In this document: in pieces, positions 1 to 64,000 of the stretch | Numbering within the stretch: the first letter of the stretch is position 1 | Layout: the number at the start of each line of letters is the position of its first letter | Notes under the pieces: generated by a model | Seen by the model: only the letters and a program-made list of their open reading frames with translations | Told to the model about the DNA's origin: nothing | Database searches by the model: none | Assembly (NCBI GenBank): GCA_018061645.1 | Contig: JAGOTT010000003.1 | Location: 9,326 to 73,325 of the forward strand | From: Candidatus Moraniibacteriota bacterium | GTDB lineage: Bacteria; Patescibacteriota; Minisyncoccia; Moranbacterales; UBA1568 | Direction: 5' to 3' | Length of the DNA stretch: 64,000 nt | Program-made: the position numbers and the translations under genes

Positions 1-140
1 TTCTCCGCCGGTTCCTGAACTCGCAGGGGAAACTCTATCCGCCGAAACGCTACGGCCTCTCGGCGAAGGAGCAGCGCACCTTGGCGCTTGCGGTGAAGCG
101 CGCCCGCTACATGGGGCTCATCCCGTATGTCGTCCGATAG
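1..140 (+). CDS. rpsR: 30S ribosomal protein S18, C-terminal fragment (5' end outside window)
   Basis: Frame 3 from nt 3 reads LRRFLNSQGKLYPPKRYGLSAKEQRTLALAVKRARYMGLIPYVVR*, the conserved S18 C-terminus. Stop TAG at 138-140. Absent from the ORF track because it has no start in the window. Confidence 0.8.
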   Translation, partial: LRRFLNSQGKLYPPKRYGLSAKEQRTLALAVKRARYMGLIPYVVR

Positions 141-180
141 AAGTTCATAAAGTTCATAAAGTTATAAAGTTCATAAAGTC
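141..180. repeat. Tandem 9-bp repeat (AAGTTCATA, about 4.5 copies) between rpsR and efp
   Basis: Direct reading: aagttcata aagttcata aagtt-ata aagttcata aagtc. Confidence 0.6.
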
Positions 181-227
181 GGTGTTTGATAGACTTGAGA
201 AACTTTATAAACTTGAAAAACTCGTCT

Positions 228-785
228 ATGTTGACACTCACAGACATCAAAACAGGCAAGAAAATCCTCTGGAACGGCGAACCGTACACCGTGCTTGAAT
301 ATCAGCATTCCTTCATCGGTCGCGGCGGCGCGGTCATGCGGACCAAGCTCAAGAATCTCCTCTCCGGCGCGATCATCGACTATACCTTCCACGACAAGGA
401 CAAGTTCGAGGAAGCGGAAGTGATCCGGTCGACGGCGCAGTATCTCTACCATGAGAACGGAGAGTGCCAGTTCATGGATTCTACGAGCTACGAGCAGTTC
501 GGTCTTTCGGATTCGGTGATCGGCGACGGAGCGAAATATCTCGTCGAGGGGACGGAGATAGAGATCTCGAGCTGGAACGGAAAACCGATCAGCGCGGAAA
601 TACCGGTGAAGATGACCTTCAAGGTCGTCGAAGCGCCTCCGGGGCTCAAGGGCGACACCGCGTCCGGCGGCGACAAGGTGGTGACGCTTGAGAACGGTCT
701 CCAGATAACGACCCCGCTCTTCATCAACGCCGGCGATACCATCATCGTCAATACCGAAAAAGGAGCATACGTCTCCCGCGCATAA
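228..785 (+). CDS. efp: Elongation factor P
   Basis: MLTLTDIKTGKKILWNGEPYTVLEYQHSFIGRGGAVMRTKLKNL... matches EF-P KOW/OB domains. ATG at 228; the track ORF begins at an upstream TTG at 186. Confidence 0.9.
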   Translation: MLTLTDIKTGKKILWNGEPYTVLEYQHSFIGRGGAVMRTKLKNLLSGAIIDYTFHDKDKFEEAEVIRSTAQYLYHENGECQFMDSTSYEQFGLSDSVIGDGAKYLVEGTEIEISSWNGKPISAEIPVKMTFKVVEAPPGLKGDTASGGDKVVTLENGLQITTPLFINAGDTIIVNTEKGAYVSRA

Positions 786-847
786 CCCTCGTGTCATTCC
801 GAGTGAATCTGCGAGTCGAGAAATCTCAGTAACAGAAGCAGCGCAAA

Positions 848-877
848 GAACCGTCCCCGCAAAGGACGGTTCTTTCG
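848..877 (+). terminator. Rho-independent terminator after efp
   Basis: GAACCGTCC-ccgcaaa-GGACGGTTC followed by TTTCG. Confidence 0.6.
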
Positions 878-969
878 TATATCCGAACTGTTTTTTTTCA
901 TGAAAGGTGGTATCATTCCACCAGGAATATAGTAAACAAAAAAATAACCAAGAGGCTAACAGAACCCAT

Positions 970-3900
970 ATGAAGCAGCTCTTCCTCATGGCAGGTTTAA
1001 TCTTCTTTTCGGTCCCATTTTTCGTTTTCGGACAGAGCGAGCCGGATATTCCCCATTTTCCTGCATTCATGAAGGATGTGACAAGCCAGGAGGATTTCGA
1101 AAAACTTACCGATATACAGAAGAAAGAAGCCGAGGAATTTTTCAAGAACAGCCCCATCGGTCCCACTCTCGCCAGCCCCCAAATCGACGCTCAAAAAGGT
1201 ACCGTCAACTGCTTTGGCTACTACACCTTCGGCTCTGTCCAAGTCGACATCGAACCAACGGTCGGCGGCACCGTTCCCGGCGTCCCGATTACGTTCACCG
1301 GGAAGCTCAAAAACGACAACCCATACCCGCTTGTCGACGGAGCGGTGATGATCAAGATTTTCAAGACCGACGGCGGAGACGATGACCTCACCCATCAGAA
1401 CGGCTATCCGGTCGTCGATCAGTTCTTCGCTGTGGAAAATGTCTCGATTTCCGCGAAAGGAGAGAGCCCTATTTCCTTCGACTGGACCATTCCCGCCTTC
1501 GCCCAGTCCGGCGACTACCAGGCCGCCGCATATTTTATGACTGCGAAGCGTTTCAATCTCCTCGGGCTTCCCTTCACCGATGACGTGACCGGCAACACGG
1601 CGAACTTCTCGATCGCTTCGGGGGAAGCGACGGGTGTTTGGTTCGACAAGAATGCCGTCACGCTGAATGACCAGCAATACCGCTTCGCCGCTTTCCCGCC
1701 CCACTTCACGAAAAATGAATCCATCAAAGCCGAAGTGAAACTCCAAAACACGACCGATAAACCACAAACTGTCCAGCTCGCTTGGATCCTCTTCAACTGG
1801 GCGGGGGAACGCGAAGAGAATCAGCTCGACCAAAAGACCGAAACGATTACCCTGAAACCGAACGAAACGAAAGCCCTCTCCTATACTGCCACGAAAGCGA
1901 CCGGTTCCGTCTCCTTCCTCAATATCGAGGCAAATTACCAGGACACGAAATCCATCCTCAATATACGCTTCGTCCGCGACGGATTTGACGAGACGCGGAT
2001 CAATTTCCCGAGCGTCATGAAGTATCCGCTTGCCAAGGGAGAATCAAACGCTCTCTTCTCTTGTCTCCATTCCACCAACGCCCCCATCGTGAATGATGGC
2101 GAACTCACTCTCACTCTCAAGGACACAGAGGGCAACCTCATCTATTCCTATACCTACCAGGGCGGCGTCACCGGCGCCATGATGGGCGTCAAGGACGATT
2201 TCACCCCGAGTGACACCTATGTCGACTTCACGCTCACCGCGACCCTGAAGAACAAGGGGAATGTGGTCGAGGAAGTTACCGAGAAATATTCCTGCAAGGA
2301 CATCGATCCTTCGCTTTGTCCGAAAAGGGGACTTATGATCGATAGCGCCTCAGGAGCCGACAGAGGCGTCATTATGGCCGTTGTCCTTACCCTTCTCGCC
2401 CTTCTCGCTCTCCTCGGATGGAAAATATGGAAGGATCGTCGTCGAGGAAACGGCTCGGGGATGATGCCGGTTCTTTTCGCGATGCTTTTTGCGGGAGCGC
2501 TTCTTTTCGGAGGGGCAGGGGAGACAGAGGCGAAGAGTGTGACATGGACAAGTAATCCAATGCCTTACCTGGCCTATTGGTGGAATTTTTCACCTGTCAT
2601 CTATGTAACAGATTCCGTGCCTTTATCAACTACTCCGGTAAAAAGTGGCGGCGCTGGAGGATGGGCATCGGGTCTTGAACCGGGAGCTGTTTCTTCCGTA
2701 ATATATAAAGCTAATCTTTATAATGATGATACGAACGTTCTCATTGCTGATGGGAGCATTGTTCCTGTTGGTACAAAGATTCGCGTTGAGCGTGATAGTA
2801 GTACTCTTAGCACTGATATCTCGTGGGTGGGAACAGGGTCGACACAAGACAGCCCATATGGCTATTGGGTAGCAAATGCGAACCCGCTTCCCTTTGCTTG
2901 CTCAATAACTCCCGTAGGGAGTTTCACTACACTTTTTTCGGGGGCAGTAATTAATGTTTATATCCTTCATAATGTTAATCCGCCGACTACTAGCTTAACA
3001 TCTCTCAGCGGAAACCTATCGTGCGTCGGTAACATTTGTACGGTTATAAATACTGGTCCTGTATCCTTAGGAATGCGCTTTGATCCAACAGAGGGTAAAT
3101 TTTATTACCGTTATTTTGGAAGTCCTATGACTGCTTTTGGCTGTCGTGCGAACAATGTTCCTATGAGAGAAGTCTCCGAATGTACTATATGGGGTTGCAG
3201 TGGTAGTAAATTAAATTCTGATTATAAACTTGATATACCAGCTCGAACCATCATCTTTAATCTCACCGCTACCCAGCCGAATCAGGCCCCGAACATCCCC
3301 GCCATCATTCCCGCCGGCGGGAATACGGACATCGTTGGGCAAGCGCAATCCTTCACCCTTTCCGCAACCGATCCCGACACCGATACCATCCGCTACGGCA
3401 TCGACTGGGACAACAACAACTCGGTCGATCAGTGGGTGCCAAGCTCCGGCTATGTGAATTCCGGTACATCCCAAACCGCAAGCAGGACCTGGGCGAATCC
3501 CGGTGTCTACACGTTCAAAGTTCTTGCTCAAGATAGTAAAGGAGGTGATTCTGCTTGGCGAAGCCATACGATAACGATTTCCAATCCCGTCCCCATCCCC
3601 GTCATCACCGGTTTCACCGCAACCCCCGCCTTCATCGTCACCGGAAACTCCTCGACCCTCACCTGGACCACCACGAACGCCCAGTCCTGCTGGATCTCCG
3701 GCGGAGGCATCGACAGCTGGACCACCGTCCCGAACGGAAACCGCAACGTCTCTCCCGTCTCCACCACCACTTACAGCCTCGAGTGCTGGAATTCCGCGAG
3801 TGTCTCAAGCGGTGTCAGGACCGCGACGGTCACGGTGACCGCGGCAGCCTGCGTCCCGACGTACTCGTATGTATGCCTGCAGACAGGTGGAAATTGTACG

Positions 3901-4092
3901 GCCGCCACCTGCGGACAGACGCTTGCCACAGCTCCGGATTGCGTGAAAATCAATAGCTGCGGAGGGCAGTCATCGGTGCTTCCGAGCGAATGTGTGTCAA
4001 ATGGCATCGCCTGCTCGGGTGGAAGCGTCGCCTGTCCCGCCTGCCCTCCTTCCAGTACCGGGAATTGGATGGAAGTGATGCCGGGGCAGTGA
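970..4092 (+). CDS. Large secreted/membrane-anchored protein. It has a signal peptide, an internal 2-TM hairpin, a PKD-like domain and a Cys-rich C-terminus. Function unknown.
   Basis: MKQLFLMAGLIFFSVPFFVFGQ signal peptide starts at ATG 970 (track starts at 907). Mid-protein TM pair: VIMAVVLTLLALLALLGW-KIWKDRRRGNGSG-MMPVLFAMLFAGALLFGGAG. PKD-like segment: SFTLSATDPDTDTIRYGIDWDNNNS...GVYTFKVLAQDSKGG. C-terminal Cys-rich tail. Nt 2530-3250 are strikingly AT-richer than the flanks. Confidence 0.6.
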   Translation: MKQLFLMAGLIFFSVPFFVFGQSEPDIPHFPAFMKDVTSQEDFEKLTDIQKKEAEEFFKNSPIGPTLASPQIDAQKGTVNCFGYYTFGSVQVDIEPTVGGTVPGVPITFTGKLKNDNPYPLVDGAVMIKIFKTDGGDDDLTHQNGYPVVDQFFAVENVSISAKGESPISFDWTIPAFAQSGDYQAAAYFMTAKRFNLLGLPFTDDVTGNTANFSIASGEATGVWFDKNAVTLNDQQYRFAAFPPHFTKNESIKAEVKLQNTTDKPQTVQLAWILFNWAGEREENQLDQKTETITLKPNETKALSYTATKATGSVSFLNIEANYQDTKSILNIRFVRDGFDETRINFPSVMKYPLAKGESNALFSCLHSTNAPIVNDGELTLTLKDTEGNLIYSYTYQGGVTGAMMGVKDDFTPSDTYVDFTLTATLKNKGNVVEEVTEKYSCKDIDPSLCPKRGLMIDSASGADRGVIMAVVLTLLALLALLGWKIWKDRRRGNGSGMMPVLFAMLFAGALLFGGAGETEAKSVTWTSNPMPYLAYWWNFSPVIYVTDSVPLSTTPVKSGGAGGWASGLEPGAVSSVIYKANLYNDDTNVLIADGSIVPVGTKIRVERDSSTLSTDISWVGTGSTQDSPYGYWVANANPLPFACSITPVGSFTTLFSGAVINVYILHNVNPPTTSLTSLSGNLSCVGNICTVINTGPVSLGMRFDPTEGKFYYRYFGSPMTAFGCRANNVPMREVSECTIWGCSGSKLNSDYKLDIPARTIIFNLTATQPNQAPNIPAIIPAGGNTDIVGQAQSFTLSATDPDTDTIRYGIDWDNNNSVDQWVPSSGYVNSGTSQTASRTWANPGVYTFKVLAQDSKGGDSAWRSHTITISNPVPIPVITGFTATPAFIVTGNSSTLTWTTTNAQSCWISGGGIDSWTTVPNGNRNVSPVSTTTYSLECWNSASVSSGVRTATVTVTAAACVPTYSYVCLQTGGNCTAATCGQTLATAPDCVKINSCGGQSSVLPSECVSNGIACSGGSVACPACPPSSTGNWMEVMPGQ

Positions 4093-4185
4093 CAGTCCTA
4101 AAGTTATAGTGAAAGAACCGCCTTCGGGCGGTTCTTACCCGTTTTCATGGCATTCCTCATGAGTCATTCCATATTCTCCATTCTT

Positions 4186-4191
4186 CTCCTG
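4186..4191 (+). promoter_or_regulatory. Extended -10 box (TGgTATAAT) upstream of the pilB-like gene
   Basis: ctgtggTATAATggc lies 57 bp upstream of ATG 4248. Confidence 0.35.
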
Positions 4192-4247
4192 TGGTATAAT
4201 GGCAGTGTTGCGATCAGGGGAAAACCAAAACGAACACGATACGCGCT

Positions 4248-5993
4248 ATGAGAATCACCGACGACCAGCTGAAACTCTTTCTACTCGACTCGAACCTTGT
4301 CCCGAAGGATAAGCTCGAGTCGGCTGTCGCGGACGCGGCGAAACAGCAGAAGAAACTCGGCGAAGTGCTGCTCGAGGCCAAGCTCATCGACGAAGCCGGT
4401 CTCCAGAAGGTCTACGCCTACGTGCTCGGCATCCCCTTCGTCGATCTTACGAAGGAGACGATTCCGCTCGAGACGCTCCAGATCGTCCCCGAACCGATCG
4501 CCCGGAAATACAACATCGTTTCCTTCGAGAAGCAGGGGCAGAACCTCAAGGTGGCCATGCTCAACCCGGAGGATCTCCAGACGATCGATTTCATCAAGAA
4601 AAAAAGCGGGCTCAGGATCGTTCCGTGCCTCACCACGAAGGAAAGCATCCAGGCGACACTCAAGCATTACGAGAAGAGTCTCAAGGCCGAGTTCGGCGAC
4701 ATGCTCGAGATCACCGCGGAGAATCCGAAAGACGGGGACGAGGGGAATCTCGAGAAGATGGCGTCGGATCTGCCGGTCGTTCGCATCGTCGATACGCTCC
4801 TCAAGCACGCGATACTCCAGTCCGCGTCCGATATCCACATCGAGCCGGACGAGAAGGAAGTCCGTGTCCGGTATCGGATCGACGGCGTGCTCCACGACGC
4901 GATGGCTCTGCCCAAGGACGCCGCCCAGGGCATCGTCGCGCGCATCAAGGTGCTTTCGAACCTCAAGCTCGACGAGCATCGCCAGCCCCAGGACGGTCGC
5001 TTCAAGATCGAAAAGGACGATTACAAGATTTCCTTCCGAGTCTCGATGCTCCCGGTGTTCGACGGGGAGAAGATCGTCATGCGTCTTCTCGATGAATCGG
5101 CGAAGGGACTCACCCTCGAGAAGATGGGGCTCGTCGGCGAATCGCTCGAGGTCGTCCATCGTGAGATCAAGAAACCGAACGGGATCATCCTCGTGACGGG
5201 ACCGACCGGAAGCGGAAAGACGACGACGCTCTATACGGTTATGGACATCCTGAACACGCCGGAGGTGAACATCTCCACCGTCGAGGACCCGGTCGAGTAC
5301 CGGATGCCGCGCGTGAACCAGACTCAGATCAATCCGAAGGTCGGCATGACCTTCGCCGCCGCTCTCCGTTCCCTTCTCCGGCAGGACCCGGATATCCTCA
5401 TGGTCGGCGAGATCCGCGACGAGGAGACGCTCGAGATCGCCCTTCATGCCGCCATGACCGGACACCTCGTACTTTCGACCCTTCATACGAACAGCGCATC
5501 CGCCACCCTGCCGCGCATGCTCGATATGGGCGCCGAGCCGTTCCTTATCGCCTCCACCGTGAACGTGATCGTCGCGCAGCGTCTCGCGCGGAAACTCTGC
5601 CAGGAATGCAAGAAACCGTACAAGCTCGACGCGGGCGAGGTGACCGCGCTCGAGAAAAGCGTCGATGTCGACGATATCTTCGCGTATCTCAAATCGCAAT
5701 CGTCCCTGAAGGAGATCGTGGGATCCGCGAAGTCGTTCGCTGATCTCACGTTCTACAAGCCGGGCGGGTGCGACCAGTGCGGAAACGAAGGATATCGCGG
5801 CCGCGTCGGGGTCTACGAGGTGCTCGGAATGGAGACGAATATCCGCAAGCTCGTGACGGAATCCGCGACCTCGGAAGTCATCGAGGATGCGGCGAAGAAG
5901 AACGGCATGTCGACGATGTCGCAGGACGGATTCCTCAAGGCGACACAGGGAATCACGACCATCGAGGAGATTCTCCGCGTGACGAAGGAGTGA
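4248..5993 (+). CDS. pilB: Type IV pilus / type II secretion assembly ATPase (GspE/PilB family)
   Basis: N-terminal GSPII_E-N-like domain. Walker A LVTGPTGSGKTTTLY. Tetracysteine motif CQECKKPY...CDQCGNEGYRGR typical of PilB/GspE. Confidence 0.88.
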   Translation: MRITDDQLKLFLLDSNLVPKDKLESAVADAAKQQKKLGEVLLEAKLIDEAGLQKVYAYVLGIPFVDLTKETIPLETLQIVPEPIARKYNIVSFEKQGQNLKVAMLNPEDLQTIDFIKKKSGLRIVPCLTTKESIQATLKHYEKSLKAEFGDMLEITAENPKDGDEGNLEKMASDLPVVRIVDTLLKHAILQSASDIHIEPDEKEVRVRYRIDGVLHDAMALPKDAAQGIVARIKVLSNLKLDEHRQPQDGRFKIEKDDYKISFRVSMLPVFDGEKIVMRLLDESAKGLTLEKMGLVGESLEVVHREIKKPNGIILVTGPTGSGKTTTLYTVMDILNTPEVNISTVEDPVEYRMPRVNQTQINPKVGMTFAAALRSLLRQDPDILMVGEIRDEETLEIALHAAMTGHLVLSTLHTNSASATLPRMLDMGAEPFLIASTVNVIVAQRLARKLCQECKKPYKLDAGEVTALEKSVDVDDIFAYLKSQSSLKEIVGSAKSFADLTFYKPGGCDQCGNEGYRGRVGVYEVLGMETNIRKLVTESATSEVIEDAAKKNGMSTMSQDGFLKATQGITTIEEILRVTKE

Positions 5994-6032
5994 TATCGGT
6001 GAGCAGGGAGCAAAAGCAGGGAAGAAAAAACA

Positions 6033-6056
6033 AACCCGGCGTAGCGCCGGGTTTTA
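6033..6056. terminator. Bidirectional hairpin terminator between convergent pilB and the 6073-8409 gene
   Basis: AACCCGGC-gtagc-GCCGGGTT followed by TTT. Confidence 0.5.
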
Positions 6057-6072
6057 TGCTTTGAGAAGACTG

Positions 6073-8409
6073 TCACTGCGGGAGCCGGATGAGCGATGCG
6101 TCCTTGCCGATCGAGACTGCGATCGTGTTCCCGTCGCGTGAGAGCGAACAGGCGGAAGCGCTCCCGAATGATTCGTGGAACCGTTGGGCGATGATGTGCC
6201 CGTCCGATCCGAATACGACGATACGTTTGGAGTTCCTGTCGACAGTCGCGAACCGATCCGGAGCTTCCTCGTGCGCGCATACGGCGTCGATCACAAGCGG
6301 GGTCGCGGTCGTTTCGAGAGCGAAACCGGCCACCGGTTTCCCCCGGAGGAACGCCTGGATTCCGGATGCGGTCGTCCCGTAGATGTTTTCGCTCACGGCG
6401 ATCGCCGTGGTTCCGGTATCCATGGGTTCCTTGGTCCAGAGCAGGCCGTCGCCGAAACCGCCTTCGGCCCGGGGGAATCGGTATATCCGACCGGTGCCGT
6501 CTTCGAGGACATAGAGATAGGTGAGGAACGTTCCGATGTCGGCGGGACGGAATCCATCCGGAAGCCGGAGAACGTTCTCGGTGAACGAGCGGTTCGATGG
6601 GGCGAACGCGAGAAGGCGACCGGTTTCGGTCATGAGAAAAACGACGTTTATGTCGTCCATTCCGGTCGCGTATCGGATGTCCGTTCCCGTCGGGACGGGG
6701 AAGAAGGAGCCGCTTCCGGTATCGTGTACGCCGCTTCGGGTCACGAGATAGAGGGAGTCCTTCAGGTGGATCGGAGCAACGATGTCTTCGGCTGCCGGGG
6801 TGACGGATTCCGGAGACGCGAGGGAAGCCATCGGTTCGTTTTCGGGCGGGAACGAGGGAACCGGAACCTCGGTGACGACGACCGGAACCGGAACCTCCTT
6901 TTCCTCCGTGAGCGAGCTCCAGACCATGGTGCCTCCGATGGTGCATATGAAAGCGGCGGAGGCGGCGATCATGAGCTGTCGTTTCGGCTCAAGCGAGAAG
7001 AACCGATCTTTCAGGGACGTGAATACCCTTCGGGTTCCGCGGGCCGTCGTTCCGATCGCGATGCCGGTCGTTTCCACCGCGCGTCTCGATACCGGGATGA
7101 CGGTGTCGGAGATGAGCGCGGAAACGAAACGTCCCGCCCGCCCGACCGGGATGCTCGGAATGCGGATGTCCGGCATATCGGGCATCCGTACCGTCTTTCG
7201 ATCCGTTTTCGGCGGAGCAGACGTTTTGCCTTCCTGTTCCGTTGGTCGATGCGGTGTCGTGGCCGCCGCGGATTTCGGCTGTTTCGGAGCGGCGGATCGT
7301 GCCGGAAAGACGGATTTTGTGGAGCGTCGCACCTTCGAGAGGGATGAGGCGATGCTTCCCGAGACAACTACGGCTATCGTTTCCGTCCGTTGCCGCAGGT
7401 TTTCGCGTATGCGCTTTCCAAGGCCTCGGAGGGACGAAGCCATGTCTTCGCCGATCCAGCGGAGCTTCGTGATGGTCGGATGCTCCTCATGATCTCCCAA
7501 TTCCTCTCCTTGGATGTAGATGTCCCCGAAACGGGTATCCGTCGCCGGCGGATCCGACACGACCGGCGCCTCTTCGCGGAAAATTTCCGCCCGTGTCTCC
7601 GCCGCCTGCTTGAACGTTTCCGCGCTGAAGGCATTCCGTATCCTTGCCGTCCGCGGTTTCGGTGTCCTGACCGGCCTCTTGGGAGCGACGGATTCCTCGG
7701 CGTGCTCCTCGGCGGTAAGGACGATGGCGGCGCCCTGTCGGAGCTCGTTCGTCATGGCCGTCTCGAGGAATCGGAAGAATCTTTGTTCCGGTATGAGACG
7801 CCGCGCATTCCGCTCCAGTTCGGCATCCGAAAAGAGATCCGATACTTCCGGTGAAGAAAGCAGGATACAGTCGTCCGGATTGATCCGCCCACTCGATATC
7901 TCGACGAAGGTCTTCATCGGATGTGTCGCGGCTTCCTCCGAGGCGAGCCCGTCGCCTATGTCGGAAAGCATGCCGCCGCGGAAGAGGAGGATCCGTCCGA
8001 AACCGGTGACGGAAAAATGAACGCTGTGTTTTTCGATCGCCGCTACGGCGCCGTGAAGATTTCCGATCCAATCGGTCTGACCGTTCTTCACGAGCTCGGA
8101 GAGCGCGAGGTTCATCCGATGGAGCGCCGCCTCGAAGCTTTCCACCGCGCCGCGCCGCGGATTCGCGAAATATTCCTTTCGGATCGCGGAGACGAGGACG
8201 TTCACCACGAATCCGGATGAGTCGGAGTGATCGGACACCGAAAAGACTCCGACGAGCGTGCCGAGACACTCCTGGGTGACATTTTCAGGAGTCGCGATGA
8301 ACGACTTTATATACGGCTCGGACGAGCGATTTTTCGTGACGGAAATCTCGCCGATCCGTACTTTGATGGTCTGGACGGGGTCGATTTTTCCCGTTTTTCG
8401 TGTCGGCAT
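6073..8409 (-). CDS. Membrane protein with an N-terminal PP2C-like domain (possibly catalytically degenerate), one TM segment, and a C-terminal beta-propeller-like repeat domain
   Basis: Start chosen at MPTRKTGK (ATG at 8409, TATAAT-like box just upstream on the - strand). LVGVFSVSDHSDSSGF and ILLSSPEVSD resemble PP2C motifs (GVFDGHGG, LLLCSDGL) with Asp-to-Ser substitutions. TM segment: LMIAASAAFICTIGGTMVWSSL. C-terminus carries repeated GT/GS-rich beta-strand motifs. Confidence 0.5.
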   Translation of the reverse strand: MPTRKTGKIDPVQTIKVRIGEISVTKNRSSEPYIKSFIATPENVTQECLGTLVGVFSVSDHSDSSGFVVNVLVSAIRKEYFANPRRGAVESFEAALHRMNLALSELVKNGQTDWIGNLHGAVAAIEKHSVHFSVTGFGRILLFRGGMLSDIGDGLASEEAATHPMKTFVEISSGRINPDDCILLSSPEVSDLFSDAELERNARRLIPEQRFFRFLETAMTNELRQGAAIVLTAEEHAEESVAPKRPVRTPKPRTARIRNAFSAETFKQAAETRAEIFREEAPVVSDPPATDTRFGDIYIQGEELGDHEEHPTITKLRWIGEDMASSLRGLGKRIRENLRQRTETIAVVVSGSIASSLSKVRRSTKSVFPARSAAPKQPKSAAATTPHRPTEQEGKTSAPPKTDRKTVRMPDMPDIRIPSIPVGRAGRFVSALISDTVIPVSRRAVETTGIAIGTTARGTRRVFTSLKDRFFSLEPKRQLMIAASAAFICTIGGTMVWSSLTEEKEVPVPVVVTEVPVPSFPPENEPMASLASPESVTPAAEDIVAPIHLKDSLYLVTRSGVHDTGSGSFFPVPTGTDIRYATGMDDINVVFLMTETGRLLAFAPSNRSFTENVLRLPDGFRPADIGTFLTYLYVLEDGTGRIYRFPRAEGGFGDGLLWTKEPMDTGTTAIAVSENIYGTTASGIQAFLRGKPVAGFALETTATPLVIDAVCAHEEAPDRFATVDRNSKRIVVFGSDGHIIAQRFHESFGSASACSLSRDGNTIAVSIGKDASLIRLPQ

Positions 8410-8540
8410 AATATTTTCTTCATTATAGCACAATTCCGACGCTTCCCAGTACGCCCTTTTTCCGCTCATCTTTGACTTTTTCCTTCCGCTTGGGTACAGT
8501 GGACGGAGAGAGGGAATCATTTCTCTGATGTCCGAAAAAT

Positions 8541-9146
8541 ATGTCTTTTGCCCTGTTCGAGTCCCTGTTCGGTTCGAAGGTACGTGCCCGTCTCATACGT
8601 TTCTTCATCCTGAATCCGGATGCGGAGTATCCGGCGTCGGAAATCGCCGGAAAGACGCAGTTGTCGCGGACGGAAGTGTCGCGTGAACTTCTCCGCATGA
8701 AGAAGATGGGCTTCATCCGCGAGTCGTCGCGGAAGCGCGTGAAAGGATACCAGATGCACGCCGGCTTCCCGTTTTTCCCCGAGTTGAAGAGCCTGGTCTC
8801 GAAGTCGAACGTGAACGTGCCGCATCAGATGTTCTCGCGTCTCCGTACGGCGGGCGAGGTGAAGATCATCCTCATCGGCGGCATATTCCTCAATCATCAG
8901 AAGGGGAAGGCGGACATGATCCTCGTCATGAACAACGTCCATCGGCTCAAGCTCAAGGCCGCGGTCGAGAAACTCGAGGCGGAGGTCGGTCGGGATATCC
9001 GGTTCGTGCTCATGGACATGGAGGAGCTTCACTATCGTCTCAACATGCTCGACCGGTTCCTCATCGAGTTTCTCGAGGGACCGTATCAGGAGATTGTGAA
9101 CCGCGTTCCGGAGCTCAAGCGGTTCATCGCCGGACTGAAGAAGTAA
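8541..9146 (+). CDS. Hypothetical protein, winged-helix-like N-terminus
   Basis: 201-aa ORF divergent from the 6073-8409 gene. Good start context. No recognised catalytic motifs. Confidence 0.55.
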   Translation: MSFALFESLFGSKVRARLIRFFILNPDAEYPASEIAGKTQLSRTEVSRELLRMKKMGFIRESSRKRVKGYQMHAGFPFFPELKSLVSKSNVNVPHQMFSRLRTAGEVKIILIGGIFLNHQKGKADMILVMNNVHRLKLKAAVEKLEAEVGRDIRFVLMDMEELHYRLNMLDRFLIEFLEGPYQEIVNRVPELKRFIAGLKK

Positions 9147-9280
9147 AAACACAAAACACAGTGTACAAAATACCAAACAAAACACAAAACACAGGGATCA
9201 AACGAAATCAGGTTTGTGTTTTCTGTTTTTAGTGTCTCGTGCTTTGTTTGGATGTTTGTGTTTTGAATCTTGTGTTTTGA
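9144..9280. repeat. 135-bp intergenic CA-rich/GT-rich imperfect palindromic element, copy 1
   Basis: taaaaacacaaaacaca...ccaaacaaaacacaa...ggtttgtgttttctgttttt...gtttgtgttttga. The left half is the approximate reverse complement of the right half. About 85-90% identical to the copy at 12516-12650. It spans exactly from the stop codon of one gene to the ATG of the next. Confidence 0.65.
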
Positions 9281-9286
9281 CATGAT

Positions 9287-10369
9287 ATGAGCCCGATCAT
9301 TCTTTTTCTTGGGGTAGCGCTCCTTGTTGTGGCGGCATATTTTTTCCTGAAGGACAGTCGCCGTCGCGCGGACGAGGATCGCCGGTTCCTTCTCGAGCGC
9401 ATGGAACACCTCGACAGCCGGATGAACCGCGACCTCCATGAGTTCTCCTCTTCGCTCGTGGGGCAGATCGGGTCGCTCAATACCGCGCTCGACCGACGGC
9501 TCGGCGACAGCACGAAACGTCTCGACGAGCGTCTCGACGGCGCCGCCAGGAGCTTTGCCGACGTGCAGCGTGCGCTTGCGGAGGTGCGGGAATCAAACCG
9601 GCAGATCTTCGAGGTCGGCAGGGAAGTCGCGTCGCTTCAGGAGATACTCAAGGCACCGAAACTCCGCGGCGGATTCGGCGAACTCATGCTCCAGGATCTC
9701 CTGTCGCAGATGCTTCCCGCCGAACATTTCGAGCTTCAGCACATGTTCAAGAGCGGCGAGGCGGTGGACGCGCTCATAAAGCTTCAGGGCGGAAACATAA
9801 GCGTCGACTCCAAATTCCCGCTCGAGAACTTCCGGCGTGTGGTCGAATCGAAGGGCGAGGAGGAACGCAAGCCTGCGCGCAAACAGTTCTTCATCGACGT
9901 GAAGAAACACGCCGACGCGATCGCCACGAAATACATCCTTCCGGAAGAGGGGACGCTCGGATTCGCGCTCATGTACATCCCGGCGGAGAACGTCTACTAC
10001 GAGATCATCATCAAGGACGAGGACGGAGTCGGTCTTTCGGAATATCTCTACAAGCGGAAAGTCATCCCGGTTTCCCCGAATTCCTTCTATTCGTATCTCC
10101 AGACGATCGCTATCGGGCTCTCCGGTATGCAGATCGAGAAGCGTGCCAAGGAGATCTTCGGTCAGCTCGAGCGTCTCGGCATCGAGCACGGGAAATTCCT
10201 CCGCGAATTCGAGCTTCTCGGGAATCATCTCGGAAACGCGCAGAAGAAGTTCGGCGACGCGGAAAAGCGGCTCGACAAGGTCGGCGAGCAGCTCGAACGC
10301 GTACGGACGAGTTCAAGTATCGAGGGAGCGTCGGAAACACCCGCCCTTCCTTCGGCCGATGAAGAATGA
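9287..10369 (+). CDS. rmuC: DNA recombination protein RmuC
   Basis: N-terminal TM, long coiled-coil, and the conserved RmuC C-terminal region ([14 protein letters not shown]..., [15 protein letters not shown]). Confidence 0.85.
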
Positions 10370-10797
10370 TCCATATGGATTCCCCGGTTTCTTTTTTGGG
10401 AAGATTGAAGGCATTTCTGCCGAAGAGGCGGCCGTGGGATGCGGATGACGGGTATCCGTTCCTCGGGAATCCGCTCGTCCGTATCGTCATTTCGGTTTCG
10501 GTCACGGCGATACTTCTGTCCGTCGCCGCCGCTCATTTCTTCATTGTCCGGAGCGGAAGCGATACCATCGTGCTCCACTATAATTCGTATTTCGGTGTCG
10601 ATATCGTCGGCGTTCCCGGACAGTCGTTCTTCCTTCCGGCGGTGGCGGCCGTGTTCCTGCTTGCGAACGTGATTCTCGCGGCCCGGTTCTATGCCGGTCG
10701 CGAGCGTATCGCCGCGCACATGCTGCTCTTCGCCGCGCTCTTCGTTTCCGTCTCGTCCGGCATCGCGGTGGCTACGCTCTCATTCATCAATACCTGA
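10366..10797 (+). CDS. Small integral membrane protein, function unknown
   Basis: 4 predicted TM helices. Start overlaps the rmuC stop (ATGA). Confidence 0.55.
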
Positions 10798-10799
10798 GT

Positions 10800-12518
10800 A
10801 TGAACCCGAAGAAAGACGCCGCCGCCGCGGAGCCGTTCCCGTTCCCGGATCCGAAGACGACCGAAAAGCGATCCCGTTTCGCCCAGCGGACGCTCGAGGT
10901 GATTCCGGGAATCCTCACCTGGGCGACGATCGTCGGTATGTTCGCGGCGTCCTGGCTCGTGCCGGTGTGGGCATCCGTATTCGTCATCGTTTTCGATATC
11001 TACTGGATTTATCTGACGGTGTACGTCGCGTTCTTTTCCGCGCTTTCGTACGGGGATATCCGTCGCGGCCGAAAGACGAATTGGTGGGAGCGGGTCGTCC
11101 GCGTCCGCGATTTTGACCGGTACCGTCGCGAGATTCTCGACCGTGCGGCCTATATCCGCCGTGTCATGCGCGAGGAGCGGCTCACGTTCGGGCAGCGGCG
11201 TATCCTCCGTGGCGAGGTTCGCGGACTGCTTTCGTATGCCAAGGAGCTCGGCGCCCTCGAACCGATCAAGGACCGGATACTCGATTATCGCGACATCGTC
11301 CATGTCGTGCTCCTTCCGACGGCGAACGAAGGACCGGAAATCATCGAGCCCGCGATCCAGTCCATCGCCGCGTCGAGTTTTCCGAAGTCGCAGATCATCA
11401 TCCTGCTCGCCACCGAGGAACGCGAACCCGAGGAGGCGCGGATCCCGAAGGTGAAATATCTCGAGGAGCGATTCCGCGGCGTGTTCCGTGATTTCATCGT
11501 GACGACCCACGAGGTGGCGGCCGGCGAGATGAAATGCAAGGCGTCGAACGCCGGGTATGCGGCGCGGAAACTCATGGCCTATCTCGACGAGCGCGGCATC
11601 GACTACAAGAACGTCATCTTCTCGAACTTCGACTGCGACTCCGTCGTGCATCCGGAATACTTCTCTGCGCTCACCTATTTCTATATCACCGATCCGAAAC
11701 GGCTGCAGCGGGCGTACCAGCCGATCCCGATGTATCACAACAACCTCTGGGATACGAACGCGTTCGTCCGGGTCATGGTCACCGGGTCGTCGTTCTGGCA
11801 CATGTACCAGAGCACCCGCAAGGATATGGTCACCTTCTCGTCGCATTCCGAACCGTTCGATACGCTCGTCAAGGTCGGGTTCTGGCCGGTCAACATGATC
11901 AGCGAGGATTCCGTCATCTACTGGAAGGCGTTGTCGTATTTCCATGGCGATTACCGTGTCCAGCCGATTCCGCTCCCCATCTCGCTCGACGCGGTGCTCG
12001 CGGAGACGTACTGGAAGACCCTCAAGAACGAATACAAGCAGAAGCGCCGTTGGGCGTACGGGATCGAGAACTTTCCGGTCACGATGCGCGCCATCTGGCC
12101 GGATCCCATCATGTCGGTCTGGAAGAAGCTCCGTATCACCATCGAGATGCTCGAGGGACACTATTCCTGGGCGACGGCGCCACTCATCCTCGCCCTTCTC
12201 GGATGGCTCCCGCTTCTTCTCGGCGGACCGGAATTCAATGAGAGCGTGCTCGCGCACAATCTTCCGGTCGTGACCCGTATCCTCATGACGCTCGCGATGG
12301 GTGGGCTCATCATCTTCGTGTCCCTCTCGTTTCTCATGCTCCCGCCGCGTCCCGCGAAATACGGGCGGTGGCGGAACGTGCTCATGTTCGCGCAGTGGTT
12401 TCTCGCACCGTTCATCGCGCTCCTCGGGGCGTTTCCGGCAATCGACTCGCAGACACGTATCCTCACGAAGAACTATTTCGGCGAATTCTGGGTCACGGAG
12501 AAGATGAGGAAGAAATAA
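10800..12518 (+). CDS. Membrane-bound family-2 glycosyltransferase (cellulose-synthase-like GT2 with flanking TM helices)
   Basis: GT2 signatures: HVVLLPTANEGPEII, FSNFDCDSVVHPEYF (DxD), QxxRW-like KQKRRWAYG. N- and C-terminal TM clusters. Confidence 0.8.
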   Translation: MNPKKDAAAAEPFPFPDPKTTEKRSRFAQRTLEVIPGILTWATIVGMFAASWLVPVWASVFVIVFDIYWIYLTVYVAFFSALSYGDIRRGRKTNWWERVVRVRDFDRYRREILDRAAYIRRVMREERLTFGQRRILRGEVRGLLSYAKELGALEPIKDRILDYRDIVHVVLLPTANEGPEIIEPAIQSIAASSFPKSQIIILLATEEREPEEARIPKVKYLEERFRGVFRDFIVTTHEVAAGEMKCKASNAGYAARKLMAYLDERGIDYKNVIFSNFDCDSVVHPEYFSALTYFYITDPKRLQRAYQPIPMYHNNLWDTNAFVRVMVTGSSFWHMYQSTRKDMVTFSSHSEPFDTLVKVGFWPVNMISEDSVIYWKALSYFHGDYRVQPIPLPISLDAVLAETYWKTLKNEYKQKRRWAYGIENFPVTMRAIWPDPIMSVWKKLRITIEMLEGHYSWATAPLILALLGWLPLLLGGPEFNESVLAHNLPVVTRILMTLAMGGLIIFVSLSFLMLPPRPAKYGRWRNVLMFAQWFLAPFIALLGAFPAIDSQTRILTKNYFGEFWVTEKMRKK

Positions 12519-12650
12519 AAACACAAAACACGGTGCACAAAAAGCCAAACAAAACACAAGATACAAAAACCAAACGAAAGCCGGTTTGTGTTTTCTGTTT
12601 TTAAGGCTTTGTGCTTTGTTTGGATGTTTGTGTTTTGAGTCTTTGTGTTC
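12516..12650. repeat. 135-bp CA/GT-rich palindromic element, copy 2
   Basis: taaaaacacaaaacacggtgcacaaaaagccaaacaaaacacaag...ggtttgtgttttctgtttttaaggctttgtgctttgtttggatgtttgtgttttgag. Again runs from a stop codon TAA to the next ATG. Confidence 0.65.
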
Positions 12651-12651
12651 T

Positions 12652-13677
12652 ATGTCGGAAAAGTTTTTTCTTCCCTTCGCCCTCTCCTTTCTTCTCTCCG
12701 TCGCGCTGCTTGCGCTTGCGGTATTCCTGTCGGGGAAATTCCTGCCGAAGGTGCGCGCCGAGAAGGGTCGTTTCCATAAGCACGTCTCCCGGTTCGGCGG
12801 CATCGCGCTCGCGCTCGCTTTCATCGTGACGGTCGTCGTGAATCGGGATCTCTCCATCACGCCACAGCTCGTCGGGTTGCTCGTCGGTGTCATCCTCGTG
12901 CTGTTCATCGGATCCTGGGATGACCTCGTGCCGCTCCCGTGGATCGCGCAGCTCCTGTTCCAGACGGCGCTCGGCGCGCTCATCTTCCTGTTCGGCATGC
13001 GCGCCTGGGTGGTCACGAATCCCTTCGGCGAGCCGATTTTTCTCCGTCCGGAGGAGTGGGCGCTTCCGAGTCTTCTTATCGGGATTCTCTGGACGGTGCT
13101 CGTCATGAATGCCGTGAACTGGGCCGACGGCGTCGATGGGCTTCTCGGCGGCATCGCGACTGTCGCCTTCGTCTCGATCCTGCTCGTCGCGCTCCGTCCC
13201 GACGTGAACCAGCCGGCGGTCGCCATCCTGTCGGCGATCTGCGTCGGAATTTCGGTCGGATTCCTCCTCTTCAACATGCCGCCGGCGCGTATCATCGCCG
13301 GAACGACAGGCGCATTCCTTGTCGGATTCCTTGTCGCCGCACTGTCGCTCTTCGCGGGTGCCAAGATAGCGACCGCGCTCCTCGTTCTGTCGGTGCCGGT
13401 GCTCGATGCGCTTTTCGTCATCCGGGAACGGATCCGCGCAGGAGTGTCGCCGTTTCGCGGCGGTGACGCTCGGCATCTTCACGACAAACTCCGCGAAGTC
13501 GGTTGGTCCGACCGGCGTATCGCGCTCTCGTACGCGGCCGTCTCCGCGGTCGCGGCTCTGGCGGCGCTCTCCCTGCCGGCGCTCGGAAAACTTTTTTCCC
13601 TGATCGCCCTCTCGCTCGCCTTCGTGTTCTTCGCCGCTTCGGTGGAACGGAAGCTCGGGAACCATTCGGATGTATAA
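12652..13677 (+). CDS. Polyprenyl-phosphate sugar-1-phosphate transferase (MraY/WecA family, GT4)
   Basis: 10 or more TM helices. NAVNWADGVDGLLGG signature of the MraY/WecA family. ATG at 12652 (track starts at 12586 with non-native leader). Confidence 0.8.
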   Translation: MSEKFFLPFALSFLLSVALLALAVFLSGKFLPKVRAEKGRFHKHVSRFGGIALALAFIVTVVVNRDLSITPQLVGLLVGVILVLFIGSWDDLVPLPWIAQLLFQTALGALIFLFGMRAWVVTNPFGEPIFLRPEEWALPSLLIGILWTVLVMNAVNWADGVDGLLGGIATVAFVSILLVALRPDVNQPAVAILSAICVGISVGFLLFNMPPARIIAGTTGAFLVGFLVAALSLFAGAKIATALLVLSVPVLDALFVIRERIRAGVSPFRGGDARHLHDKLREVGWSDRRIALSYAAVSAVAALAALSLPALGKLFSLIALSLAFVFFAASVERKLGNHSDV

Positions 13678-13689
13678 GAAGACAAGAAT

Positions 13690-14139
13690 ATGATTTGGGA
13701 TGCGAACAAGACGTATGCGCTACTGCTCTTCCCGCTTGTCGTCGGGATCGGGATTTTTTTCTTCCTGAAGCAGGAGAAAACCGTTCCGGAAACGGTCGTC
13801 CGGATCGGGGATCGTGAGTGGCGGACGGAAACGGTCTTCACTCCCGAGTCGCGCGCAAAGGGACTTTCGGATCGCGACACACTTTGTCCGGATTGCGCGA
13901 TGCTTTTTCGGTTCGGCGCCGAGGGGACGCATGGCTTCTGGATGAAGGATATGCGGTTTCCGATCGATATCGCCTGGATCAGGGATGGGAGAATCGTCCA
14001 TGTCGAACGTCACGTCCCGGCGGATTTCAAGGGCGTTATGACGCCACCGATCCCGGCGGATACCGTGCTTGAAACGAATGCGGGCAATCTTGACGATATC
14101 ACGACCGGTGCCGAGGTGGTCGTTCAGGAGAACTTATGA
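13690..14139 (+). CDS. DUF192-family protein
   Basis: N-terminal TM, DUF192 pattern (PIDIAWI...V..I). Confidence 0.7.
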   Translation: MIWDANKTYALLLFPLVVGIGIFFFLKQEKTVPETVVRIGDREWRTETVFTPESRAKGLSDRDTLCPDCAMLFRFGAEGTHGFWMKDMRFPIDIAWIRDGRIVHVERHVPADFKGVMTPPIPADTVLETNAGNLDDITTGAEVVVQENL

Positions 14140-14390
14140 AAATATTTTCCGAGCGGGTCCGGGACGAAGTTCGGAAGATCCCGAAAGGGAAGACCGCCAC
14201 TTATGCGGAGATCGCGGCGCGGGTCGGGAGTCCCGGCGCTTCGCGCGCGGTCGGCTCCGTCCTGCGGAAAAACTTCGATCCGGAAGTCCCGTGTCACCGG
14301 GTGATCCGGAGCGATGGGAGTCTTGGGCGATACAATCGCGGCGACGCCGAAAAGGAGCGTCTCCTCCGTGAGGAGGGAACGATACGGTGA
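14136..14390 (+). CDS. Minimal methylated-DNA-protein-cysteine methyltransferase (Ogt/MGMT C-terminal DNA-binding domain only, active-site PCHR retained)
   Basis: KTATYAEIAARVGSPGASRAVGSVLRKN...PCHRVIRSDGSLG. 84 aa only; overlaps the DUF192 stop. Confidence 0.7.
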   Translation: MKIFSERVRDEVRKIPKGKTATYAEIAARVGSPGASRAVGSVLRKNFDPEVPCHRVIRSDGSLGRYNRGDAEKERLLREEGTIR

Positions 14391-14405
14391 CGGATATGTA
14401 CCTTG

Positions 14406-14424
14406 TTACGTAACCGGTTACGTA
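14406..14424. promoter_or_regulatory. TTACGTAAC-CG-GTTACGTA dyad palindrome (member of a 7-site family)
   Basis: Perfect palindrome tacgtaaccggttacgta, 60 bp upstream of ATG 14485. Confidence 0.5.
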
Positions 14425-14484
14425 CTTTGTCCCAGCCGCACGGGATGATATACTGGAAAACCGCTAATCATTCTCAAAAAACAT

Positions 14485-14865
14485 ATGAAGGCATTGCTCG
14501 GACTCGCGGTGGCGATAGTGCTCGTCGGCGCAGGATGGTTTCTGTTCCGGGGGGTGACACCGGAGAAGACCATGGCGCCGACTGTCGGACAGGAATCCGC
14601 GTCGACCGGTTCCGTTCCCTCGGAAAAGAAAGTCTATACCATGGGAGAAGTCGCGACCCATAAGGATGCGACGGGTTGTCTCACCGTCATCCGCGGCACG
14701 GTCTACGATGTGACGGCGTTCATCGACAAACATCCGGGTGGCGACAAGAATATCCTCCGGCTCTGCGGTCTCGACGGTACCGCGTCGTTCGAAAAGAAAC
14801 ATGGCGGCCAGGAGAAACCGGAAAACGCACTCAAAGGATTCGATGTCGGTACGCTTGCACAGTAG
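14485..14865 (+). CDS. Cytochrome b5-like heme-binding domain protein, membrane-anchored
   Basis: N-terminal TM plus HPGG heme-ligand motif (FIDKHPGGDKNILRLCGLD...FEKKH). Confidence 0.75.
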   Translation: MKALLGLAVAIVLVGAGWFLFRGVTPEKTMAPTVGQESASTGSVPSEKKVYTMGEVATHKDATGCLTVIRGTVYDVTAFIDKHPGGDKNILRLCGLDGTASFEKKHGGQEKPENALKGFDVGTLAQ

Positions 14866-14900
14866 GTGTATACTGTCGGTGTAATCAGTAAACAAATCGT

Positions 14901-16070
14901 ATGGATACAAGTTCCCTGTCGCAGTATGTCGTGGAACGCGTGAAAGAGGGTGTCACGAAGGCGGAAATAAAGGAGGAGCTTCTCGCGGTCGGTTGGTCGG
15001 AAGAGGAGGCGGACGCGGCGTATCGCGACGGCGTCATCGCGCTTGGCGTTCCCGTTCCGAGCGAAGGGAACCGCCCGACGCTTTCCCGGAAATCCTCGAC
15101 CGCCGATGTCGTGATCAATTTCTTCTCGTTCATCCTGCTCGGTATTGTGGCGACTGCGCTCGGAACGCTCTATTTCGGCATCATCAGCAAGGCGTTCCCG
15201 GATCCGCTCTCCGGTATGGGGTACTACGGCGAGTCGGCCGCGATGAGTTCGATCCACTATTCCATCGCAGCACTCCTCATCGGGTTCCCGCTTTACTACG
15301 CCGCGATGCGCATCTGGTTCCGCAAATTCCGCGAGGACGAAGGCCGGACCGAATCCAAGCTTTCCAAGTGGCTCACGTATCTCGTGCTCCTGGCCGCATC
15401 GGTCACCATCGTCGGCGATCTCATCACCGTCGTCTTCACCTTCCTCCAAGGCGAGATCACCGCACGGTTCTTTCTCAAGGCGTTCACGATCCTGTGTATC
15501 GCCGGCATCATCTTCGGGTTCTACTTCCTCGAACGCAGGAAGATCCAGTACCGGAAGGATATCCCGCGGACGGTGTTCCGGAATTTCGGAATCGCGGTCG
15601 CGACGGTGGTCGCGCTCGGCATCATCCTCGGGTTCTTCGCAGGCGGTTCCCCCGAAACCGCGCGGAAGCGGTCGTTCGATATGCAGCGCGTGAACGACCT
15701 CTCCTCGCTTTCGACCTGTATCGAAAGCTATGCGACCGATCTCGGACAGCTTCCGGGATCGCTTTCGGAACTCGAGCAGTCGAGCATGTATTCGTACTGC
15801 GCGGATTCGATGCTGGATCCGGAAACGGGCGCGGAGTACGGGTACCGTATCATCACGCCGCAGCGGTTGCAGGGGGCGGCGCGTGTCGGGGAGTTCGAAC
15901 TCTGCGCGACCTTTGCGCTTCCGTCGTCCGATTCCGACCGGTCGCCTTACGGCGGTGATGTCTGGAGCAAGCACGGCGCCGGTCGCCAGTGCGACACGGT
16001 CACTGCGCAGCTCGGGACGATCGCTCCGACCATGCCGCAGGGCGGCGTGCCGTTTCCTTCGGTCAAATAA
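14901..16070 (+). CDS. Integral membrane protein (DUF5671-like N-terminal region), function unknown
   Basis: Multiple TM helices, C-terminal soluble Cys-containing region. Confidence 0.55.
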   Translation: MDTSSLSQYVVERVKEGVTKAEIKEELLAVGWSEEEADAAYRDGVIALGVPVPSEGNRPTLSRKSSTADVVINFFSFILLGIVATALGTLYFGIISKAFPDPLSGMGYYGESAAMSSIHYSIAALLIGFPLYYAAMRIWFRKFREDEGRTESKLSKWLTYLVLLAASVTIVGDLITVVFTFLQGEITARFFLKAFTILCIAGIIFGFYFLERRKIQYRKDIPRTVFRNFGIAVATVVALGIILGFFAGGSPETARKRSFDMQRVNDLSSLSTCIESYATDLGQLPGSLSELEQSSMYSYCADSMLDPETGAEYGYRIITPQRLQGAARVGEFELCATFALPSSDSDRSPYGGDVWSKHGAGRQCDTVTAQLGTIAPTMPQGGVPFPSVK

Positions 16071-16092
16071 GCGGTAGCCTGGAACAAAGAAA

Positions 16093-16131
16093 AAGCCCGC
16101 CTCCATTCGTGGGGCGGGCTTCGTTTTTTTT
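16093..16131. terminator. Bidirectional terminator between convergent genes
   Basis: AAGCCCGCC-tccattcgtgg-GGCGGGCTT followed by TTTTTTTT. Confidence 0.6.
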
Positions 16132-16598
16132 CAGCGGCGGGCGTATCCGGCGGGAACGAGCAGTCGTTTCTCTTCGGCATACTCCCATCGTGCGAGTTCC
16201 GGATTGAGTCCGTCGCCGAAAGCCGCGCGGAGCAGTCCTGTCGTCTGTGAGACGGTGGCATATGACGGGCCGATGTCGCCGCCGATCACCGGATGGTACC
16301 GGACCGGACCTCCGGAGTATTCCCGGCAGATGATCTCGTAGAGGAGCGTGTCGAGGACGATGAGTCGGAACAGTTGTTCCACCTGCCCTCGGAACATGAG
16401 GAGGCTCGTGTTTTCCGGAAGCGTGAACGCCACGGCGAGCCACTGGTGGCACCCTTCGGCGATTTCGCCGATGCGCGCTTCGCTGTAGGCGATATGCTCC
16501 GCCACTCCCGACTTCAGGATATTCCGCATGCCCTCCTCATGGGCGATGCGCATGCTCACGTCTTTGGGAGTGAGTTTCATCCGTTCGTAAACGTCCAT
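16131..16598 (-). CDS. Hypothetical protein
   Basis: ORF on the - strand. Start set at MDVYERMKL (track ORF extends to 16661). No recognised motifs. Confidence 0.45.
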   Translation of the reverse strand: MDVYERMKLTPKDVSMRIAHEEGMRNILKSGVAEHIAYSEARIGEIAEGCHQWLAVAFTLPENTSLLMFRGQVEQLFRLIVLDTLLYEIICREYSGGPVRYHPVIGGDIGPSYATVSQTTGLLRAAFGDGLNPELARWEYAEEKRLLVPAGYARR

Positions 16599-16683
16599 TT
16601 CCGCTCTCCTTCGCGTCAAAGTACAGTGTCTCTTTATAGCCTTGGAAAGGCTTCCTGTCAATCCTTTCGGAGATGAACCGTGG

Positions 16684-16689
16684 TATAAT
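16684..16689 (+). promoter_or_regulatory. TGgTATAAT extended -10 upstream of the CrtI-like gene
   Basis: tggTATAATcggg lies 35 bp upstream of ATG 16724. Confidence 0.4.
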
Positions 16690-16723
16690 CGGGATATCGT
16701 TGAACCATAACGGACGGAATCAT

Positions 16724-18211
16724 ATGGACGGAGAAAAGAAGCGCGTCATCGTCATCGGAGCCGGTCCCGGGGGACTTTCCGCCGCGATGATTCTCGCACA
16801 CCGCGGCTACGAGGTGACGGTCTATGAGAAACAGCCTCACATCGGCGGACGGACGTCGTGCCTTCGGGTCGGTGATTTCCGTTTCGAACTCGGTCCGACC
16901 TTCGTCATGCTTCCGCAGATCTTCGAGGAAGTCTTCGCGCTCTCCGGAAAGAAATTCTCCGACTATGTGGAGTGGACGCAGCTCGAGACGATGTACCGCC
17001 TCCGGTACGGGGACGGTCGTGACTTCCGCGTTTTCTTCGACAAGGACAAGCTCCGCGAGGAGATCGCCCGGGTCTTTCCCGGGGACGAGGCGGGATATGA
17101 CCGGTACCTCGTCGCGCAGAAGAAGAAATTCGACCTCATGTACCCGTGCCTCAAGGTGCCGTATCACCGGTGGTACCACTATCTCCGGTGGAAGCTCCTC
17201 AAGGCGTTCCCGTACATGGACAACTTCTCCTCCGTCCACGACGTCCTGGGCCGATACTTCTCCCATGAGGATATGAAGATCTCCATGAGCTTCCAGTCCA
17301 AGTATCTCGGGATGTCGCCCTGGTCGTGTCCCGGTGCCTTCACCATCCTCTCTTATGTCGAGCACGCCTTCGGCATCTATCATCCCAAGGGCGGCGTCCA
17401 TAAGATCCCCGAAGCGATGGCGAGAGTCGCGGAGGAGAACGGCGCCAAAATCGTCCTTGGCAAAGGGGTTTCCAAGGTGCTTGTCGAGGACGGTCGCGCC
17501 AAGGGGGTCGTCTTCGCGGACGGCAGTACCGACCGCGCGGATTTCGTCGTCATGAACGCGGATTTCGCCAAAGGTATGACCGACCTCGTTCCGGAGGAAC
17601 GTCGCTCCCGATGGAACGACAGGAGCCTCGCGAAACGCCCGTACTCGTGTTCCACCTTCATGCTCTACCTCGGGCTCGGGAAAAAATACGACATCCCGCA
17701 CCACAACATCGTCTTCGCGGAGGACTACCGCAAGAACGTGGAGCAGATCTTCGAGTCCGGAACGCTTCCGGGCGACCCGTCCATCTACATCCAGAACGCG
17801 TCCGTGACCGACCCGTCGCTCGCTCCGGAGGGTAAGTCGACGATCTACGTCCTCGTGCCGGTGCCGAACCTCGACACCCCCATAGACTGGGAAAAGGAGA
17901 AGCAATCCTATCGCGACCTTGTCATCAAAAAGATCGCCGAAAAGACCGAACTTTCCGATATCGCCGAACACATCGAAGCGGAGCGCATCATCACGCCCGC
18001 CGACTGGGACCGCGACGCGGACGTCTACAAGGGTGCCGTCTTCAACCTCGCGCATACCCTGGGGCAGATGCTCTATCTCCGCCCGCACAACCGCTTCGAG
18101 GAACTCCCGGGACTCTACCTCGTCGGCGGCGGGACGCATCCGGGGAGCGGACTCCCCACCATCCTCGAGTCGGGGAGAATCGCCGCGGATCTCATCGCCG
18201 AGGAACGTTGA
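16724..18211 (+). CDS. Phytoene desaturase (CrtI) family FAD-dependent oxidoreductase
   Basis: VIVIGAGPGGLSAA dinucleotide-binding motif. CrtI-family architecture and C-terminal LVGGGTHPGSGLP. Confidence 0.8.
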   Translation: MDGEKKRVIVIGAGPGGLSAAMILAHRGYEVTVYEKQPHIGGRTSCLRVGDFRFELGPTFVMLPQIFEEVFALSGKKFSDYVEWTQLETMYRLRYGDGRDFRVFFDKDKLREEIARVFPGDEAGYDRYLVAQKKKFDLMYPCLKVPYHRWYHYLRWKLLKAFPYMDNFSSVHDVLGRYFSHEDMKISMSFQSKYLGMSPWSCPGAFTILSYVEHAFGIYHPKGGVHKIPEAMARVAEENGAKIVLGKGVSKVLVEDGRAKGVVFADGSTDRADFVVMNADFAKGMTDLVPEERRSRWNDRSLAKRPYSCSTFMLYLGLGKKYDIPHHNIVFAEDYRKNVEQIFESGTLPGDPSIYIQNASVTDPSLAPEGKSTIYVLVPVPNLDTPIDWEKEKQSYRDLVIKKIAEKTELSDIAEHIEAERIITPADWDRDADVYKGAVFNLAHTLGQMLYLRPHNRFEELPGLYLVGGGTHPGSGLPTILESGRIAADLIAEER

Positions 18212-18215
18212 TCCC

Positions 18216-19424
18216 ATGAATACCTTCCAATCGCTTCGGCTCATCCACGAGCTCTACTTCAAGAAAGGGTTGCCGGATCTCGATCTCATCCAATCGTACG
18301 GACTGCTCGCGGTCAAGATAGGACAGCTTCACGCGCTGCGGCTCGACTTCCTCCCCGCGGAGAAATGCGAACACCTCGCGCAGCTCTACCGCGCCGCCTC
18401 GCCGATCCCGGCCGAGGATATCGACACGCTGCTTTCGGCGCACGGCGGACCGGAGTTCCGCAAGCGGTTCTCGTCCATCGACCGTGACCCCATCGCCGTC
18501 GCCTCGGTCGGCCAGGTCTACCGCGCGACGCTTTCCGACGGGACGCCCGTCGCGATCAAGGTGATCAAAAAGGACTTCAAGGAACGGTTCTCGCGCGACG
18601 TGGCGAAACTCCGCCGATTCTTCCGGCTCGTCATCGCGCTCTACCCGCGGCTTCGCGGCGTCGGCGATCCGCTCGGGATCCTTGGTGATATCGAGGAATA
18701 CACGACCGCCGAACTCGACCTGCGAAACGAAATGCGCGGGCAGGCCGTCCTGCGCGAGCTTCGCGACCGTCACAAGGAGTCGTTCGACCTCTCGCTCCTC
18801 GGGTTTCCGAAGATATACCCGGAGCTTTCCGGCGAAAACGTCCTCGTCTCGGAATTCATCGAGGCGCCCACCGTCGACGAACTCCTGTCACGGGGCGCCT
18901 TCACGTACGATGACATGCTCGAGCTCTTCTATCTCCAGGGCTTCTTCATGTTCAAGGCGGGAAAGTTCCACGGGGACTTCCATCCGGGCAACATCATGTA
19001 TGACGGGAAGCGGTTCTTCCTCGTCGACACCGCATTCGTGGGCGAAGTGGGCGACCGCATCCGTCGGGGACTCTTTTTCTTCTTCGAGGCGCTCACCCGG
19101 TCCGACTCTCCGAACTGCGCGAAATTCCTCAACGAGATGGCCGATGCCCGGATCGAAGGCGAGGCCTTCGCCACATTCGAACGCGCCTTCATCGACCTGT
19201 ACCGCGACTTCGGCGGAAAGACGGTCTCGGAAGTGTCCCTCACCCGTCAGATGATGCTTACCATCAAGCTCGGGGTAAACTCCGGCATGGTCTTCGAGAA
19301 GGGGATCTTCGCGATCATCCGGAGCCTCATGTATCTCGACGGCATGGTGCTCAAATGCAACCCGGACGCCGTCCTGATGAACGACATGCGGAAATTCGTC
19401 ACGCGGTTCGAGCACGACGTCTGA
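18216..19424 (+). CDS. ABC1/UbiB-family atypical kinase
   Basis: ADCK/UbiB motifs: IASVGQVYRATL, AIKVIKKD, HGDFHPGNIMYD. ATG at 18216 lies 4 nt after the CrtI-like stop, so the two genes are likely co-transcribed. Confidence 0.8.
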   Translation: MNTFQSLRLIHELYFKKGLPDLDLIQSYGLLAVKIGQLHALRLDFLPAEKCEHLAQLYRAASPIPAEDIDTLLSAHGGPEFRKRFSSIDRDPIAVASVGQVYRATLSDGTPVAIKVIKKDFKERFSRDVAKLRRFFRLVIALYPRLRGVGDPLGILGDIEEYTTAELDLRNEMRGQAVLRELRDRHKESFDLSLLGFPKIYPELSGENVLVSEFIEAPTVDELLSRGAFTYDDMLELFYLQGFFMFKAGKFHGDFHPGNIMYDGKRFFLVDTAFVGEVGDRIRRGLFFFFEALTRSDSPNCAKFLNEMADARIEGEAFATFERAFIDLYRDFGGKTVSEVSLTRQMMLTIKLGVNSGMVFEKGIFAIIRSLMYLDGMVLKCNPDAVLMNDMRKFVTRFEHDV

Positions 19425-19440
19425 ATTCTCCGTGGTCGGA

Positions 19441-19470
19441 TTGACAAAAAACCGGTGAAAGAGGCATACT
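19441..19470 (+). promoter_or_regulatory. Sigma70-like promoter (TTGACA-18-CATACT) of paralog X1
   Basis: ttgacaaaaaaccggtgaaagaggCATACTg. The same -10 is reused at 20170-20186 and 21264-21269. Confidence 0.5.
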
Positions 19471-19509
19471 GCGCGGAGCAATCCGTTTCTTTCACAAAAG
19501 GAGGCTGCC

Positions 19510-20076
19510 ATGAGCGACGCGAGAATACTGTCCCTTGATGCGTTCCGCCAAAGAAACCGGCGGAACCCTGTAGCCAACCAATCGTTCGACGTCCTGTTTG
19601 AAAGCGCGCGCGAACTTCGAAGCATCGGACGGGAATTGGTCCCGGGAGAAATAGCGGTCATGACCTGGAGCGGGATGCAGAGTTGGTTCCGGAGAGAGAT
19701 CGCCGACGAAGTGTTCCGGAGGCGCATGTTCGGAAGATGCGTCCTTCTCTCCATAAGTTTCGTATCCGACCTGCTCACTTCCTTCGCGAACGATTGTGGC
19801 GATCGGACCGGCATCGTCGAGCATCTGGATGAATACGCCGGAGAGGGGAACCCGGAGGGTATCCTCGATGCCGCGAATACCGCGTTTCTCATGTTCGCGC
19901 TGTGGCCGGAAAAAAGGACACGGCGATCGGTGCAATACCGTCAGTTGGCGCTTGCCTTCGGCCCGTCTCTGTATGCGATGCATGCGGGGCGTGTGCGTCG
20001 GGATTTCGGCTACTGCATGGCCGAGGCTTTCGAGCCGCTCGGCGACATCGCCCGCGAACGATTCGGTCACACATGA
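19510..20076 (+). CDS. Hypothetical 188-aa protein, paralog X1
   Basis: About 85% aa identity to 21314-21880. The C-terminal 140 aa are about 95% identical and the N-terminal 50 aa about 60%. RBS AAGGAGG present. Confidence 0.7.
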   Translation: MSDARILSLDAFRQRNRRNPVANQSFDVLFESARELRSIGRELVPGEIAVMTWSGMQSWFRREIADEVFRRRMFGRCVLLSISFVSDLLTSFANDCGDRTGIVEHLDEYAGEGNPEGILDAANTAFLMFALWPEKRTRRSVQYRQLALAFGPSLYAMHAGRVRRDFGYCMAEAFEPLGDIARERFGHT

Positions 20077-20095
20077 CCGGTTCAATCAATCGCAT

Positions 20096-20124
20096 CCGGG
20101 GAGCCACGCTCCTCGGATTTTTTT
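20096..20124 (+). terminator. Rho-independent terminator after X1
   Basis: CCGGGGAGC-cac-GCTCCTCGG followed by ATTTTTTT. Confidence 0.6.
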
Positions 20125-20149
20125 ATGGAAAATGCTTTCGAGTTCGTTT

Positions 20150-20186
20150 TTGACAGGATTTTTATCTTGTTACATACTGTATGTAA
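20150..20186 (+). promoter_or_regulatory. Promoter (-35 TTGACA, -10 CATACT) with an operator palindrome TTACATAC-t-GTATGTAA over the -10
   Basis: tttTTGACAggatttttatcttgTTACATACtGTATGTAAtag. 8-bp perfect inverted arms. Confidence 0.55.
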
Positions 20187-20212
20187 TAGAAGTAAACAAA
20201 TAACGCACGAGT

Positions 20213-21184
20213 ATGAAGAAACAGGAGAAGAAGGGCGTCGTCATCTATCAGGCGAAATCCGGAGCCATCGAGCTGCGCGGGGATTTCGGCAAGGAGACGA
20301 TGTGGGCGAGCCTCGACCAGATAGCGGACTTGTTCGGCCGTGACAAGTCGGTGATTTCGCGTCATATCAAGAACATCTTTAAAGACGGTGAGTTACAGCG
20401 GGATTCAGTTGTTGCATTTTTTGCAACAACTGCTGCTGACGGGAAAACGTACAATGTCGAATATTTTGATCTCGACATGATCCTCTCCGTAGGTTATCGG
20501 GTGAATTCGAAGACCGCTACCAGATTCCGTCAGTGGGCGACGAAGACCCTTCGCGAACACATCGTGAAGGGTTACACCATCAACCGGTCCCGCATCGCGA
20601 AGAACTACGACGCGTTCCTCGCGTCGGTCGAGAGCGTGAAGAAGCTTCTCCCTGCGGGCGGTGCGGTGGATGCGGAGAGCGCCCTCGAGCTTGTCAGGCT
20701 CTTCGCGAGCACGTGGTTCTCGCTCGATGCCTATGACCGATCGACTCTCCCTAAGTCCGGCGCGACGAAGCGGCAGGTCCGGGTGACCGGAGCCGACCTC
20801 TCCGCCGCTCTCGGCGAACTGAAAGGTGAACTGCTCTCGAGAAAGGAGGCGACAGATATCTTCGGGGAAGAACGACAGAAGGAAGCCGCCACCGGAATCA
20901 TCGGCAACGTGCTTCAGTCGTTCGGCGGGAAGGATCTCTATCCGACCGTCGAGGAAAAGGCGGCGCACCTCCTGTATTTCATGGTGAAGAATCATCCGTT
21001 CGTCGACGGCAACAAGCGGAGCGGCGCCTTCGCGTTCGTGTGGTTCCTTCGCAAAGCGCGCGTTCTCGACGCCACTAGGCTCACCCCGGAGGCGCTTACC
21101 GCACTTACGCTCCTCGTCGCCGAAAGCGATCCGAAAGACAAGGACCGTGTAACCGCCCTCGTCGTCTCCCTCATCCGCGGATAA
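20213..21184 (+). CDS. RhuM-family N-terminal domain fused to a Fic/Doc-family (death-on-curing type) domain
   Basis: N-terminus is RhuM-like (VIYQAKSGAIELRGDFGKETMWASLDQIADLFGRDKSVISRHIKNIF). C-terminus carries the Doc/Fic core motif HPFVDGNKRSGAFAF. Confidence 0.8.
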   Translation: MKKQEKKGVVIYQAKSGAIELRGDFGKETMWASLDQIADLFGRDKSVISRHIKNIFKDGELQRDSVVAFFATTAADGKTYNVEYFDLDMILSVGYRVNSKTATRFRQWATKTLREHIVKGYTINRSRIAKNYDAFLASVESVKKLLPAGGAVDAESALELVRLFASTWFSLDAYDRSTLPKSGATKRQVRVTGADLSAALGELKGELLSRKEATDIFGEERQKEAATGIIGNVLQSFGGKDLYPTVEEKAAHLLYFMVKNHPFVDGNKRSGAFAFVWFLRKARVLDATRLTPEALTALTLLVAESDPKDKDRVTALVVSLIRG

Positions 21185-21239
21185 ATCCGACGTATACGAA
21201 GAAGTCCGCTTCATGCGGGGGCTTTTCGGATCGGCCGTA

Positions 21240-21269
21240 TTGACAACGGAAGGCGGACGGGGACATACT
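21240..21269 (+). promoter_or_regulatory. Promoter (TTGACA-18-CATACT) of paralog X2
   Basis: attgacaacggaaggcggacggggaCATACTgtgcggagc. Parallel to the X1 promoter. Confidence 0.5.
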
Positions 21270-21313
21270 GTGCGGAGCCATCGTTTCCATTAACAAGAAG
21301 AGGAGTACATACC

Positions 21314-21880
21314 ATGAGTGACGCACGGATACTGTCTCTTGACGAATTCCGGAAAAGAAAGACCAGCGGTCCGTCGATCCATCAGGAGTTCGATGTCCTG
21401 TTCAGGAACGCGCGCGAGCTTCGGGGCGTCGGGCAGGATCTGGCGCCCGAAGAGATCGCGATCATGACCTGGAGCGGGATGCAGAGCTGGTTCCGGAGAG
21501 AAATCGCCGACGAAGTGTTTCGGAGGCACATGTTCGGAAGATGCGTCCTTCTTTCCATAAGCTTCGTATCCGACCTGCTCACTTCTTTCGCGAACGATTG
21601 TGGCGATCGGACCGGCATCGTCGAGCATCTGGATGAATACGCCGGAGAGGGGAACCCGGAGGATATCCTCGATGCAGCGAATACCGCGTTTCTCATGTTC
21701 GCGTTCTGGCCGGAAAAGCAGACGCGGCGATCGGTGCGGTACCGCCAATTGGCGCTCGCTTTCGGTCCATCCCTCTATGCGATGCATGCGGGACGTGCTC
21801 GCCGGGATTTCGGCTACTGTATGGCCGAGGCTTTCGAGCCGCTCGGCAACATAGCTCGTGAACGGTTCGGTCACGGATGA
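21314..21880 (+). CDS. Hypothetical 188-aa protein, paralog X2
   Basis: See X1. Own RBS (AGAGGAG) and terminator. Confidence 0.7.
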   Translation: MSDARILSLDEFRKRKTSGPSIHQEFDVLFRNARELRGVGQDLAPEEIAIMTWSGMQSWFRREIADEVFRRHMFGRCVLLSISFVSDLLTSFANDCGDRTGIVEHLDEYAGEGNPEDILDAANTAFLMFAFWPEKQTRRSVRYRQLALAFGPSLYAMHAGRARRDFGYCMAEAFEPLGNIARERFGHG

Positions 21881-21897
21881 CCGACCAAGCCATCCAT

Positions 21898-21926
21898 CCG
21901 GGGAGCCGCGCTCCTCGGATTTTTTC
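21898..21926 (+). terminator. Rho-independent terminator after X2
   Basis: CCGGGGAGC-cgc-GCTCCTCGG followed by ATTTTTTCG. Confidence 0.6.
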
Positions 21927-21927
21927 G

Positions 21928-22005
21928 TTTACCCAGTCGGACTGGATTTTTTACGATCGCGGTGGGAGAATGTCGGTGGGTCTAAACATGATTTTTCGCA
22001 TATGA
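21928..22005 (+). promoter_or_regulatory. Conserved leader element L1: TTTACCCAGT-hairpin-GGTGGGAGAATG with an 11-codon uORF whose stop overlaps the downstream ATG
   Basis: gtTTACCCAGTCggACTGGatttt...cgcGGTGGGAGAATGtcggtgggtctaaacatgatttttcgcatATGAtc. uORF MSVGLNMIFRI* (21970-22005) overlaps ATG 22002 as ATGA. Confidence 0.45.
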
Positions 22006-22535
22006 TCGAACAACCGTTTGCGCAGCCGCAGAAGCCGGATCTGTCCGAGGACGACAAGAAGCAGATAGAGCTCACTTCCTATATAAAGAAACACGGATAT
22101 ACCGCGAACCAGATCCGGGAAGCGTATGTCCTCGTGATGGGTACGGACGAAACTCCGTCGGAAGATCCTGGCGTCGAGGACCTTCGGACCAAGCTGCAGT
22201 CGATGATCGACGACGGATTCCCCGTGAACCGGATTGGGGAGCTGGTCGAGATGAAGTGGACCGTCGAAAACTCCAAGGAACGGTGCCTCTCGTATATCGA
22301 CACCCTGGATGTTTCGGAGAACGAGAAACGGCTGTTGTCCTCGATAGTCGAGCGCCGCAGGAGCGGCGAACTCGTCGTCATGATCGACAATCAGGATGTG
22401 GCGAGCATGCGGATACATATCAAGGACAACACTTCGATCGAAGCGGTCGCCATCGAGTTTCAGGAGGGCCTTCAGAAAATCATCGATCGCATACCCAAGG
22501 AGAAGCGGTATGAATTCTCCTTCACGGAGAACTGA
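22002..22535 (+). CDS. Hypothetical 177-aa protein
   Basis: Start at ATG 22002 (track ORF begins at GTG 21858 inside the terminator/leader). Acidic, no recognised motifs. Confidence 0.55.
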   Translation: MIEQPFAQPQKPDLSEDDKKQIELTSYIKKHGYTANQIREAYVLVMGTDETPSEDPGVEDLRTKLQSMIDDGFPVNRIGELVEMKWTVENSKERCLSYIDTLDVSENEKRLLSSIVERRRSGELVVMIDNQDVASMRIHIKDNTSIEAVAIEFQEGLQKIIDRIPKEKRYEFSFTEN

Positions 22536-22585
22536 AAGTGATCCGCGCTTCTTTTGTTATTCCGAGCGAAACCGAGGAATCCGGA

Positions 22586-22610
22586 AACCCGCTTTACACG
22601 CGGGTTTTTT
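22586..22610 (+). terminator. Rho-independent terminator (part of a repeated about 65-bp module, copy 1)
   Basis: AACCCGC-tttacac-GCGGGTT followed by TTTTAG. Module 22548-22612 recurs at 24100-24163. Confidence 0.6.
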
Positions 22611-22612
22611 AG

Positions 22613-22701
22613 TTTACCCAGTTGACTTGCATTCAGTCGACAGGGGTGGGAGAATGGACGGGCTGAAGTCCTTTCCCGAACCGCATACCAGGAGGGCATG
22701 A
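22613..22701 (+). promoter_or_regulatory. Conserved leader element L2 with a 15-codon uORF overlapping the start of the 22698 gene
   Basis: gTTTACCCAGTtgacttgcattcagtcgacaggGGTGGGAGAATGgacggg...ggagggcATGATGgac. uORF MDGLKSFPEPHTRRA* (22654-22701) ends with the ATGA overlap. Confidence 0.45.
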
Positions 22702-23084
22702 TGGACACGCGTTTCGAAGTCTGTTCCCAATGCCGGAACCACGGGCATTTCGTTTTTCTCATCGGCACGCGGTCGTCGGATCTCCTGTGCCAATCCGACG
22801 CGTACGAGGCGATGATGGGTTACTACCGGGCCGACAAGATACCAAGCGGGGACATAAACCTGCTCGTTGAGCAGATCAGGCAGTCCGGTCTTCCGCTGTT
22901 CCTGTCCCAGGAAATCCTGGACGTTATGCAACGGGAGGGCAGTACGGAGACGATGATGCTCAATAATCCGATCGTCTGGCCTACCGATTGGGACCCGGAA
23001 GGTCACGAGGTGGCCCATACCGCTGCGGATATCGTGTGCTCCCTCTGTCAGGAACTGATCGACGGACGGCCGATGCTCCAATAG
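22698..23084 (+). CDS. Hypothetical 128-aa Cys/His-containing protein
   Basis: CSQCRNHGH...C...CSLC pattern suggests possible metal binding. No family recognised. Confidence 0.5.
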   Translation: MMDTRFEVCSQCRNHGHFVFLIGTRSSDLLCQSDAYEAMMGYYRADKIPSGDINLLVEQIRQSGLPLFLSQEILDVMQREGSTETMMLNNPIVWPTDWDPEGHEVAHTAADIVCSLCQELIDGRPMLQ

Positions 23085-23212
23085 GCGGTCTATATCCGAT
23101 CCCGCGTATCTCACAATGCGCGGGATTTTCATTGTATCCTGTCGGACTTGCTCGTTCGATTGTGGTTTGCCGTGTCGGGCCGGCATTTGCCAACTTTTTT
23201 CTATCTTTGGAA

Positions 23213-23248
23213 TGTATCATAATCCTACGGCCGTGGAATTATGATACA
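23213..23248. repeat. 36-bp palindromic element TGTATCATAAT-cctACGGCCGTgg-AATTATGATACA, copy A
   Basis: 11-bp perfect inverted arms around an ACGGCCGT core. Identical copy at 23962-23997. Confidence 0.7.
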
Positions 23249-23288
23249 ATTGTCGGGTGGCGATATATGCGGTTTTTCATCGACGCGT

Positions 23289-23960
23289 ATGTATAAGTTC
23301 GGACCAGTGCAGCAGAAAGTGCTCCTCGTGCTTGCCGGCGGCGCGGCGCTCAGCCTTTCGAATTCGTCGGTGCAGTATTATCGGACGCTCCGGAAACTGC
23401 GGCGCGAGTGGATGGATATCGATCAGCGGAATTTCAGTCGTTCCGTCCGGAGGCTTGCGCAGCAGAAGCTGCTCGAGGAACGGGTCATGCCCGACGGATC
23501 CTTCAAGCTCGTGCTCACGGCGGAAGGGAAGCGTCAGGCGAAGCGTCTCGACCTTTTCGGACAGTCGATACGCTTCCGAAAGCCGAAGCGGTGGGACAAG
23601 CGATGGCGCGTGGTGATGTTCGATATTCCGGAGAAGAGCCGGACCTTTCGGGATATCCTGCGGGAACATCTGCGGGAGATGCGGTTCTATCGGCTCCAGC
23701 AGAGCGTATTCGTGTCCCCGTATCCGTTCGAGAAGCCGCTCCAGGAACTGGTTGATCTCTATGGCGCGGATCCGTATGTGCGGATCATGACGGTGGGATG
23801 GATCGACAATGAGAAATTCCTCAAACGGCATTTTTTCCGTCCGCGGAAAACGGGAGGCGACAAGAACGGGAAAGGGGAATTGAAAACGAAAGTGAAAGAG
23901 GGGGAGAGGGAAAAAGAGAAGGAGAAGGAGAGAGAAAGCGCGAAACCTACGGAAAAGTAA
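23289..23960 (+). CDS. Winged-helix regulator-like protein with a Cas2/VapD-fold-like (PaaX-C-like) C-terminal region and a Lys/Glu-rich tail
   Basis: The C-terminal segment RWRVVMFDIPEKSRTFRDILREHLREMRFYRLQQSVFVSP resembles the Cas2/PaaX beta-alpha pattern. N-terminal HTH-like region. ATG 23289 (track ORF starts inside the palindrome at 23241). Confidence 0.5.
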   Translation: MYKFGPVQQKVLLVLAGGAALSLSNSSVQYYRTLRKLRREWMDIDQRNFSRSVRRLAQQKLLEERVMPDGSFKLVLTAEGKRQAKRLDLFGQSIRFRKPKRWDKRWRVVMFDIPEKSRTFRDILREHLREMRFYRLQQSVFVSPYPFEKPLQELVDLYGADPYVRIMTVGWIDNEKFLKRHFFRPRKTGGDKNGKGELKTKVKEGEREKEKEKERESAKPTEK

Positions 23961-23961
23961 A

Positions 23962-23997
23962 TGTATCATAATCCTACGGCCGTGGAATTATGATACA
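23962..23997. repeat. 36-bp palindromic element, copy B, immediately after the stop codon of the 23289 gene
   Basis: Identical to 23213-23248. Confidence 0.7.
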
Positions 23998-24136
23998 TTT
24001 TGTATTAGGGATGTGGGGAGGATGGGGATAGGGAGGGGGACGAGGGTGAGAGGAAGGGAGGGAGGATTTGAGATACGGGATTGGAGGAAAGAGCAGGCCT
24101 TCTTTTGTCATTCTGAACTCCGCGCAGGAATCCGGA

Positions 24137-24161
24137 AACCCGCTTTACACGCGGGTTTTTT
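24137..24161 (+). terminator. Rho-independent terminator (repeated module copy 2), at the left edge of the low-GC island
   Basis: AACCCGC-tttacac-GCGGGTT followed by TTTTTAG, then GTGGGAGAAT. Confidence 0.55.
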
Positions 24162-24186
24162 AGTGGGAGAATAGATATGTAATTAA

Positions 24187-24206
24187 TTACGTAATTCGGT
24201 ACGTAA
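24187..24206. promoter_or_regulatory. TTACGTAAT-tcg-GTACGTAA dyad motif 9 bp upstream of the AbrB-like gene
   Basis: aTTACGTAATtcgGTACGTAAtttcaatcgtATG. Confidence 0.45.
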
Positions 24207-24216
24207 TTTCAATCGT

Positions 24217-24393
24217 ATGGCAAATAAAGCGAAAGACGAAAAGGATGTCAGAAAACTTACCAAGGTCGGGGGAAAATCGATCAGCGTAACCCTGCCGATC
24301 GACATTGTCCGGGAACTGGGGTGGAAAGAGAAGCAGAAGGTCGTCGTGAAGCGTGTCCACGGAGGGGTGATGATCAAGGATTGGAAGAAATAA
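24217..24393 (+). CDS. AbrB/MazE/SpoVT-family DNA-binding protein (58 aa)
   Basis: MANKAKDEKDVRKLTKVGGKSISVTLPIDIVRELGWKEKQKVVVKRVHGGVMIKDWKK shows the swapped-hairpin pattern (K..GGS.SVTLP....LG...G..V). Below the 60-aa cutoff, so absent from the ORF track. Confidence 0.55.
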   Translation: MANKAKDEKDVRKLTKVGGKSISVTLPIDIVRELGWKEKQKVVVKRVHGGVMIKDWKK

Positions 24394-24396
24394 TTA

Positions 24397-24728
24397 TGGC
24401 AACAGCTTGGTTTGAAAAATTTATTGTTCTTTTGGAGAAACTTATACTTTATCCTCCGTACCTTGTATTTCTTTTTGTTGGTGCCCCGATATTGATGATT
24501 TCTCTCATAATGAAGAACTGGACCGAGCCAATCGGGATATTTTTCTTGTATAGTGCTGCTGGTGGGGTATGGCGGTATATTGAGAAAGATTTGGACCATG
24601 GAATTGGAAGTGTTCTTAAAGAAGAGAAAAGTAAAAATATTGCTCATCTTGTAGTTATCTCTGTGTACCATATCGGGAATGTCGGTTTATTTTTGATGCT
24701 ACTGCACTATCTCAACAAAGCCTTATGA
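24397..24728 (+). CDS. Small membrane protein (3 TM), low-GC
   Basis: MATAWFEKFIVLLEKLILYPPYLVFLFVGAPILMISL... Start overlaps upstream and downstream genes, so operonic with mod. Confidence 0.5.
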
Positions 24729-26872
24729 TTCTTTCTGAAAACGAAAAGCGAGACATTATTAAATTTCTGGAAGCTGGGAAACCGCTTCCGGAGAAATATC
24801 GTTTTTTGCTTTTCAAAGATGATCGTGAAGTGGAGCTTGTGTGGAACGGCAAGACAAATGAGGTGACTAATGTTGTTTTGCCTTTTCAAGTAATTGAGCA
24901 GATCGACGAACCACGAGAGGGGAAGGAGTTTGGTGACGCCCGAGGGACGCTCTTTGATATGAGTGGCAAGCAAATTTCAGGCTGGACCAACAAGCTTATC
25001 TGGGGAGACAACAAACTTATTCTCTCGTCTCTCAAAAATGGTCCGATGCGAAAAGAGATTGAGGCACAGGGTGGTCTCAAGCTCATCTATATCGATCCTC
25101 CCTTTGATGTCGGTGCTGATTTTTCTATGGATATAGAAATTGGTGAAGGTGGTGATACTGAGAGCTTTACGAAGAAGCCTTCGGTTATTGAAGAAATTGC
25201 CTATCGCGATACTTGGGGTAAGGGTGCAGATAGCTTCATCGCAATGATTTATGAGCGTCTCAAATTGATGCACGAACTTCTTGCTGAAGATGGAAGCATT
25301 TACGTTCACTGTGATTGGAGATTATCTGGTCACATAAGATTGGTTCTTGATGAGGTATTTGGAAAAGATAATTTCAGAAATGAGATTATCTGGAAGTACA
25401 GTGGAGGTGCAAGTTCTAGCCGGTTTTTTGCTCGAAAACATGACACTGTGTTTTTTTATTCCAAATCAGATAAATACAACTTTAATCAACAGTTTGAAGA
25501 TTTTGCAGAAACAACAATCGCTAGGTTTAATAAGGTTGATGAAAACGGTAGACGGTACAAAGAAAACAGAATGGCTGATGGCAGAGTTTACAATACCTAC
25601 ATGAACGAGGAGGGTAAGCCAGCTACGGATGTATTTGAGTTCAACATTGTGGTTTCAAGTCATGATGAAGCAGTAAAGTACCCGACTCAAAAACCAGAAG
25701 CATTTTTGGAGAGGATAGTAAAAGCATCTTCAAACGAAGGTGATCTGATAGCAGATTTTTTTATTGGTTCAGGTACAACCTTGGCTGTTGCTGAAAAACT
25801 TGGTCGCAAGTGGATCGGTACTGATCTCGGGAAATTTGGTATTCATACTTCGCGTAAGAGGATGATTGGTGTACAGCGTGAACTCAAAAAGGCCGGAAAG
25901 GACTTTCGCGCGTTTGAGATTTTGAACGTTGGTAAATACGAACGTGAGAGCTTCCTCAGTATCAATAGCGACTTGCGCTCAGAAGAAAAAGAAAAACAAG
26001 CACAACGAAAAGAAAAAGAGTTTATCAAGCTCATTCTTTCTGCGTACAAAGCTGAATCCGTGGAAAGTTTTGCAAATATCGTCGGCAAGAAACGGGACCG
26101 TCTTGTAGCGGTTGGTCCTATCAACATGCCTGTATCTCAGAAATTTATCCAAGAAATAGTCGATGAATCAAAAAAGAAGGGCTTCACTAAAGTTGATGTG
26201 CTGGGCTTTGATTATGAGATGGGACTTGTATTTGATGATTTTGTGACGCAAGGTTTGGATATTGCGTTTAAGATTATTCCTCGTGAAGTGTTTGACAAGC
26301 GCGCTGTCGAGCGTGGTCACGTGAACTTTTATGACGTTGCCTACATCGACATAAAGTCGATAGTGACTGGCCGCGGAAATACGAAGGAACTTTCCATTGA
26401 GCTCACTGATTTCTCCGTGTTTTACAATCAAGATTCTTCTGCGACAGAAGAATTGAAAGCCGGAAAATCAAAGGTTGTCGTTCAAAGCGGCCAGGTTATC
26501 AAGATTTCAAAAGATAAAGATGGAAATGAATTGCCGCCCGAAGTTCTCACCAAAAAATGGAGCGACTGGATTGATTATTGGGCAGTTGATTATAATTTTG
26601 CGGATCGAAAAGAAATTATCCGTGTGCCAAAGACGCAAGGGGATAATTTATTTGAGAGAGGAAAGGAACAAAGTCTGCTCGATTACGAAGAGGTTTGGAC
26701 AGGAGACTATATCTTTGATAACGAATGGCAAGCCTTCCGTACCAAGAAGAATCGAAATCTTGAACTGGTTTCTGCTCCAAAAGAACTTCCAAAGGGCGAT
26801 TATAAAGTTGCTGTAAAAGTTGTAGATATTTTTGGGAATGATACTACTAGAGTAATCGATGTGAAAATATGA
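24725..26872 (+). CDS. mod: Type III restriction-modification system methyltransferase (Mod, beta-class N6-adenine/N4-cytosine MTase)
   Basis: Motif IV IYIDPPFD precedes motif I DFFIGSGTT (circularly permuted beta class). Size 715 aa. Adjacent Res helicase-nuclease. Confidence 0.85.
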   Translation: MILSENEKRDIIKFLEAGKPLPEKYRFLLFKDDREVELVWNGKTNEVTNVVLPFQVIEQIDEPREGKEFGDARGTLFDMSGKQISGWTNKLIWGDNKLILSSLKNGPMRKEIEAQGGLKLIYIDPPFDVGADFSMDIEIGEGGDTESFTKKPSVIEEIAYRDTWGKGADSFIAMIYERLKLMHELLAEDGSIYVHCDWRLSGHIRLVLDEVFGKDNFRNEIIWKYSGGASSSRFFARKHDTVFFYSKSDKYNFNQQFEDFAETTIARFNKVDENGRRYKENRMADGRVYNTYMNEEGKPATDVFEFNIVVSSHDEAVKYPTQKPEAFLERIVKASSNEGDLIADFFIGSGTTLAVAEKLGRKWIGTDLGKFGIHTSRKRMIGVQRELKKAGKDFRAFEILNVGKYERESFLSINSDLRSEEKEKQAQRKEKEFIKLILSAYKAESVESFANIVGKKRDRLVAVGPINMPVSQKFIQEIVDESKKKGFTKVDVLGFDYEMGLVFDDFVTQGLDIAFKIIPREVFDKRAVERGHVNFYDVAYIDIKSIVTGRGNTKELSIELTDFSVFYNQDSSATEELKAGKSKVVVQSGQVIKISKDKDGNELPPEVLTKKWSDWIDYWAVDYNFADRKEIIRVPKTQGDNLFERGKEQSLLDYEEVWTGDYIFDNEWQAFRTKKNRNLELVSAPKELPKGDYKVAVKVVDIFGNDTTRVIDVKI

Positions 26873-27414
26873 GCAAAAAAATCGCAAAGAAAAAATTTCA
26901 GCCCTTTGTGCATGACAATCTCGACATAAAAAACGAGCTTCTTCAGCTTGCAAGAAAAGCGAGAGAATCGAAGAGCATTGAGAATGATCTTGCTTCAGTC
27001 CTCATCTATTCGAACATAGCAGAATATTTGGCAGAGCACTTGCTTGATACATTGAGCCATCTTGTTTATAAGAGCTCTTATAATAGTTTTGGAGGGATTT
27101 TGTTTGTCGAGTCTGTGTCACGATCGGGGAAGAAGACACTTAATCAAACAGTGGAAGAGCTTGAGAAATTCAATTTTCCTGATAAGGACGGAATCGTCCA
27201 CTGTTTCAGAAAAATAGCAGATTCTCGGAACAGAATATTTCACAACTTTGCGAAGAGTGATATCAATTCAATAAAGGATCTGCTTGAGAAAGATTTGCCA
27301 GTTATTCAGGAAGAATGTGAAGAAATTATCAACAAAGTGAATACGGTTTATGCTGGTTTGCAAAAGATTTTAGGACAGCAGGAGAATGGCAATGAGAGCC
27401 AGGATGAGAAATAA
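26869..27414 (+). CDS. Hypothetical 181-aa protein embedded between mod and res
   Basis: Translationally coupled (ATGA overlap with mod). No recognised motifs. Confidence 0.55.
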   Translation: MSKKIAKKKFQPFVHDNLDIKNELLQLARKARESKSIENDLASVLIYSNIAEYLAEHLLDTLSHLVYKSSYNSFGGILFVESVSRSGKKTLNQTVEELEKFNFPDKDGIVHCFRKIADSRNRIFHNFAKSDINSIKDLLEKDLPVIQEECEEIINKVNTVYAGLQKILGQQENGNESQDEK

Positions 27415-28245
27415 ATGGGTTCAAGAGAAATTATGAAAAGAATCCGCATCTATTCAGATGAAAGCCGACACAAGAACGAGCGGTTTTTATTGCTTGGAGG
27501 ACTTTGGATTGAGGAAGAAAAAGTGAGGATTGTGGAGGAGCTTATCGGACAGCTGCGAAAGGAGAGTGGGTACACGAGGGATGATGGACAAAGGATTGCT
27601 TTCCTTGGCGAATTCAAATGGAAGAAAGTATCGGATAAGTATATTGCCGTCTATAAGCAGCTTGTCGATATTTTCTTTGATTGTATCGAAAAGGATGCTT
27701 TCCGGTTTTGTGTCATGCTTGTCGATACGCATAATCCGGTTGTTGTGGAGCAGAGCAATATAAAGAAAGAAGGATACTTCAAACTGCTCTACCAGCTCTA
27801 TCTTCACAATTCAAAAATCCCAGCACTCTATCGGATCCACCCTGACAGCATCACAAATCCAGCTCAAGACAAAGTCGATTTTTCGACTCTCGATAAATGC
27901 CTGGATCGGGCATTTCTTAAGAAGTTCTCTCCGCTCGTAAACCCGGCGGATCTCCCTAATGGTAAGGGATTCGTGGAAGAGATCGTTTCGGTGAATTCGA
28001 AAAGTTCCGAATTCATCCAACTTGTGGATGTGGTAATGGGCGGTATCGGATATTTTCAGAATCGTCTTTTTACGAATCCGGATGCGAAGAAGGCGAAGAT
28101 CGAACTTATGAAGTACATTTTTGACAAGCTTATCTATTCCGGGACGATCCAAACAACAGGAAAACGATATATTGTGGCGCGGTCGACAAAATTCAATATC
28201 TGGGTATTTCGACCAAAAAATAAAAAAGACCCTCAAGCTTGTTGA
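27415..28245 (+). CDS. DUF3800-family protein
   Basis: N-terminal IRIYSDESRH (DUF3800 I.IDESG-like motif). Starts 1 nt after the upstream stop. Confidence 0.65.
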   Translation: MGSREIMKRIRIYSDESRHKNERFLLLGGLWIEEEKVRIVEELIGQLRKESGYTRDDGQRIAFLGEFKWKKVSDKYIAVYKQLVDIFFDCIEKDAFRFCVMLVDTHNPVVVEQSNIKKEGYFKLLYQLYLHNSKIPALYRIHPDSITNPAQDKVDFSTLDKCLDRAFLKKFSPLVNPADLPNGKGFVEEIVSVNSKSSEFIQLVDVVMGGIGYFQNRLFTNPDAKKAKIELMKYIFDKLIYSGTIQTTGKRYIVARSTKFNIWVFRPKNKKDPQAC

Positions 28246-28271
28246 GAGTCGCTTTTATGGAGTCCTGAGTG

Positions 28272-28318
28272 CTGGGTCAGTGCCCGGTGTGACATCAGTC
28301 ACAGGAGACGTCACCCAG
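28272..28318. other. GC-rich nested hairpin inside an AT-rich intergenic region (possible terminator or structured element)
   Basis: CTGGGT...TGTGAC-atca-GTCACA...ACCCAG. Confidence 0.3.
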
Positions 28319-28517
28319 TAACTCCACATCTATTATTGCACAGAAGTTGACAAAATACAACAGTTAGCAGTAGAAATAGCTAGAAAATTCTTGAAATAAG
28401 GCTTATAAAAAGCAAATAAATAATTTACAAGGTTAGTTAAATCTTTTATTACTAGCACAAAAATAAATAACTAGACTAATCGCGCGTAAAAGCAATTAAA
28501 CTCATTTTTATTTACCT

Positions 28518-31205
28518 ATGGCTCTCCATAAAGACTTTCCAAAAGATCCATACGCAATTCTCAATCCTGAAATCAGGTGGTTTCCGGCACCTGAAGACCT
28601 GCGAGAAAAGGGGTTTGAGAAGCTTATCCCTCCGCTTGTCGCAGAACTGCGCAAACAAGTGAAGATGTGGCGTGATAATAACTACGATGGAGCAGGTGAG
28701 ACTTCAAAGGCGCTTTTGACATGGTGGTTTAAAGAAGAACACACACTCTATAACAATGATGGTTCTTCGTATAATTTTCGGTACTATTTTTCTCAAAGAG
28801 AGGCACTCGAGACGGTAGTATGGCTCTATGAGGTTGCTCAAGTGAAAGATAAGTACGATTTGATACGATACAATTCCACTGGCGTTCTGAGCCCACAGAT
28901 GTTCACCGAGGATTGGCTTCGATTTGTGATCAAGATGGCTACTGGGGCTGGCAAGACCAAGGTGATGAGCCTGATCATAGCGTGGGCATATTTTCATAAA
29001 CTTTACGAGGAAGGTTCGGGATTAGCTAAAAATTTTCTTCTTATTGCTCCGAACGTTATTGTATTCGAACGTATTAAGAATGATTTTGAAGGAAACAGAA
29101 TATTTTTCCAAGACCCAATATTGCCCGACAACGGCTATATGGGTCAAAACTGGCAGGATGATTTCCAAATTACCCTACACCTTCAAGATGAGCTAAAGAA
29201 TGTCTCTGATACCGGAAATATATTTCTGACGAATATTCACCGGGTATTTGAAAGTGATGTACAGGAATATAGTGTAGACGATGAAGATAGCTCCGAGTAT
29301 TTTCTTGGTGATAAGCCAGTTGCCAAAACCAATGAAGGCACGATTGATTTGGGAATGGTAGTTCGAGATATTGATGAGCTTATTATTATAAACGATGAGG
29401 CACATCATATTCACGAAGAAAATGCGTGGCTCAAATCTATCCGCGACATCGATAACAAGCTGAAACAAAAAGGAGGCGGTCTCGCACTGCAGCTTGATGT
29501 GACTGCAACGCCAAAAAATAATAAGGGCGCGATTTTTGTGCAGACAATTTCTGATTATCCTTTGGTCGAGGCTATTCATCAAAGAGTGGTCAAGCAGCCC
29601 GTGGTGCCAGATGAAGCTAGTCGGGGGAAGCTCGAAGAGGGTCAAAGCGTTGTATTTACTGAAAGATGGAGGGATCATATCAATCTCGGTGTTGAGGAAT
29701 GGAGAAAAATATATAAGCAACTTGAGCCGACTGGAAAGAAATCACTTCTTTTCATAATGACCGATGATACAAAAAATTGTGATGATGTTGCGGAGTATCT
29801 TGAAATGAGTTATCCGGAACTGAAGGATGCTGTTTTGACTATTCATACCAATAAGAGCGGTGAAATCTCCGAAAGCACTACTGGTAGAAATAAAGAAGAG
29901 CTTGAACAACTTCGAAAACAATCAAACGAGATCGATAGCTGGGAAAGTCCGTACAAGGCAATCGTATCGGTCATGATGCTCAAAGAAGGGTGGGATGTGA
30001 AAAATGTGACCACAATTGTTGGTCTTCGTCCTTTTGCTTCTGATAGTAAAATCCTTCCAGAGCAGACATTAGGGAGAGGTTTGCGAAGAATGTACTTCGG
30101 GAGAGATGATATCGATGAATACGTGAGCGTTATTGGTACCCCGGCTTTCATGGACTTTGTCGAGAGTATCAAAGGTGAAGGCGTTGTTCTTGAAAAGCGG
30201 TTGATGGGCGCTGGATCAAAACCAATTTCGCCAATGGTAATTGAGGTTGATAAGGAAAATACCAAGAAAGATATCGAAAAACTAGATATCGAGATTCCTG
30301 TGATGACAGCTCGAATACAGCGAGAGTACAAGAATCTTGTTGATTTAGACGTGTCTAGCTTTGGCAACAGAAAGGTAAAAGTGAAGACGTTTTCCGAAGA
30401 GGAAAAACGAGAGATAGTCTTTAAGGATGTTGTTGTTGAAGAAGTGCATCACACAACTATTTTGAGTGGCGATATTGAGCCGAACTATCAGAGTGTCGTT
30501 GGTTTTTTTGCGCAAGCTATAATGCGCGAAATGCGTTTGTTTGGTTGTTACGATATTCTTTTCGGTAAAGTAAAGGACTTTATTGAGAATAATATGTTTG
30601 AAAGTAAGGTTGAGTTGACTGATCTTAATGTACTTAGAAATCTATCTGAAGTTGAGTACATCAAGCTTATTAAAGACGCCTTTAAGAAAGCTATCAACGA
30701 GCTAACGGTTCAAGATCGAGGGGATACTGAAATTAAAAATTATATTAAAGTTAGTGATGCGAGGCCGTTTGTGGTGAATGATAAGTCATTTCTTGTGCCA
30801 CAAAAATCAGTGTTCAATAAAATTGTCGGTGATAGTAATTTTGAGCTTGAGTTTTCTGCTTTTCTTGAGAAATGTGATGATGTTGTATCATTTGCTAAAA
30901 ACTTTCAAAACAAGGAAGCCAATGCTTTGCGTATTGAGTATAAGAATAGTGAAGGGTTTATCGCCACCTATTATCCAGATTTCTTTGTGAAAGTAAATGA
31001 GAAGAATGTTTATATTGTTGAGACAAAGGGCCGTGAAGAAGAGGATGATAAAATAAAGTTTGAAAGATTAGAGAAGTGGTGTGAAGATGTAAATAATAGG
31101 CAAACAAAGGTTATCTACGGAGCGTTGTATATACAGCAGGAGGACTATGAAAAAAATCCTGCCAATAATTTTAATGAGCTTTTAAGGCTGTTCGGACGAG
31201 TATAA
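28518..31205 (+). CDS. res: Type III restriction enzyme Res subunit (SF2 helicase plus C-terminal PD-(D/E)xK endonuclease)
   Basis: Walker A MATGAGKTKVM, motif II DEAHH, later helicase motifs. C-terminal nuclease-like YIVETKG. 895 aa. Confidence 0.85.
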   Translation: MALHKDFPKDPYAILNPEIRWFPAPEDLREKGFEKLIPPLVAELRKQVKMWRDNNYDGAGETSKALLTWWFKEEHTLYNNDGSSYNFRYYFSQREALETVVWLYEVAQVKDKYDLIRYNSTGVLSPQMFTEDWLRFVIKMATGAGKTKVMSLIIAWAYFHKLYEEGSGLAKNFLLIAPNVIVFERIKNDFEGNRIFFQDPILPDNGYMGQNWQDDFQITLHLQDELKNVSDTGNIFLTNIHRVFESDVQEYSVDDEDSSEYFLGDKPVAKTNEGTIDLGMVVRDIDELIIINDEAHHIHEENAWLKSIRDIDNKLKQKGGGLALQLDVTATPKNNKGAIFVQTISDYPLVEAIHQRVVKQPVVPDEASRGKLEEGQSVVFTERWRDHINLGVEEWRKIYKQLEPTGKKSLLFIMTDDTKNCDDVAEYLEMSYPELKDAVLTIHTNKSGEISESTTGRNKEELEQLRKQSNEIDSWESPYKAIVSVMMLKEGWDVKNVTTIVGLRPFASDSKILPEQTLGRGLRRMYFGRDDIDEYVSVIGTPAFMDFVESIKGEGVVLEKRLMGAGSKPISPMVIEVDKENTKKDIEKLDIEIPVMTARIQREYKNLVDLDVSSFGNRKVKVKTFSEEEKREIVFKDVVVEEVHHTTILSGDIEPNYQSVVGFFAQAIMREMRLFGCYDILFGKVKDFIENNMFESKVELTDLNVLRNLSEVEYIKLIKDAFKKAINELTVQDRGDTEIKNYIKVSDARPFVVNDKSFLVPQKSVFNKIVGDSNFELEFSAFLEKCDDVVSFAKNFQNKEANALRIEYKNSEGFIATYYPDFFVKVNEKNVYIVETKGREEEDDKIKFERLEKWCEDVNNRQTKVIYGALYIQQEDYEKNPANNFNELLRLFGRV

Positions 31206-31265
31206 AAGTGGCCAGGAACCTTTTTATGAAATGAGGTCGATTCGTTTCGCTCAAAGATACGCACT

Positions 31266-32024
31266 ATGTCCGAATACTACAACCCGAGACGGACGCGGAA
31301 CATCTTTGATCCGGCATCGTCCGAACCGTTCAAGATCAGTCGCTCCAAGCTGGATCTGTTCCTGAATTGTCCCCGTTGCTTCTACCTGGACCGGAGATCG
31401 GGAGTGGGGCGTCCTCCGGGGTTTCCTTTCAGTCTGAACTCCGCCGTGGACGCTTTGCTCAAGAAGGAATTCGATATCCACCGCGCCGCTGGAACCGCGC
31501 ATCCACTGATGGAGCGGTACGGCATCGATGCGGTGCCGTTTCGCCACGAGAAGATGGAGGAGTGGCGTGACTCCCTGAGACGGGGAATCCAGTATCTACA
31601 CGAGGAGACCGGATTGCTCCTGACCGGTGGTGTCGACGATGTCTGGGTGAACCCGGGGGGCGAGCTCATGATCGTCGACTACAAGGCGACCTCGAAGAGC
31701 GGCGAGGTGAGTCTCGATGCCGATTGGCAGATCGGATACAAGCGGCAGATGGAAATCTATCAGTGGCTTTTCCGGAAGAACGGATTCGCCGTCTCCAGGA
31801 CCGGATACTTCGTGTACTGCAACGGGGATGCGGACAAGGAAGCGTTCGATGGAAAGCTTGAGTTCGATGTGAGGGTCATTCCGTATGTCGGCGATGATGG
31901 CTGGATAGAAGGGGCGTTGTCCGACGCGAAAGCATGCCTGATGAGCCCGACGATTCCACGGTCAGCCGAAGACTGCGATTATTGCCGATATGTCGCCGCG
32001 GTGCGTGAGGTGAGCGGGGAGTGA
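31266..32024 (+). CDS. Cas4/RecB-like PD-(D/E)xK nuclease family protein (DUF83-like) with putative Fe-S Cys cluster
   Basis: N-terminal CPRCFY, catalytic IVDYK, QMEIYQW (QhxxY), C-terminal CLMSP...CDYCRY. Confidence 0.65.
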   Translation: MSEYYNPRRTRNIFDPASSEPFKISRSKLDLFLNCPRCFYLDRRSGVGRPPGFPFSLNSAVDALLKKEFDIHRAAGTAHPLMERYGIDAVPFRHEKMEEWRDSLRRGIQYLHEETGLLLTGGVDDVWVNPGGELMIVDYKATSKSGEVSLDADWQIGYKRQMEIYQWLFRKNGFAVSRTGYFVYCNGDADKEAFDGKLEFDVRVIPYVGDDGWIEGALSDAKACLMSPTIPRSAEDCDYCRYVAAVREVSGE

Positions 32025-32028
32025 ACGT

Positions 32029-32047
32029 GTACGTAACAAGTTACGCA
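32029..32047. promoter_or_regulatory. GTACGTAAC-aa-GTTACGCA dyad motif abutting ATG 32049
   Basis: Direct reading. Confidence 0.4.
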
Positions 32048-32048
32048 T

Positions 32049-32288
32049 ATGGCGGAATATCCGAACGATGGGAAGCGACATCCTGACCTTTCCGACCTGG
32101 CGCGGGAGATCCTGCAGGCATACGCCCCGGCGTGGCCGGGTATCATGATGTGGCCAGTGCTCGGCATCGTGCTTTTCTGGTATCCGGACTGGAGGAGCAT
32201 CGTCGGGTATTCACTCGTCGTCGTCGGCATCCTGACGCTCATCCGTGTCCGCTGCCCCGGAGAAACCCCGCCGCCCGCGGACAAGTGA
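32049..32288 (+). CDS. Small membrane protein (79 aa)
   Basis: Two hydrophobic helices. Bracketed by two copies of the dyad motif. Confidence 0.45.
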   Translation: MAEYPNDGKRHPDLSDLAREILQAYAPAWPGIMMWPVLGIVLFWYPDWRSIVGYSLVVVGILTLIRVRCPGETPPPADK

Positions 32289-32303
32289 GTGTCTCTTGAA
32301 ACT

Positions 32304-32320
32304 TCGTAACCGGGTACGTA
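32304..32320. promoter_or_regulatory. TTCGTAAC-cgg-GTACGTA dyad motif
   Basis: 15 bp upstream of a 26-codon TM mini-ORF (32335-32415, MMLIAIVAVVVIAGAAVYFAVREGGE). Confidence 0.4.
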
Positions 32321-32603
32321 TACATGAAGAGAATATGATGCTGATAGCTATCGTCGCGGTTGTCGTCATCGCCGGAGCCGCGGTCTACTTCGCGGTTCGT
32401 GAGGGCGGGGAGTGAAGCATGAAAGGGCGAATGGTTTTCCGGGTGGGATTCTTAAACTGTGCAAATTCAGGGGTTGCTTTTTTCGCCGGATGTGCTAGGG
32501 TTCCCTTGCTCTTTGACAATGGAAACATCGTCGCAGCCTGAATAAATGGCGTCCCGTGGTGGGAGGCCAGCTGAAAGAAGAGCGTTTGAGAAGGAGCTGT
32601 ATC

Positions 32604-32810
32604 ATGACGATCACGGTTAGGCGTGACGTTTATGAAGATGGGCATCTCGTCGGCAAGGTCATCGACCGGGAGTTTTCCGATGGTTCGAGCCGTACCACCG
32701 TGGAGAAGGTCTATAGCCGTGACCCGATCCTCGGTACCGACCATGCGGAAATCGTCCAGGAGATCGAAACCGACTCCAAGGGCAATATCCACGTTACCAA
32801 TAGGAAGTAG
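32604..32810 (+). CDS. Hypothetical 68-aa protein
   Basis: AAGGAG RBS 8 nt upstream of ATG 32604. Confidence 0.4.
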   Translation: MTITVRRDVYEDGHLVGKVIDREFSDGSSRTTVEKVYSRDPILGTDHAEIVQEIETDSKGNIHVTNRK

Positions 32811-32933
32811 CGCGATCCGTATCATCGGATAGCTGGTTCGTCCTTCCGATCCTAGTCACCGAATGCTGGTAGACGACAGGAGAAGCGCTCGTATCCGATA
32901 ATACGGATGACGAGATATTTGAAAGGGAAAGCC

Positions 32934-33179
32934 ATGCCACTGCAACCGAAAGACGCAGTCCCAAACGCTTCTGACGATAATCCAAATTTAGGCTGTACAT
33001 TCGTGCGCTCCGATCATGACGATATGATACGGAGCGTTTTTGTATTTGGTCTGGAGAAGAGCGCAAAAGCCAGATACATTTTCCGCTGTCATTGCAAGAA
33101 GATTTGTGCCCGTGGTAGTAAGGTATGCAAACCGTCGAAGGGTCTCTTCCGTCTGTCGAGATACGAGAACAAGCGGTAA
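32934..33179 (+). CDS. Hypothetical Cys-rich small protein
   Basis: ORF with start MPLQPK. Weak support. Confidence 0.35.
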   Translation: MPLQPKDAVPNASDDNPNLGCTFVRSDHDDMIRSVFVFGLEKSAKARYIFRCHCKKICARGSKVCKPSKGLFRLSRYENKR

Positions 33180-33208
33180 CATAATCTCACGGCCGTGAGA
33201 TTATGTTA
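33177..33208. repeat. 32-bp perfect palindrome TAACATAATCTCACGGCCGTGAGATTATGTTA (related to the 23213/23962 elements)
   Basis: Shares the CATAAT..ACGGCCGT..ATTATG architecture. Begins at the stop codon of the upstream ORF. Confidence 0.65.
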
Positions 33209-33268
33209 CCGGCACGTCGGGTTTTTTGTTTGGGTGTATACTTATGGGAGGGGGGCGTTTTTCAGGTT

Positions 33269-33287
33269 ATTACGTAACCGGTTACGT
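33269..33287. promoter_or_regulatory. TTACGTAACCGGTTACGTA dyad motif, identical core to 14406, about 15 bp upstream of the TspO gene
   Basis: Direct reading. Confidence 0.5.
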
Positions 33288-33306
33288 ATATCGATAACAT
33301 GATCCT

Positions 33307-33708
33307 ATGGAACAGATGGAGTGGTATGCGACGCTGATCAAGCCGGAATGGGCACCGCCGGCGTTTCTGTTCGGTCCGGTGTGGACGGTGCTCTATGCGA
33401 TCATCCTCGCGTCGTTCGGGTATGTGGCGTATCTCTTCTGGAAGAAACGGATCCCGTTTCCGGTCTTTCTTCCGTTCGTGTTGAATATCGTTTTCAATAT
33501 CGCGTTCTCGCCGATCCAGTTCGGACTGGAGAACAATCTCCTCGCGGCGGTCGATATCGTGCTCGTGCTCGGCACGCTCGTCTGGGCGCTCATCTCGATA
33601 TGGCCGCGCGTCCGGTGGGCCGCACTCGTCAATATCCCGTACCTGCTCTGGGTGTCCTTCGCGACGGTGCTCCAGTTTACGATCACCTGGCTCAATGATC
33701 TGGCGTGA
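33307..33708 (+). CDS. TspO/MBR (tryptophan-rich sensory protein) family membrane protein
   Basis: LIKPEWAPPAFLFGPVWTVLY...W..LVNIPYLLWVSFA pattern. Confidence 0.7.
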   Translation: MEQMEWYATLIKPEWAPPAFLFGPVWTVLYAIILASFGYVAYLFWKKRIPFPVFLPFVLNIVFNIAFSPIQFGLENNLLAAVDIVLVLGTLVWALISIWPRVRWAALVNIPYLLWVSFATVLQFTITWLNDLA

Positions 33709-33737
33709 GTCGAGATGATGCTTGAGAGAGTTTTCAT

Positions 33738-34100
33738 ATGAAAGCATGCAAGACGGTGGAGGAATATGCGAAGAGCCTGCCCGAGGGGATGCGGGCGGAG
33801 TTCGACGCGGCATGGAAGACGATCCGTGATCTGGTACCGGGCGGTGAGGAGGGGATCCGCTACGGGATGCCGACGATCCGGTTGGGTGGGAAGAATCTGG
33901 TTCACTTCGCGGTCATGAAGGGTCACTTCGGATTCTATCCGACGCCATCGGGTGTCGCGGCGTTTGAGAGTGAGATTGCGGGGAAGTATGAATACTCCAA
34001 GGGAGCTATCCGGTTTTCGATCGGCAAAAAACTCCCACTTCCGCTTATCCGGAAGATCGTGAAGTTCCGCGTCGGGGAAGAGAGAACGAAAAAGAAATAA
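33738..34100 (+). CDS. DUF1801 (YdhG-like) domain protein
   Basis: VEEYAKSLPE...FDAAWKTIRDLVP...LVHFAVMKGHFGFY typical of DUF1801. Confidence 0.7.
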   Translation: MKACKTVEEYAKSLPEGMRAEFDAAWKTIRDLVPGGEEGIRYGMPTIRLGGKNLVHFAVMKGHFGFYPTPSGVAAFESEIAGKYEYSKGAIRFSIGKKLPLPLIRKIVKFRVGEERTKKK

Positions 34101-34110
34101 CCGAACTGCC

Positions 34111-34458
34111 ATGGCGACGAAAGTCTCTACCATCGAATATATCGAGGATCAGCTCGCGGATGTGCCGGGCGTGCGGTCGCGGAAGATGTTCGGCGAGTAT
34201 GCGCTCTATGTCGGGGACAAGGTGGTCGCGCTCGTGTGCGACGATACGCTCTTCGTGAAGATCACGGAGGAAGGGCGGGTGTTCGTCGGAGAAGCATACG
34301 AGGAGGGGTGCGCGTATCCGGGGGCGAAGCCGTCGATGCGGATCGACGGGGATATGATCGAGGATCGCGCGTGGCTCTCCGAGCTCGTCCGTATCACCGA
34401 TCGGAATGTGCCGGAACCCAAACCGAAAAGGAAGCGCGGTGCGGGCGGTCGTGAATGA
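34111..34458 (+). CDS. TfoX/Sxy N-terminal domain protein
   Basis: RKMFGEYALYVGDKVVALVCDDTLFVK matches TfoX_N. Confidence 0.7.
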   Translation: MATKVSTIEYIEDQLADVPGVRSRKMFGEYALYVGDKVVALVCDDTLFVKITEEGRVFVGEAYEEGCAYPGAKPSMRIDGDMIEDRAWLSELVRITDRNVPEPKPKRKRGAGGRE

Positions 34459-34520
34459 GGAGCCATTCCGCTGAAAGCATTTCCCCTCCCGTTTGTATTA
34501 AGGGGTGAGTAGACAATAAT

Positions 34521-35750
34521 ATGCGTCGTATGATCCGTTTTTTGGTTGTGGTCGTGTTCGTGTGGATGGGTCTCGTCGCTCTTTCTTCCGCTCTGGCGGC
34601 GTTCGGCGAGTGCCCGGCCGGGTTCGTGTTCGATCCACGAAGCGGTGTCGGATGCAAGCAAGCCGATTGCAACGATGTTCCGAGCGGGCACTGGAGCTAT
34701 GAGGGATACTGCGTATGCGGATCGTCGGGAAGTATGAACGAGAATCCGAAGGATCCGAACAAGGAATGTACGTACCCTGGCGACCATGCGGCGTGTCCGG
34801 GGTGTCTCTATGCGTGCGTTCATTTCGATGAGGAGTGTCCCGCGATACCGGGGTCGGCTCCCGCGCCTGTCGCGGAAGTGACGGTCGAGGAAACGGAAGA
34901 GGCATCCGTGTCGCTCGTGGCTCTTTCGAATGTCGAGACGGACGAACGGACGTGCAAGCAATACTGCAAACGCCTGTTCGGCGGGAAGACGGGAGTGGAA
35001 CTGCTCGAGTCGTCCGGAACGTATCCGAAGTGCCGCTGTGCCGCGGACCATAGGGACGCGCTCAATCGGATCACGAAGAACGTCGTGCTCGACGGCGATA
35101 CGAAGACGACCCGTACGTTCGATCCGGAGAGCGGGGATCTCATCGGGAAGGAGACGAAATCGCTCGAAGCGGAGCGCGCGGAAATCCGTGAGCGTCTCGG
35201 GTACAAATATTCCGAAGAGGAGATCGACCGCTTGCTCGACCCGGCGAACGTCGATACCTGGTTCGCCTCGCGGATGGAGGGAATCGAGACGTCGACGAAT
35301 TGGCTGAGCCCGTATTTCTGGTGGCAGCATACGGTCGCGCTTTTCGATCATGGGTTCGGCAATGACGCGGATTTCGTGGATACCTACGAATACGGCCGGT
35401 GCGGCGATTCGATGCTCTGGCTCGAGCGTGAGCTTTCGACGGAGCTCAAGTTCACCTCTGACGACGGGAAGAAACGTGAGGCGATGCTTTCGATAACGGG
35501 CGAGAAATACTGGAACGCCATCAACCATACCGCGCTCATCGTCCGGCCGCAGGGTATCGGAAACGACGAGTGGGACGGGATGGTGTCTACGCTCATGGAG
35601 CGGTCGGGAACCGATGACGGTCTCGATAAGAGCGGCATCGAGGGGATCGACCCGCGGCTTCTTGATGCCAAGGTGCTTGATCCGTATTTCCGAAAGACGA
35701 CGACCGTGCGCGAATTCATCAAGGGATGGTCGGTGATCCGTATCAGCTGA
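34521..35750 (+). CDS. Secreted Cys-rich protein, function unknown
   Basis: Signal-peptide/TM N-terminus. Cys-rich N-terminal module (CPAGFVFD...CKQADC...CVCG), acidic linker, C-terminal domain. Confidence 0.55.
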   Translation: MRRMIRFLVVVVFVWMGLVALSSALAAFGECPAGFVFDPRSGVGCKQADCNDVPSGHWSYEGYCVCGSSGSMNENPKDPNKECTYPGDHAACPGCLYACVHFDEECPAIPGSAPAPVAEVTVEETEEASVSLVALSNVETDERTCKQYCKRLFGGKTGVELLESSGTYPKCRCAADHRDALNRITKNVVLDGDTKTTRTFDPESGDLIGKETKSLEAERAEIRERLGYKYSEEEIDRLLDPANVDTWFASRMEGIETSTNWLSPYFWWQHTVALFDHGFGNDADFVDTYEYGRCGDSMLWLERELSTELKFTSDDGKKREAMLSITGEKYWNAINHTALIVRPQGIGNDEWDGMVSTLMERSGTDDGLDKSGIEGIDPRLLDAKVLDPYFRKTTTVREFIKGWSVIRIS

Positions 35751-35894
35751 GCGGAGACAGCTCGGTTTTTCGGTGGGAAGCATGACCGGAGAGTGAATCC
35801 GCTTGACATGGTTTTCCGATCCGCGTACACTTTTCTCTTGTCAGCCTATGGGCTGACTTTTCTTTCCGATCCCGTTTCGGGTGAGGAATTTTCA

Positions 35895-36254
35895 ATGTCC
35901 TTTTCCATCAAGGAGAGACCGATGCAGAACGATCGTTCCAATACCCGTACCGGCAAGCGTCCTTTCACCAAGGGCTCCGCCCGTACCTTCAAGGTGAACA
36001 TCGACGGCCACATGCTGTCCCTGACTCCTGATCAGATCCTGTCCGACAAGTCCGGGTGGACTCCCTGTCATGGCGAGGTCGGCGACATCAAGGTCCGGTC
36101 GCTGAGCATCAAGCGCATGGGCGACAAGATCATGGTCAAGAACGGTCACGGCAAGCTCGCCGGCTGTTACGACGCGAACGAGTTCGCCGTCATGGCCAAG
36201 AAGTTCATGTCCTCCATCGACTCCGGTTCGATCTCGATCGACACCAAGGCGTAA
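35895..36254 (+). CDS. Hypothetical protein
   Basis: ORF with ATG at 35895 (track begins at 35793). Confidence 0.45.
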   Translation: MSFSIKERPMQNDRSNTRTGKRPFTKGSARTFKVNIDGHMLSLTPDQILSDKSGWTPCHGEVGDIKVRSLSIKRMGDKIMVKNGHGKLAGCYDANEFAVMAKKFMSSIDSGSISIDTKA

Positions 36255-36435
36255 CATCGCCGCCGTTCCGAACGCAACCGCGTCGGATAACCGTCGCGCA
36301 TCCCCACAAAGGATGCGCGATTTTTCTTTTTCAGTCGTTTCCGATGCGTCATTTTCCGCGTATTGTGGCGATTGATTCCGTGATGCGGAAAACGTGGTAC
36401 AATCATCCCTATAAACGGCGGATCCGCAAAATCCT

Positions 36436-37125
36436 ATGAAGCACATGTCACTCGAAGAACATGCCGCGATGACGGAAAAGCACCTGGATGCGATAGCGGC
36501 CGACGCCGAGGCGCAGGCTGAAGCGGACGGTGTCGAAAAATACCGGAAGCAGATGGAGGAATCGGATCCGACTCCGGAGGATTTCGACCGGGGGACCCTC
36601 TCGGACGTGGAACGGAAATTCATCCATGAGCAGACGGTTCACAATATCCTCCGGACCATCGAGGAAGATGAGGATCGGAAAGAGAAGATGATTTCGTGGC
36701 AGAGAAAGAAGGAGATGCTTCGGGCTGTCCTGTTGGAACTCGACCGGTCGCTTGCGATCGATGCGACCGATGAGGAGCTGTCACTCCGGGAGAAGATCGT
36801 CGGGAGACTGGTCGATATGGAGCGGTTCATGACCGAACGGCATCTTACCGATGCGGTGAACGAGCTTCTCGACAGCCCGGGTGCCTATCAGGATGCCATG
36901 AAGGAGGCGTGGGCGGCGACGCTCGAGAATCCGGAGGCGATGAAGGCCGTGAACGGGGATTGGCTCCGGCTCTATGGGCAGGCGGAACGCGCGCTCATCG
37001 ATGCGATGAAGCAGGAGAAATTGAAGCCGATGTCGATCGATACGGAGCGGAAGTGGCTCCGGTTCGTTCTTCAGAAACTCGATGCCGCGGAGGCCATCAT
37101 GCCGGACGAGATCGCACACGTATGA
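36436..37125 (+). CDS. Hypothetical acidic helical protein
   Basis: 229-aa ORF, no motifs recognised. Confidence 0.5.
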   Translation: MKHMSLEEHAAMTEKHLDAIAADAEAQAEADGVEKYRKQMEESDPTPEDFDRGTLSDVERKFIHEQTVHNILRTIEEDEDRKEKMISWQRKKEMLRAVLLELDRSLAIDATDEELSLREKIVGRLVDMERFMTERHLTDAVNELLDSPGAYQDAMKEAWAATLENPEAMKAVNGDWLRLYGQAERALIDAMKQEKLKPMSIDTERKWLRFVLQKLDAAEAIMPDEIAHV

Positions 37126-37223
37126 AAGCATTCGTTCTCCGGAAGCTCCATGAACTCGAAACGAGCGCAACCGATCGGGGATAGGGGCGATGCGCGCTCG
37201 GCGGAACTGCTGAACCGAAACAT

Positions 37224-37976
37224 ATGGACAGAGGTAACCTTATATTTCTCGATACGGAGACGACGGGGACGGGGTCGGAGGACCGGCTCTGCCAGGTGGC
37301 GTACGCGTTCGACGGACGTGAGTCCGAGTCGCTCTTCAAGCCGCCGGTACCGATCGGCATCGATGCGATGGTCGTGACGAACATCACGAACAGGATGGTC
37401 GCCGGGTGCGCGCCGTTTGCGGGTTCGGAGATGGCCGCGGAGCTCCGGCGGATATTTTCGGCGGGTGCCGTGCTCGTCGCGCACAACGCCCGGTTCGATG
37501 CGGACATGCTTTCGCGCGAGGGGATCGGAGTCGGCGAAATGATCGACACGTTCAAACTTGCTCACCATCTGGACGTGAACGGGGAGATTCCGAGATACAA
37601 CCTGCAGTATCTGCGGTACTATCATGATTTCGACATCGCGGATGCTTCGGCGCACGACGCGCTCGGTGATGTGCGGGTGCTCCGCGCGCTCTTCGATTTC
37701 CATTTCGGGAAGATGCTTTCGATGCATGGTGACGAGGAAGCGGTACTGCGGGAGATGATCGCCGTGTCCGCGCGACCTATCCTCATCCGGAAATTCAATT
37801 TCGGGAAGTACAACGGCGAGGACGTGAAGAAGGTCGCGGCGACGGACAAGGATTATCTCGCCTGGTTGCTCAATCAGAAGATCATGGCGCGGGAACAGAA
37901 AGGAGAGGATGACGAGAACTGGATCTACACGCTGGATTTTTATCTCAATCCGAAGAAGGAGGTACCGCGCTCATGA
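37224..37976 (+). CDS. DEDDh 3'-5' exonuclease (DnaQ/epsilon-like) with an extra C-terminal domain
   Basis: Exo I FLDTETTG, Exo II VAHNARFD, Exo III HDALGD. Confidence 0.8.
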   Translation: MDRGNLIFLDTETTGTGSEDRLCQVAYAFDGRESESLFKPPVPIGIDAMVVTNITNRMVAGCAPFAGSEMAAELRRIFSAGAVLVAHNARFDADMLSREGIGVGEMIDTFKLAHHLDVNGEIPRYNLQYLRYYHDFDIADASAHDALGDVRVLRALFDFHFGKMLSMHGDEEAVLREMIAVSARPILIRKFNFGKYNGEDVKKVAATDKDYLAWLLNQKIMAREQKGEDDENWIYTLDFYLNPKKEVPRS

Positions 37977-38377
37977 CCAAGCTCTATCTCGATATCGACG
38001 GGACGCTGATACGGAGGGGAGTGCCCGCGGAAGGAATCGCGGAGTTTCTTGTGTTCGCGACGGAGCACTTTGATTGCTATTGGCTCTCGACGCACTGTCA
38101 GGGCGACGCGAAGGCGGTCTTCCTCTACCTCGTCGGCAAGCTTCCGGGAGAGGCGATACCGCACCTCAGGAAGATCAAGGCGACCTCGTGGGATACGCTG
38201 AAAACGGAGGCGATAGATTTCTCCGGGCCGTTCTTCTGGCTCGACGACCATCTCTTCGACGCGGAACGGCAGATGCTCGTGGAGTACGGCGCACTCGACC
38301 GCCATATCCTGATCGACCTTGTCGCGGATCCGAGGCGACTCCTCCGTCTCATCGATGAGCTCCGGACGGAGGAATGA
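37973..38377 (+). CDS. Small HAD-like hydrolase-fold protein
   Basis: LYLDIDGTL (DxDGT motif I). Overlaps upstream stop. Confidence 0.5.
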   Translation: MTKLYLDIDGTLIRRGVPAEGIAEFLVFATEHFDCYWLSTHCQGDAKAVFLYLVGKLPGEAIPHLRKIKATSWDTLKTEAIDFSGPFFWLDDHLFDAERQMLVEYGALDRHILIDLVADPRRLLRLIDELRTEE

Positions 38378-38479
38378 ACTATACGACTGGGTACGTATCT
38401 CCTTTCGGAGAACGGAAACTTTGGACGGACGCGTGATTTTTTGGTATCCTTCCAAGACGTAATCCGAAATGTATTTCCT

Positions 38480-39262
38480 ATGGAAAAGAGTGAGTCGTCC
38501 GTGGCGCCGAAAGAAACGAAGGAATCGAAGCCGGTTGAGAAAAGCGATGCGAAGAAGCCGGCGGTCGCTTCGGAACCGGAGCCGGTGGGCGAAAAGACGG
38601 TGAAAAGAAGGAAGAAAAAAATCGATCTGAAAAAATATCGGAAGCCGGCGATGATCGCGGCGGCTCTCCTTGCGGTACTCGGCGCGGCGTATCAATACAA
38701 GGGAGTGTTCATCTCGGCGGTAGTGGACGGGACACCGATCAGCCGCTTGAGCGTCATCCGTGAGCTCGAAAAGCAGGCCGGATCTCAGGCTCTCGATCGG
38801 CTCATCACGAAGAAGCTCGTCGATGCGGAGGTGGCTCGGAAGAAGATCGTCATTTTTCCGGCGGATATGGATGCGGAGGTGAAGAAAATCGAGGATTCGG
38901 TGATAAAACAGGGAGGGACGCTCAAAGAGGCTTTGGATCAGCAGGAGATGACGGAGGAGGATCTCCGGGAGCAGCTGCTGTTGCAGAAGCAGCTGGAGAA
39001 GATCCTCGGGGACAAGATCGATGTGACCGATGAGGACGTGGCACGGTATGTGGAACAGGGCGGAGGCGCCGCTCCTGCCGGGCTGAGCGAAGAGGAGTTC
39101 AACGACCAGATCCGCGAACAGCTCAAGGGTCAGAAATTCAATGTCGAAGTCGGGAAATGGATAACGGCCGCCAAGGCGAAGGCGTCCATCAGCTACTATG
39201 CCGGATATGCCGCCGAGACGGAGACCGTTCTCGTGGAGAGCGAGAATCCGCAGGTGGAGTAG
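38480..39262 (+). CDS. Membrane-anchored SurA-N-terminal-domain-like chaperone-like protein
   Basis: Lys-rich N-terminus, TM, then SurA_N-like helical region (ISRLSVIRELEKQAGSQALDRLITKKLV). Confidence 0.5.
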   Translation: MEKSESSVAPKETKESKPVEKSDAKKPAVASEPEPVGEKTVKRRKKKIDLKKYRKPAMIAAALLAVLGAAYQYKGVFISAVVDGTPISRLSVIRELEKQAGSQALDRLITKKLVDAEVARKKIVIFPADMDAEVKKIEDSVIKQGGTLKEALDQQEMTEEDLREQLLLQKQLEKILGDKIDVTDEDVARYVEQGGGAAPAGLSEEEFNDQIREQLKGQKFNVEVGKWITAAKAKASISYYAGYAAETETVLVESENPQVE

Positions 39263-39309
39263 ATATTTTTCCGGAGCGTCAAAATAATTCCATATTTTTC
39301 CTGAAAAAA

Positions 39310-39537
39310 ATGCCTATGAAACACATGCAACGATCTTTGATCCAGTATTTCGCGAAGAATTTCGGCATCGCCGTGGGATTGGTCGTCATCTGGCGGGGGA
39401 TATGGCATATCCTCGATTGGATCGATGCCAATATGCTTGGCGGGAATATCCTGTGGACCGCGATCGGCGGTATCGTCGTCGGACTCGCGATCCTCTATCT
39501 TCCCGATAAGGACCTGAAGGAACTCGAGAAGCTGTGA
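39310..39537 (+). CDS. Small membrane protein (75 aa)
   Basis: Two TM helices. Overlaps next gene start. Confidence 0.4.
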   Translation: MPMKHMQRSLIQYFAKNFGIAVGLVVIWRGIWHILDWIDANMLGGNILWTAIGGIVVGLAILYLPDKDLKELEKL

Positions 39538-40106
39538 GCATCCGACCGGAAACGAAAGCGGTGTCGAAAAAGGCGATCGTGTTTCTGGTCGTCCTTTTCG
39601 CGGTTTTGTTCGGCGCCGACCGACCGACGCGTGACAAGTTTCTTGAAATCGCGCTCGATCCGGTGCCCGTCGAAGAGGACGTTTCCGGGTATCCGATCGT
39701 GAAGGTGACCGATGGGGACACGATCCGGGTTCTTATGGATGGACAGGGAGAGACGCTCCGGCTTATCGGGATCAACACGCCGGAAACGGTCGACCCGCGC
39801 CGTCCGGTCGAGTGTTTCGGCAGGGAGGCTTCGGAGAGGGCGAAGGAAATCCTTTCCGGTTCGCGCGTCCTGCTCGAGAGCGACCCGACGCAGGGTGATC
39901 GTGACAAGTATGGGCGGCTCCTGCGATATGTCCTGCTTCCGGACGGGACGAATTTCAATCGGAAAATGATCGAGGAGGGGTATGCGTACGAATATACGTA
40001 CGGCGCCCCGTATCGGTACCAGGCGGAGTTCGAGGAAGCGGAACGGAGCGCGCGGGAGGCACGGCGCGGGTTGTGGTCGGAAGAGATATGCGGCGGTCAG
40101 CGGTAG
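39534..40106 (+). CDS. Secreted/membrane-anchored thermonuclease (staphylococcal nuclease, SNase fold)
   Basis: N-terminal TM. TDGDTIRV...RLIGINTPE...YGRLLRYV conserved SNase residues. Confidence 0.8.
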   Translation: MSIRPETKAVSKKAIVFLVVLFAVLFGADRPTRDKFLEIALDPVPVEEDVSGYPIVKVTDGDTIRVLMDGQGETLRLIGINTPETVDPRRPVECFGREASERAKEILSGSRVLLESDPTQGDRDKYGRLLRYVLLPDGTNFNRKMIEEGYAYEYTYGAPYRYQAEFEEAERSAREARRGLWSEEICGGQR

Positions 40107-40140
40107 AAGGTATCGGATGGTAACGCGTATTTTTTCTCAT

Positions 40141-40827
40141 ATGGCGAGTTTCAGAACTCATATTTCTTTCGGTATCGCGGCAGGCATAGTCGGTGCGATC
40201 GTCCTTTCCGCGCTTTCGATCGTCGATGCCCCCGGAACGATCCTGGCTGCGGTTGTCGCACTGGTGCTCGGATCGATACTGCCGGACATGGATAGTGATT
40301 CCGGTATACCGTTTCATGTTGCTTTCGGCTCATTTTCCTTGGTTTCGTGCGCGCTCATTTTCATGTCTTCATACGAAAAAACCCCGTCCGATTGGCAGGG
40401 GAATATCGTCACGGCGCTCGGGGCGTCGATTTTCGTCTGGGTCGTCGTCGGGTATGTTTTCAAGCGGTTTACGAAACATCGCGGTATGGCGCATTCGATT
40501 CCGGCGGCGCTCCTGTCCGGGCTCGTGACGTTTTTCGTCGCGTCACGGTTCTCGTTTTCCGATCCGGAGGCGTTTCTTCTCGGAGTCGCCATGACATCGG
40601 GGTACCTCGTCCACCTCGTACTCGATGAGGTCTGGGCGGCGGTCAATTTCCACGGAATCCCGTTCATCCCGAACAAGGCGCTCGGAAGCGCGCTCAAGGT
40701 GTTCTCTTCCTCGACATTTTCGAACGTGGTCGTATATGGCGCGATATCGTTCCTGCTCCTCGGGAACATGAACCGCCTCTCGCCGCTTTTCGAGACGTTC
40801 TGGTCGCAGGTGTCACGGGTTACGTAA
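40141..40827 (+). CDS. Membrane-bound metal-dependent hydrolase (YdjM/DUF457-like)
   Basis: Multi-TM with conserved His residues (HRGMAHS, HLVLDE). Confidence 0.6.
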   Translation: MASFRTHISFGIAAGIVGAIVLSALSIVDAPGTILAAVVALVLGSILPDMDSDSGIPFHVAFGSFSLVSCALIFMSSYEKTPSDWQGNIVTALGASIFVWVVVGYVFKRFTKHRGMAHSIPAALLSGLVTFFVASRFSFSDPEAFLLGVAMTSGYLVHLVLDEVWAAVNFHGIPFIPNKALGSALKVFSSSTFSNVVVYGAISFLLLGNMNRLSPLFETFWSQVSRVT

Positions 40828-40840
40828 CAGGGTACGTAAC
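40819..40840. promoter_or_regulatory. GTTACGTAAC-agg-GTACGTAAC tandem palindromic dyad motif overlapping the stop codon of the 40141 gene
   Basis: Direct reading. Confidence 0.4.
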
Positions 40841-40853
40841 TCCCCATGGCCGC

Positions 40854-41114
40854 CTATCGGCGGTATGGCTTGGCGAGCTCTTCGATGTCGGCCGCCTTGT
40901 CCAGTTCCCGGATCCGGTCGGTTTCGGCGTCGCGGCCGGCGGCGAGGCCCTGGAGCATCGTTTTCCGGTCGAATGTCCGGATGATCGGATCGATCCCGAT
41001 CGTTTCCTTGTAGAGGGCGGCGAGTTCGTCATCCGGAAGCGTTTCCGGATCCGGTGTTGCGGGCTTCCCTGGCTTTTCCTGTTCCGGCCCGAAGTCGAGA
41101 TTGAACTGTTCCAT
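40854..41114 (-). CDS. Hypothetical 86-aa protein
   Basis: MEQFNLDFGPEQEKPGKP... Only the C-terminal part of the long - strand track ORF (40854-41804), which otherwise overlaps the helicase gene. Confidence 0.4.
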   Translation of the reverse strand: MEQFNLDFGPEQEKPGKPATPDPETLPDDELAALYKETIGIDPIIRTFDRKTMLQGLAAGRDAETDRIRELDKAADIEELAKPYRR

Positions 41115-41159
41115 AATATATTTCCCGTTACGGATACGTTTCCAGTATAGCAGACGGAA

Positions 41160-42782
41160 GTGAATGCCGGGAAGATTCCGTGGTATCATGGAAAGATTCC
41201 TATGACCCAATCCGAAGCGCTCGATATCCTGAAAACCGGCGTGCACGTATTCCTCACCGGAGAGGCCGGATCCGGGAAGACGCACGTCGTGAACGCCTAT
41301 GCCGCGTATCTCCGCGAGCACGAGGTCGGTTTCGCCGTGACCGCGTCGACCGGGATCGCCGCGACGCATATCCGCGGGATGACGATCCACTCCTGGAGCG
41401 GTATCGGCATCCATTCGGAGCTGACCGACGACGAGGTGCGACGCATCGCCGAGAGCCGGTATGTCTCGAAGCGGATCCGGAAGGCGAGCGTGCTCATCAT
41501 CGACGAGATATCCATGCTCGACGGGCGGATCCTCTCGCTCGTCGAGCGGGTCTGCCGGAAGGCAAGGAAATCGGGACTGCCGTGGGGCGGGCTCCAGGTC
41601 GTGCTCGTCGGTGATTTCTTCCAGCTTCCACCGGTATCGGTCGGCGGAGATACGGCGCAGTTCGCGTTCCAGTCGTCCGCGTGGGACGCTCTGGCTCCCA
41701 TGATCTGTTATCTCACCGAACAGCACCGACAGGAGGACGACCTCTTTCTTGATATCCTTTCCGCGATTCGTGGGGGAACTTTTTCCGAGACGCACCGTCT
41801 GCATATCGAATCGCGGCTTTCAACCGCGGAAAGCCTGCCGGAAGAGGATATGACGAGGCTCTTCTCGCACAACGCGAACGTCGATTCGATCAACGGAGCG
41901 GAGCTGCGGAAACTTCCCGGGAAGACGTACTCGTTCGTCATGTCGTCGCGCGGGCCGGACAATCTCGTCGAGACGCTCAAGCGCGGGTGTCTCTCGCCGG
42001 AGCGGCTCGATCTCAAGGAGGGGGCGACCGTCATGTTCACGAAAAACAATCCGGGGGAAGGGTACGTGAACGGGACGCTCGGGACGGTGACGGGATTCGA
42101 GGCGGCCAGGAAATATCCGGTCGTGCGGACGCGCGACGGCGAGCGCGTGACGGTGGAGCCGGCCGAATGGACGATTGACGAGGGGGACGAGGTACTCGCG
42201 AAGATCTCGCAGCTGCCGCTTCGTCTCGCGTGGGCGATGACGATCCATAAGAGCCAGGGCGTGAGTCTCGATTCGGCTGTGATGGATCTCTCGCAGACAT
42301 TCGAATTTGGGCAGGGATATGTCGCGCTCTCCCGCGTGCGGCGGTTGTCGGGGATACATCTTCTCGGGATAAACGAGAAGGCGTTCCTCGTGCACCCGGT
42401 CGTCGCGGAACAGGACCGGTTGTTCCACACGCTGTCGGATGCCGCTTCGGAGGCGTTTTCGAGGATGTCCGCCGAAGAGCGGTCGGAACAACGGGAGAAC
42501 TTTCTCGTCGTGACGGGCGGGAAACGATCCGAGAAAAAGAAAAAATCGGGAACGAAACGAAAAAGAGGTTCCGGTGATGGTAGGGAAAAGGCCGGAGAAA
42601 GCCCGATCGCGAAACTGCGGGAGAAACACCCCAAGGCGTATGCTCCGTGGACGGACGACGACGACCGGATCCTGGCGGCGATGCACGAGGAGGGAGCCAC
42701 GACTAGTGAGCTCTGTGACCGGTTCGGTCGTCAGCCGGGGAGTATCCGATCCCGTCTCCGGAAGCTCGATCTTATCGACTGA
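41160..42782 (+). CDS. Pif1/RecD-family SF1B DNA helicase with a C-terminal HTH-like domain
   Basis: Walker A LTGEAGSGKTH, ASTGIAA, LIIDEISM, QHRQ. Alternative start at 41203 (MTQSE). Confidence 0.8.
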   Translation: MNAGKIPWYHGKIPMTQSEALDILKTGVHVFLTGEAGSGKTHVVNAYAAYLREHEVGFAVTASTGIAATHIRGMTIHSWSGIGIHSELTDDEVRRIAESRYVSKRIRKASVLIIDEISMLDGRILSLVERVCRKARKSGLPWGGLQVVLVGDFFQLPPVSVGGDTAQFAFQSSAWDALAPMICYLTEQHRQEDDLFLDILSAIRGGTFSETHRLHIESRLSTAESLPEEDMTRLFSHNANVDSINGAELRKLPGKTYSFVMSSRGPDNLVETLKRGCLSPERLDLKEGATVMFTKNNPGEGYVNGTLGTVTGFEAARKYPVVRTRDGERVTVEPAEWTIDEGDEVLAKISQLPLRLAWAMTIHKSQGVSLDSAVMDLSQTFEFGQGYVALSRVRRLSGIHLLGINEKAFLVHPVVAEQDRLFHTLSDAASEAFSRMSAEERSEQRENFLVVTGGKRSEKKKKSGTKRKRGSGDGREKAGESPIAKLREKHPKAYAPWTDDDDRILAAMHEEGATTSELCDRFGRQPGSIRSRLRKLDLID

Positions 42783-42815
42783 CGTTTTCACTTTTGGACA
42801 TTCAATGTCCAAAAG

Positions 42816-44321
42816 CTATTTCTTGTGGCGACCCTGTTCCTCTTCGCGGATGGCGCGGCGGATATGGGATTTCGCAGAGGACGTCTTCACGGTGCGGAGC
42901 CAGTCCGTCCCCGGGTGTTTCCGGTCTTTCGACGTGAGGATCTCGATGACCTGTCCGTTCGCTATCGTCGAGTCGAGAGGGACTATTTTCCCGTCCGCCT
43001 TCGCGCCGACGGCATGGTTGCCGATTTCGGAATGGATGGCGTAAGCGAAGTCGATCGGCGTCGATTCTTCCGGGAGCTGGATGATATCGCCTTTCGGGGT
43101 GAAGGCGAAGATATGGTTCTTGAAGAACTCGATCCTGAGCCCCTGCCAGAACTCGTCGTTGTCCTTGCCGATTTCGCTTTGCCACTCCTGAAGCTGCCGA
43201 ACCCAGGCGAGCTCCCTCGGTTTTTCGCCGGTCGCTTTCTTTCCGAAGAGGAGCGAGCGCCATCCGCCGCGTTCCTTCTCGGTGTAGATCCAATGGGCGG
43301 CGATGCCGAACTCCGCCTCGTCGTGCATCTTCTGCGTGCGGATCTGCACCTCGACGATGCGTCCTTCGGGACCGAAGATGGTGGTGTGGAGCGACTGGTA
43401 TCCGTTCGGTTTTGGGAGGGAGATGTAGTCCTTGATGCGACCGACGAGAGGGCGGTACCGCTTGTGGATGGTGCCGAGCGTCTCGTAGCAGTCGACGATC
43501 TCGGGAACGATGATCCGCACGGCGATGAGGTCGTAGATGCGGCCGATTTCCATATCATGTTTCCGGAGTTTCTGGTAGAGGCGATAGAGATGTTTCGTCC
43601 GTCCGGAGACCGCGACGATCTTCACGCCGTCCTGCGCGAGTTCCTTGCGGAGGATCTCGATGACGCGGTCGAGATAGGATTTTCCTTCCCGGACATAGGT
43701 TTCTTCTATCTTCCTCGCTTCCTCGTGATGTTCCGGTTCCAGATGACGGAACGCGAGATCTTCGAGTTCGCCCTTGATTTCGCCGATGCCGAGACGGTTC
43801 GCTATGGGAGCGTAAATCTCCATCGTCTCGCGCGCGATGCGTTCGCGCTTCTCCGGGGGAAGCGCGTCGAGCGTGCGCATGTTGTGGAGCCGATCGGCGA
43901 GCTTGATGATGACGACGCGGATGTCCTCCGCCATAGCGAGGAACATTTTGCGGAGATTTTCGAGGAAATATTCCTCCCGCGACCCGCGGAGCTTGATCTT
44001 GCCGAGTTTCGTGATGCCGTCGACGAGAGAGGAAACGTCCTTGCCGAATTTCTGTTCGACTTCGGCGAGTGTGCGTTCCGTGTCCTCGGGAACGTCGTGG
44101 AGGAGTCCCGCAGCGAGCGTTTCCTTGTCCATGCCGATTTCGGCGAGTATCTTCGTGACGGCAAGCGCATGGGTGATATAGGGCTCGCCGGATTTCCGGA
44201 ACTGGCCCTCATGCGCGGTCGCGGCGAACGCGAGCGCGTCCGCGACGAATTTCCGTTCGTCCGAGGAGAACGGCCGGCGGGAGGCCTTGAAGATGTCGTC
44301 GAGGGTCAACATGCCCGGCAT
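42816..44321 (-). CDS. (p)ppGpp synthetase/hydrolase, RelA/SpoT homolog (short form: HD + synthetase + TGS)
   Basis: HD motif HDVPEDT, synthetase YQSLHTT, RelA-SpoT core. 501 aa. Confidence 0.85.
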   Translation of the reverse strand: MPGMLTLDDIFKASRRPFSSDERKFVADALAFAATAHEGQFRKSGEPYITHALAVTKILAEIGMDKETLAAGLLHDVPEDTERTLAEVEQKFGKDVSSLVDGITKLGKIKLRGSREEYFLENLRKMFLAMAEDIRVVIIKLADRLHNMRTLDALPPEKRERIARETMEIYAPIANRLGIGEIKGELEDLAFRHLEPEHHEEARKIEETYVREGKSYLDRVIEILRKELAQDGVKIVAVSGRTKHLYRLYQKLRKHDMEIGRIYDLIAVRIIVPEIVDCYETLGTIHKRYRPLVGRIKDYISLPKPNGYQSLHTTIFGPEGRIVEVQIRTQKMHDEAEFGIAAHWIYTEKERGGWRSLLFGKKATGEKPRELAWVRQLQEWQSEIGKDNDEFWQGLRIEFFKNHIFAFTPKGDIIQLPEESTPIDFAYAIHSEIGNHAVGAKADGKIVPLDSTIANGQVIEILTSKDRKHPGTDWLRTVKTSSAKSHIRRAIREEEQGRHKK

Positions 44322-44458
44322 AGGAGCCTTATCCGTTTACTCACACTATAGGAGCGTGTGACGAATCCGGCAAGGTGCTCGACGTCACTGCTCTTGATTT
44401 ATTCCCCGTATCGGCGTACCATAGGCGAATGTGCGGATGGATAAATCCCTCGTAAACG

Positions 44459-45883
44459 ATGCGTATGAAAACGATGAAGAAAACGAAGATCGTCGCGACG
44501 ATTGGCCCGGTGTCGAGAAAGGAGCCGGTGTTTCGGAAGATGGTCGAGGCGGGGCTCAACGTCGCGCGGCTCAATTTTTCACACGGCGACCATGAGGAGC
44601 ACCTCGGTTCGCTTTCCGTGATCCGGTCGGTTTCGAAGAAGCTGCGGACTCCGGTCGCGGTGCTGCAGGACCTTTCCGGACCGAAGATCCGTATCGGGGA
44701 TTTCTATCAGGATCGCGTGTCGCTCAAGGCGGGGGACGAGTTCGTACTCACGACGAAGAAGTGTGTCGGGGACGAGCACCGCGTCTTCGTCAACTATCCC
44801 GCACTTCCGAAAGAGATCAAGCCGGGAAAATTCATTCTGCTCGATGATGGTAAGAAGAAGCTCGAGGTGCTCTCGGTGAAAGGCGATGATATCCGCTGCC
44901 GCATCGTCGTGGGCGGGGAGACCAAGGGACGCCGCGGCGTGAATCTTCCGGGAACGGAACTCAAGATAAGCTCGCTCACCGCCAAGGATCGGAAAGATCT
45001 CGAATTCGGTGTGAAGGAGGGTGTCGATTTTTTCGCGCTCTCGTTCGTCCGACGGGCGGAGGATGTGCATGAACTCCGTGCTATCCTGGACAGGAAGAAA
45101 TGCAGGGCGCAGATCATCGCGAAGATCGAGACCGAACAGGCCATCGAGAATCTCGACGAGATCCTGAAGGCGGCGGACGGCGTCATGGTCGCGCGCGGGG
45201 ATCTCGCGGTCGAGGTGCCGATGGAGCGTGTCCCGCTCCTTCAGAAGCGGATCGTTCATATGGCCCGCGAACTCGGAAAGCCGGCAATCGTCGCGACCCA
45301 GATGCTCGAATCCATGATCCACGCCCCGGTGCCGACACGCGCGGAAGTGAACGACATCGCGAACGCCATCCTCGACGGGGCGGACGCAGTGATGCTCTCC
45401 GAAGAGACCACTCTCGGCGAATTCCCGGTTGAGGCGGTCGCGACGATGACGCGGGTGGCGATGTCGGTCGAGACGGAGCCGTATCGGAGGCCGCTCGTCG
45501 ACGGGGACGAACTCGGACTCGACTGCGTGGCGGAATCGGTAAGCGAAGCCGCCGTGACGGTCGCGCGTGAAGTCGGCGCGGTCGTGATCGCGGCGCTGAC
45601 GGAGTCCGGCTTCACCGCCCGCGCGGTCGCGCGGTATCGCCCGATGCAGCCGGTAGCGGTCTTCACGCCGTGGGAACACGTCGTGCGCCGCATGTGTCTC
45701 TCATACGGTTGTTATGGGTTCCAGGTGGATCCGTTCAAACATACGAGCGAGGTGATGGAGCGGACCAAGGCGCTGCTCGTCAGGGAGAAACTCGCGAAAA
45801 AAGGGGATCGGTTCGTCGTTTCCGCCGGTGTGCCGTTCGGCAAGCGCGGTGGCACGAATCTCGTCATGGTCCGGATGGCGTAG
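44459..45883 (+). CDS. pyk: Pyruvate kinase
   Basis: TKIVATIGP, NFSHG, MVARGDLAVE. Full barrel plus C-terminal domain. Confidence 0.9.
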   Translation: MRMKTMKKTKIVATIGPVSRKEPVFRKMVEAGLNVARLNFSHGDHEEHLGSLSVIRSVSKKLRTPVAVLQDLSGPKIRIGDFYQDRVSLKAGDEFVLTTKKCVGDEHRVFVNYPALPKEIKPGKFILLDDGKKKLEVLSVKGDDIRCRIVVGGETKGRRGVNLPGTELKISSLTAKDRKDLEFGVKEGVDFFALSFVRRAEDVHELRAILDRKKCRAQIIAKIETEQAIENLDEILKAADGVMVARGDLAVEVPMERVPLLQKRIVHMARELGKPAIVATQMLESMIHAPVPTRAEVNDIANAILDGADAVMLSEETTLGEFPVEAVATMTRVAMSVETEPYRRPLVDGDELGLDCVAESVSEAAVTVAREVGAVVIAALTESGFTARAVARYRPMQPVAVFTPWEHVVRRMCLSYGCYGFQVDPFKHTSEVMERTKALLVREKLAKKGDRFVVSAGVPFGKRGGTNLVMVRMA

Positions 45884-45912
45884 GAGGAATTCAGATTGCA
45901 GATTGCAGATTG

Positions 45913-45940
45913 AAAAACCGCCGAAAGGCGGTTTTTTGAT
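45913..45940. terminator. Bidirectional terminator between pyk and topA, preceded by 3x CAGATTG
   Basis: AAAACCGCC-gaaa-GGCGGTTTT followed by TTG. Confidence 0.6.
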
Positions 45941-45956
45941 TCGTCATTCGGGATTC

Positions 45957-48140
45957 TCAATTCGTCTTCTTGTGAGGGTTGTGATTCGGGCATTCCTTTT
46001 TCGAGCAGCGGTCCGGGATGGTCTTCGTTCCCTCCATCATAAGTGATCCGCAGAGGTCGCAGATCTTTCCGGTCGGCCTCGCCTTGATGGCGTTCCTGCA
46101 TTTCGGATAATTCGAACAGGCATAGAAGACACCGAATCGGCCACGCTTCTCGGTCATCTCTCCGATGCCGCAGGCAGGGCATTTCACGCCGGTGCCGTTC
46201 ATCGGGTTGGACGGGTCGTCCTTTTTGATGTGTTTGCACTTCGGATAGTTGCTGCAGGAGACGAATTTTCCATACTTACCGATCCGTTCGACGAGGTCGC
46301 TTTCGCACTTCGGGCATTTTTCGCCGGTCGGTTTTGGTCCTTCGATTTCCTTGCCGTCGATGCCGAGCGCGCCGTCGCATTCGGGGTATTTCGAGCAGGA
46401 GAGGAATTTCCCCGAGCGGCCGAGCTTGATGACCATGGATGTCCCGCATTTTGGACACTGGTGCACCGCGTCCGCGACGCCCAGGTTCGTCGCCTTGTCG
46501 GTCGATTTGTCTTTCGCTTTCACTTCCTTCGAGAATGGCGTGTAGAAATCACGGAGTGTTTTCGTATAGCCCCTGGTACCTTCGGCGATCTCGTCAAGCT
46601 TGTTTTCCATGTCCGCGGTCAGGGTATCGGAGACGACGTCCGGGAAATGTTCGGAGAGGAAGGAATCGACGACGTCGCCGATCTCCGTCGCCTTGAGGGA
46701 TCGCCCCTCTTTTTCGACGTACTCGCGGTCGATGATGGTCTTGATGATCGAAGCGTATGTGGACGGCCGACCGATGCCGCGCTTCTCGAGCTCCTTCACG
46801 AGCCCTGCCTCGGAGTACCGCTTCGGCGGTTCGGTCTCCTTTTCTTCCGAGCCGATTTCTTCGAGTTTCAGCGCTTCGCCGACCGTGACTTTCGGAAGCT
46901 CGACATCGTCGCCGCGCGCGGCCGTATCGAGCCTGAGCCACCCGTCGAAGATGAGGCGCGAGCCGGTTGCGGAGAAGTCGGGGAGCGCGCGATCCGTCGT
47001 GTTCGCGACGATTTTCGTCTTGAGCAGTTCCGCCGGTTTCATCTGCGAGGCGATCGCGCGGGTGCGGATGAGCGTGTAGAGTCTGCGCTCCTCGTCCGTG
47101 AGTCTCGGCGTCATGTCGAAGCTTGTCGGTCGGATCGCCTCATGCGCCTCCTGGGCGTTCTTGGATTTCGTCTTGAATTGCCGGATTTGGAGATGCTGTT
47201 CGCCGAAGGATGATTTCACGACATTCGCGATCGCGCCTATCGCTTCTTTGGAAAGCGTGACGGAGTCGGTGCGCATGTAGGTGATGTGTCCTTGTTCGTA
47301 GAGCTTCTGCGCGACGCGCATGGTACGTGAGGGTGACATGCCGAGACGTGAGGAGGCTGACTGTTGCAGGGTCGACGTCGTGAAAGGGGGTGACGGATTC
47401 CGGAGTGCTTCGGTTTCTTTCACCTCGGTCACCTCCCAGCCCTTCTCCCGCGCGAGCTTGAGGATCGTCTCGGTCTCCGTCGATATCGCTTTGCGTTCCG
47501 ATTGTGGACGCGGTTTCGTCGTGTGGACGAACGTTATCGATTCGGATCGCTTCGTACTGCACGTAGCGGAGAGCACGGTATAGATTTCGGGTACGAACGC
47601 GGTTATCTCACGCTCGCGGACTGCGACGATATGGAGAGCGGGGGACTGGACGCGACCGGCCGAGAGTCCGTACCGGACTTTTTTCCAGATGAGTCCGGAG
47701 AGGTCGTAGCCGACGAGCCGGTCGAGGACGCGCCGCGCCTCCTGTGCGGCCCGCAGGTTCTCGTCGATCGTGCGCGGATTTTTGATCGCCTCCTCGACAC
47801 CGCGTTTCGTGATCTCATAGAAGAGGACGCGTTTCGGTTTCTTCATCCCACAGGCCTCTTTGACGTGCCAGGCGATCGCCTCGCCTTCACGGTCGGGGTC
47901 GGTCGCAAGCAGGATCTCGTCCGCTTTCGCGGCGAGTCGGGAAATCTCGCTTATTATCCGCTCTTTTCCCGGGCTCACCTCGTAACGCGGCACGAATCCG
48001 CTTTCGATGTCGATAGCGTTCTTGTTGGACTTCGGAAGGTCACGGACGTGACCGACGGAGGCGACGACCTTGTATCCCGGACCGAGATACTTGTTGATGG
48101 TCTTCGCCTTCGAGGGGGATTCGACGATGAGGAGTTTCAT
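45957..48140 (-). CDS. topA: DNA topoisomerase I with C-terminal zinc-ribbon repeats
   Basis: [21 protein letters not shown], catalytic Tyr region, and three or more C4 zinc ribbons at the C-terminus. Confidence 0.9.
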
Positions 48141-48205
48141 AATTTTAGATTTTTGATTGCAGATTGTGGATTGAAATTCAAAATCTGAAATCTGAAATCA
48201 TCAAT

Positions 48206-49306
48206 CTACAATCGAATATAATGGCTTCCTCCGATGTCCTTCGCGAGTCCGCGGAGTTCGAGCATCGTGAGCGTGCCGGAAACGGCGCCTGTTCCAAGAT
48301 GCGATGATTTGATGATTTCGTCAACCGCCAGTCCCTCGTGAGAGAGAATGGAAAGGATTTTTTCCTCCTCTTCGGAAAGACCTTGATGTGTTTCTTTCGC
48401 TCCTTCCGTTGCGGTCTTTGCCGGTTCCGCCACGACCGGAATCTCCTCGAGGATGTCGCCGATGTTTCGGACGATCTTCGCGCCTTCCTTGATGAGCCGG
48501 TTCGTTCCGGAGGATGCGGGAGAGAAGATGGGACCGGGAACGGCGAACACTTCGCGGTTCGCTTCGAGCGCGAGCTGCGCGGTGATGAGTGACCCGCTCC
48601 GCTCCGCCGCCTCGATGACGATGGTTCCCTGCGAGATACCGGCGACGATCCGGTTCCGCGCGGGGAACGTTTCCGGCCGTGCGGGTGTCACGGGCGGGTA
48701 TTCGGAAAGGAGCGCGCCCTGTTCCTGTATCCGACGTGCGAGCGGGAGGTGATCTTTGGGGTGGATGGAAGCGTCGTCGAGACTGTCGCCCAAGACGGCG
48801 ATCGTCGTGCCTCCGGAGTGGATTGTCGCTTCGTGGGCGACGGAATCGATGCCGTAGGCGAGCCCGGACACGACGACGAATCCGGCGCGCGTCAGTTCCA
48901 TCGCAATCCGTTCTGTCGCCTGCGTGCCGTAGGCGGTGTGGCGGCGCGAGCCGACGACCGATATGCAGGGCTTGTGCCACTGCGAAAAATTCCCTTTCGC
49001 GTAGAGGAGCGCGAAGGGTGCGTCGAGTTCGCGGAGAAGCGGCGGAAAGTCCGGACCGTTCCCGAGGAGGACCCTGATATTTTCCTGTTCGAGAAGTCTG
49101 GCTTCGTATTCCGGGTCGATGGAGGAGCGACCATCCACGAGAGTTTCGCGCGCGTCCTTGGAGAGGTTCGCATCGGTGAATGCGGACAGAGGCGCTTTCC
49201 ATGCCGCTTCGCCCGATTCGAAACAATCCATGACGGAGAGGATCCGCGCCTGTCCGAATCCGGGAAGTTTCCGGAAGCAGTGCCAATAGATGGAATCGGG
49301 AATCAT
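48206..49306 (-). CDS. dprA: DNA processing protein A (DprA/Smf)
   Basis: VVGSRRHTAYG...VVSGLAYGIDSVAH...AVLG Rossmann-like DprA core. Start set at MIPDSIYW (track extends to 49366). Coordinates plus or minus 2. Confidence 0.85.
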   Translation of the reverse strand: MIPDSIYWHCFRKLPGFGQARILSVMDCFESGEAAWKAPLSAFTDANLSKDARETLVDGRSSIDPEYEARLLEQENIRVLLGNGPDFPPLLRELDAPFALLYAKGNFSQWHKPCISVVGSRRHTAYGTQATERIAMELTRAGFVVVSGLAYGIDSVAHEATIHSGGTTIAVLGDSLDDASIHPKDHLPLARRIQEQGALLSEYPPVTPARPETFPARNRIVAGISQGTIVIEAAERSGSLITAQLALEANREVFAVPGPIFSPASSGTNRLIKEGAKIVRNIGDILEEIPVVAEPAKTATEGAKETHQGLSEEEEKILSILSHEGLAVDEIIKSSHLGTGAVSGTLTMLELRGLAKDIGGSHYIRL

Positions 49307-49476
49307 GGGAGGAATATGATGGATGATATAAGATGCATGATACACGATAATAATATACGATGTCATTCTGATCCTGTCTTGGCGGAAGAAGAATCCCGTC
49401 CGGAAGCAATGGACAAAATAACGCGTTTTCGCTAGAATTGTTGTTAACTGTTATTTGTTCTTTGTTATCTGATTTC

Positions 49477-49549
49477 GGGCCGTTAGCTCAGTTGGTAGAG
49501 CACCGCGTTTGCAACGCGGGGGTCGCAGGTTCGAATCCTGTACGGTCCA
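49477..49549 (+). tRNA. tRNA-Ala (anticodon TGC)
   Basis: GGGCCGTTAGCTCAGTTGGTAGAGCACCGCGTTTGCAACGCGGGGGTCGCAGGTTCGAATCCTGTACGGTCCA. Cloverleaf present, G3:U70 Ala identity pair, anticodon loop TTTGCAA. CCA not encoded. Confidence 0.85.
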
Positions 49550-49556
49550 CCGAGAG

Positions 49557-49587
49557 AAAAAACGCCTTGAATAGGCGTTTTTCGTTT
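49557..49587 (+). terminator. Hairpin terminator after tRNA-Ala
   Basis: AACGCCT-tgaat-AGGCGTT followed by TTTTCGTTTT. Confidence 0.5.
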
Positions 49588-49646
49588 TACTGAACTGTGA
49601 TACAATTTTACAGATAGATATGAGTTAACCTTTACACGAGTACCGT

Positions 49647-52600
49647 ATGTGTGGAATCAGCGCAATCATAAGTAAAGCAGGGGATCGAGAGAACATACTT
49701 AAGCAGTCACTCTCGAAGATTATTCATCGCGGAAGCTCGAACTTCGAATATCGAATTTTTGATGATGCAGCGATGGGGACGAATCGTCTTCCGATTGTTG
49801 GGCGATCGTCGGGACAACAGCCGGTCGCAAACGAGGACGAGACGGTTTTCGCGGTGCTTAATGGTGAGATTTTCAATTACAAGGAAATTCGAACATCGCT
49901 CATTGGAAAGGGCCATGTATTCCGGGGCGAATCCGATACCGAAGTACTCGTGCATCTCTATGAGGAATACGGCGAATCAATGGTCGACCATCTTGATTCG
50001 GAGATGTATGCATTCGTTGTTTTCGATACTAAGACGAAGGATTTTTACGCGGCTCGAGACCGGTTCGGTGTGAAGCCGCTTTTCTATGCGATTGATGCGC
50101 GTGATGGAAGTTATCACTTCGCGTCGGAGTTGAAGCAGCTGGTCCAATTTGATTTCGTGCAGGAGGTATTTGATTTTCCCGCTGGGCATTTCATGAAGAA
50201 CGGCGATCTGAAACGGTATTATGAGATACAGACGAGCGACGAAGTTGTCGTAAAACAGGATGCGGTGAGAATGCTTACGGATCTCGTCGTCGATGCGGTG
50301 CGGAAGCGGGTGGATACGGATCTCCCCGTCGCCGTGCTTCTTTCGGGCGGTGTCGACAGCAGTCTCGTGATGGAAATCGCAAATCGGTTACATCCAGACG
50401 TGACGGGATATATCCTTGGAAGACCGGGGTCGCCTGATTACGAAGCGGCCATGAGGCTGTGCGCGGACTACAAATATAAATTCAAGGTGGTCTATCCGGA
50501 TGTGGACTATGCGGAGGAAATCGAACAGATTCTCTACCACCTCGAACTCTATGAGGCGCAGGTCATCCGTCAGTCATTTTCTCTTGATATTCTTTCCCGA
50601 GCGATTGTTCGCGACGGGTATCGAATCGCGCTTGTCGGAGACGCGAGTGACGAGATATTCGGCGGATATAATGAGTTTGTCCGGCTTGCGAGCGGAGACA
50701 TCAACAAGGGCTGCGAACTCATCACAAAGAGTCTCGCCCGGAGCCATAATGTTCGTCTTGATCGGCTCAGTATGAAGCATACGCTCGAGGTACGGGCACC
50801 GTTTTTCGATACGAAGGTTGTCAATTACGCGATGACCATCGGTGGGTCGCTCAAGGTGAATCGGGATGAGGAGCATAATGTGACGACGAAATACATCCTC
50901 CGTTCCGTCGCGGCGAAATTCCTTCCCGATTATATCGCCAACCGGTACAAAGTGCCGTTTTCCAATGGCGCAGGGATGAATGTCGGGTTCAATTTCCGCA
51001 CGCAGGATGGCGATGTCGCGAAGGAGGTGCTCGCATCGTCGTTTGGGGAGCTGACGATTCCCGATGAGGAGAAGAAGAGGATCGGCTTCGTGACACATGA
51101 GGAGGAGGTCTACTATGCGATGTATAAGAATTTCTCGTACGATAAACTGGTAGATCACCAGAAACGAATCGTCACTAAGGAAACGCTCAGTCAGATCGAT
51201 ACCGACAAAGGGACGACTCGTATCGTGGCCGCCGAATTCGATCGGATGCCGCTTTATTTTCCGGTGTATCTTGCGGAAAAACTCGGACTTTTTTCAAAGC
51301 GGAATCTTGACGTGAGTTTCATGTCGACGGGCGGTGATGATTTGACGTACAATTCGCTTTTTTCGGGGTCTGCGCAAATCGGGATATCCGATCCGGTCTT
51401 CTCGTTCTCCAATGCGTTCGCGACAAAAGGGAAGATATTCGGATCGCTCGTGAACCATGTCCCGGTTGGCGCAGTGAGTATCAATCCATCAATCGCGATT
51501 GCGTCGAAGGATGATTTCAAGAAATATCGGGTCGGGTCGTATCAGGAATTCTCGACTGTCAACACGCTCGCCCGAACGTATCTTCCCGATGTCGAGATCA
51601 AGCCGTTCAGTCACAAGGATATCGTGAATGCCCTCAAACGCCGCGATATCGACATTGCCTTCGTGTCACTCGATTTCGCGTATGTTCTTGAGGGTGTCGG
51701 CGGGAAAATTCTTTTATCACTCACCGACGAGTTCGGACCGTATCTTTTCACGGGGCTGACCGTGTCCGACAACCTTGACCCTTCGTTCGCACCGGCGATC
51801 GACATGTTTAAGGCTGCTGTGAAGGAGGGCATGGTATTTCTCGGGAATTTTCCGGAAGAGAGTCGGATACTTTTCGAATCGCTTTTCCCTGATGTCTCTG
51901 ATGCGGAATCATTCCTCTTCTCGATGAAGCAGTATTGGCACAAGAAACTCGATGATATCGGGGACGGAGAGATTGATCATGCGGAAGCCGCATGGAGAGC
52001 CGTGCATCCGAGCTTGCTTGATGCCACGCATCCGAGCTTCGTGGCACAGACGAAGGCAGGTAAGGTTATCGCAGCGCTTGCGAAGCGTAATGTGAGTCGC
52101 GAGATTCCGTACCGTGAGGACGCGATGGCAGCCCTGATTCGGAAGTCTCTGGATGTGGATATGCCCTTGTCGCTCATGTCGTTTTGGGGTGCTTCCGACA
52201 AGGAGGGTCTGACGGAGTCGGATCATGTGCTTCTTCGGAGGGTTCAAGAAATCCAAAACGCGCTCAAGGAGCAGGGTGTGTCGTCTACCATGACATTCGT
52301 GCTTTCCGATGAGCACGGAGCGCTTAATGGGTATGCACGGGAAAAATACGAGACATACCTCGGTCGTATCGATGAAGAGATGAAGAAGATGGGGTTCGAC
52401 ACGGTTCGTCTCTCCAATCTCTGGAAGGAAGCAGGGCTTACGATGGAGAAAGTCGTTGCATACGCGGATGCGATCGACCAGGAAAAATGGTCGGCGCTTC
52501 GAGTGAGCCCGTTTCTTGAGAAAAGTGCCGCCAAGCGAAGACATGAGGATGCGCTTGTTGCGGCGAGGCGGTATTATGCCGCGCGAAAACTCGAAAATAC

Positions 52601-52748
52601 GACCATTGAGAAACGGTTCGTGCAATCCGTGCACGTCTCATTTTCCGATGACAAATTGCAGGAGGTTTTTCCGGAATTGCCAACGCTCTATATTTGGCCG
52701 TATCAGAGAGGGAAGGTCGACGCACTTCCGTGGTTCGACTATAAGTAG
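49647..52748 (+). CDS. Tri-domain fusion: AsnB-type glutamine amidotransferase (Ntn-Cys plus PP-loop synthetase) fused to a periplasmic-binding-protein-like (NMT1/SsuA-like) domain and an unknown C-terminal domain
   Basis: MCGISAI (Cys2 nucleophile), SGGVDSS PP-loop and asparagine-synthetase-like core over about 500 aa. Residues about 520-780 resemble PBP type-2 SBP (PLYFPVYLAEKLGLFSKRNLDVSF...). The last about 250 aa are unknown. Region GC about 49%. Confidence 0.75.
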   Translation: MCGISAIISKAGDRENILKQSLSKIIHRGSSNFEYRIFDDAAMGTNRLPIVGRSSGQQPVANEDETVFAVLNGEIFNYKEIRTSLIGKGHVFRGESDTEVLVHLYEEYGESMVDHLDSEMYAFVVFDTKTKDFYAARDRFGVKPLFYAIDARDGSYHFASELKQLVQFDFVQEVFDFPAGHFMKNGDLKRYYEIQTSDEVVVKQDAVRMLTDLVVDAVRKRVDTDLPVAVLLSGGVDSSLVMEIANRLHPDVTGYILGRPGSPDYEAAMRLCADYKYKFKVVYPDVDYAEEIEQILYHLELYEAQVIRQSFSLDILSRAIVRDGYRIALVGDASDEIFGGYNEFVRLASGDINKGCELITKSLARSHNVRLDRLSMKHTLEVRAPFFDTKVVNYAMTIGGSLKVNRDEEHNVTTKYILRSVAAKFLPDYIANRYKVPFSNGAGMNVGFNFRTQDGDVAKEVLASSFGELTIPDEEKKRIGFVTHEEEVYYAMYKNFSYDKLVDHQKRIVTKETLSQIDTDKGTTRIVAAEFDRMPLYFPVYLAEKLGLFSKRNLDVSFMSTGGDDLTYNSLFSGSAQIGISDPVFSFSNAFATKGKIFGSLVNHVPVGAVSINPSIAIASKDDFKKYRVGSYQEFSTVNTLARTYLPDVEIKPFSHKDIVNALKRRDIDIAFVSLDFAYVLEGVGGKILLSLTDEFGPYLFTGLTVSDNLDPSFAPAIDMFKAAVKEGMVFLGNFPEESRILFESLFPDVSDAESFLFSMKQYWHKKLDDIGDGEIDHAEAAWRAVHPSLLDATHPSFVAQTKAGKVIAALAKRNVSREIPYREDAMAALIRKSLDVDMPLSLMSFWGASDKEGLTESDHVLLRRVQEIQNALKEQGVSSTMTFVLSDEHGALNGYAREKYETYLGRIDEEMKKMGFDTVRLSNLWKEAGLTMEKVVAYADAIDQEKWSALRVSPFLEKSAAKRRHEDALVAARRYYAARKLENTTIEKRFVQSVHVSFSDDKLQEVFPELPTLYIWPYQRGKVDALPWFDYK

Positions 52749-52809
52749 CTTCGTCCGTGATTTCATAATCAGTCCGGGCAATTGAGGGATGTCCGAAAAA
52801 TGAAAAGTT

Positions 52810-54747
52810 ATGTCAGAAATGATGGGAGCCATGCCGCAAGCTCATGACGAAGGTGACGAAAACGTCGCGGAGCGCGGTAAGAAGTCGGTCGTACTTATGA
52901 CTGGGACGCAGATGGAGCGGCCACTTCGCCATCTCTCCGGTCTCATCAGGGAATATGCGAATGATGAATATGAAGTCGACATTCTGAACCTTGGCACGAA
53001 GGCCGGGGTATACGAGCACAAGGACGGTGGGTACCCAGCCGAACTTCGTCAGGAAATTATCGATTTTCTTGTCGATAAGAAACCGGTCGTGCTCGGCATC
53101 ACTATGATAGATTTCGGCGTCGAGCGGTTGTCTGATCTTATTCGGGATATTGCTGAAAATGAGGAAATAAAGAAAATCGGCACGAAGATTATCGCCGGTG
53201 GACCGTTTGCAATCGAACATTCCGAAAGATGTATCGGCATCGAAGGAATCGACATTGTCTGTTATTCGAAGGGATGGAATTTCCCGGATATCGTGGACGC
53301 TTGTATTAGTGGGGATCCGAAAACCATTCCCGGGCTTATGCTAAAAACCGGCGTAGACGAGGATGGGAAGCCACAATTCGTACAGACGCCGCCGCCGAAC
53401 CTGCGAATCACGTTTGCTGATCAACCTCTTCCCGATGAACGGCATGAAAATACGAATCGGATATATGAGGGACACTTGGTGAATGAGGAGAAATCGGGCG
53501 GTGCTATTCCAGTTGAACATCATCAGGTTCCACATGAGCATACGGCGGTGCTTATTATAAGCGAAGGTTGTCCGAATGATTGTGAATTCTGCTCGATTCC
53601 GAAACAGCAACAAGCGATGGCAGCTCAGGTGATGCGGTTCTCCAAGAATCCTCTTGAATTCACAGGAGAATCCGAAGTCTTGGCAGGAGCCAAAAATAAC
53701 ATACCGAAATTCAAGTTTCTTGATGCGAGGAAAGCCATTGATTTGGTCAAGAACTACCTGAAGGAAAATCCGAAAACGGAGTATGTTCTCTTTAACGACA
53801 ACGATTTCACGGCACGGAGTGAGCAGAAAATTGAAGAGTTTTGCAGGCTCTACAAGGAAGAAGTCGGGCTTCCATTTTATTGCCAGTGTTCTCCAAATAC
53901 CGCCTCACAACGAAAAATTAACTTACTGCATGAGGCCGGGATGGATACGTTTGACACTGGAGTGCAAGGAAGCCAGGAGGCGAATACCCATGCAGGATAT
54001 GAACGAAACTGTACGGATGAGCAAATTCTTGATGCGGCACGATCCGTCGCATCACATCTTGAGAAGAGAAACGAGCAAGGAGAAGTGACGGAGGAGGGTC
54101 TTAAGGCGGCATTCGATTTCATTAATGGAAACGAGATTCATACGAAAGAGGATATGCTTTCAACGATTGTTTTGTCAGGCTCTCTTACAAGGACAATCGA
54201 TAAGTTGACCGATGGAAAAGGAAGTTGGAATCTTGCGATTCATAATCTCACGCTTGACCAAGACCGTGATCTCGCTCGAGAATATCGGAAACGGAAGGAG
54301 GCGACCGGAGACGTATCCGTCGGTGAGGTAGAAGACTCAGACTATCATAATGCGACTGTTGAGGAATTCTACAAGCTCGGAGAGCCGTATCTCAATATTG
54401 TGCTTGAATGGATGGGTGGGTTGCATGATCAGGTGCAATCGGGGCGTCTTCCAAGAAAAACGGAGAATTTTGCTACCTTGATTCAGGAGGTTCTCGCAAG
54501 TGAGCCAGATTTTGCTGCGCTCATCGATAAGAAGAAGGACGAGAAACCGGAAACGGTAGGCTTTCTCACTGACGAGGATGTGTACGCGTTCCTCGGCGGG
54601 AAGGATAACGATCGCGCGAAGGCGATCCTTAAGAAGATTAGTGAGAAGATTCCGAACATCCATTACTCCTACCAGCGTCCGAATCGGTATGACTACGATT
54701 ATTCCTGGGCGGAAGAGCAGATAAATCCGTCTGAACCTGCTCAATAG
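52810..54747 (+). CDS. Radical SAM enzyme with an N-terminal Rossmann-like (possibly cobalamin-binding) domain
   Basis: CxxxCxxC cluster motif EGCPNDCEFCSIP about 255 aa from the N-terminus. The preceding 250 aa form an alpha/beta region, as in class-B radical SAM enzymes. B12 binding is inferred only. Confidence 0.65.
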   Translation: MSEMMGAMPQAHDEGDENVAERGKKSVVLMTGTQMERPLRHLSGLIREYANDEYEVDILNLGTKAGVYEHKDGGYPAELRQEIIDFLVDKKPVVLGITMIDFGVERLSDLIRDIAENEEIKKIGTKIIAGGPFAIEHSERCIGIEGIDIVCYSKGWNFPDIVDACISGDPKTIPGLMLKTGVDEDGKPQFVQTPPPNLRITFADQPLPDERHENTNRIYEGHLVNEEKSGGAIPVEHHQVPHEHTAVLIISEGCPNDCEFCSIPKQQQAMAAQVMRFSKNPLEFTGESEVLAGAKNNIPKFKFLDARKAIDLVKNYLKENPKTEYVLFNDNDFTARSEQKIEEFCRLYKEEVGLPFYCQCSPNTASQRKINLLHEAGMDTFDTGVQGSQEANTHAGYERNCTDEQILDAARSVASHLEKRNEQGEVTEEGLKAAFDFINGNEIHTKEDMLSTIVLSGSLTRTIDKLTDGKGSWNLAIHNLTLDQDRDLAREYRKRKEATGDVSVGEVEDSDYHNATVEEFYKLGEPYLNIVLEWMGGLHDQVQSGRLPRKTENFATLIQEVLASEPDFAALIDKKKDEKPETVGFLTDEDVYAFLGGKDNDRAKAILKKISEKIPNIHYSYQRPNRYDYDYSWAEEQINPSEPAQ

Positions 54748-54999
54748 CCATCCCGAGTGACTGCGACTCCAGAAATTCTTTGGTAAGTTCTAATTGTAGG
54801 ATGGAGTTTGCATCGTCGCATCTTGCGTGGTCGCGGAGGGAGTGGTATGCTTCCCTCTGTTTTGTGGGACAACCGAATCGTCGATGAGATGAGATTTTTT
54901 TCGGTGCTCGCCCTTGCTTCGCAAAATCTTCTTGGAGGTATAAATTATTAGCTTTCGGAGCCGGGCTTTCTCAGAGCCTGTTCAATATCTCATGTCGAG

Positions 55000-55105
55000 C
55001 TGCAAATCCTGAAATTTCGTGCGAAAACCATGAAAGTTAAGAAGGGCTACTATCGTAACCCGACGAGACTTGAATGGTTTGCAGCCGAAATTTCAGGATT
55101 TCAGC
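55000..55105. repeat. Long inverted repeat (about 20-bp arms, about 65-bp spacer) in a 440-bp non-coding gap
   Basis: gctgcAAATCCTGAAATTTCG ... CGAAATTTCAGGATTTcagc. Confidence 0.55.
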
Positions 55106-55201
55106 CGACAAGCGCTTGTGTATCGTTTATTCATGCGGTGAGATTTTGGACAGGCTCTTGGAGGAAGTAGCTGTTCCTGTTTTCGTATGCCGAAGGAAAG
55201 G

Positions 55202-55432
55202 ATGTCGACACTCGTGCAGCTTGCGGTATTCGGTTTCATAAGCGGTGGGTTGTACGTGATGCTCTATATGTTCGAGGATGATCTGACGCGGGCGTCGGAA
55301 CGGGTCCGGAACGGGGAGATGGTCTTTGCGGGAGTCCCGGTCGCGGTCGCCTTTGCATTCTCGTTTGCGCACGGGAAGTTCACGTCCCACTTCTGGGATT
55401 CTCTCGGGTTCCAGGCAAAGAAGGAACACTAA
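55202..55432 (+). CDS. Small membrane protein upstream of the TauE/SafE gene
   Basis: Two TM helices. Track ORF 55187-55432. Confidence 0.4.
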   Translation: MSTLVQLAVFGFISGGLYVMLYMFEDDLTRASERVRNGEMVFAGVPVAVAFAFSFAHGKFTSHFWDSLGFQAKKEH

Positions 55433-55441
55433 GCTACCTCT

Positions 55442-56503
55442 ATGGAAGTCTCATTCATCGATCTCGGTCTCGCGAATGTCACGATACTGTTCCTTGTCGG
55501 ATTCGTCGGCGGGCTCGTGTCCGGATTCATCGGGTCGGGAGGCGCGTTCGTGATGACGCCGGCCATGATGACGCTCGGGGTTCCCGGGGTCGTCGCGGTC
55601 GCTTCGAATATCTGCCACAAATTCCCGAAGGCGCTCGTCGGAGCGCTCAAGCGGCACAAGTACGGGCAGGTGGACTGGAAGCTCGGCATCGTGATGGGCG
55701 TGTTCGCCGAGTTCGGGATGATCGCGGGGAAGCATATGATGATCGGTATCCGCGAGAGCTATGGGAACACGGGGACGGATCTCTATGTCTCCGTGATCTT
55801 CGTCGTGACGCTCGCGATCGTGGGAGGCTATGTGCTCCGCGACGCGTGGCAGCTGCATCTCGCGCATCGGAAGCATGGCGAACTGCCGCCGCACAAGCCG
55901 ACGCGGATCGCCGAGTGGATCCGAAGCGTTCACATCCCGGGGACGATGATGCGGTTCGACTGCACCGGCGTGCCGGTTTCGGTGCTCTTTCTCGCGCCTT
56001 TGGGGTTCGCGACGGGAATGCTCGCGGCGACGATCGCGGTCGGTGGGTTCATCGGCGTGCCGGCGATGATTTATCTGCTGGGCGTGCCGGCACTTACGGC
56101 GACCGCGACCGAACTCGTCATCGCGTTCGTGATGGGTCTCGGCGGAACGATCCTCTATGCGCTCGAGGGCGTTGTCGATATCCGTCTCGCGATGATCATC
56201 CTGGCGGGGTCGCTCTTCGGCATCCAGCTCGGAGCGATCGGGACGACTTATGTGAAGGATCATGTCGTGAAGTTCGTCATGGGACTCATCATGGTCATCG
56301 TGCTCGTGAGCCGCTTCTTCTATATCCCCGGGTACCTCTCGAAACTCGGGCTCATCGATCCTTGGTCCGACCGGACGATTTCTATGCTGAAAATCATGGG
56401 AGATGCGACGCTCGCGCTCGCGCTGATCGCTGGTGCCACGATCGTGCTTGTCTCGCTTTTCCGCGGGATGGCGGAAGAACGCTTGCGGACGATCGGTAAG
56501 TAG
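55442..56503 (+). CDS. TauE/SafE (DUF81) family anion exporter
   Basis: Two repeated 4-TM halves with G-rich motifs (GFVGGLVSGFIGSGGAF, VGGFIGVPAMIYLLG). Confidence 0.8.
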   Translation: MEVSFIDLGLANVTILFLVGFVGGLVSGFIGSGGAFVMTPAMMTLGVPGVVAVASNICHKFPKALVGALKRHKYGQVDWKLGIVMGVFAEFGMIAGKHMMIGIRESYGNTGTDLYVSVIFVVTLAIVGGYVLRDAWQLHLAHRKHGELPPHKPTRIAEWIRSVHIPGTMMRFDCTGVPVSVLFLAPLGFATGMLAATIAVGGFIGVPAMIYLLGVPALTATATELVIAFVMGLGGTILYALEGVVDIRLAMIILAGSLFGIQLGAIGTTYVKDHVVKFVMGLIMVIVLVSRFFYIPGYLSKLGLIDPWSDRTISMLKIMGDATLALALIAGATIVLVSLFRGMAEERLRTIGK

Positions 56504-56573
56504 TATTTCCCTTTCCGGTGGACTTTTTTCCGGTTCCGGTGTAGACTACGGTGCTATCCGTTACGGCACCGAT

Positions 56574-57215
56574 ATGATCGAAAAAGACCGCGTGCGTGAG
56601 ATACTGAAGCGTCTTAGGAAGGCGTATCCGGAGGCGGGACCGTTCGTCGAATGGTCAACGCCTTTGGAGTTGGTCGTCGGTACGGTGCTTTCGGCGCAGT
56701 GCACGGACGTCCGGGTGAATCAGGTGACGAAAATCCTGTTTCAGAAATACAAGACCGCGGAAAACTACGCGAAGGCAAGTCTCCCGACGCTCGAGCGGGA
56801 AATATTCTCCACGGGGTTCTATCGGAACAAGGCGAAACATCTGAAAGGACTCGGAAAGATCCTTTCCGAGAAATTCGGCGGGAATGTTCCGGATACGCTC
56901 GAAGGGCTCCTGTCGCTTCCGGGAGTCTCAAACAAGACCGCCTATATCGTACTCTCGAAGGCGTTCGGAAAACATGTCGGTCTTGCGGTGGATACGCACG
57001 TTTCCCGGGTCGCGCCGCGACTCGGACTGACAACCGTCACCGCGGCGGAAAAGATGTCGCAGGAACTCGGCGCGGTCTTCATGCCGAGGGACTATCTGTC
57101 CGTGAACGAGCTGTTCATAACGCACGGTCGCTCGGTCTGCATCCCGCGGAAACCCCGATGCGGGGAGTGCGTGCTCGCCGAAATATGTCCCTCGGCCAAA
57201 TCCTTTCTCGGGTAG
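56574..57215 (+). CDS. nth: Endonuclease III (HhH-GPD glycosylase with 4Fe-4S cluster)
   Basis: HhH LPGVSNKTAYIVL, catalytic region, C-terminal CIPRKPRCGECVLAEIC Fe-S motif. Confidence 0.85.
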   Translation: MIEKDRVREILKRLRKAYPEAGPFVEWSTPLELVVGTVLSAQCTDVRVNQVTKILFQKYKTAENYAKASLPTLEREIFSTGFYRNKAKHLKGLGKILSEKFGGNVPDTLEGLLSLPGVSNKTAYIVLSKAFGKHVGLAVDTHVSRVAPRLGLTTVTAAEKMSQELGAVFMPRDYLSVNELFITHGRSVCIPRKPRCGECVLAEICPSAKSFLG

Positions 57216-57228
57216 ATGCGGAGACCCA

Positions 57229-58215
57229 TTATTCTGTCTCCTGGTCGAACCGGTAGACTTTTTCGGAAATCTCCCTGACGATTCGCTCGAGGTCTTCGTG
57301 TTTTTCGCCGCGGGTCATGACGCAGAGTATATAGGGAGAGTCCTTCTCATAGACGATGCCGCAGTCGTTCAGCATGACGAACGACTTGCCGGTCGATTCG
57401 TCTTTCGTGGACGTCTCTCCGAACTTGTGCGCTATGCGGACGTCGTCCGGTACGCCGGCAGCGAGTGCTTTTTTGAAAGTGGATTCGGAGAGCTGTCCGA
57501 GAATGGTGTTCGAATATTCCGGGCGGAGATAGGACGCGTTGTAGAGGATACGGAAAAGATTCGAATAATTCTTCGCGGTGATGTCCCATCGCCCGGGATC
57601 GTCGCCGTTTGGCATCGTGTAGACTCCGAGATCCGAGAAGATTGGTTCCTGCAGGGTTGCCGAAGCGTTGAGGAGCGGGTTGACTGGAGCGTTGTCCGAA
57701 TAGACGAGCATCCGCTTCACAAGCTCCTGGACGGGGTATGATTTCCCGTTTTCGAGGGACGATTCAGGAACGTAATGTTGCCCCTTGTTGAGCGCGATGT
57801 CACTGTCGGTTATGGGAAGATCGAGGTCGAGCGTTTGCTTGTTTATCTCGGCCGCCTTGTAGATCATCATGGCGATGGGAAGCTTCGCGAGGCTTGCCGG
57901 GTAGAAATTCGCGTTTTCGTTCACACCGAACCATCGTCGCGTATCGAGGTCGCGGAAGAAGACGGAGATGCTCTCGGCGTTTCCCGCTGCCTCCTCCTTG
58001 TTGGTGTAGGCCTCGATCTCGTCGTCGATTCCTTCCACTTGCTTTATTTTTTCGTTGATCGTCCCGCAGTCGAGTTCGTCGCTCAGGAACGGATATTGTG
58101 CTGAGCATGGTTTGAATCCTTCATCGTCAGGATCCTGCTTTTTCGAATCGGAGAGCATTGCCCAGCTGATAAGTGCGCCGAGGATGACGACTGAAAAGAA
58201 TGGTATGATTTTCAT
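57229..58215 (-). CDS. Class A beta-lactamase-like serine hydrolase, secreted
   Basis: Signal peptide. SxxK (ASLAK), SDN (YSDNAP), KxG-like (HKFGETS). Confidence 0.6.
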   Translation of the reverse strand: MKIIPFFSVVILGALISWAMLSDSKKQDPDDEGFKPCSAQYPFLSDELDCGTINEKIKQVEGIDDEIEAYTNKEEAAGNAESISVFFRDLDTRRWFGVNENANFYPASLAKLPIAMMIYKAAEINKQTLDLDLPITDSDIALNKGQHYVPESSLENGKSYPVQELVKRMLVYSDNAPVNPLLNASATLQEPIFSDLGVYTMPNGDDPGRWDITAKNYSNLFRILYNASYLRPEYSNTILGQLSESTFKKALAAGVPDDVRIAHKFGETSTKDESTGKSFVMLNDCGIVYEKDSPYILCVMTRGEKHEDLERIVREISEKVYRFDQETE

Positions 58216-58357
58216 AGATGTGTGGTTTATTCCCATAATAGCATAATATAATGTGAGAGTGTTCGTGATATGGTTTTTTTCTGATTTCCGTGCTATATTT
58301 TAGAGAGAGGTATTCGGGGATTCATTTCCCGATGTTTGTTTTTGGAAAACAAAAATC

Positions 58358-61300
58358 ATGCGGAAACAGGGGACTATTTTCCGGAGGGTCGTCACGAAGA
58401 AGATAGCCGTCGCCAAATGGCAGTTCAACGCCTTCGGCGCGGTTTTTCTCGCTCTCGGGACAGTACTCGGGGCGTATGTCATCCTCTCCGGATCCATCCC
58501 GAAGATCTTCGCCTGGGATCTTTCCGATGCATGGAACTTTTCCGTTTCCGGCGATTACGCGACGTCGAGCGGGGTGATGGTGGACACGACGAACACCGAA
58601 GCGCGGCTTTCGGTGAAGAATTACGTATCCGATGTGGACACCGCGGCGCTCTATCATTTCGACGAATCCTCCGGCGGAACCGCGAACGACAGTTCGTCCG
58701 CCGCGAACCATGCGACCGTTTCAAGCGGATCATTTTCGATAGGAAATCTCAACAACGGGCTTGCGATGAACGGGTCGACATCCTCTGCGACCGCGCCGGA
58801 TACCGCGGAGACGTCGATCACCGGGGATATGACCTTGGAATCGTGGGTGAAATTCGATACCGGATTTACGGACGCGACGAGCCGAAACCGGCAGGGCGTC
58901 GTCGATAAGGGTTCGTATCAGCTTTATTTCGACAACGAGACCGGGAAAGCGGTCTTCGAGATGGCACCGTCGACGTCGAACTCCTGGTCGCAGGTCGCCG
59001 GAGCGGATCTTCTCGCTACGAACGGAAGGGAAATCGATCGAAGCTGGGATCAGAACAGCAAGAACCTCATCTTGCGACAAGTGGCTGTCGGGAGTGATGT
59101 CTATGTCGCACTCGGAAGTGTGAGTACGGCGCTCAACGGGACGGCGCTCGGCGATGCGGAGGTGTGGAAGTGTGCCGACTGCGCGACGAGTCCGGTGTGG
59201 AGCAGGATCGGCGGTGATGGCATCAATTCAAGCTGGGCGGATGGAACCTATCAGGATGCCTCCTCACTCGTTTCCGATGGAACCAATCTCTATGCCGGCC
59301 TCGGGAACAACCCTGCCGGGAAGGCGGAGGTGTGGCGATGGAACGGTACCAGCTGGGCGCAGGTCGGCGGTGACGGACTGAATTCGTCCTGGACGACGGC
59401 GGGTGCGTACGAACGGGTGACGACCATGGTCGCGGACGGAACGACCGTGTATGCCGGACTGAGTCTTTCGGCCGGCGATGCGGAGGTATGGAAATGCACG
59501 GGTTGCGACGGCGGAAGTCCGGCGTGGACGAAGATCGGTGGTGACAGTACTGGAACAGGAGATGATTCATGGGGGAACGTCTACGAAGAAGTGTCCGCGC
59601 TTCATATCACGAGCACTCGCCTCCTTGTTGTCGGTCTCGGTCTCACAAATATCGATTCGGAGGTATGGAGCTGTGATCTTGCTGGGACGTGCAACGTGAC
59701 GACCGGCTGGACGAAGCGCGGAGGAGATGGGACCGGAGTTTCGCCACAGTCGTGGGCGAGTACGACCTATGAGGAAGTCCGCTCGATAACCTCATCAGGA
59801 TCGACCGTCTATGTCGGCCTCGGTTCCGGCGCTGGTGATGCGGAAGTGTGGCGATGTGCTACGATCACTTCCTGTACGCCGACGACCGGCTGGACGCGCG
59901 TCGGTGGCGACGCTATTAATTCGAGCTGGGCGAACACGACCTACGAGCGGGTGTGGTCGCTCCTCGCCGATGGAACGACCGTGTATGCCGGACTCGGCGA
60001 TACGGCCGGCGATGCGGAGGTATGGAAATGCGCGGGTTGCGACGGCGGGAGCCCGGTGTGGAGTCAGATTGGTGGTGATGGGACCGGCATCCCTCCCGCA
60101 TCGTGGGGGAGTCAGACCGGCGCTTCGTTTCTCTATGCTTCGAGCCTCGCGAAGATTGGCAACCAACTGTTCGTCGGGGCGAGTTCGGGCGTCGGTACGT
60201 CGGGAGCCGAGATGTGGAGCTGTAATGTATCCGGCACTTGTAATGCCACGACCGGCTGGTCCCGTATCGCCGGGAACTACCTCAATAAGAGCTGGGGTGC
60301 TTTCAATCTGAACAGCGTCGAGTCACTTACGACTATCGGCGGGAAACTCTATGCCGGGACCGGATACAATACCGGTGCCGCGACGTCGAATGGTAACGCC
60401 CAGGTCTGGGAATTTGACGGGACGAATTGGACGATAATCGGCGGGCAGGGCGTAAACGGTTCCTGGGCGTACGGGCATCCGTCCATGGCAACCCCGACGA
60501 TCCGTTCGGTGACATCCATGACCGGGTATAACGGAACCTTGATAGTCGGCCTTGGTGGTAGCACCGCCGGTAATGCGCAGGTCTGGAAGTGGAATGGATC
60601 CACTTGGTCGCAAATCGGCGGAGGCGGAACCGGTGCCGGTGGACAGTCGTGGGCGAACGCTGGGAAACTCTCTGTGCCCTCGATGATGGTCGTCGGGACG
60701 GTGCTGTACGTCGGTCTTCAGGGTGCTGCCGGCGATGGTGAACTTTGGACGTGTGATTTGCTGTCGACATGCAATACGACCATCGGGTGGACGTTCCTTG
60801 GCGGCGACGCGACCGGAGCGGGTGGGCAGTCATGGAACAACACCATGTTCGAAGGGGTCTGGAGCATGGCGTCGCGTGGGACGAATATCTATATGGGACT
60901 TGGATCATCCGCGGGCGATGCGGAGGTATGGACCTGCAATGTCGGAGCGGCCTGTACCCGGACATCAGGATGGACGAAGCTCGGCGGCGATGCACTGAAC
61001 TCGAGTTGGGCGAATAGCGTGTATGAAGAAGTGACCGCACTCTCATGGTATCGAGGCGAACTGTACGCTGGTCTTGGTGCGAGTACGAGCGACGGGGAAC
61101 TGTGGAAGTGGAACGGAACGAATTGGGGTAGCGTAGCGATCGCTGGTGATGGACTGAACGGTTCGTGGAACGACGGTTTTTATGAACGCGTGAAGGCGAT
61201 TGTGTCCTATAATGGAGATCTTATCGTTTCGCTCGGAGACAACGCTGCCGGTGACGGCGAGGTATGGAAATATGATACGAGCGCCTGGACCCGTATCGGT

Positions 61301-64000
61301 GGTGACGGCGCGAATTCCGGCTGGTCGAACGTCGTGGAGCGGGTGAATGCGCTGTCCGTTTATAAGGGAAAGCTCTATGCCGGTACCGGTATCACGGCGA
61401 ATACCGATGCGATGGTCTGGGCGTTCGGAAACAATGCGCGTGTTGAGTCGACGACCACGAATTGGGGGACGGGGTGGCATCATGTCGCGGCAACGTATGA
61501 CGAAAGCAATCTCAGGCTCTATGTCGACGGGACATTGGAATCGACACAGTCCGCAAGTGGATTCATGTCCGATACGGCTCATCCGCTGGTGATCGGCGGT
61601 CTTGCCGGTTCGCAACGTTCCGGTGGCGCACCGGCAGCATTTACCGGTATGCTCGACGAGATCCGGATCAGCTCGACGGTCCGTGGCTCATTCCAAACGA
61701 CGCCCTATTCGAATTCACGTGAGACGGTTCAACCGACGACCGCTGTGCGGACGTCCGGCATCAAGAATTGGGACGACTTCGTCGCGAGCGAATCCCTGAA
61801 TGGGGGAGCTATCGAGTATCGTCTTTCGGACGACGGTGGGACCACGTGGAAATATTGGAACGGCTCTGCGTGGGCGACCTCATCCGGAACTTCGCAGGCG
61901 AGCGATGCGACGACCATCGATACGAACATCGGCACTTTCCCGGTGACGGACGACGGTATCCTGTGGCAGGCGGTACTTCTCGGGAATGGGAATCAGCTTG
62001 TCACGCTCAACTCGGTCACGCTCCAGTCGACGGCGGACACGGATGATCCGACGCCTCCGAACGCCATCATCGCGCTCGACCATGCCGCGGGAGCTCCGAT
62101 CGTGACGAATACCTGGTACCAGCATACGGCGCCTTCCTTCGAATGGTCCGGAGCGACGGATACCGGCGGTTCCGGTGTCGCGGGATATTTCGTCTATTTC
62201 GGGACGAGTAATACGGCGGTTCCGGAAACGGCGGGAATCTATCAACTCGGAAACACCTATATCGGGTCGACCGATACGAGTGGCAACGCGATCGTGTCCG
62301 GGCAGACGTATTATCTCCGGGTCCAATCAAAGGACAACGCGCAGAATATCAGTACGACGTATCCCGCATTCATCTACAAGCTTGACTCCGGAGTACCGTC
62401 CAATCCGTCCGGCGTGACGGCGGCGCCGGCGGTCTATTCGTCGTCCCCGAACTTCACCTTCCTGTGGGGGAACGGGACGGATGTCGCCTCCGGTATCGCT
62501 GGGTACCAGTACCAGGTCGGAACCGTTTCCGGACAGACCGATCCGAATCCGGCGAATTGGTCGACAACCACCACGGACCAGTTGGTCGATATCGACGATG
62601 CTGCGTATCAGACCGGTGAGAACTATTTCTGGCTCCGGACGATCGATAACGCGGGGAACGTGAGTGCGACGGATATCCGCGTGTCCTTTTATTTCGCTGG
62701 TGACGGCGCGTCCGCTCCACAGCTCCTCAATGCATCTCCGTCGACGCACACCGTCAACTCGTTTACCTTCGACTGGGATCCGCCGGCGACCTATTCATCC
62801 TCGCCTCCCGGAGATCCGTCGGATCTCACCTATTGCTATACCGTGAATACCACTCCGACCGTGGATAATTGTACGTTTACCGCGGCCGGCATCACGTCGG
62901 TCGGGCCGAGTGCGCTCGCGACGCAGGCGGGTATCAATACGTTCTATGTGGTCGCGAAGGAGGGGAGTGACGTCGGTGGGTCGATTAGCTATGCGAATTA
63001 TGCGAGCGTCTTCTTTACGGCGAACACCTCGGCTCCTGGTATCCCGCTCAATATGGATATCGCGGACGTGTCCGTGAAAAACACCGAATCATGGAAAATC
63101 GCGCTCTCGTGGGAAGCGCCGTCCGACGCGGGATCCGGCGTCGAGGAATATGAGATCTATCATTCGGATGATGACGGATCGACCTATGAGAAGGTGGCCT
63201 CCACCTCCGGTATCGCCTTCGTCCATACGGGACTGACGCAGGATACGCACTACTATAAGGTGCGTGCCTGCGACAACGTCCATAACTGCGGAGCGTTCAG
63301 TACCGCGGTATCGCTTTATCCGACAGGAAAATATACGACGGCAGCCGAACTGACCGCAGGCCCGACGGTATCGCTCATCACGACGAAGAGTGCGACCATC
63401 ACCTGGTCGACCGACCGTACCTCGGATACCAAAGTGGAATATGGCAAGAGTTCCGGAACCTATTTCGACGAGGAGCCGAGTAATTCCGATCAGCTTACGG
63501 AACATACGATCAAGCTCCTGAACCTCTCACCGGGGACGACATATCACTTCAAGGCGAAGTGGACGGACGAGGACGGGAATACCGGTATCTCCGCGGAGAA
63601 GTCCTTCAAGACCGAGCCGGCGCCGACCATCACCGATCCGAAGACGAAGAACGTCTCGCTCAACAGTGCGATTCTCGAGTTCACGACCAAGGGGGCGTCG
63701 AAGGTGAAGATCTACTACGGACTCTCATCATCCTTCGGGAACGTGAAGGAGGTATCCGTCTCGACCGCGGAATCGACCTATACGACCGCGCTCGACGACC
63801 TTGTCGACGGGACGAAATATTTCTACAAGATAAACACGGTCGATACCGAAGATGAGGAATACGAAGGGAATACGCTCACATTCGAGACCCTGCCGCGGCC
63901 GAAAATCGACAATGTCCGCATCCAGCAGGCACGCGGAACGGCTCAGACAGTGCTTCTCGTCACCTGGGAAACCAATACCGAAACTTCGTCTATCGTCACG
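58358..64000 (+). CDS. Giant cell-surface protein (more than 1881 aa, 3' end outside window). N-terminal TM anchor, two LamG/concanavalin-like domains, about 14 Cys-containing approximately 55-aa repeats, fibronectin-III-like domains.
   Basis: Frame 2 is stop-free from the TAG at 58301-58303 to nt 64000. First ATG at 58358. N-terminal TM: FGAVFLALGTVLGAYVILSG. Repeats of the form GDAEVWKCxGCDGGSPxWtxIGGDG.NSSWA. LamG-like segment WHHVAATYDESNLRLYVDG. FN3-like segments. Omitted from the ORF track, which appears to require an in-window stop. Confidence 0.75.
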   Translation, partial: MRKQGTIFRRVVTKKIAVAKWQFNAFGAVFLALGTVLGAYVILSGSIPKIFAWDLSDAWNFSVSGDYATSSGVMVDTTNTEARLSVKNYVSDVDTAALYHFDESSGGTANDSSSAANHATVSSGSFSIGNLNNGLAMNGSTSSATAPDTAETSITGDMTLESWVKFDTGFTDATSRNRQGVVDKGSYQLYFDNETGKAVFEMAPSTSNSWSQVAGADLLATNGREIDRSWDQNSKNLILRQVAVGSDVYVALGSVSTALNGTALGDAEVWKCADCATSPVWSRIGGDGINSSWADGTYQDASSLVSDGTNLYAGLGNNPAGKAEVWRWNGTSWAQVGGDGLNSSWTTAGAYERVTTMVADGTTVYAGLSLSAGDAEVWKCTGCDGGSPAWTKIGGDSTGTGDDSWGNVYEEVSALHITSTRLLVVGLGLTNIDSEVWSCDLAGTCNVTTGWTKRGGDGTGVSPQSWASTTYEEVRSITSSGSTVYVGLGSGAGDAEVWRCATITSCTPTTGWTRVGGDAINSSWANTTYERVWSLLADGTTVYAGLGDTAGDAEVWKCAGCDGGSPVWSQIGGDGTGIPPASWGSQTGASFLYASSLAKIGNQLFVGASSGVGTSGAEMWSCNVSGTCNATTGWSRIAGNYLNKSWGAFNLNSVESLTTIGGKLYAGTGYNTGAATSNGNAQVWEFDGTNWTIIGGQGVNGSWAYGHPSMATPTIRSVTSMTGYNGTLIVGLGGSTAGNAQVWKWNGSTWSQIGGGGTGAGGQSWANAGKLSVPSMMVVGTVLYVGLQGAAGDGELWTCDLLSTCNTTIGWTFLGGDATGAGGQSWNNTMFEGVWSMASRGTNIYMGLGSSAGDAEVWTCNVGAACTRTSGWTKLGGDALNSSWANSVYEEVTALSWYRGELYAGLGASTSDGELWKWNGTNWGSVAIAGDGLNGSWNDGFYERVKAIVSYNGDLIVSLGDNAAGDGEVWKYDTSAWTRIGGDGANSGWSNVVERVNALSVYKGKLYAGTGITANTDAMVWAFGNNARVESTTTNWGTGWHHVAATYDESNLRLYVDGTLESTQSASGFMSDTAHPLVIGGLAGSQRSGGAPAAFTGMLDEIRISSTVRGSFQTTPYSNSRETVQPTTAVRTSGIKNWDDFVASESLNGGAIEYRLSDDGGTTWKYWNGSAWATSSGTSQASDATTIDTNIGTFPVTDDGILWQAVLLGNGNQLVTLNSVTLQSTADTDDPTPPNAIIALDHAAGAPIVTNTWYQHTAPSFEWSGATDTGGSGVAGYFVYFGTSNTAVPETAGIYQLGNTYIGSTDTSGNAIVSGQTYYLRVQSKDNAQNISTTYPAFIYKLDSGVPSNPSGVTAAPAVYSSSPNFTFLWGNGTDVASGIAGYQYQVGTVSGQTDPNPANWSTTTTDQLVDIDDAAYQTGENYFWLRTIDNAGNVSATDIRVSFYFAGDGASAPQLLNASPSTHTVNSFTFDWDPPATYSSSPPGDPSDLTYCYTVNTTPTVDNCTFTAAGITSVGPSALATQAGINTFYVVAKEGSDVGGSISYANYASVFFTANTSAPGIPLNMDIADVSVKNTESWKIALSWEAPSDAGSGVEEYEIYHSDDDGSTYEKVASTSGIAFVHTGLTQDTHYYKVRACDNVHNCGAFSTAVSLYPTGKYTTAAELTAGPTVSLITTKSATITWSTDRTSDTKVEYGKSSGTYFDEEPSNSDQLTEHTIKLLNLSPGTTYHFKAKWTDEDGNTGISAEKSFKTEPAPTITDPKTKNVSLNSAILEFTTKGASKVKIYYGLSSSFGNVKEVSVSTAESTYTTALDDLVDGTKYFYKINTVDTEDEEYEGNTLTFETLPRPKIDNVRIQQARGTAQTVLLVTWETNTETSSIVT

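Follow-up and report, generated by a model that had tools for sequence, protein, structure and literature searches.

The window analysed here, a 64,000-nt stretch of DNA from a Candidatus Moraniibacteriota bacterium, contains a type III restriction-modification (R-M) operon that begins with a gene for a 58-residue AbrB-like protein and is fronted by an array of short palindromic boxes (Table 1). Judged from the ORF coordinates, the genes of the R-M operon behind the AbrB-like gene overlap or are separated by gaps of 2-4 nt. The AbrB-like gene lies in an island of 41% GC, whereas the other box sites in the window are in the native DNA of 58% GC. The GC skew changes near 20 kb of the window.

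Table 1. Box arrays, predicted promoters and neighbouring genes in the window.
Feature	Position	Strand	Context
Three-unit array GATATGTACCTT, GTTACGTAACCG, GTTACGTAC	14393-14426	+	15 bp past Ogt-like gene, 59 bp before cytochrome b5-like gene
Predicted promoter TTGTCC-16-TATACT, TG extension	14427-14454	+	Directly downstream of boxes; 1 found against 0.2 expected in shuffles
Cytochrome b5-like protein, N-terminal TM segment; putative target	14485-14865	+	Pfam PF00173, E 7.5e-17
DUF5671 membrane protein	14901-16070		Next after cytochrome b5-like gene
Predicted promoter TTTACA-17-GAGAAT, TG extension	24144-24172	+	Ends 2 bp before first box
Putative autoregulatory array GATATGTAATTA, ATTACGTAATTC, GGTACGTAATTT, (CAATCGTA)	24174-24216	+	Reaches ATG of AbrB-like gene
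58-aa SpoVT/AbrB-domain protein, proposed regulator	24217-24393	+	Pfam PF04014; first gene of operon
110-aa membrane protein	24396-24728		Second gene, behind AbrB-like gene
Type III R-M and defence genes	24725-31205	+	Co-oriented behind regulator, 41% GC island
Mod	24725-26872	+	Type III R-M, 41% GC island
HepT-like	26869-27414	+	41% GC island
DUF3800	27415-28245	+	41% GC island
Res	28518-31205	+	Type III R-M, 41% GC island
Two-box site TGTACGTAACAA, GTTACGCAT	32028-32048	+	3 nt past stop of PD-(D/E)XK gene, abuts next ATG
79-aa membrane protein; putative target	32049-32288		ATG adjoins boxes at 32028-32048
Two-box site ACTTCGTAACCG, GGTACGTATACA	32301-32324	+	Before 26-codon TM mini-ORF (32335-32415)
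Two-box site ATTACGTAACCG, GTTACGTATATC	33269-33292	+	15-18 nt before TspO gene
TspO	33307-33708		Downstream of boxes at 33269-33292
DUF1801	33738-34100		Follows TspO
TfoX_N	34111-34458		Follows DUF1801
Decayed site (ACTATACGACTG, GGTACGTATCTC)	38378-38401	+	About 78 nt before ATG (38480) of SurA-N-like gene
Two-box site GTTACGTAACAG, GGTACGTAACTC	40819-40842	+	Overlaps YdjM stop codon (gene ends 40827)

The sites are arrays of two to four TTACGTAA boxes with a centre-to-centre period of 12 bp, and their structure can equally be read as a single 14-20 bp palindrome, (T)TACGTAAC-NN-GTTACGTA(A). A third, upstream unit, GATATGTA, falls in the 12-bp register at sites 14405 and 24186. The core CGTAAY-NN-GKTACG (CGTAAYNNGKTACG) occurs at six places in the window (14409, 24190, 32032, 32305, 33273 and 40823) against 0.02 expected, and none of 100 shuffles reached six, which bears out the claim of the sequence-only reading that the family is far above chance. 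Exact TTACGTAA was found four times (0.29 expected), and over the whole 64 kb a weight matrix derived from the sites exceeded a score of 12 only at the sites themselves and their flanking extra boxes. The density is roughly one site per 10-20 kb. All window sites are intergenic or lie at gene ends, rather than occurring equally in coding regions. Measured from the last box, the ATG is 2, 11, 12 (3 to the first, four-codon ATG), 18 or about 60 nt away in the window; overall the spacing runs from 0 to >60 nt.

Seven sites had been proposed, six of which possess the core. The seventh, at 38388, falls below the threshold in the window, its first box having two mismatches and a 2-bp deletion. However, before the same SurA-N-like gene of the close relative L058, the orthologous position (L058:3412) is occupied by a perfect site, GTTACGTAACCCGTTACGTACC, so we regard 38388 as a decayed copy of a true site. 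The site given as 32304 is real, but its best register is 32301-32324 (ACTTCGTAACCGGGTACGTATACA). The description of the sites as preceding small membrane-protein genes is correct for most window targets but not for 40819, which lies between convergent genes, 12 nt from the end of an 86-aa gene on the minus strand (40854-41114); about 360 nt beyond it, a gene for a Pif1 helicase begins.

Sites are kept at orthologous positions in the close relatives L037, L058, L110 and L197: 32301-32324 in L037, 40819 (with three boxes) in L058 and L110, and the array at 14393-14426, which adjoins its predicted promoter, in the syntenic L197. A site between convergent genes also occurs in L077, and L089 has one upstream of the -35 element, as for 14393-14426. 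Gene by gene, however, this conservation is incomplete. Only two of five cytochrome b5 orthologs have boxes, among relatives only the 90%-identical one (L197), and boxes stand directly upstream of TspO in three of five close orthologs. This patchiness indicates that the regulon beyond the autoregulatory site is labile, and target sites are poorly conserved between species. More distant Moranbacteria again have boxes before the genes for TspO, TfoX_N, Pif1 and the TM/Cys-rich protein. Among close and distant relatives together, boxes precede TspO in L037 and L148 (there are none before TspO in L151 or L134), TfoX_N in L142, a Pif1 homolog in L189, at 40 nt, and a homologous TM/Cys-rich protein, corresponding to the product of the window mini-ORF, in L141. 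In related genomes they are also found before genes for MsrA, thermonuclease, Pif1 helicase, UvrA, TfoX_N, Nudix and RhuM-Fic proteins. The suggested membrane or envelope regulon describes most window targets, which are small membrane proteins, but not this wider set. A conserved double box was also seen inside the tsaD coding sequence.

The product of 24217-24393 is predicted to have the swapped-hairpin SpoVT/AbrB (AbrB/MazE) fold. Pfam PF04014 matches residues 16-53 with 32.1 bits (gathering cut-off 24.7, E 1.1e-7), and most of the 165 proteins of the family, which is conserved in Moranbacteria, are precomputed as PF04014. A PDB sequence search with the family profile gave nothing meaningful, and a fold search was therefore needed. 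The AF2 model (pLDDT 77.9) has a beta-beta-alpha-beta-beta topology (E13-16, E22-25, H28-34, E42-47, E50-55), and its top six Foldseek matches in the PDB were MazE and AbrB-N, with probabilities of 0.66-0.93, a TM score of about 0.5 and E-values that are weak for so small a domain; SpoVT was also among the best matches. In the family alignment, R12 and K13 are invariant and R32 nearly so. In AbrB, residues R8, R15 and R23/R24 contact DNA. Alignment to the N-domain of Bacillus subtilis AbrB by hhalign, at a probability of 67%, pairs R12 with AbrB R8 and R32 with R24, while R15 falls opposite a four-residue insertion (GGKS) and R23 opposite V31. The domain occupies residues 12-57 of 58, and the chain ends right after the last strand; a toxin-binding C-terminal extension is absent from the 58-aa protein.

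We compared about 85 loci from other metagenomes and MAGs that encode AbrB-like homologs. The homolog genes are almost always preceded by an array of 12-bp period; arrays homologous to that at 24174-24216 stand before the same gene in L034, L101, L114, L116 and L199, and in most of L117-L196. TACGTA-N6-TACGTA, with up to two mismatches, was present within 110 bp upstream at 53 of 80 metagenomic homolog loci, and most of the others have an array of the same period built from a variant box (TAAGTA, TACTTA, TTCAGTAATTAA or TTACACGTGTAA). No recognisable array was seen at roughly 10-15% of homolog loci, such as L115, L122, L128, L154, L155 and L171. The last box is 0-12 nt from the homolog ATG, often just past an extended -10 element, and most sites lie 0-90 nt before start codons. 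In 656 kb of these loci, 34 of 65 distinct arrays are directly before the regulator gene, the other 31 being scattered over all other genes. The geometry of the promoter at 24144-24172, with its -10 shortly before the first box, recurs: 24 of the 65 arrays have a -10-like TAnWAT no more than 13 nt upstream of that box, compared to 3% at random positions. The type of box varies with the putative DNA-binding loop of the protein: three separate K-S-G-NGS lineages have TTCAGTAATTAA boxes, and KHS/RVS loop variants have TTACACGTGTAA boxes. Several relatives carry two copies of the gene.

The genes downstream of the homologs are mainly R-M and RadC genes, with R-M components (types I, II and III) accounting for a third or more of the 45 distinct ones; at no fewer than 15 of 45 distinct loci the homolog precedes methylases and restriction enzymes of diverse kinds, and in L116 and L199 the homolog heads a type I system. 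At least 12 loci have a RhuM-Fic gene immediately next to the homolog, mostly upstream, and such an upstream Fic gene can have its own box array (L121). In view of this adjacency, an antitoxin-like role of the AbrB-like protein is conceivable. In the window, no toxin gene is next to it, its neighbours being the 110-aa membrane protein and Mod.

The most probable interpretation, to which we assign a probability of about 0.6, is that the boxes are putative operators of one autoregulated AbrB-type repressor, which heads R-M and defence operons and acts on scattered genes. That the sites are operators for one transcription factor had been proposed from the window alone; our comparison supports this, with the AbrB-like protein encoded after site 24186 as the candidate factor. 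From the co-location of gene and boxes, and from their co-variation, we infer that the 58-aa protein would be the binder and a repressor, responding to a presumed signal. Its dimers probably bind the arrays of two to four boxes cooperatively. In front of the regulator gene, the array takes up the DNA from the extended -10 promoter to the ATG; protein bound at 24174-24216 would obstruct RNA polymerase and so repress both the regulator and the type III R-M operon behind it. The boxes at the genes for cytochrome b5, the 79-aa membrane protein, the TM mini-ORF and the SurA-like protein, and at the TspO-DUF1801-TfoX_N operon, would bring these under the same regulator. Simple promoter occlusion would not suffice everywhere, since some sites lie between convergent genes (40819 and that in L077) or upstream of the -35 element (14393-14426 and that in L089). 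The resident binder could also be a paralog encoded elsewhere, since the regulator gene is on the low-GC island and the other sites are not.

We considered whether the boxes might be operators of another transcription factor, of which the AbrB-like gene is merely the most conserved target. The foreign, low-GC setting of that gene in the window, and the homolog loci that have no boxes, are compatible with this. However, across the loci the boxes show no link to any other DNA-binding gene (a PaaX-like neighbour recurs only once, 5.7 kb away), the box variant follows the loop of the AbrB-like protein, and an operator at the promoter of the regulator itself usually marks autoregulation; on these sequence comparisons we judge another factor to be rather improbable. 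Operators of a LacI-family or MarR-GNAT regulator specifically are hardly credible. It is true that the identical 19-mer occurs in other phyla, with TTACGTAACCGGTTACGTA standing before LacI-family genes of Bacillaceae, Chloroflexi and Actinobacteria and TTACGTAACTGGTTACGTA before MarR-GNAT fusion genes of Flavobacteria and Oceanospirillales, but neither kind of gene was found near the CPR sites in the annotated window and the flanks examined. LacI-family operators are typically palindromes of 16-20 bp with an invariant central CG, whereas the four central nucleotides here are CCGG, TTCG, CAAG or CAGG (central pairs CG, TC, AA, CG, CG and AG); nor do arrays of three to four boxes, and the target genes, fit sugar catabolism. 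A 19-mer scan of GTDB genomes returned mostly operators of such unrelated regulators in other phyla (LacI, MarR-GNAT) and matches in tsaD coding sequence, and was informative only for CPR relatives. The "MerR-like" N-termini beside the motif in Bacillaceae turned out to be LacI-family.

Adjacent palindromic boxes can also pair, and many arrays lie downstream of a -10 element and would be transcribed, so that a 5'-UTR hairpin might affect mRNA stability or translation. Segments 24170-24219 and 40814-40848 do fold better than shuffles (z -2.9 and -2.1), but four of six window sites do not (z -0.6 to +0.2), variant arrays that are direct repeats of non-palindromic boxes (TAAGTAATCAAT twice) cannot pair (z -0.4 in L158), and some arrays are upstream of the predicted promoter or between convergent genes, making action as RNA very unlikely. 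Somewhat less far-fetched, yet still quite improbable, is an origin as REP-like dispersed palindromes or as attachment or recombination sites flanking mobile defence islands. The low-GC R-M island, together with one further gene, is flanked by sites 24186 and 32028, L023 has a box pair after a 74%-identical Res gene, two sites are at convergent gene ends, and the arrays in L135 and L181 are just past tRNA-Gln genes. Against this, no recombinase or RAYT-type gene is annotated beside the sites in the window, most sites are 0-90 nt before start codons and stable at orthologous positions in relatives, and the array keeps close company with a single small DNA-binding gene. In favour of the earlier suggestion of promoters for leaderless mRNAs are several ATGs that abut the last box (32049, L034 and L116) and the lack of a Shine-Dalgarno (SD) sequence. 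It was not supported: the distance from box to ATG varies, where a fixed short distance of about 7 nt from a -10-like element to the start codon would be needed, the boxes resemble neither -10 nor -35 elements, and separate predicted -10 elements flank them, in predicted sigma-70-type promoters (24144-24172 upstream, 14427-14454 downstream). The SD sequence is missing genome-wide, from 42 of 53 genes, with at best a loose SD tetramer in the other 11, and its absence is therefore uninformative; leaderless promoters appear extremely unlikely.

Other readings were dropped. A light or photo-oxidative regulon (LitR/CarH/PhrR), prompted by TspO and a CrtI-like oxidase, was abandoned when no MerR/B12 gene was found. 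The boxes do not have the spacing of ECF-sigma or sigma-70 -35/-10 elements. Origin-proximal or parS-like sites were considered on account of the likeness to GTT..ACGT..AAC and the GC-skew change, but neither partition genes nor dnaA turned up, and the sites lie close to promoters.

The proposed AbrB-type repressor resembles several known systems without matching any of them. B. subtilis AbrB, the transition-state regulator, represses its own gene as well as many others scattered over the genome, and is not known to have a crisp consensus site. The 58-aa protein shares its fold class, aligned Arg residues and small size, but AbrB has 94 residues with a C-terminal multimerisation domain, whereas the protein here is a bare domain of remote similarity (hhalign probability 67%), and the palindromic box associated with it is sharply defined and arranged in 12-bp arrays. 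With the AbrB-type antitoxins (MazE, AbrB-type VapB, PrlF) it shares the Pfam MazE_antitoxin assignment, the best structural matches (MazE), palindromic boxes at its own promoter and, in at least the 12 loci above, a neighbouring Fic/Doc-family gene; it also weakly matches NCBIfam TIGR02609 ("doc_partner"). Unlike those antitoxins, it has no toxin-binding tail and no adjacent toxin in the window, and its boxes occur at many unrelated genes. In layout the system works like the R-M C proteins: R-M operons begin with the gene of a small, putatively autoregulated DNA-binding protein, and the boxes overlie its own promoter. C proteins, however, are helix-turn-helix (Xre-type) proteins with C-boxes and are not known to have other genomic targets, while here one family of AbrB/MazE fold precedes many unrelated R-M types and boxes are also found at housekeeping and stress genes. 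The arrays themselves are reminiscent of the tandem 8-bp met boxes (AGACGTCT), on which MetJ dimers make cooperative contacts with their neighbours: both consist of two to five short ACGT-centred palindromes, presumably each for one dimer, with cooperative neighbours. MetJ differs in its ribbon-helix-helix fold, its 8-bp period and its single metabolic regulon, and has no homology to the 58-aa protein.

A repressor that sits on tandem palindromes across a transcription start is in itself a classical mechanism. CPR/Patescibacteria have tiny genomes, and none of the genomes compared here is from a cultured organism. Our literature searches turned up no paper about gene control in CPR/Patescibacteria, nor any that deals with these boxes, with AbrB proteins from Patescibacteria or with R-M controllers of the AbrB type. 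The present analysis gives a first look, from sequence, at a regulatory network in the uncultured Moranbacteria (CPR), a group for which none has been described. If the proposed link between protein and boxes holds, it supplies an operator of defined sequence and a 58-aa protein that could be cloned and tested in vitro without culturing, predicts co-regulated genes in Moranbacteria MAGs (TspO, cytochrome b5, MsrA, nucleases, helicases and small membrane proteins), and may represent a new class of regulator for R-M operons. A bolder and more tentative possibility, which we rate as doubtful, is that in Moranbacteria one conserved AbrB-fold mini-regulator serves as a portable controller at the head of many unrelated R-M and defence operons (types I, II and III, RadC, Fic, DUF3800), with box arrays spread to dozens of host promoters. 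Were this true, the expression of defence islands and a host set of stress and envelope genes would be wired to one switch. This would make the system a non-HTH analogue of the C proteins of R-M systems, and its global regulon the first to be defined in the Candidate Phyla Radiation.

Window proteins such as DUF5671, DUF192 and T2SSE, along with the database names of identical proteins, assign the window to Candidatus Moranbacteria, a CPR/Patescibacteria lineage. The palindromic boxes form a non-random family within the window. The sequence-only reading had reported seven sites as exceeding chance, and this was borne out, apart from minor adjustments to register and context. The core common to the aligned sites, CGTAAY-NN-GKTACG, occurs six times, compared to 0.02 expected from shuffled sequences, and there are four copies of the exact TTACGTAA (0.29 expected). 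All six core sites are intergenic or at gene ends. The TACGTA cores within each pair are separated by a constant 12 bp, and at two sites an extra third unit, GATATGTA, lies one period upstream (see the table). A weight matrix made from the sites found no further site in the 64 kb. The seventh reported site, at 38388, fails as a motif match in the window. However, in L058, a contig 78–86% identical to the window over the flanking genes, a perfect GTTACGTAACCCGTTACGTACC occupies the orthologous place ahead of the SurA-N-like gene, and the window sequence is therefore a decayed true site.

Located features in the window and, where a locus handle is given, in other genomes
Feature	Position	Third unit	Context
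Box core	14409	14393	Upstream of cytochrome b5-like membrane protein gene, abutting the -35 of a predicted TG-TATACT promoter
Box core (site 24186)	24190	24174	Upstream of regulator gene
Box cores	32032, 32305		Upstream of 79-aa membrane-protein gene and 26-codon TM mini-ORF
Box core	33273		Upstream of TspO-DUF1801-TfoX_N genes
Decayed boxes	38388		Upstream of SurA-like gene
Box core (site 40819)	40823		Between convergent genes
Regulator gene	24217-24393 (+)		Directly after site 24186; encodes the putative regulator
Low-GC island	24150-31250		41% GC; window ~58% GC
Inverted repeat, CGGTAACATAATCTCACGGCCGTGAGATTATGTTACCG	33174-33211		Perfect 17-bp stem, ~60 bp upstream of TspO box site; no convincing gene there
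tsaD double boxes	L012:2675, L014:804, L019:6607, L022:1231, L026:1632, L042:674, L067:1729, L085:7549, L092:452		Coding DNA of nine CPR genomes
Three-box array	L084:1269-1304		MAG labelled Saccharibacteria; ends one base before tRNA-Pro gene
Arrays	L135:13745, L181:5428		Moranbacteria; 8-22 nt beyond tRNA-Gln gene 3' end

The gene that follows site 24186 encodes a 58-aa protein that matches Pfam MazE_antitoxin (SpoVT/AbrB domain) above the curated cut-off. Its AlphaFold model (pLDDT 78) has a beta-beta-alpha-beta-beta layout, with MazE, the AbrB N-domain and SpoVT as the best PDB matches, and hhalign pairs R12 and R32 with R8 and R24 of AbrB, respectively. The family comprises 165 proteins of 57–59 aa with 60–86% identity, in which R12, K13, G18, S21, T25, P27, W36, E38 and Q40 are invariant; all members with a source name come from Moranbacteria or Patescibacteria. 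Several relatives have two regulator copies per locus. The MAGs L034 and L101 also have boxes upstream of this small gene, which lacks a toxin partner there.

Arrays upstream of regulator homologs were compared in 80 metagenomic loci together with the loci L114–L116 and L199. TACGTA-N6-TACGTA (≤2 mismatches) was present within 110 bp upstream of the regulator gene in 53 of the 80 metagenomic loci, and most of the remainder also had a 12-bp-period array, but built from a variant box, TAAGTA, TACTTA, TTCAGTAATTAA or TTACACGTGTAA. The arrays consist of 2–4 boxes, the final one 0–12 nt from the ATG. Slightly more than half of the distinct arrays (34/65) directly precede the regulator gene, and 31 are distributed among the remaining genes of the 656 kb. 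The box variant tracks a loop in the protein: K-S-G-NGS loops go with TTCAGTAATTAA boxes in three separate lineages, and KHS/RVS loops with TTACACGTGTAA boxes. In 24/65 arrays a -10-like TAnWAT precedes the first box by ≤13 nt, compared to 3% at random positions, and in the window a predicted promoter with a TG extension, TTTACA-17-GAGAAT, ends 2 bp before the array at the regulator gene. In this classical autorepressor layout, the operator would cover the transcription start. The boxes are very likely to be protein operators, and the AbrB-like 58-aa family is the probable candidate for their binder.

Boxes also precede other genes in other Moranbacteria, encoding TspO and MsrA (L148), TfoX_N (L142), a homolog of the TM/Cys-rich protein (L141), Pif1 helicase (L189), thermonuclease (L146), UvrA (L089), Nudix, rhodanese and RhuM-Fic proteins and regulator paralogs. 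Conservation of target sites across orthologs is patchy: the cytochrome b5 boxes are retained in the 90%-identical L197 and missing from three more distant orthologs, and TspO has no boxes upstream in L151 and L134. The TspO, mini-ORF and 40819 sites are kept in several MAGs recorded as “uncultured Bdellovibrionales”, with 82–89% DNA identity to the window. MAGs with this title and identity (L037, L058, L067, L073, L077 and L098 from CAYRYX01; L022 and L110 from CAYVDI01) have a gene order in common with the Moranbacteria window, and their label looks wrong. Two sites, 40819 with its orthologs and that in L077, lie between convergent genes, for which simple occlusion is no explanation.

We scanned GTDB, one genome per species, with TTACGTAACNGGKTACGTA and recovered >113 loci in four classes: sites adjoining LacI-family and GH13 genes (Bacillaceae, Chloroflexi and Actinobacteria; CCGG centre), sites adjoining MarR-GNAT fusion genes (Flavobacteria and Oceanospirillales; CTGG centre), matches within tsaD coding sequence in CPR genomes, and sites between genes in Moranbacteria MAGs. 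The LacI and MarR-GNAT classes make such a sequence a plausible operator, but they are owned by unrelated regulators, and the boxes do not fit as LacI or MarR-GNAT operators in palindrome centre, array form or neighbouring genes. Among L001–L113, the identical 19–20-mer TTACGTAACYGGTTACGTAA presumably serves as the autoregulatory operator for two unrelated families in other phyla, a LacI type beside oligo-1,6-glucosidase genes in Bacillaceae and a 320-aa MarR-GNAT fusion in Flavobacteria and Oceanospirillales (example loci, in two sets: L002, L007, L035, L059; L006, L009, L036, L069), and appears to be used convergently. In tsaD, the peptide LRN(R/Q)LRN is encoded as TTA CGT AAC CRG TTA CGT AAC, a full double box with the rare codon TTA for Leu, at a genomic GC of 45–56%. 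The flanking codons vary synonymously, and the invariance of the double box is partly ascertainment, as these loci were found by exact-pattern search.

Other roles for the boxes account less well for the data. The proposal of a leaderless promoter in the sequence-only reading was rejected: the boxes vary in spacing, -10 elements distinct from them are predicted, and Shine-Dalgarno sequences are largely missing throughout the genome. An RNA hairpin, which the palindromes might form, is poorly supported: folding is no better than that of shuffles at four of the six sites, and the variant arrays, being direct repeats, are unable to pair. For the sites bracketing the island, a REP-like or att-like role is conceivable but unlikely; no recombinase was found beside box sites in the annotated window, and the majority of sites lie close to promoters and keep their positions in relatives. 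The main alternative is that a factor other than the AbrB-like family binds the boxes. Because the window copy of the regulator is low in GC, a paralog encoded outside the window could also be what binds the native GC-rich sites.

A loose Shine-Dalgarno tetramer was found ≤20 nt from the start in only 11 of 53 predicted window genes; translation initiation in this genome seems to proceed largely without such elements. Up to ~20 kb, GC skew stays close to zero or below it, and from there on it is steadily positive (window 1–22000 vs 22000–64000), with nearly all genes beyond 20 kb on the plus strand. A replication origin or terminus may lie at this change, or a rearrangement may have its edge there; dnaA was not found among the annotated window ORFs.

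In the low-GC island, the regulator gene heads a tightly packed, co-oriented block encoding a 110-aa membrane protein, a type III Mod, a HepT-like RNase, DUF3800 and Res. The gene for the last of these has 74% DNA identity to one in L023, a Moranbacteria MAG of 44% GC, in which a box pair follows the gene. In L116 and L199, regulator homologs head a type I system. At least one third of the 45 distinct immediate downstream genes encode methylases or restriction enzymes of various types; across L117–L196, L116 and L199 these restriction-modification (R-M) genes represent types I, II and III, and include C5, N4/N6 and D12 methylases and TaqI- and Eco47II-like enzymes. Five of the 45 are RadC genes; T5orf172, AbiEii-like ATPase and DUF3800 genes also occur, and a RhuM-Fic gene directly adjoins the regulator homolog in at least 12 loci. 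The regulator either marks an insertion hotspot for defence genes or travels with them as their controller; the low GC of the window copy favours the latter in this genome.

Four known systems come closest. Bacillus AbrB is a global, autoregulated repressor that is not known to have a crisp site; it has the same fold as the regulator, but is larger. AbrB-type antitoxins have the domain in common with the regulator, as well as its predicted autoregulation, whereas the regulator lacks a toxin-binding tail and has many extra box sites. R-M C proteins are similar in position and logic, but differ in fold, and the met boxes of MetJ follow a similar tandem-palindrome logic, although MetJ is not homologous. 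No account of the boxes, of patescibacterial AbrB proteins or of R-M controllers of the AbrB type turned up in literature searches. We consider the boxes to be probable operators of an AbrB-family repressor, with a probability of roughly 0.6 that this family is their binder. A portable non-HTH controller that ties defence operons to a host regulon is less likely than plain AbrB-family operators. At a site density of ~1 per 10–20 kb, a genome of roughly 1 Mb would contain tens of sites.

Follow-up and report, generated by a model that had tools for sequence, protein, structure and literature searches.

A mosaic second copy of an orphan gene beside a RhuM/Doc gene at a probable defence-island border of a Moranbacteria-like genome

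The region described here lies in a window of 64 kb, the whole stretch of DNA that was analysed, and probably forms the hypervariable edge of a defence island; the genome is Moranbacteria-like (CPR). The reading that we favour, with more confidence than doubt, is that an ordinary RhuM/Doc gene sits at this border between two copies of an orphan gene, X, that the second copy (X2) was inserted and then converted, and that X and Doc are not coupled. Each feature that a first-pass annotation had reported was found where it had been placed (Table 1). Its RhuM/Doc fusion, lack of Phd, common -10 box and operator-like palindrome stand, but its interpretation of the flanking genes as a recent duplication, the product of a cassette insertion or an antitoxin does not.

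Table 1. Features of the X-RhuM/Doc region and the adjoining island (window positions)
Feature	Position	Strand	Remarks
X1 promoter-like site TTGACA-N18-CATACT	19441-19470	+	architecture kept upstream of X in 10/10 lineages examined (L019: CATAGT)
X1	19510-20076	+	188 aa, all-helical orphan; resident copy; ortholog of the X of L023 and L013 (95% amino acid identity)
Homogenised (gene-converted) tract, X1 side	19660-19899	+	codons 51-130
X1 intrinsic-terminator-like hairpin and T-run	20094-20125 (hairpin 20094-20118)	+	after X also in L001, L007, L013, L014, L022, L023
RhuM/Doc promoter-like site TTGACA-N17-CATACT	20150-20178	+	also in L013, L023 and L022 (as TTGACG)
Perfect palindrome TTACATAC-t-GTATGTAA, 8-bp arms	20170-20186	.	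over RhuM/Doc -10 box; candidate operator
RhuM-N / Doc-type Fic fusion, 323 aa	20213-21184	+	PADLOC candidate PDC-S23; HPFVDGNKR = residues 261-269
X2 unit (promoter, gene, terminator)	21187-21935	+	insertion relative to L023; both junctions seen in L026
X2 tract from other X lineage (L014/P0004-like)	21237-21436	+	promoter and ~40-45 codons
X2 promoter-like site TTGACA-N18-CATACT	21240-21269	+	sequence
X2	21314-21880	+	188 aa, mosaic paralog of X1
X2 terminator-like hairpin and T-run	21896-21925 (hairpin 21896-21920)	+	sequence
p225	22005-22535	+	probably 176 aa from ATG at 22005; directly after RhuM/Doc in L023
p128	22698-23084	+	small Cys-containing orphan; absent in L023; family adjoins X in three other lineages
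PaaX_M/Cas2-like-domain protein	23241-23960	+	41-nt palindromes either side: 23211-23251 and 23960-24000
MazE/AbrB-like gene, 58 aa	24217-24393	+	before restriction-modification system; downstream of X in L006, L007, L010-12, L019-21
Type III restriction-modification island, low GC (~40%)	24725-31205	+	with HepT-like and DUF3800/PDC-M04A genes

Results

X2 is a mosaic

The X1 and X2 proteins are identical at 161 of 187 positions (86%), and this identity is unevenly spread, with 63% over residues 1-52, 97% over residues 53-130 and 90% over residues 131-188, in agreement with the split of about 60% and about 95% first reported for the two 188-aa paralogs. At the DNA level the duplicated unit extends from the -35 box to the T-run of the terminator (about 19434-20125 and about 21233-21925) with a mean column identity of 88%. 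No additional X paralogs were found in the window or in related loci.

A recent duplication with fast-diverging N-termini had been proposed to account for this pattern. X1 and X2 are, however, not mutual closest relatives from end to end, and the 5' third of X2 belongs to a different, pre-existing X lineage. Sliding nucleotide identity over 21237-21436 of X2 is 84-96% to L014 compared with 52-72% to X1, and residues 1-52 are 85% identical to P0004 compared with 63% to X1. The centre of the gene behaves differently: codons 51-130 hold 9 differences between X1 and X2 in 240 nt, against 79 in the 324 nt of the flanks, and at third positions the counts are 7/80 and 46/108, respectively (Fisher p = 2e-7). 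Between lineages this centre shows no unusual conservation (66-78% nucleotide identity of X1 or X2 to L014). Near-identity that reaches synonymous sites is a signature of gene conversion, and as the centres of X1 and X2 are near-identical at such sites too, we attribute the pattern to recombination and gene conversion. X2 is a mosaic of a foreign 5' tract and an X1-like centre.

X2 as a probable insertion

The closest relative, L023, has 98.5% identity to window positions 10000-16664, and at the PaaX-like gene the value is 96%; across X1, Doc and p225 it falls to 86-88%. Three window segments are missing from L023, namely 16665-19433, 21187-21935 (the X2 unit) and 22615-23205 (p128), and its arrangement is X-RhuM/Doc-p225, with one X and no X2. 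This single X speaks against the suggestion that a cassette was inserted between tandem paralogs and, together with the foreign 5' tract of X2, leads us to take X2 as the inserted piece. On the basis of that tract, sequence comparison favours a gain of X2 by insertion over its loss in L023.

The tandem X1-Doc-X2 might instead be an assembly chimera of two strain variants of one locus, as the source is a metagenome-assembled genome, X1 and X2 have a near-identical tract of ~240 nt in common, and relatives vary strongly at strain level at the X locus. This we regard as highly improbable. A separate public record of 1947 bp, L026 (GCA_020047435.1), matches window 20390-22336 with 100% identity, a stretch that covers Doc, X2 and p225 and crosses both junctions of the X2 unit, and the X1-Doc junction is found independently in L013, L023 and L022. 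Furthermore, a chimera at the common tract would yield a hybrid X rather than two complete units with Doc between them.

The RhuM/Doc gene

The reported fusion of a RhuM N-terminus to Doc is real. Its N-terminal part matches the Pfam family Virulence_RhuM (PF13310; 78 bits against a cut-off of 33.7), with residues 65-130 aligned to profile positions 1-69 only, and PDC-S05 (RhuM-N) profiles match it as well; its C-terminal part matches Fic/DOC (PF02661; 49.1 bits against a cut-off of 24). The PDC-S23 profile PDLC04965 is matched colinearly over the full length (E = 5.2e-110, residues 6-322 against profile positions 4-324 of 327). In Foldseek the C-terminal domain pairs with P1 Doc (3K33, 3DD7, 3KH2) at a probability of 0.98-1.0 and a target TM-score of 0.65-0.69, from a model with a mean pLDDT of only 69, and the TIGR01550 score of 30.3 bits lies under the cut-off of 38.65. 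The sequence HPFVDGNKRSG occupies residues 261-271, and its Doc-type motif HPFVDGNKR is invariant among 60 homologues. The Doc domain looks intact, and the case of a Doc motif lacking other essential Fic-fold residues does not apply here.

No Phd/YefM-type antitoxin ORF is present between 20077 and 20212, which bears out the reported absence of a Phd-like gene. This architecture is common to at least 8000 RhuM/Fic/DOC homologues, identity between the window protein and the ~120 best of them is 65-83%, and the plasmid examples are standalone, with no X. RhuM-DOC fusions embedded in restriction-modification neighbourhoods were already noted by Anantharaman et al. 2013 (PMC3710099). PDC-S23 is a candidate system only, and in the literature on it we found no experimental paper on toxic or anti-phage activity. 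RhuM/Doc of the window is an ordinary, standalone representative of a very large family that already has a name.

The orphan X family

The X family has 28 close clusters, and all named ones are CPR; the superfamily has 142 representatives, and gene contexts come from about ten lineages, several of them on short contigs. Genome and metagenome scans for X loci gave four hits, three copies of known loci and one short new contig (L018), and a viral contig scan and phage BLAST gave no match to X. The AF2 model of X has 8 helices and a pLDDT of 76.6. Model confidence is low over the N-terminal 50 residues, which vary most within the family and may be flexible. In the fold modelling suggested earlier as a check, X1 came out all-helical and the C-terminal domain of the fusion with the Doc fold. 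X had no match in Pfam, NCBIfam, PADLOC or PHROGs, and searching PDB sequences with a profile yielded none either; against viral structures, Foldseek returned no hit at E below 0.4, and 82 X-superfamily members scanned with Pfam had no family in common. The idea that X is ECF-sigma-like, from its all-helical model, its length of ~190 aa and its conserved own promoter, was dropped in the face of no sigma-70 r2/r4 signal and no sigma fold matches.

No Phd/YefM signature was detected in X with Pfam or NCBIfam. Class I Fic partners, as in FicT/FicA and VbhT/VbhA, carry an inhibitory helix with the motif [ST]xxxE[GN]; this motif occurs in only 1 of 28 X members, at a non-conserved position, and X does not belong with these partners.

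Promoters, terminators and the palindrome

The pattern TTGACA-N17/18-CATACT has 3 matches in the whole 64 kb, against 0.01 expected by chance, and the relaxed form TTGAC[AG]-N17/18-CATACT has 14 in ~170 kb of CPR DNA, each at an X or RhuM/Doc promoter. As first described, the -10 hexamer CATACT is common to all three promoter-like sites of the window, and X1 and X2 each have their own TTGACA-18-CATACT site and a near-identical terminator-like hairpin (11 pairs each, one base differing between them). A weak hairpin also follows Doc, at 21205-21235. Two readings of CATACT were rejected: it is not a general -10 box of the genome, as no other good site lies within the window, and it is not an operator half-site for X, as conservation across X promoters is limited to the hexamer itself.

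The operator-like palindrome reported over the Doc promoter is present and overlaps the -10 box. In L013 and L023 it is likewise perfect and its arms measure 9 bp, and in L022 it has one mismatch. Chance alone would give ~5 palindromes as large as this in the window, so weight rests on its position and conservation and not on its mere existence. Rfam gave no match within 15-33 kb, and no tRNA was found near the island.

X and the defence island

The order X, 0-3 genes, MazE-like gene and restriction-modification system recurs in five arrangements. The system downstream of X is Type III in the window, Type I in L006 and L007, an EcoRI-like methylase in L019 and D12/N6_N4 methylases in L010; even L023 has Type I where the window has Type III. 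The genes upstream of X are different in each lineage. As X is repeatedly followed by a MazE-like gene and by restriction-modification systems that replace one another, we take it to mark the border of the defence island, and because its upstream neighbours vary in every lineage we count it with the island side.

X might also be a regulatory or maintenance part of the island, for example a transcription or anti-defence factor, co-regulated with RhuM/Doc via the common TTGACA-N17/18-CATACT promoter, in which case the duplication would alter dosage or specificity. The X promoter is indeed kept across X lineages as distant as 45% amino acid identity and is otherwise seen only at RhuM/Doc, X is tied to the MazE-like/restriction-modification module while upstream genes vary, and the p128 family recurs beside X as well. 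However, neither a domain nor a fold for DNA binding can be recognised in X, the hexamers amount to a near-consensus sigma-70 -35 box and one -10 variant, X promoters show no additional conserved operator, and X in L002-5 and L014 occurs without restriction-modification genes in the retrieved DNA. A regulatory role of this kind therefore seems unlikely to us.

X and Fic/Doc genes

In three lineages a Fic-fold gene is found no more than three genes away from X. This gene is Fic291 in L010-12, Fic380 in L006 and, in the window clade, RhuM/Doc, and the three are not orthologous; such closeness could reflect a functional link rather than common island residence. X would then work together with Fic/Doc-fold enzymes, for example as an immunity protein, antitoxin, regulator or target mimic; its variable N-terminal ~50 residues would set specificity, and two N-terminal alleles would widen protection or control. 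The variability and perhaps flexibility of these residues would fit, as would the promoter type common to X and RhuM/Doc and the fact that X2 keeps a distinct N-terminal allele despite conversion elsewhere in the gene.

Several observations nevertheless make this partnership distinctly unlikely. In five lineages (L001, L002-5, L007, L014 and L019) X has no Fic/Doc gene in the retrieved DNA, which extends <=6 kb to each side, so that X homologues without Fic/Doc in this range do exist and the earlier proposal of a cognate antitoxin or immunity protein loses its support by the refutation that its authors had themselves named. The RhuM/Doc family is >100-fold larger than the X family (>=8000 homologues against 28 close clusters), and an X relative was found in 0 of 80 viral RhuM loci. 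With a promoter and a terminator to itself, X forms no operon with Doc, and in L022 the two are kept apart by a gene of 171 aa. Finally, the Fic genes adjoining X in L010 and L006 encode canonical HPFxDGNGR enzymes with their own [ST]xxxE[GN] motif, which means that no separate antitoxin is needed, and X bears neither this motif nor a Phd/YefM signature. The more specific proposal that X is a dedicated Fic/Doc partner (immunity, regulator or substrate decoy) in CPR defence islands, with its exchangeable N-terminal ~50 residues as a recombination-swapped specificity module, we consider very unlikely. The promoter type common to X and RhuM/Doc is left without explanation by the model of no coupling that we prefer.

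Discussion

In the model of an uncoupled island border, X is a lineage-restricted orphan with a strongly conserved promoter and terminator, habitually situated just upstream of variable cargo, after which come the MazE-like gene and then an interchangeable restriction-modification system. The first cargo gene in the window clade is RhuM/Doc, whose N-terminal domain is RhuM/winged-helix-like and whose C-terminal part has a Doc-type Fic fold. If P1 Doc is a guide, its product may be a kinase-type translation toxin and may provide an abortive-infection layer beside the restriction-modification system, and it may repress its own promoter via the candidate operator over the -10 box. X2 would have arrived as a whole promoter-gene-terminator unit of an L014/P0004-like allele, inserted between RhuM/Doc and p225 by inter-strain recombination; in what was presumably a later step, gene conversion would have made its centre, and partly its 3' end, uniform with X1. 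X and Doc would not stand in any specific toxin-antitoxin relation, and X would have no role with Doc.

If X were a dedicated Doc partner, X1 and X2 would flank a Doc toxin as an 'immunity' set of two alleles and would represent a new class of Doc antitoxin. Neutralisation or regulation of Doc/Fic enzymes by X would likewise establish a new partner class, which the present evidence makes unlikely. Otherwise there is little new biology, as the toxin-like gene is routine and the duplication is accounted for by recombination and gene conversion at an island border. Three points are of modest value. The locus illustrates cleanly, in a CPR genome, how an allele is captured and then partly converted. 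A recurrent scaffold of X, the MazE-like gene and the p128 family adjoins swappable restriction-modification systems in Moranbacteria-like genomes. Lastly, X and RhuM/Doc have a promoter signature in common.

Comparison with known systems

Like Doc of the Phd-Doc system of phage P1, the window protein has a Doc fold in its C-terminal domain (Foldseek probability 1.0 to 3K33 and 3DD7) and the motif HxFx(D/N)(A/G)NKR. It differs from that system in that no Phd/YefM-like gene lies upstream, the toxin domain is fused to a RhuM N-terminal region of ~200 aa, and the fusion scores below the TIGR01550 cut-off; X, with 188 aa and separate transcription, has no relation to Phd. The gene agrees with the RhuM/Fic/DOC family (NCBI 'virulence protein RhuM/Fic/DOC family protein'; PDC-S23) in its two-domain architecture, length and Doc-type motif. 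Homologues 65-83% identical to it include Moranbacteria ones, and it likewise adjoins a restriction-modification island without an adjacent antitoxin, the sole local peculiarity being its flanking by two X copies.

The region as a whole resembles defence-island hotspots, which are bounded by conserved genes and exchange their cargo by recombination. The flanks of the window and L023 are near-identical (98.5%), whole gene units are present or absent at the X locus, the restriction-modification type is swapped between close relatives and the insert is of low GC. The anchor X differs from those of such hotspots, however, in moving with the island side and not with a conserved core gene, and no integrase was seen adjoining X in most loci. 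Lastly, the sharply bounded near-identity, synonymous sites included, within an otherwise diverged X1 and X2 is like that left by ectopic gene conversion between paralogs, with the difference that X1 and X2 apparently come from different alleles joined by recombination and not from in-place duplication.

Results

X1, RhuM/Doc and X2 lie in that order and in one orientation, and the anatomy described for them in the first-pass annotation (paralogs, promoters, terminators, palindrome and middle fusion) proved accurate: all of it was found in the window, and the X2 junctions were also found in GCA_020047435.1 (L026), which is 100% identical to window positions 20390-22336. As this identity extends over the two junctions of X2, a chimeric assembly is unlikely. 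X1 and X2 are 86% identical, and the duplicated DNA is the whole promoter-gene-terminator unit, with hairpins that differ by one base. The TTGACA-N17/18-CATACT pattern occurs at three sites in 64 kb, all at X1, RhuM/Doc and X2, where 0.01 would be expected. The promoter and palindrome pattern noted for the middle gene likewise holds; palindromes of such size are not rare, about five being expected per window, so the case for function lies in where it sits and in its conservation among relatives.

Coordinates of features in the window and in related loci
Feature	Window	Related loci	Description
X1	19510-20076		188 aa
X2	21314-21880		188 aa
RhuM/Doc	20213-21184		323 aa, between X1 and X2
X1 promoter-like site	19441-19470		TTGACA-N18-CATACT
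X2 promoter-like site	21240-21269		TTGACA-N18-CATACT
RhuM/Doc promoter-like site	20150-20178		TTGACA-N17-CATACT
X1 terminator-like hairpin	20094-20118		11 pairs, T-run
X2 terminator-like hairpin	21896-21920		11 pairs, T-run
Perfect palindrome TTACATAC-t-GTATGTAA	20170-20186		over -10 box of RhuM/Doc
p128-like family	22698-23084	L007 5467-5868; L010 3509-3928; L019 6624-7025	small, Cys-containing orphan
MazE/AbrB-like gene	24217-24393	L006 6695-6871; L007 7847-8023; L010 ~5792-5935; L019 7151-7333	58-60 aa
PD-(D/E)XK nuclease	31266-32024		after the 24000-31200 island
41-nt near-perfect palindrome AATGTATCATAATCCTACGGCCGTGGAATTATGATACAATT	23211-23251, 23960-24000	L023 9759-9799, 10437-10477, 11890-11930	in the window, both sides of PaaX_M/Cas2-like gene
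Perfect 18-bp palindrome TACGTAACCGGTTACGTA	14407-14424, 33271-33288		~19 kb between copies
Repeated intergenic modules	21916-21948, 22601-22633, 23121-23153; 22548-22613, 24099-24164; 21954-21972, 22638-22656		terminator, then TTTACCCAGTCGGACTGGATT, then GGTGGGAGAATG

The closest relative, L023, shares 98.5% identity with window 10000-16664 and carries a single X, in the order 155-aa gene (minus strand), X (95% identical to X1), RhuM/Doc (82%), the small gene p225 and a PaaX_M-like gene. It lacks window segments 21187-21935 (the X2 unit), 16665-19433 (CrtI-like oxidase and ABC1 kinase) and 22615-23205 (the small gene p128). The X-RhuM/Doc junction of the window is also present in L013, and L022 has the order CrtI, ABC1, X (70%), a 171-aa gene, RhuM/Doc (75%). 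The earlier suggestion that a cassette had entered between tandem paralogs is thus not borne out. The 2.77-kb segment 16665-19433, whose products are a CrtI-like FAD amine oxidase/desaturase and an ABC1 atypical kinase, is missing from L013 as well and present in L022 at 81-91% identity; it is a strain-level indel directly upstream of X1.

X2 itself is a mosaic. Identity between X1 and X2 is 63% over residues 1-52, 97% over 53-130 and 90% over 131-188, and the first 52 residues of X2 are 85% identical to P0004, an X protein of another lineage. At the nucleotide level, 21237-21436 (promoter and ~40 codons) matches L014, the locus of P0004, at 84-96% identity and X1 at 52-72%, whereas 21486-21686 is 92-98% identical to X1 and 66-78% to L014. 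Third positions differ at 7/80 in codons 51-130 vs 46/108 elsewhere (Fisher p = 2e-7). Because the near-identity of the centre reaches silent sites and the centre shows no unusual conservation between lineages, it points to gene conversion rather than purifying selection, and the view of X1 and X2 as recent duplicates fails. This mosaicism, together with the single X of L023, argues that X1 is the resident copy and that X2 was added as a unit from a foreign allele and later partly homogenised.

X had no match in Pfam, NCBIfam or PHROG and only a chance-level one in PADLOC (E = 0.03). A word-indexed search gave 28 clusters and a profile search across 1.84 billion representatives gave 142 proteins at E <= 0.001, nearly all stand-alone and of ~170-200 aa; no common Pfam family was found among superfamily members. 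Named members are all CPR (Moranbacteria, Kaiserbacteria, Campbellbacteria), making X a CPR-restricted orphan. The records with the X-Fic291 locus (L010-L012, L015, L016; GTDB/NCBI) are labelled 'uncultured Bdellovibrionales bacterium' MAGs, possibly through mis-binning or mislabelling, since every other named member is CPR. AF2 models X (pLDDT 76.6) as a bundle of eight helices, its N-terminal ~50 residues poorly defined; residues ~14-50 are the least constrained in the family-wide alignment.

Downstream of X2 come p225, p128, a PaaX_M/Cas2-like protein, a MazE/AbrB-like 58-aa gene and a ~7-kb Type III restriction-modification island. The low-GC stretch (24000-31200; ~40% vs ~57%) takes in this MazE-like gene and 135-aa, Type III methyltransferase, HepT-like, DUF3800/PDC-M04A and Type III restriction enzyme genes, the last with a TnsA-like endonuclease domain. 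In other lineages a single X precedes 0-3 variable genes, after which come the MazE-like gene again (72-82% aa identity) and another restriction-modification system. This system is of Type I in L006 and L007, whereas L019 has an EcoRI-like methylase and L010 has D12 and N6_N4 methylases. L023 instead has a Type I system together with Fic350 and RadC. As these downstream genes recur and the upstream neighbours differ in every lineage examined, X travels with a variable defence island and marks its 5' edge. The MazE/AbrB-like gene, directly upstream of restriction-modification systems whose type varies by CPR lineage, may be a controller-protein-like regulator common to swappable cargo. TTACGTAA-like palindromes lie upstream of it (window 24176-24205; L006), and the arms of TACGTAACCGGTTACGTA resemble them. 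The p128-like gene is the immediate neighbour of X, on one side or the other, in three other lineages, lies two genes after X2 in the window, and is as frequent beside X as Fic genes. The repeated modules are related to one another and lie between the small genes downstream of X2; the region resembles promoter-gene-terminator cassettes strung together by homologous spacers. The 41-nt palindrome may be an operator, terminator or recombination site. L011 (352-1983) holds another local tandem amplification in X loci: three paralogs of 138 aa, 35-57% identical, stand in tandem upstream of the PIF1 helicase near X.

In Pfam, the middle gene hits Fic/DOC and the N-terminal part of Virulence_RhuM only, and it matches the PADLOC candidate PDC-S23 along its full length (E = 5e-110). 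At least 8000 homologues share this architecture, the best ~120 at 65-83% identity; many bear the name 'virulence protein RhuM/Fic/DOC family protein', among them proteins of Moranbacteria, Kaiserbacteria and other phyla. Homologues on plasmids stand by themselves, without an X-like neighbour. RhuM-DOC fusions in restriction-modification neighbourhoods were described earlier by Anantharaman et al. 2013 (PMC3710099). In 60 homologues the Doc-type motif HPFVDGNKR (residues 261-269) does not vary, PHROGs calls the protein a Doc-like toxin, and the only PDB sequence match is the Doc-family structure 9vzc. The C-terminal domain, as modelled, can be superposed on P1 Doc (3K33, 3DD7; probability 1.0, target TM-score 0.65-0.69), and the N-terminal winged-helix-like domain has a weak HTH_38 match. 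The original RhuM and Doc domain calls are thereby upheld, and the gene encodes an ordinary RhuM/Fic/DOC protein. Window 20329-20500 (RhuM domain, ~residues 40-96) has 45-53% nucleotide identity to L013, vs 82-98% for the rest of the gene, with a protein still near the family consensus; this suggests a patch of recombination within the toxin-like gene.

Discussion

Two observations speak for X as a functional partner of Doc/Fic, as its proposed antitoxin role implied. Three non-orthologous Fic-fold genes lie at most three genes from X (RhuM/Doc in the window clade, Fic291 in L010-12, Fic380 in L006), and all 14 TTGAC[AG]-N17/18-CATACT sites in ~170 kb of CPR DNA are at X or RhuM/Doc promoters. 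However, L001, L002-5, L007, L014 and L019 have X and no Fic/Doc gene in the retrieved DNA (up to 6 kb per side), and RhuM/Doc homologues are >100-fold more numerous than X. X is also followed by its own terminator, and in L022 another gene separates it from RhuM/Doc. Both Fic291 and Fic380 belong to the canonical HPFxDGNGR enzymes and carry an [ST]xxxE[GN] inhibitory motif of their own; X lacks this motif. We consider partnership improbable, and the antitoxin role is not borne out. Shared island residence is the simpler explanation of the proximity, as genes of the Fic, Doc and RhuM kinds are known to hitch-hike with restriction-modification loci (PMC3710099).

The comparisons establish the modular anatomy, the mosaicism of X2 and the recurrent island context, and they mark X2 as a probable insertion. 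X2 would have come by inter-strain recombination and then been converted by X1. RhuM/Doc would be a kinase toxin of the Doc type or a layer of abortive infection beside the restriction-modification system, and its N-terminal domain would repress the gene's own promoter through the palindrome. Two loose ends only are worth following: the promoter signature common to X and RhuM/Doc, and the X/p128/MazE-like scaffold.

RhuM/Doc differs from Phd-Doc: a search for an upstream antitoxin ORF found none and its TIGR01550 score is under the cut-off, which rules out a Phd-Doc module as its identity. With P1 Doc it shares a predicted C-terminal fold. The locus combines two already-known kinds: a defence-island RhuM/Fic/DOC gene and gene conversion between paralogs.

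What the first reader, a model, noticed from the sequence alone, without database searches (positions are those of the whole stretch)
24165..31250. 7-kb low-GC island: Type III R-M system split by an unknown gene and a DUF3800 gene, led by an AbrB/MazE-like gene and a small membrane protein
Composition drops to roughly 38-40% GC between the repeated terminator (24161) and about 31250, which implies horizontal acquisition. Mod (24725-26872) and Res (28518-31205) are normally adjacent. Here two translationally coupled genes (181-aa unknown, 276-aa DUF3800) and a 270-bp AT-rich promoter region sit between them. DUF3800 proteins recur in defence islands without assigned function. The arrangement may be a composite defence locus (R-M plus an embedded accessory effector) with an AbrB-like controller.
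Basis: partly seen in the sequence, partly recalled or inferred. Interest (0 to 1): 0.65.

Follow-up and report, generated by a model that had tools for sequence, protein, structure and literature searches.

The report
Restriction island hiding a nuclease–small-RNA pair
A horizontally acquired Type III restriction-modification operon carries two nested accessory modules between its two genes, a HEPN RNase and an RNase-H-like DUF3800 nuclease paired with a previously undescribed, convergently transcribed structured small RNA; this pairing recurs inside restriction systems in many uncultured bacteria and looks like a toxin/RNA-antitoxin back-up defence.

Summary
Window 24165-31250 is 40.2% GC against 56.6% elsewhere, 7 sd below same-size windows. 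It encodes AbrB/MazE-like, small membrane protein, Type III Mod, a 181-aa protein, DUF3800 and Type III Res. The 181-aa "unknown" is a HEPN RNase (invariant RNxxxH) of a family that sits inside Type I and Type III R-M operons elsewhere. It holds a ~105-nt structured small RNA on the minus strand (core 28328-28258), with its own sigma-70 promoter and an intrinsic terminator that overlaps the DUF3800 stop codon. This RNA matches no Rfam family. It followed DUF3800 in all 22 distinct subfamily loci found through the protein, shows strong covariation, and moves with DUF3800 as a 930-bp cassette. Of 36 assessable loci, 29 lie in or beside R-M genes (Type III, Type I, Type ISP-like). RNA-only and DUF3800-deleted loci exist, but protein-only loci were not seen. 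My best reading is an RNase-HII-like toxin held by a dedicated RNA antitoxin, acting as second-line defence nested in R-M. The mechanism is inferred, not shown. I rate it a new variant of a known kind (DUF3800-associated RNAs; R-M-nested nucleases).

The parts
24099..24164 (+). Host-side 66-nt repeated terminator-like element; marks the left edge of the island
   Evidence: Second copy at 22548-22613 (86% identity). Pattern GGAAACCCGC-N7-GCGGGTTTT has 2 matches against 0 expected. GC drops right after it.
24217..24393 (+). AbrB/MazE (SpoVT-AbrB fold) 58-aa DNA-binding protein; putative regulator or antitoxin-like leader gene
   Evidence: Pfam MazE_antitoxin 1.1e-7. Always paired with the membrane gene in L101-L104. 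46% identical copy directly upstream of DUF3800 in L009.
24396..24728 (+). 110-aa small multi-pass membrane protein, second gene of the AbrB+membrane leader pair
   Evidence: No family hit. 9 homologues. 82% nt-identical pair precedes a different Type III mod-res in L101/L102, and an unknown 498-aa gene in L103/L104.
24725..26872 (+). Type III R-M methyltransferase (Mod), beta-class N6/N4 MTase
   Evidence: PF01555 1.4e-49; PADLOC MTase_III 2.6e-115. DPPF (124) precedes FIGSG (346). 53-61% identical orthologues in mod-DUF3800-res loci.
26869..27414 (+). 181-aa HEPN-domain protein (predicted RNase), of an R-M-nested family
   Evidence: Pfam HepT-like 4.2e-5, just above cutoff. Invariant R120-N121-x3-H125 in 34 homologues. 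All-alpha AF2 model, pLDDT 84. Best natural Foldseek hits are HepT/HEPN toxins, but weak (E ~0.1). Homologues sit between hsdS and hsdR (L094, L096) and between mod and res (L097).
27433..28245 (+). DUF3800 protein (270 aa), RNase HII-like fold nuclease with an intact acidic active site
   Evidence: PF12686 1.6e-10; PADLOC PDC-M04A 1e-33. AF2 pLDDT 86.9; Foldseek best hits are archaeal RNase HII 1eke/1io2, E 1.7e-5. Invariant D9, E10, D98, D138, Q196, D199 in 56 sequences.
28218..28328 (-). New structured small RNA (~105-110 nt): 71-nt conserved core 28328-28258 (P1, P2, P3 and P4 helices) plus intrinsic terminator (stem 28250-28228, U-tract to ~28218) that overlaps the last ~28 nt of the DUF3800 CDS
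   Evidence: CM R1 gives 93.9 bits, E 6e-22, the only hit in 64 kb. Covariation: 95.8% of cells paired, 47 double-change cells against 13 in shuffles, 0/500; minus-strand consensus. Terminator. MFE -44.8 kcal/mol, z -4.8. No Rfam match on either strand at E<=10.
28332..28360 (-). Promoter of the small RNA: -10 AATAAT (28337-28332), 17-nt spacer, -35 TTGTAT (28360-28355); TSS about 28325-28327
   Evidence: Read from the sequence. The same layout (TTGAcw-17-TAtaaT, 6-7 nt, GGAGUU) is found in 33/53 related loci on this strand and 0/53 on the other. The 930-bp block shared with L006 ends at 28360.
28361..28517 (+). AT-rich (26% GC) leader, probably the promoter region of res
   Evidence: Composition. 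No strong consensus promoter was found by the scan. Function inferred from position only.
28518..31205 (+). Type III R-M restriction subunit (Res): SF2 helicase plus C-terminal PD-(D/E)xK nuclease
   Evidence: ResIII 2.7e-18; RE_endonuc/TnsA-like C-terminus; NCBIfam BPTD_3080 family 2.9e-81 (below the equivalog cutoff). Motifs GAGKT143, DEAH293, QTLGRGLR516, PD820...ETK.
31266..32024 (+). PD-(D/E)XK (Cas4-like) nuclease gene just outside the low-GC block; possible associate, not part of the island by composition
   Evidence: PF12705 5.7e-14. GC 0.58, GC3 0.73, like the host. A 73% identical homologue also lies downstream of res, three genes away, in L007/L051.

Best explanation
The island is a horizontally acquired, modular Type III restriction-modification operon. 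Its order is AbrB-like gene, small membrane protein, mod, [HEPN], [DUF3800 + sRNA], res. Two independent 'second-line' modules sit in the slot between the methyltransferase and the restriction subunit.

Module 1 is a HEPN RNase of an R-M-nested family. The logic would be PrrC-like: latent while the R-M complex is intact.

Module 2 is a 930-bp cassette. It holds an RNase-HII-like DUF3800 nuclease and a convergent ~105-nt structured small RNA with its own promoter and terminator. I propose the pair works like a toxin-antitoxin / abortive-infection module:
- The constitutively made, presumably short-lived RNA binds and silences DUF3800. It may also act through its ~28-nt antisense overlap with the 3' end of the DUF3800 mRNA.
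- When host transcription collapses or the RNA is destroyed during infection, or the locus is lost, the nuclease is freed and attacks nucleic acid, most plausibly RNA in RNA:DNA hybrids. This stops the infected cell or penalises loss of the R-M operon.

Shown: the gene content, the RNA's existence as a conserved structured element, its strand signals, its 1:1 linkage with DUF3800, and the R-M association.
Inferred: transcription of the RNA, RNA-protein binding, toxicity, the trigger, and the defence role.
For: Composition and modularity:
- GC 0.402 vs 0.566.
- The AbrB+membrane pair is shared at 82% nt with L101, where the mod/res are only 33%/26% identical.
- The DUF3800+sRNA block is shared at 81% nt with L006, exactly over 27432-28360.

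Type III identity.

HEPN:
- RNxxxH is invariant.
- Homologues are nested in Type I and Type III R-M.
- This matches the 16 clades of R-M-linked HEPN and the PrrC model in PMC3710099.

DUF3800:
- RNase HII-like fold.
- Invariant acidic residues.
- The literature gives it an RNase H2-like fold, names it the effector of type VII retrons, and lists it as an accessory in Cas12a2/a3 and Cas13 loci.
- In retrons the nucleic acid (msDNA) is the antitoxin for the effector.

sRNA:
- 57 distinct sequences, with covariation in four helices.
- On the minus strand, a promoter in 33/53 loci and a terminator in 40/53; on the plus strand, 0/53 for both.
- Wobble asymmetry favours the minus strand.
- One CM hit per locus, and none in distant DUF3800 or HEPN loci.
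- Positive control: Rfam DUF3800-VIII lies downstream of and convergent to its DUF3800 gene in L024/L026, the same layout.

Asymmetry expected of a toxin/antitoxin pair:
- All 22 distinct subfamily loci found through the protein carry the RNA.
- About 12 of 49 RNA loci (roughly a quarter) have DUF3800 absent, truncated or disrupted.
- This includes a clean ~740-nt deletion of DUF3800 with the RNA kept (L062 vs L077), and a viral contig with the RNA plus a 26-aa remnant (L029).

R-M association: 29 of 36 assessable distinct loci.
Against: - There is no expression, binding, toxicity or phage data.
- The RNA is single-copy, downstream and convergent, unlike the tandem-repeat upstream antitoxins of Type III TA systems.
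- The toxin is a 270-aa enzyme, unlike Type I TA peptides.
- No conserved base-pairing exists between the sRNA and the DUF3800 translation-initiation region (mean z 0.15 over 34 loci).
- Five loci lack the terminator hairpin (L002, L005, L013, L018, L040).
- The protein-only versus RNA-only asymmetry could also arise if the protein is useless without its RNA (the cofactor model). It also rests on two differently ascertained samples, and metagenome frameshifts may inflate 'disrupted' counts.
- Some cassettes sit beside housekeeping genes (L001, L021) or a serine recombinase (L008, L011), so a purely selfish or mobile role is possible.
- In the Cas13-CASK study, the DUF3800 protein Csx32 had no assigned role.
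- The Foldseek TM-scores to RNase HII are modest (0.39-0.45).
Confidence: 0.45

Rival explanations
1. Obligate ribonucleoprotein effector. The small RNA is a structural cofactor, scaffold or guide that DUF3800 needs to be active, as in RNA-dependent nucleases. The RNP, not the free protein, is the defence or processing enzyme, and the RNA does not inhibit it.
For: - Linkage is strict 1:1, and the RNA core is more conserved than the protein (about 90% nt against 55-65% aa).
- Unpaired segments are invariant, which suggests specific protein contacts.
- No protein-only loci were seen.
- Eleven other unrelated RNA structures accompany DUF3800 genes (PMC5737381).
Against: - An invariant RNA cannot guide to variable targets.
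- Intact RNA genes persist, with promoter and terminator, after clean loss of DUF3800. That is unexpected for a cofactor with no other role.
- The convergent, terminator-sharing layout is typical of antisense or antitoxin pairs.
Confidence: 0.25
2. Selfish addiction or mobile cassette. DUF3800+sRNA is a small mobile toxin-antitoxin-like element that inserts next to methyltransferase genes and other sites and merely stabilises itself. It confers no phage defence and has no functional coupling to the R-M enzymes.
For: - It moves as a 930-bp unit between unrelated contexts.
- It occurs beside housekeeping genes (L001, L021) and beside large serine recombinases (L008, L011, L049, L061).
- In L009 it is bracketed by a ~90-nt direct repeat of the AbrB gene's 3' end.
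- A DnaA box next to the sRNA promoter in 17/54 loci hints at replication-linked control.
Against: - 29/36 assessable loci are in or beside R-M genes of at least three types, usually abutting the methyltransferase stop codon and in the same orientation. This is more than random insertion would give.
- Mod, DUF3800 and Res show similar divergence across loci (53-67%), which suggests long co-inheritance.
- The cassette has no transposase or inverted ends.
Confidence: 0.15
3. R-M expression controller. The convergent sRNA gene and its bidirectional terminator insulate res from mod transcription. The sRNA pairs with read-through mod-DUF3800 transcripts and, with the RNase-H-like DUF3800, tunes or delays Res production relative to Mod.
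For: - It sits exactly between the mod-side genes and res.
- The hairpin is a strong terminator on the minus strand and a weaker one on the plus strand.
- res has its own AT-rich leader.
- Any read-through transcript would be perfectly complementary to the sRNA.
Against: - The cassette also occurs with no res downstream: after hsdM or hsdS in L012, L014, L019 and L078, and beside housekeeping genes in L001 and L021.
- The highly conserved structured core is unnecessary for simple antisense or insulation roles.
- Related Type III operons manage without it (L101).
Confidence: 0.1
4. Assembly artefact. The low-GC block is a chimeric join of DNA from a low-GC organism into a high-GC MAG contig, so the 'island' is not real in any genome.
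For: - The record is a metagenome-assembled genome.
- The left junction abuts a repeated 66-nt element.
- All close relatives of the island's genes come from low-GC candidate-phyla bacteria.
Against: - Both junctions lie inside one 84.9-kb contig with host-like sequence on both sides.
- The repeat's other copy is 1.5 kb upstream on the same contig, not in the island.
- Neither the architecture of the island nor the sRNA finding depends on the host, because both recur in about 60 independent loci.
Confidence: 0.03

Closest known systems
DUF3800-associated RNA motifs DUF3800-I to -XI (Weinberg et al. 2017, PMC5737381; Rfam e.g. RF02969, RF02968, RF03075)
   Same: A conserved, covarying structured RNA lies next to a DUF3800 gene and is often followed by a Rho-independent terminator. 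Its function is unknown. In my control loci, DUF3800-VIII lies downstream of and convergent to the gene, the same layout as here.
   Different: There is no similarity to any Rfam model on either strand at E<=10. The fold differs: a P1/P2 stem carrying two hairpins. It belongs to a compact DUF3800 clade, mostly from candidate-phyla bacteria. In the papers I could search, nesting in R-M operons, the promoter/terminator anatomy, the DnaA box and the RNA-only loci were not described for those motifs.
PrrC / R-M-linked HEPN nucleases (Anantharaman et al. 2013, PMC3710099)
   Same: A latent RNase gene is nested inside an R-M operon. Homologues of the 181-aa HEPN sit between hsdS and hsdR, exactly as prrC does. 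The proposed logic is a back-up suicide or dormancy arm when restriction fails.
   Different: The HEPN here is a 181-aa single domain without the ABC-ATPase of PrrC/RloC, and it sits in a Type III operon. The second nested nuclease is RNase-H-like and comes with an RNA partner, which that scheme does not include.
Retron type VII (RT + msr/msd + DUF3800 effector; Mestre et al. 2020, PMC7736814) and the retron tripartite toxin/antitoxin concept (Bobonis et al., bioRxiv 10.1101/2020.06.22.160168)
   Same: A DUF3800 RNase-H2-like effector is genetically coupled to a dedicated structured non-coding nucleic acid. In retrons, that nucleic acid neutralises the effector.
   Different: No reverse transcriptase is present in the island or in related loci. 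The RNA is a short terminated sRNA, not an msr-msd template. This clade keeps the QxxD motif that the retron-linked DUF3800 proteins lack.
Type I (3'-overlapping antisense, e.g. B. subtilis txpA/RatA, bsrG/SR4) and Type III (ToxIN) toxin-antitoxin systems (from general knowledge)
   Same: An RNA gene is tightly linked to a potentially harmful protein gene. The transcription is convergent with 3' overlap, as in RatA/SR4. The idea of an RNA that binds a nuclease toxin matches ToxI-ToxN.
   Different: The protein is a 270-aa RNase-H-fold enzyme, not a membrane peptide. The RNA is single-copy and downstream, not a tandem-repeat array upstream. Its conserved core lies outside the overlap.
PADLOC candidate system PDC-M04 (component A)
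   Same: DUF3800 matches PDC-M04A at 1e-33.
   Different: No island protein matched a PDC-M04 'B' component among the hits listed (the Mod hit list was truncated at the best 25). No paper in the library describes PDC-M04.

Membership tests
Type III restriction-modification system | Mod: beta-class N6/N4 adenine/cytosine MTase (motif IV DPPY/F before motif I FxGxG, with the TRD between them) | tested here: met
   PF01555 1.4e-49; PADLOC MTase_III 2.6e-115; DPPF at 124, FIGSG at 346
Type III restriction-modification system | Res: SF2 helicase motifs plus a C-terminal PD-(D/E)xK endonuclease | tested here: met
   ResIII 2.7e-18; GAGKT143, DEAH293, QTLGRGLR516; PD820-x-ETK; weak RE_endonuc/TnsA-like hits. 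NCBIfam BPTD_3080 at 273.8 bits is below the 800-bit equivalog cutoff, so it is related to that equivalog group but not a member.
Type III restriction-modification system | mod upstream of res on the same strand in one locus | tested here: met
   Same strand, mod first; but separated by 1.65 kb holding HEPN, DUF3800 and the sRNA. The adjacent form is seen in L101.
Type III restriction-modification system | ATP-dependent cleavage needing two inversely oriented unmethylated sites; hemimethylation by Mod | not testable with these tools
   Needs enzymology or methylome data
HEPN superfamily (R-M-linked clade) | Rx4-6H catalytic motif | tested here: met
   R120-N-R-I-F-H125; R120, N121 and H125 are invariant in 34 homologues
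HEPN superfamily (R-M-linked clade) | All-alpha four-helix HEPN fold | tested here: inconclusive
   The AF2 model is all-helical, pLDDT 84.4. The best natural Foldseek hits are HepT/HEPN proteins (7bxo, 6m6u, 1wwp, 1ylm), but E is only 0.1-0.15. Pfam HepT-like scores 23.7 bits against a cutoff of 23.5.
HEPN superfamily (R-M-linked clade) | Conserved neighbourhood inside R-M operons | tested here: met
   hsdS-HEPN-hsdR in L094 and L096; mod-HEPN-res in L097; mod-HEPN in L098
DUF3800 (PF12686), RNase H-like | Profile match above the curated cutoff; N-terminal DE motif; C-terminal QxxD motif | tested here: met
   42.3 bits against a cutoff of 21. SDES at 8-11 and QLVD at 196-199, invariant in 56 sequences.
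DUF3800 (PF12686), RNase H-like | RNase H (type 2-like) fold | tested here: met
   AF2 pLDDT 86.9 / pTM 0.86. Foldseek best hits are RNase HII 1eke, 2dff and 1io2 at E 1.7e-5 to 1e-4, prob 1.0, TM 0.35-0.47.
DUF3800 (PF12686), RNase H-like | Nuclease activity and substrate | not testable with these tools
   No member has been characterised biochemically in the papers found
Rfam DUF3800-I...XI RNA families | Match to one of the curated covariance models | tested here: not met
   No DUF3800-* hit on either strand at E<=10 in 23500-32000 or in 28180-28540. The library does detect DUF3800-VIII in control loci.
DUF3800-associated RNAs as a class (Weinberg 2017) | Conserved structured RNA with covariation, consistently adjacent to DUF3800 genes | tested here: met
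   All 22 distinct subfamily loci found through the protein carry it. Covariation score 0.175 against 0.075 in shuffles (0/500); pair 16-57 shows GC19/CG10/UA4/AU2.
Type III toxin-antitoxin (ToxIN-like) | Antitoxin RNA as tandem direct repeats upstream of the toxin gene, separated by a terminator; toxin is an endoRNase that processes the repeats | tested here: not met
   The RNA is single-copy (one CM hit per locus), downstream and on the opposite strand
Type I toxin-antitoxin | Antisense RNA overlapping the toxin mRNA; toxin is a small hydrophobic peptide | tested here: not met
   A ~28-nt 3' overlap is present in most loci, but the protein is a 270-aa soluble enzyme and no TIR pairing was found
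Retron type VII | Reverse transcriptase plus msr/msd ncRNA next to DUF3800 | tested here: not met
   No RT domain in any island protein
PADLOC PDC-M04 | Both components (A and B) present | tested here: inconclusive
   A matched at 1e-33; no B match was listed for any neighbour (the Mod list was truncated at 25). The composition of the system is not documented in the searchable literature.

The most novel reading that the evidence does not exclude
DUF3800 nucleases and their dedicated small RNAs form a widespread two-component immune or addiction module, with an RNase-HII-like toxin and a structured RNA antitoxin or sensor. Bacteria repeatedly nest this module between the methyltransferase and nuclease genes of Type I and Type III R-M systems as a fail-safe. 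In many lineages the RNA's promoter is wired to DnaA, so the module would read out the cell's replication and transcription state. If true, this would give the first function to the whole orphan class of 'DUF3800 RNA motifs', and to the DUF3800 accessory genes of retrons, Cas12a2/a3 and Cas13 loci.
Probability: 0.25. Interest if true: 0.8.

Novelty: new variant of a known kind. Interest (0 to 1): 0.62.

Why it matters
DUF3800 proteins and their eleven unrelated partner RNAs have been an open puzzle since 2017. DUF3800 genes also accompany retrons, Cas12a2/a3 and Cas13 systems without a known role.

This locus adds a twelfth, very clean RNA partner, with defined promoter, terminator and structure, and a compact 930-bp protein+RNA cassette that could be synthesised and tested directly.

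It also adds three new clues to function:
- a strong association with R-M operons (29/36 assessable loci);
- natural variants that lost the nuclease but kept the RNA;
- a DnaA box at the RNA promoter in a third of loci.

It shows that a Type III R-M system can carry two different nested nucleases (HEPN and RNase-H-like). That extends the PrrC-style 'layered defence inside an R-M operon' idea to candidate-phyla bacteria, whose defence repertoire is poorly known.

Tried and rejected
1. Known RNA family: Rfam cmscan on 8.5 kb and on 361 nt, both strands, E<=10, gave only noise. ARAGORN found no tRNA or tmRNA.
2. Plus-strand RNA (a 3'-UTR element of DUF3800): rejected. 0/53 promoters and 0/53 terminators fit that strand, against 33/53 and 40/53 for the minus strand. 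Wobble pairs favour the minus strand, and its alifold energy is lower.
3. sRNA acting on the DUF3800 ribosome-binding region: RNAduplex on 34 loci against shuffles gave mean z 0.15, so no signal.
4. Phage-borne copies as a general feature: two pattern scans of IMG/VR found a single viral contig, L029 (the pattern was mistyped). PLSDB plasmids gave no match to the sRNA region. Cultured phages carry only distant (25-28%) DUF3800 homologues.
5. A conserved AbrB operator upstream of the leader gene: comparison of the window, L101, L103 and L009 showed nothing convincing.
6. PDC-M04 literature: none found.
8. About 20 of the 64 metagenome pattern matches were chance hits lacking the rest of the motif. 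They were discarded and do not match the CM.
9. HEPN+DUF3800 as a recurrent pair: not seen. Only the window has both.

Full report
**1. The observation**

The window is part of an 84.9-kb contig labelled Candidatus Moranbacteria (the DUF3800, HEPN and membrane proteins are 100% identical to NCBI MAG proteins).
- GC per kb falls from 0.54-0.62 to 0.38-0.44 between 24 and 31 kb.
- The block 24165-31250 is 0.402 GC against 0.566 for the rest. 171 same-size windows elsewhere average 0.569 (sd 0.023, minimum 0.509), and the edges are sharp at the 100-nt scale.
- The 'repeated terminator' is a 66-nt repeat (22548-22613 and 24099-24164) ending in an identical GC hairpin plus T-run.

**2. The genes**

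- Mod (24725-26872) is a Type III-like beta-class methyltransferase: PF01555 1.4e-49, PADLOC MTase_III 2.6e-115, DPPF before FIGSG.
- Res (28518-31205) has helicase motifs I, II and VI and a C-terminal PD...ExK nuclease. It is related to the BPTD_3080 restriction-enzyme family.
- The 58-aa leader protein is SpoVT/AbrB/MazE-like.
- The 110-aa protein is a small membrane protein with no family.
- The 181-aa 'unknown' is a HEPN protein.
  - Evidence for the assignment: a marginal Pfam HepT-like hit; an RNxxxH motif invariant in 34 homologues; an all-helical AF2 model; nearest natural folds are HepT/HEPN toxins, though with weak scores.
  - Its homologues are nested in other R-M operons: hsdM-hsdS-HEPN-hsdR (L094, L096), mod-HEPN-res (L097) and mod-HEPN-Schlafen/HATPase_c_4 (L098).
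  - This is the 'R-M-linked HEPN' situation described by Anantharaman et al. 2013. They propose PrrC-like release of a latent RNase when restriction is neutralised.
- DUF3800 most likely starts at 27433 (270 aa).
  - It has an RNase HII-like predicted fold (pLDDT 86.9; best PDB matches 1eke/1io2, E 1.7e-5).
  - D9, E10, D98, D138, Q196 and D199 are invariant.
  - This agrees with published remarks that DUF3800 is RNase-H2-like.

**3.

Printing the 260 nt after the DUF3800 stop codon in 20 related loci showed a ~70-nt block, conserved nearly base for base: GGAGTCCTGGGnnCTGGGTCAnTGCCC...GACATTAGTC...CCCAGTAACTCC. In the window it occupies 28258-28328, inside the supposed promoter region.
- A pattern scan of metagenomes and viral contigs raised the set to 57 distinct sequences.
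- RNAalifold and explicit pair counts support four helices. 95.8% of cells are paired. There are 47 double-change cells against 13 in column shuffles (0/500). One pair occurs as GC19/CG10/UA4/AU2, and the hairpin pairs as UA19/CG16 and GC31/AU5. Slid controls collapse to ~40% pairing.
- The strand is the minus strand.
  - Upstream of GGAGUUACUGGG on that strand there is a sigma-70 promoter at fixed distance (TTGAcw, 17 nt, often TGn, TAtaaT, 6-7 nt). After the core there is a canonical hairpin plus U-run.
  - A census finds 33/53 promoters and 40/53 terminators on the minus strand, against 0/53 and 0/53 on the plus strand.
  - Wobble pairs also favour the minus strand. One pair is U-G in 34 and U-A in 5 sequences, which would be C·A on the other strand.
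- In the window: -35 TTGTAT (28360-28355), -10 AATAAT (28337-28332), start near 28326, terminator stem 28250-28228, and a U-tract running into the last ~28 nt of the DUF3800 CDS.
- The 113-nt transcript folds at -44.8 kcal/mol, z = -4.8.
- A covariance model built from the minus strand finds this site as the only hit in the 64-kb window (93.9 bits). It gives one hit per related DUF3800 locus. It finds nothing in distant DUF3800 loci, HEPN loci or the chance pattern matches.

**4. Is the RNA known?**

Weinberg et al. 2017 described eleven mutually dissimilar RNA motifs (DUF3800-I to -XI) next to DUF3800 genes, several with terminators and with no known function.
- Rfam 15 holds such families. 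As a control, it detected DUF3800-VIII in L024 and L026, about 240 nt downstream of the DUF3800 gene and on the opposite strand, the same layout as here.
- The present RNA matches none of the 4227 Rfam models on either strand at E<=10 and is not a tRNA or tmRNA.

I therefore treat it as a new family within a known, unexplained class.

**5. Linkage and context**

- The window and L006 share 81% nucleotide identity exactly over 27432-28360. That span is the DUF3800 CDS, the sRNA and its promoter, a 930-bp cassette. Everything around it differs.
- All 22 distinct subfamily loci found through the protein carry the RNA.
- Conversely, about 12 of 49 assessable RNA loci have DUF3800 missing, truncated or frame-disrupted.
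  - L062 is L077 with a clean ~740-nt deletion. It joins codon 6 to the last ~15 codons and leaves the RNA gene intact, with flanks 98% and 90.5% identical.
  - A 48-kb viral contig (L029/L045) keeps the RNA and only a 26-aa remnant of the protein.
- Of 59 distinct RNA loci, 29 have an R-M gene within -3.5/+2.5 kb, 7 with adequate flanks have none, and 23 are too short to judge. The R-M contexts are:
  - mod-DUF3800-RNA-res in at least three Type III lineages: window-like at 53-67% identity; L017 at 35-38%; L007/L013 at ~26%;
  - hsdM- or hsdS-DUF3800-RNA in Type I systems (L012, L014, L019, L078);
  - a Type ISP-like methyltransferase (L006);
  - a ResIII helicase followed by a divergent DUF3800 (L093).
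- The remaining loci lie beside large serine recombinases (L008, L011, L049, L061), beside housekeeping genes (L001, L021), or beside an AbrB-like gene (L009).
- HEPN and DUF3800 co-occur only in the window.

**6. The leader pair and mosaic origin**

- The AbrB+membrane pair recurs as a unit. An 82% nt-identical copy precedes a different Type III system in L101/L102 (Mod 33%, Res 26% identity). There mod and res are adjacent, with no insert. More distant copies precede an unknown 498-aa gene (L103/L104).
- The island is therefore assembled from at least four portable modules: the leader pair, the mod/res pair, HEPN, and the DUF3800-sRNA cassette.
- I could not find a shared operator, so 'controller' remains a hypothesis.

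**7. Mechanism**

Shown:
- the parts list;
- the RNA's conservation, structure and strand signals;
- its strict linkage to DUF3800;
- the R-M association;
- the loss asymmetry.

Inferred: everything about activity.

My preferred model (confidence about 0.45):
- DUF3800 is a harmful RNase-H-like nuclease kept inactive by its dedicated RNA. The RNA would act by binding, possibly helped by the 3' antisense overlap.
- When transcription fails or the RNA is degraded during infection, or when the locus is lost, the nuclease is released.
- This parallels retrons, where a dedicated nucleic acid neutralises the effector and where DUF3800 is itself the type VII effector.
- It also parallels PrrC-type nucleases nested in R-M operons.
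- The HEPN gene would be a second, independent fail-safe of the already described kind.

Main rival (0.25): the RNA is an obligate cofactor of an active RNP. This explains the strict linkage equally well, but explains less well why the RNA survives after clean loss of the protein.

Other rivals:
- a purely selfish mobile cassette (0.15);
- an R-M expression controller (0.10);
- assembly chimerism (0.03).

A direct antisense effect on the DUF3800 ribosome-binding site is not supported.

**8. Novelty and verdict**

- Already known kinds: R-M operons with nested HEPN RNases, and DUF3800 genes with partner RNAs.
- New here, as far as the searchable literature shows (21 papers mention DUF3800, none in this sense):
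  - this RNA family and its gene anatomy;
  - the systematic nesting of DUF3800-RNA cassettes in Type I and Type III R-M loci;
  - the nuclease-loss/RNA-retention variants;
  - the DnaA box at the RNA promoter;
  - a Type III operon carrying both a HEPN and a DUF3800-RNA module.
- The DUF3800 clade is compact (essentially one 50%-identity cluster) but is present in Moran-, Magasanik-, Nomura- and Saccharibacteria, Omnitrophota, Firestonebacteria and others.
- I rate it a new variant of a known kind, interest about 0.6.

Noticed in passing
Related loci L007-L011, L046, L050, L052, L061, L064, L068, L078, L083, L087, L090, L092, L093 (region 25-75 nt beyond the sRNA start); not present in the window: A DnaA box (TTATCCACA, at most 1 mismatch, either orientation) sits immediately upstream of the -35 of the sRNA promoter in 17 of 54 loci. 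About 0.7 would be expected from the background rate in the same loci. This suggests DnaA-dependent control of the RNA.
   Followed up: partly
L009 5195-5281 and 6273-6364: The DUF3800-sRNA cassette is bracketed by a ~90-nt imperfect direct repeat. The left copy is the 3' end of an intact AbrB-like gene (46% identical to the window's) and the right copy is a fragment. This may be a footprint of how the cassette integrates, or of recombination between AbrB-led modules.
   Followed up: partly
L062 versus L077 (same flanking glycosyltransferase genes): L062 has a clean ~740-nt deletion that removes almost all of DUF3800 (codon 6 joined to the last ~15 codons). The sRNA gene and terminator are intact.
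   Followed up: yes
window 23211-23251 and 23960-24000: Two 98%-identical copies of a 41-nt palindromic element (AATGTATCATAATCCTACGGCCGTGGAATTATGATACA) flank the PaaX_M/Cas2-like gene 23241-23960 precisely, just upstream of the island.
   Followed up: no
window 22548-22613, 24099-24164; also 21916-21948, 22601-22633, 23121-23153: Families of short repeated terminator-like or REP-like elements sit between the small genes upstream of the island. The island begins right after one of them.
   Followed up: partly
window 31266-32024; L007 9301-10269; L051: A PD-(D/E)XK (Cas4-like) nuclease gene follows res directly in the window (host-like 58% GC). A homologue lies three genes downstream of an unrelated Type III res in the 33%-GC contig L007 (73% aa identity), where it is fused to an FtsK-gamma/wHTH domain. 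It may be a further associated component.
   Followed up: partly
L008, L011, L049, L061 (about -2500 to -858 relative to the RNA motif, opposite strand): A large serine recombinase (Resolvase + Recombinase + Zn_ribbon_recom) lies divergently next to DUF3800 in Saccharibacteria/Nomurabacteria-type loci. This hints that the cassette rides on an integrative element there.
   Followed up: partly
L030, L042, L053 (downstream of the RNA motif): After the RNA come short frame-shifted fragments of the Res N-terminus, then a Mod C-terminal fragment, then a further res copy. These appear to be rearranged or decaying mod-DUF3800-res loci.
   Followed up: no
L058 (+3029 to +3718 relative to the RNA motif): A locus with this RNA also carries, after a Type I hsdM, a second, unrelated DUF3800 protein (229 aa, Pfam 1.3e-7). 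Two DUF3800 lineages therefore occur in one R-M neighbourhood.
   Followed up: no
window 49000-55000: This is a second stretch of lowered GC (0.47-0.52 against ~0.58), possibly another acquired region.
   Followed up: no
INPHARED phage records: Mannheimia phages incl. PHL101 (e.g. DQ426904 23271-23954), Riemerella phages, Moorella phage MCACPph1: Distant DUF3800 homologues (25-28% identity) are encoded by cultured phages, mostly annotated as hypothetical. This fits DUF3800 being phage- or prophage-borne accessory cargo.
   Followed up: no
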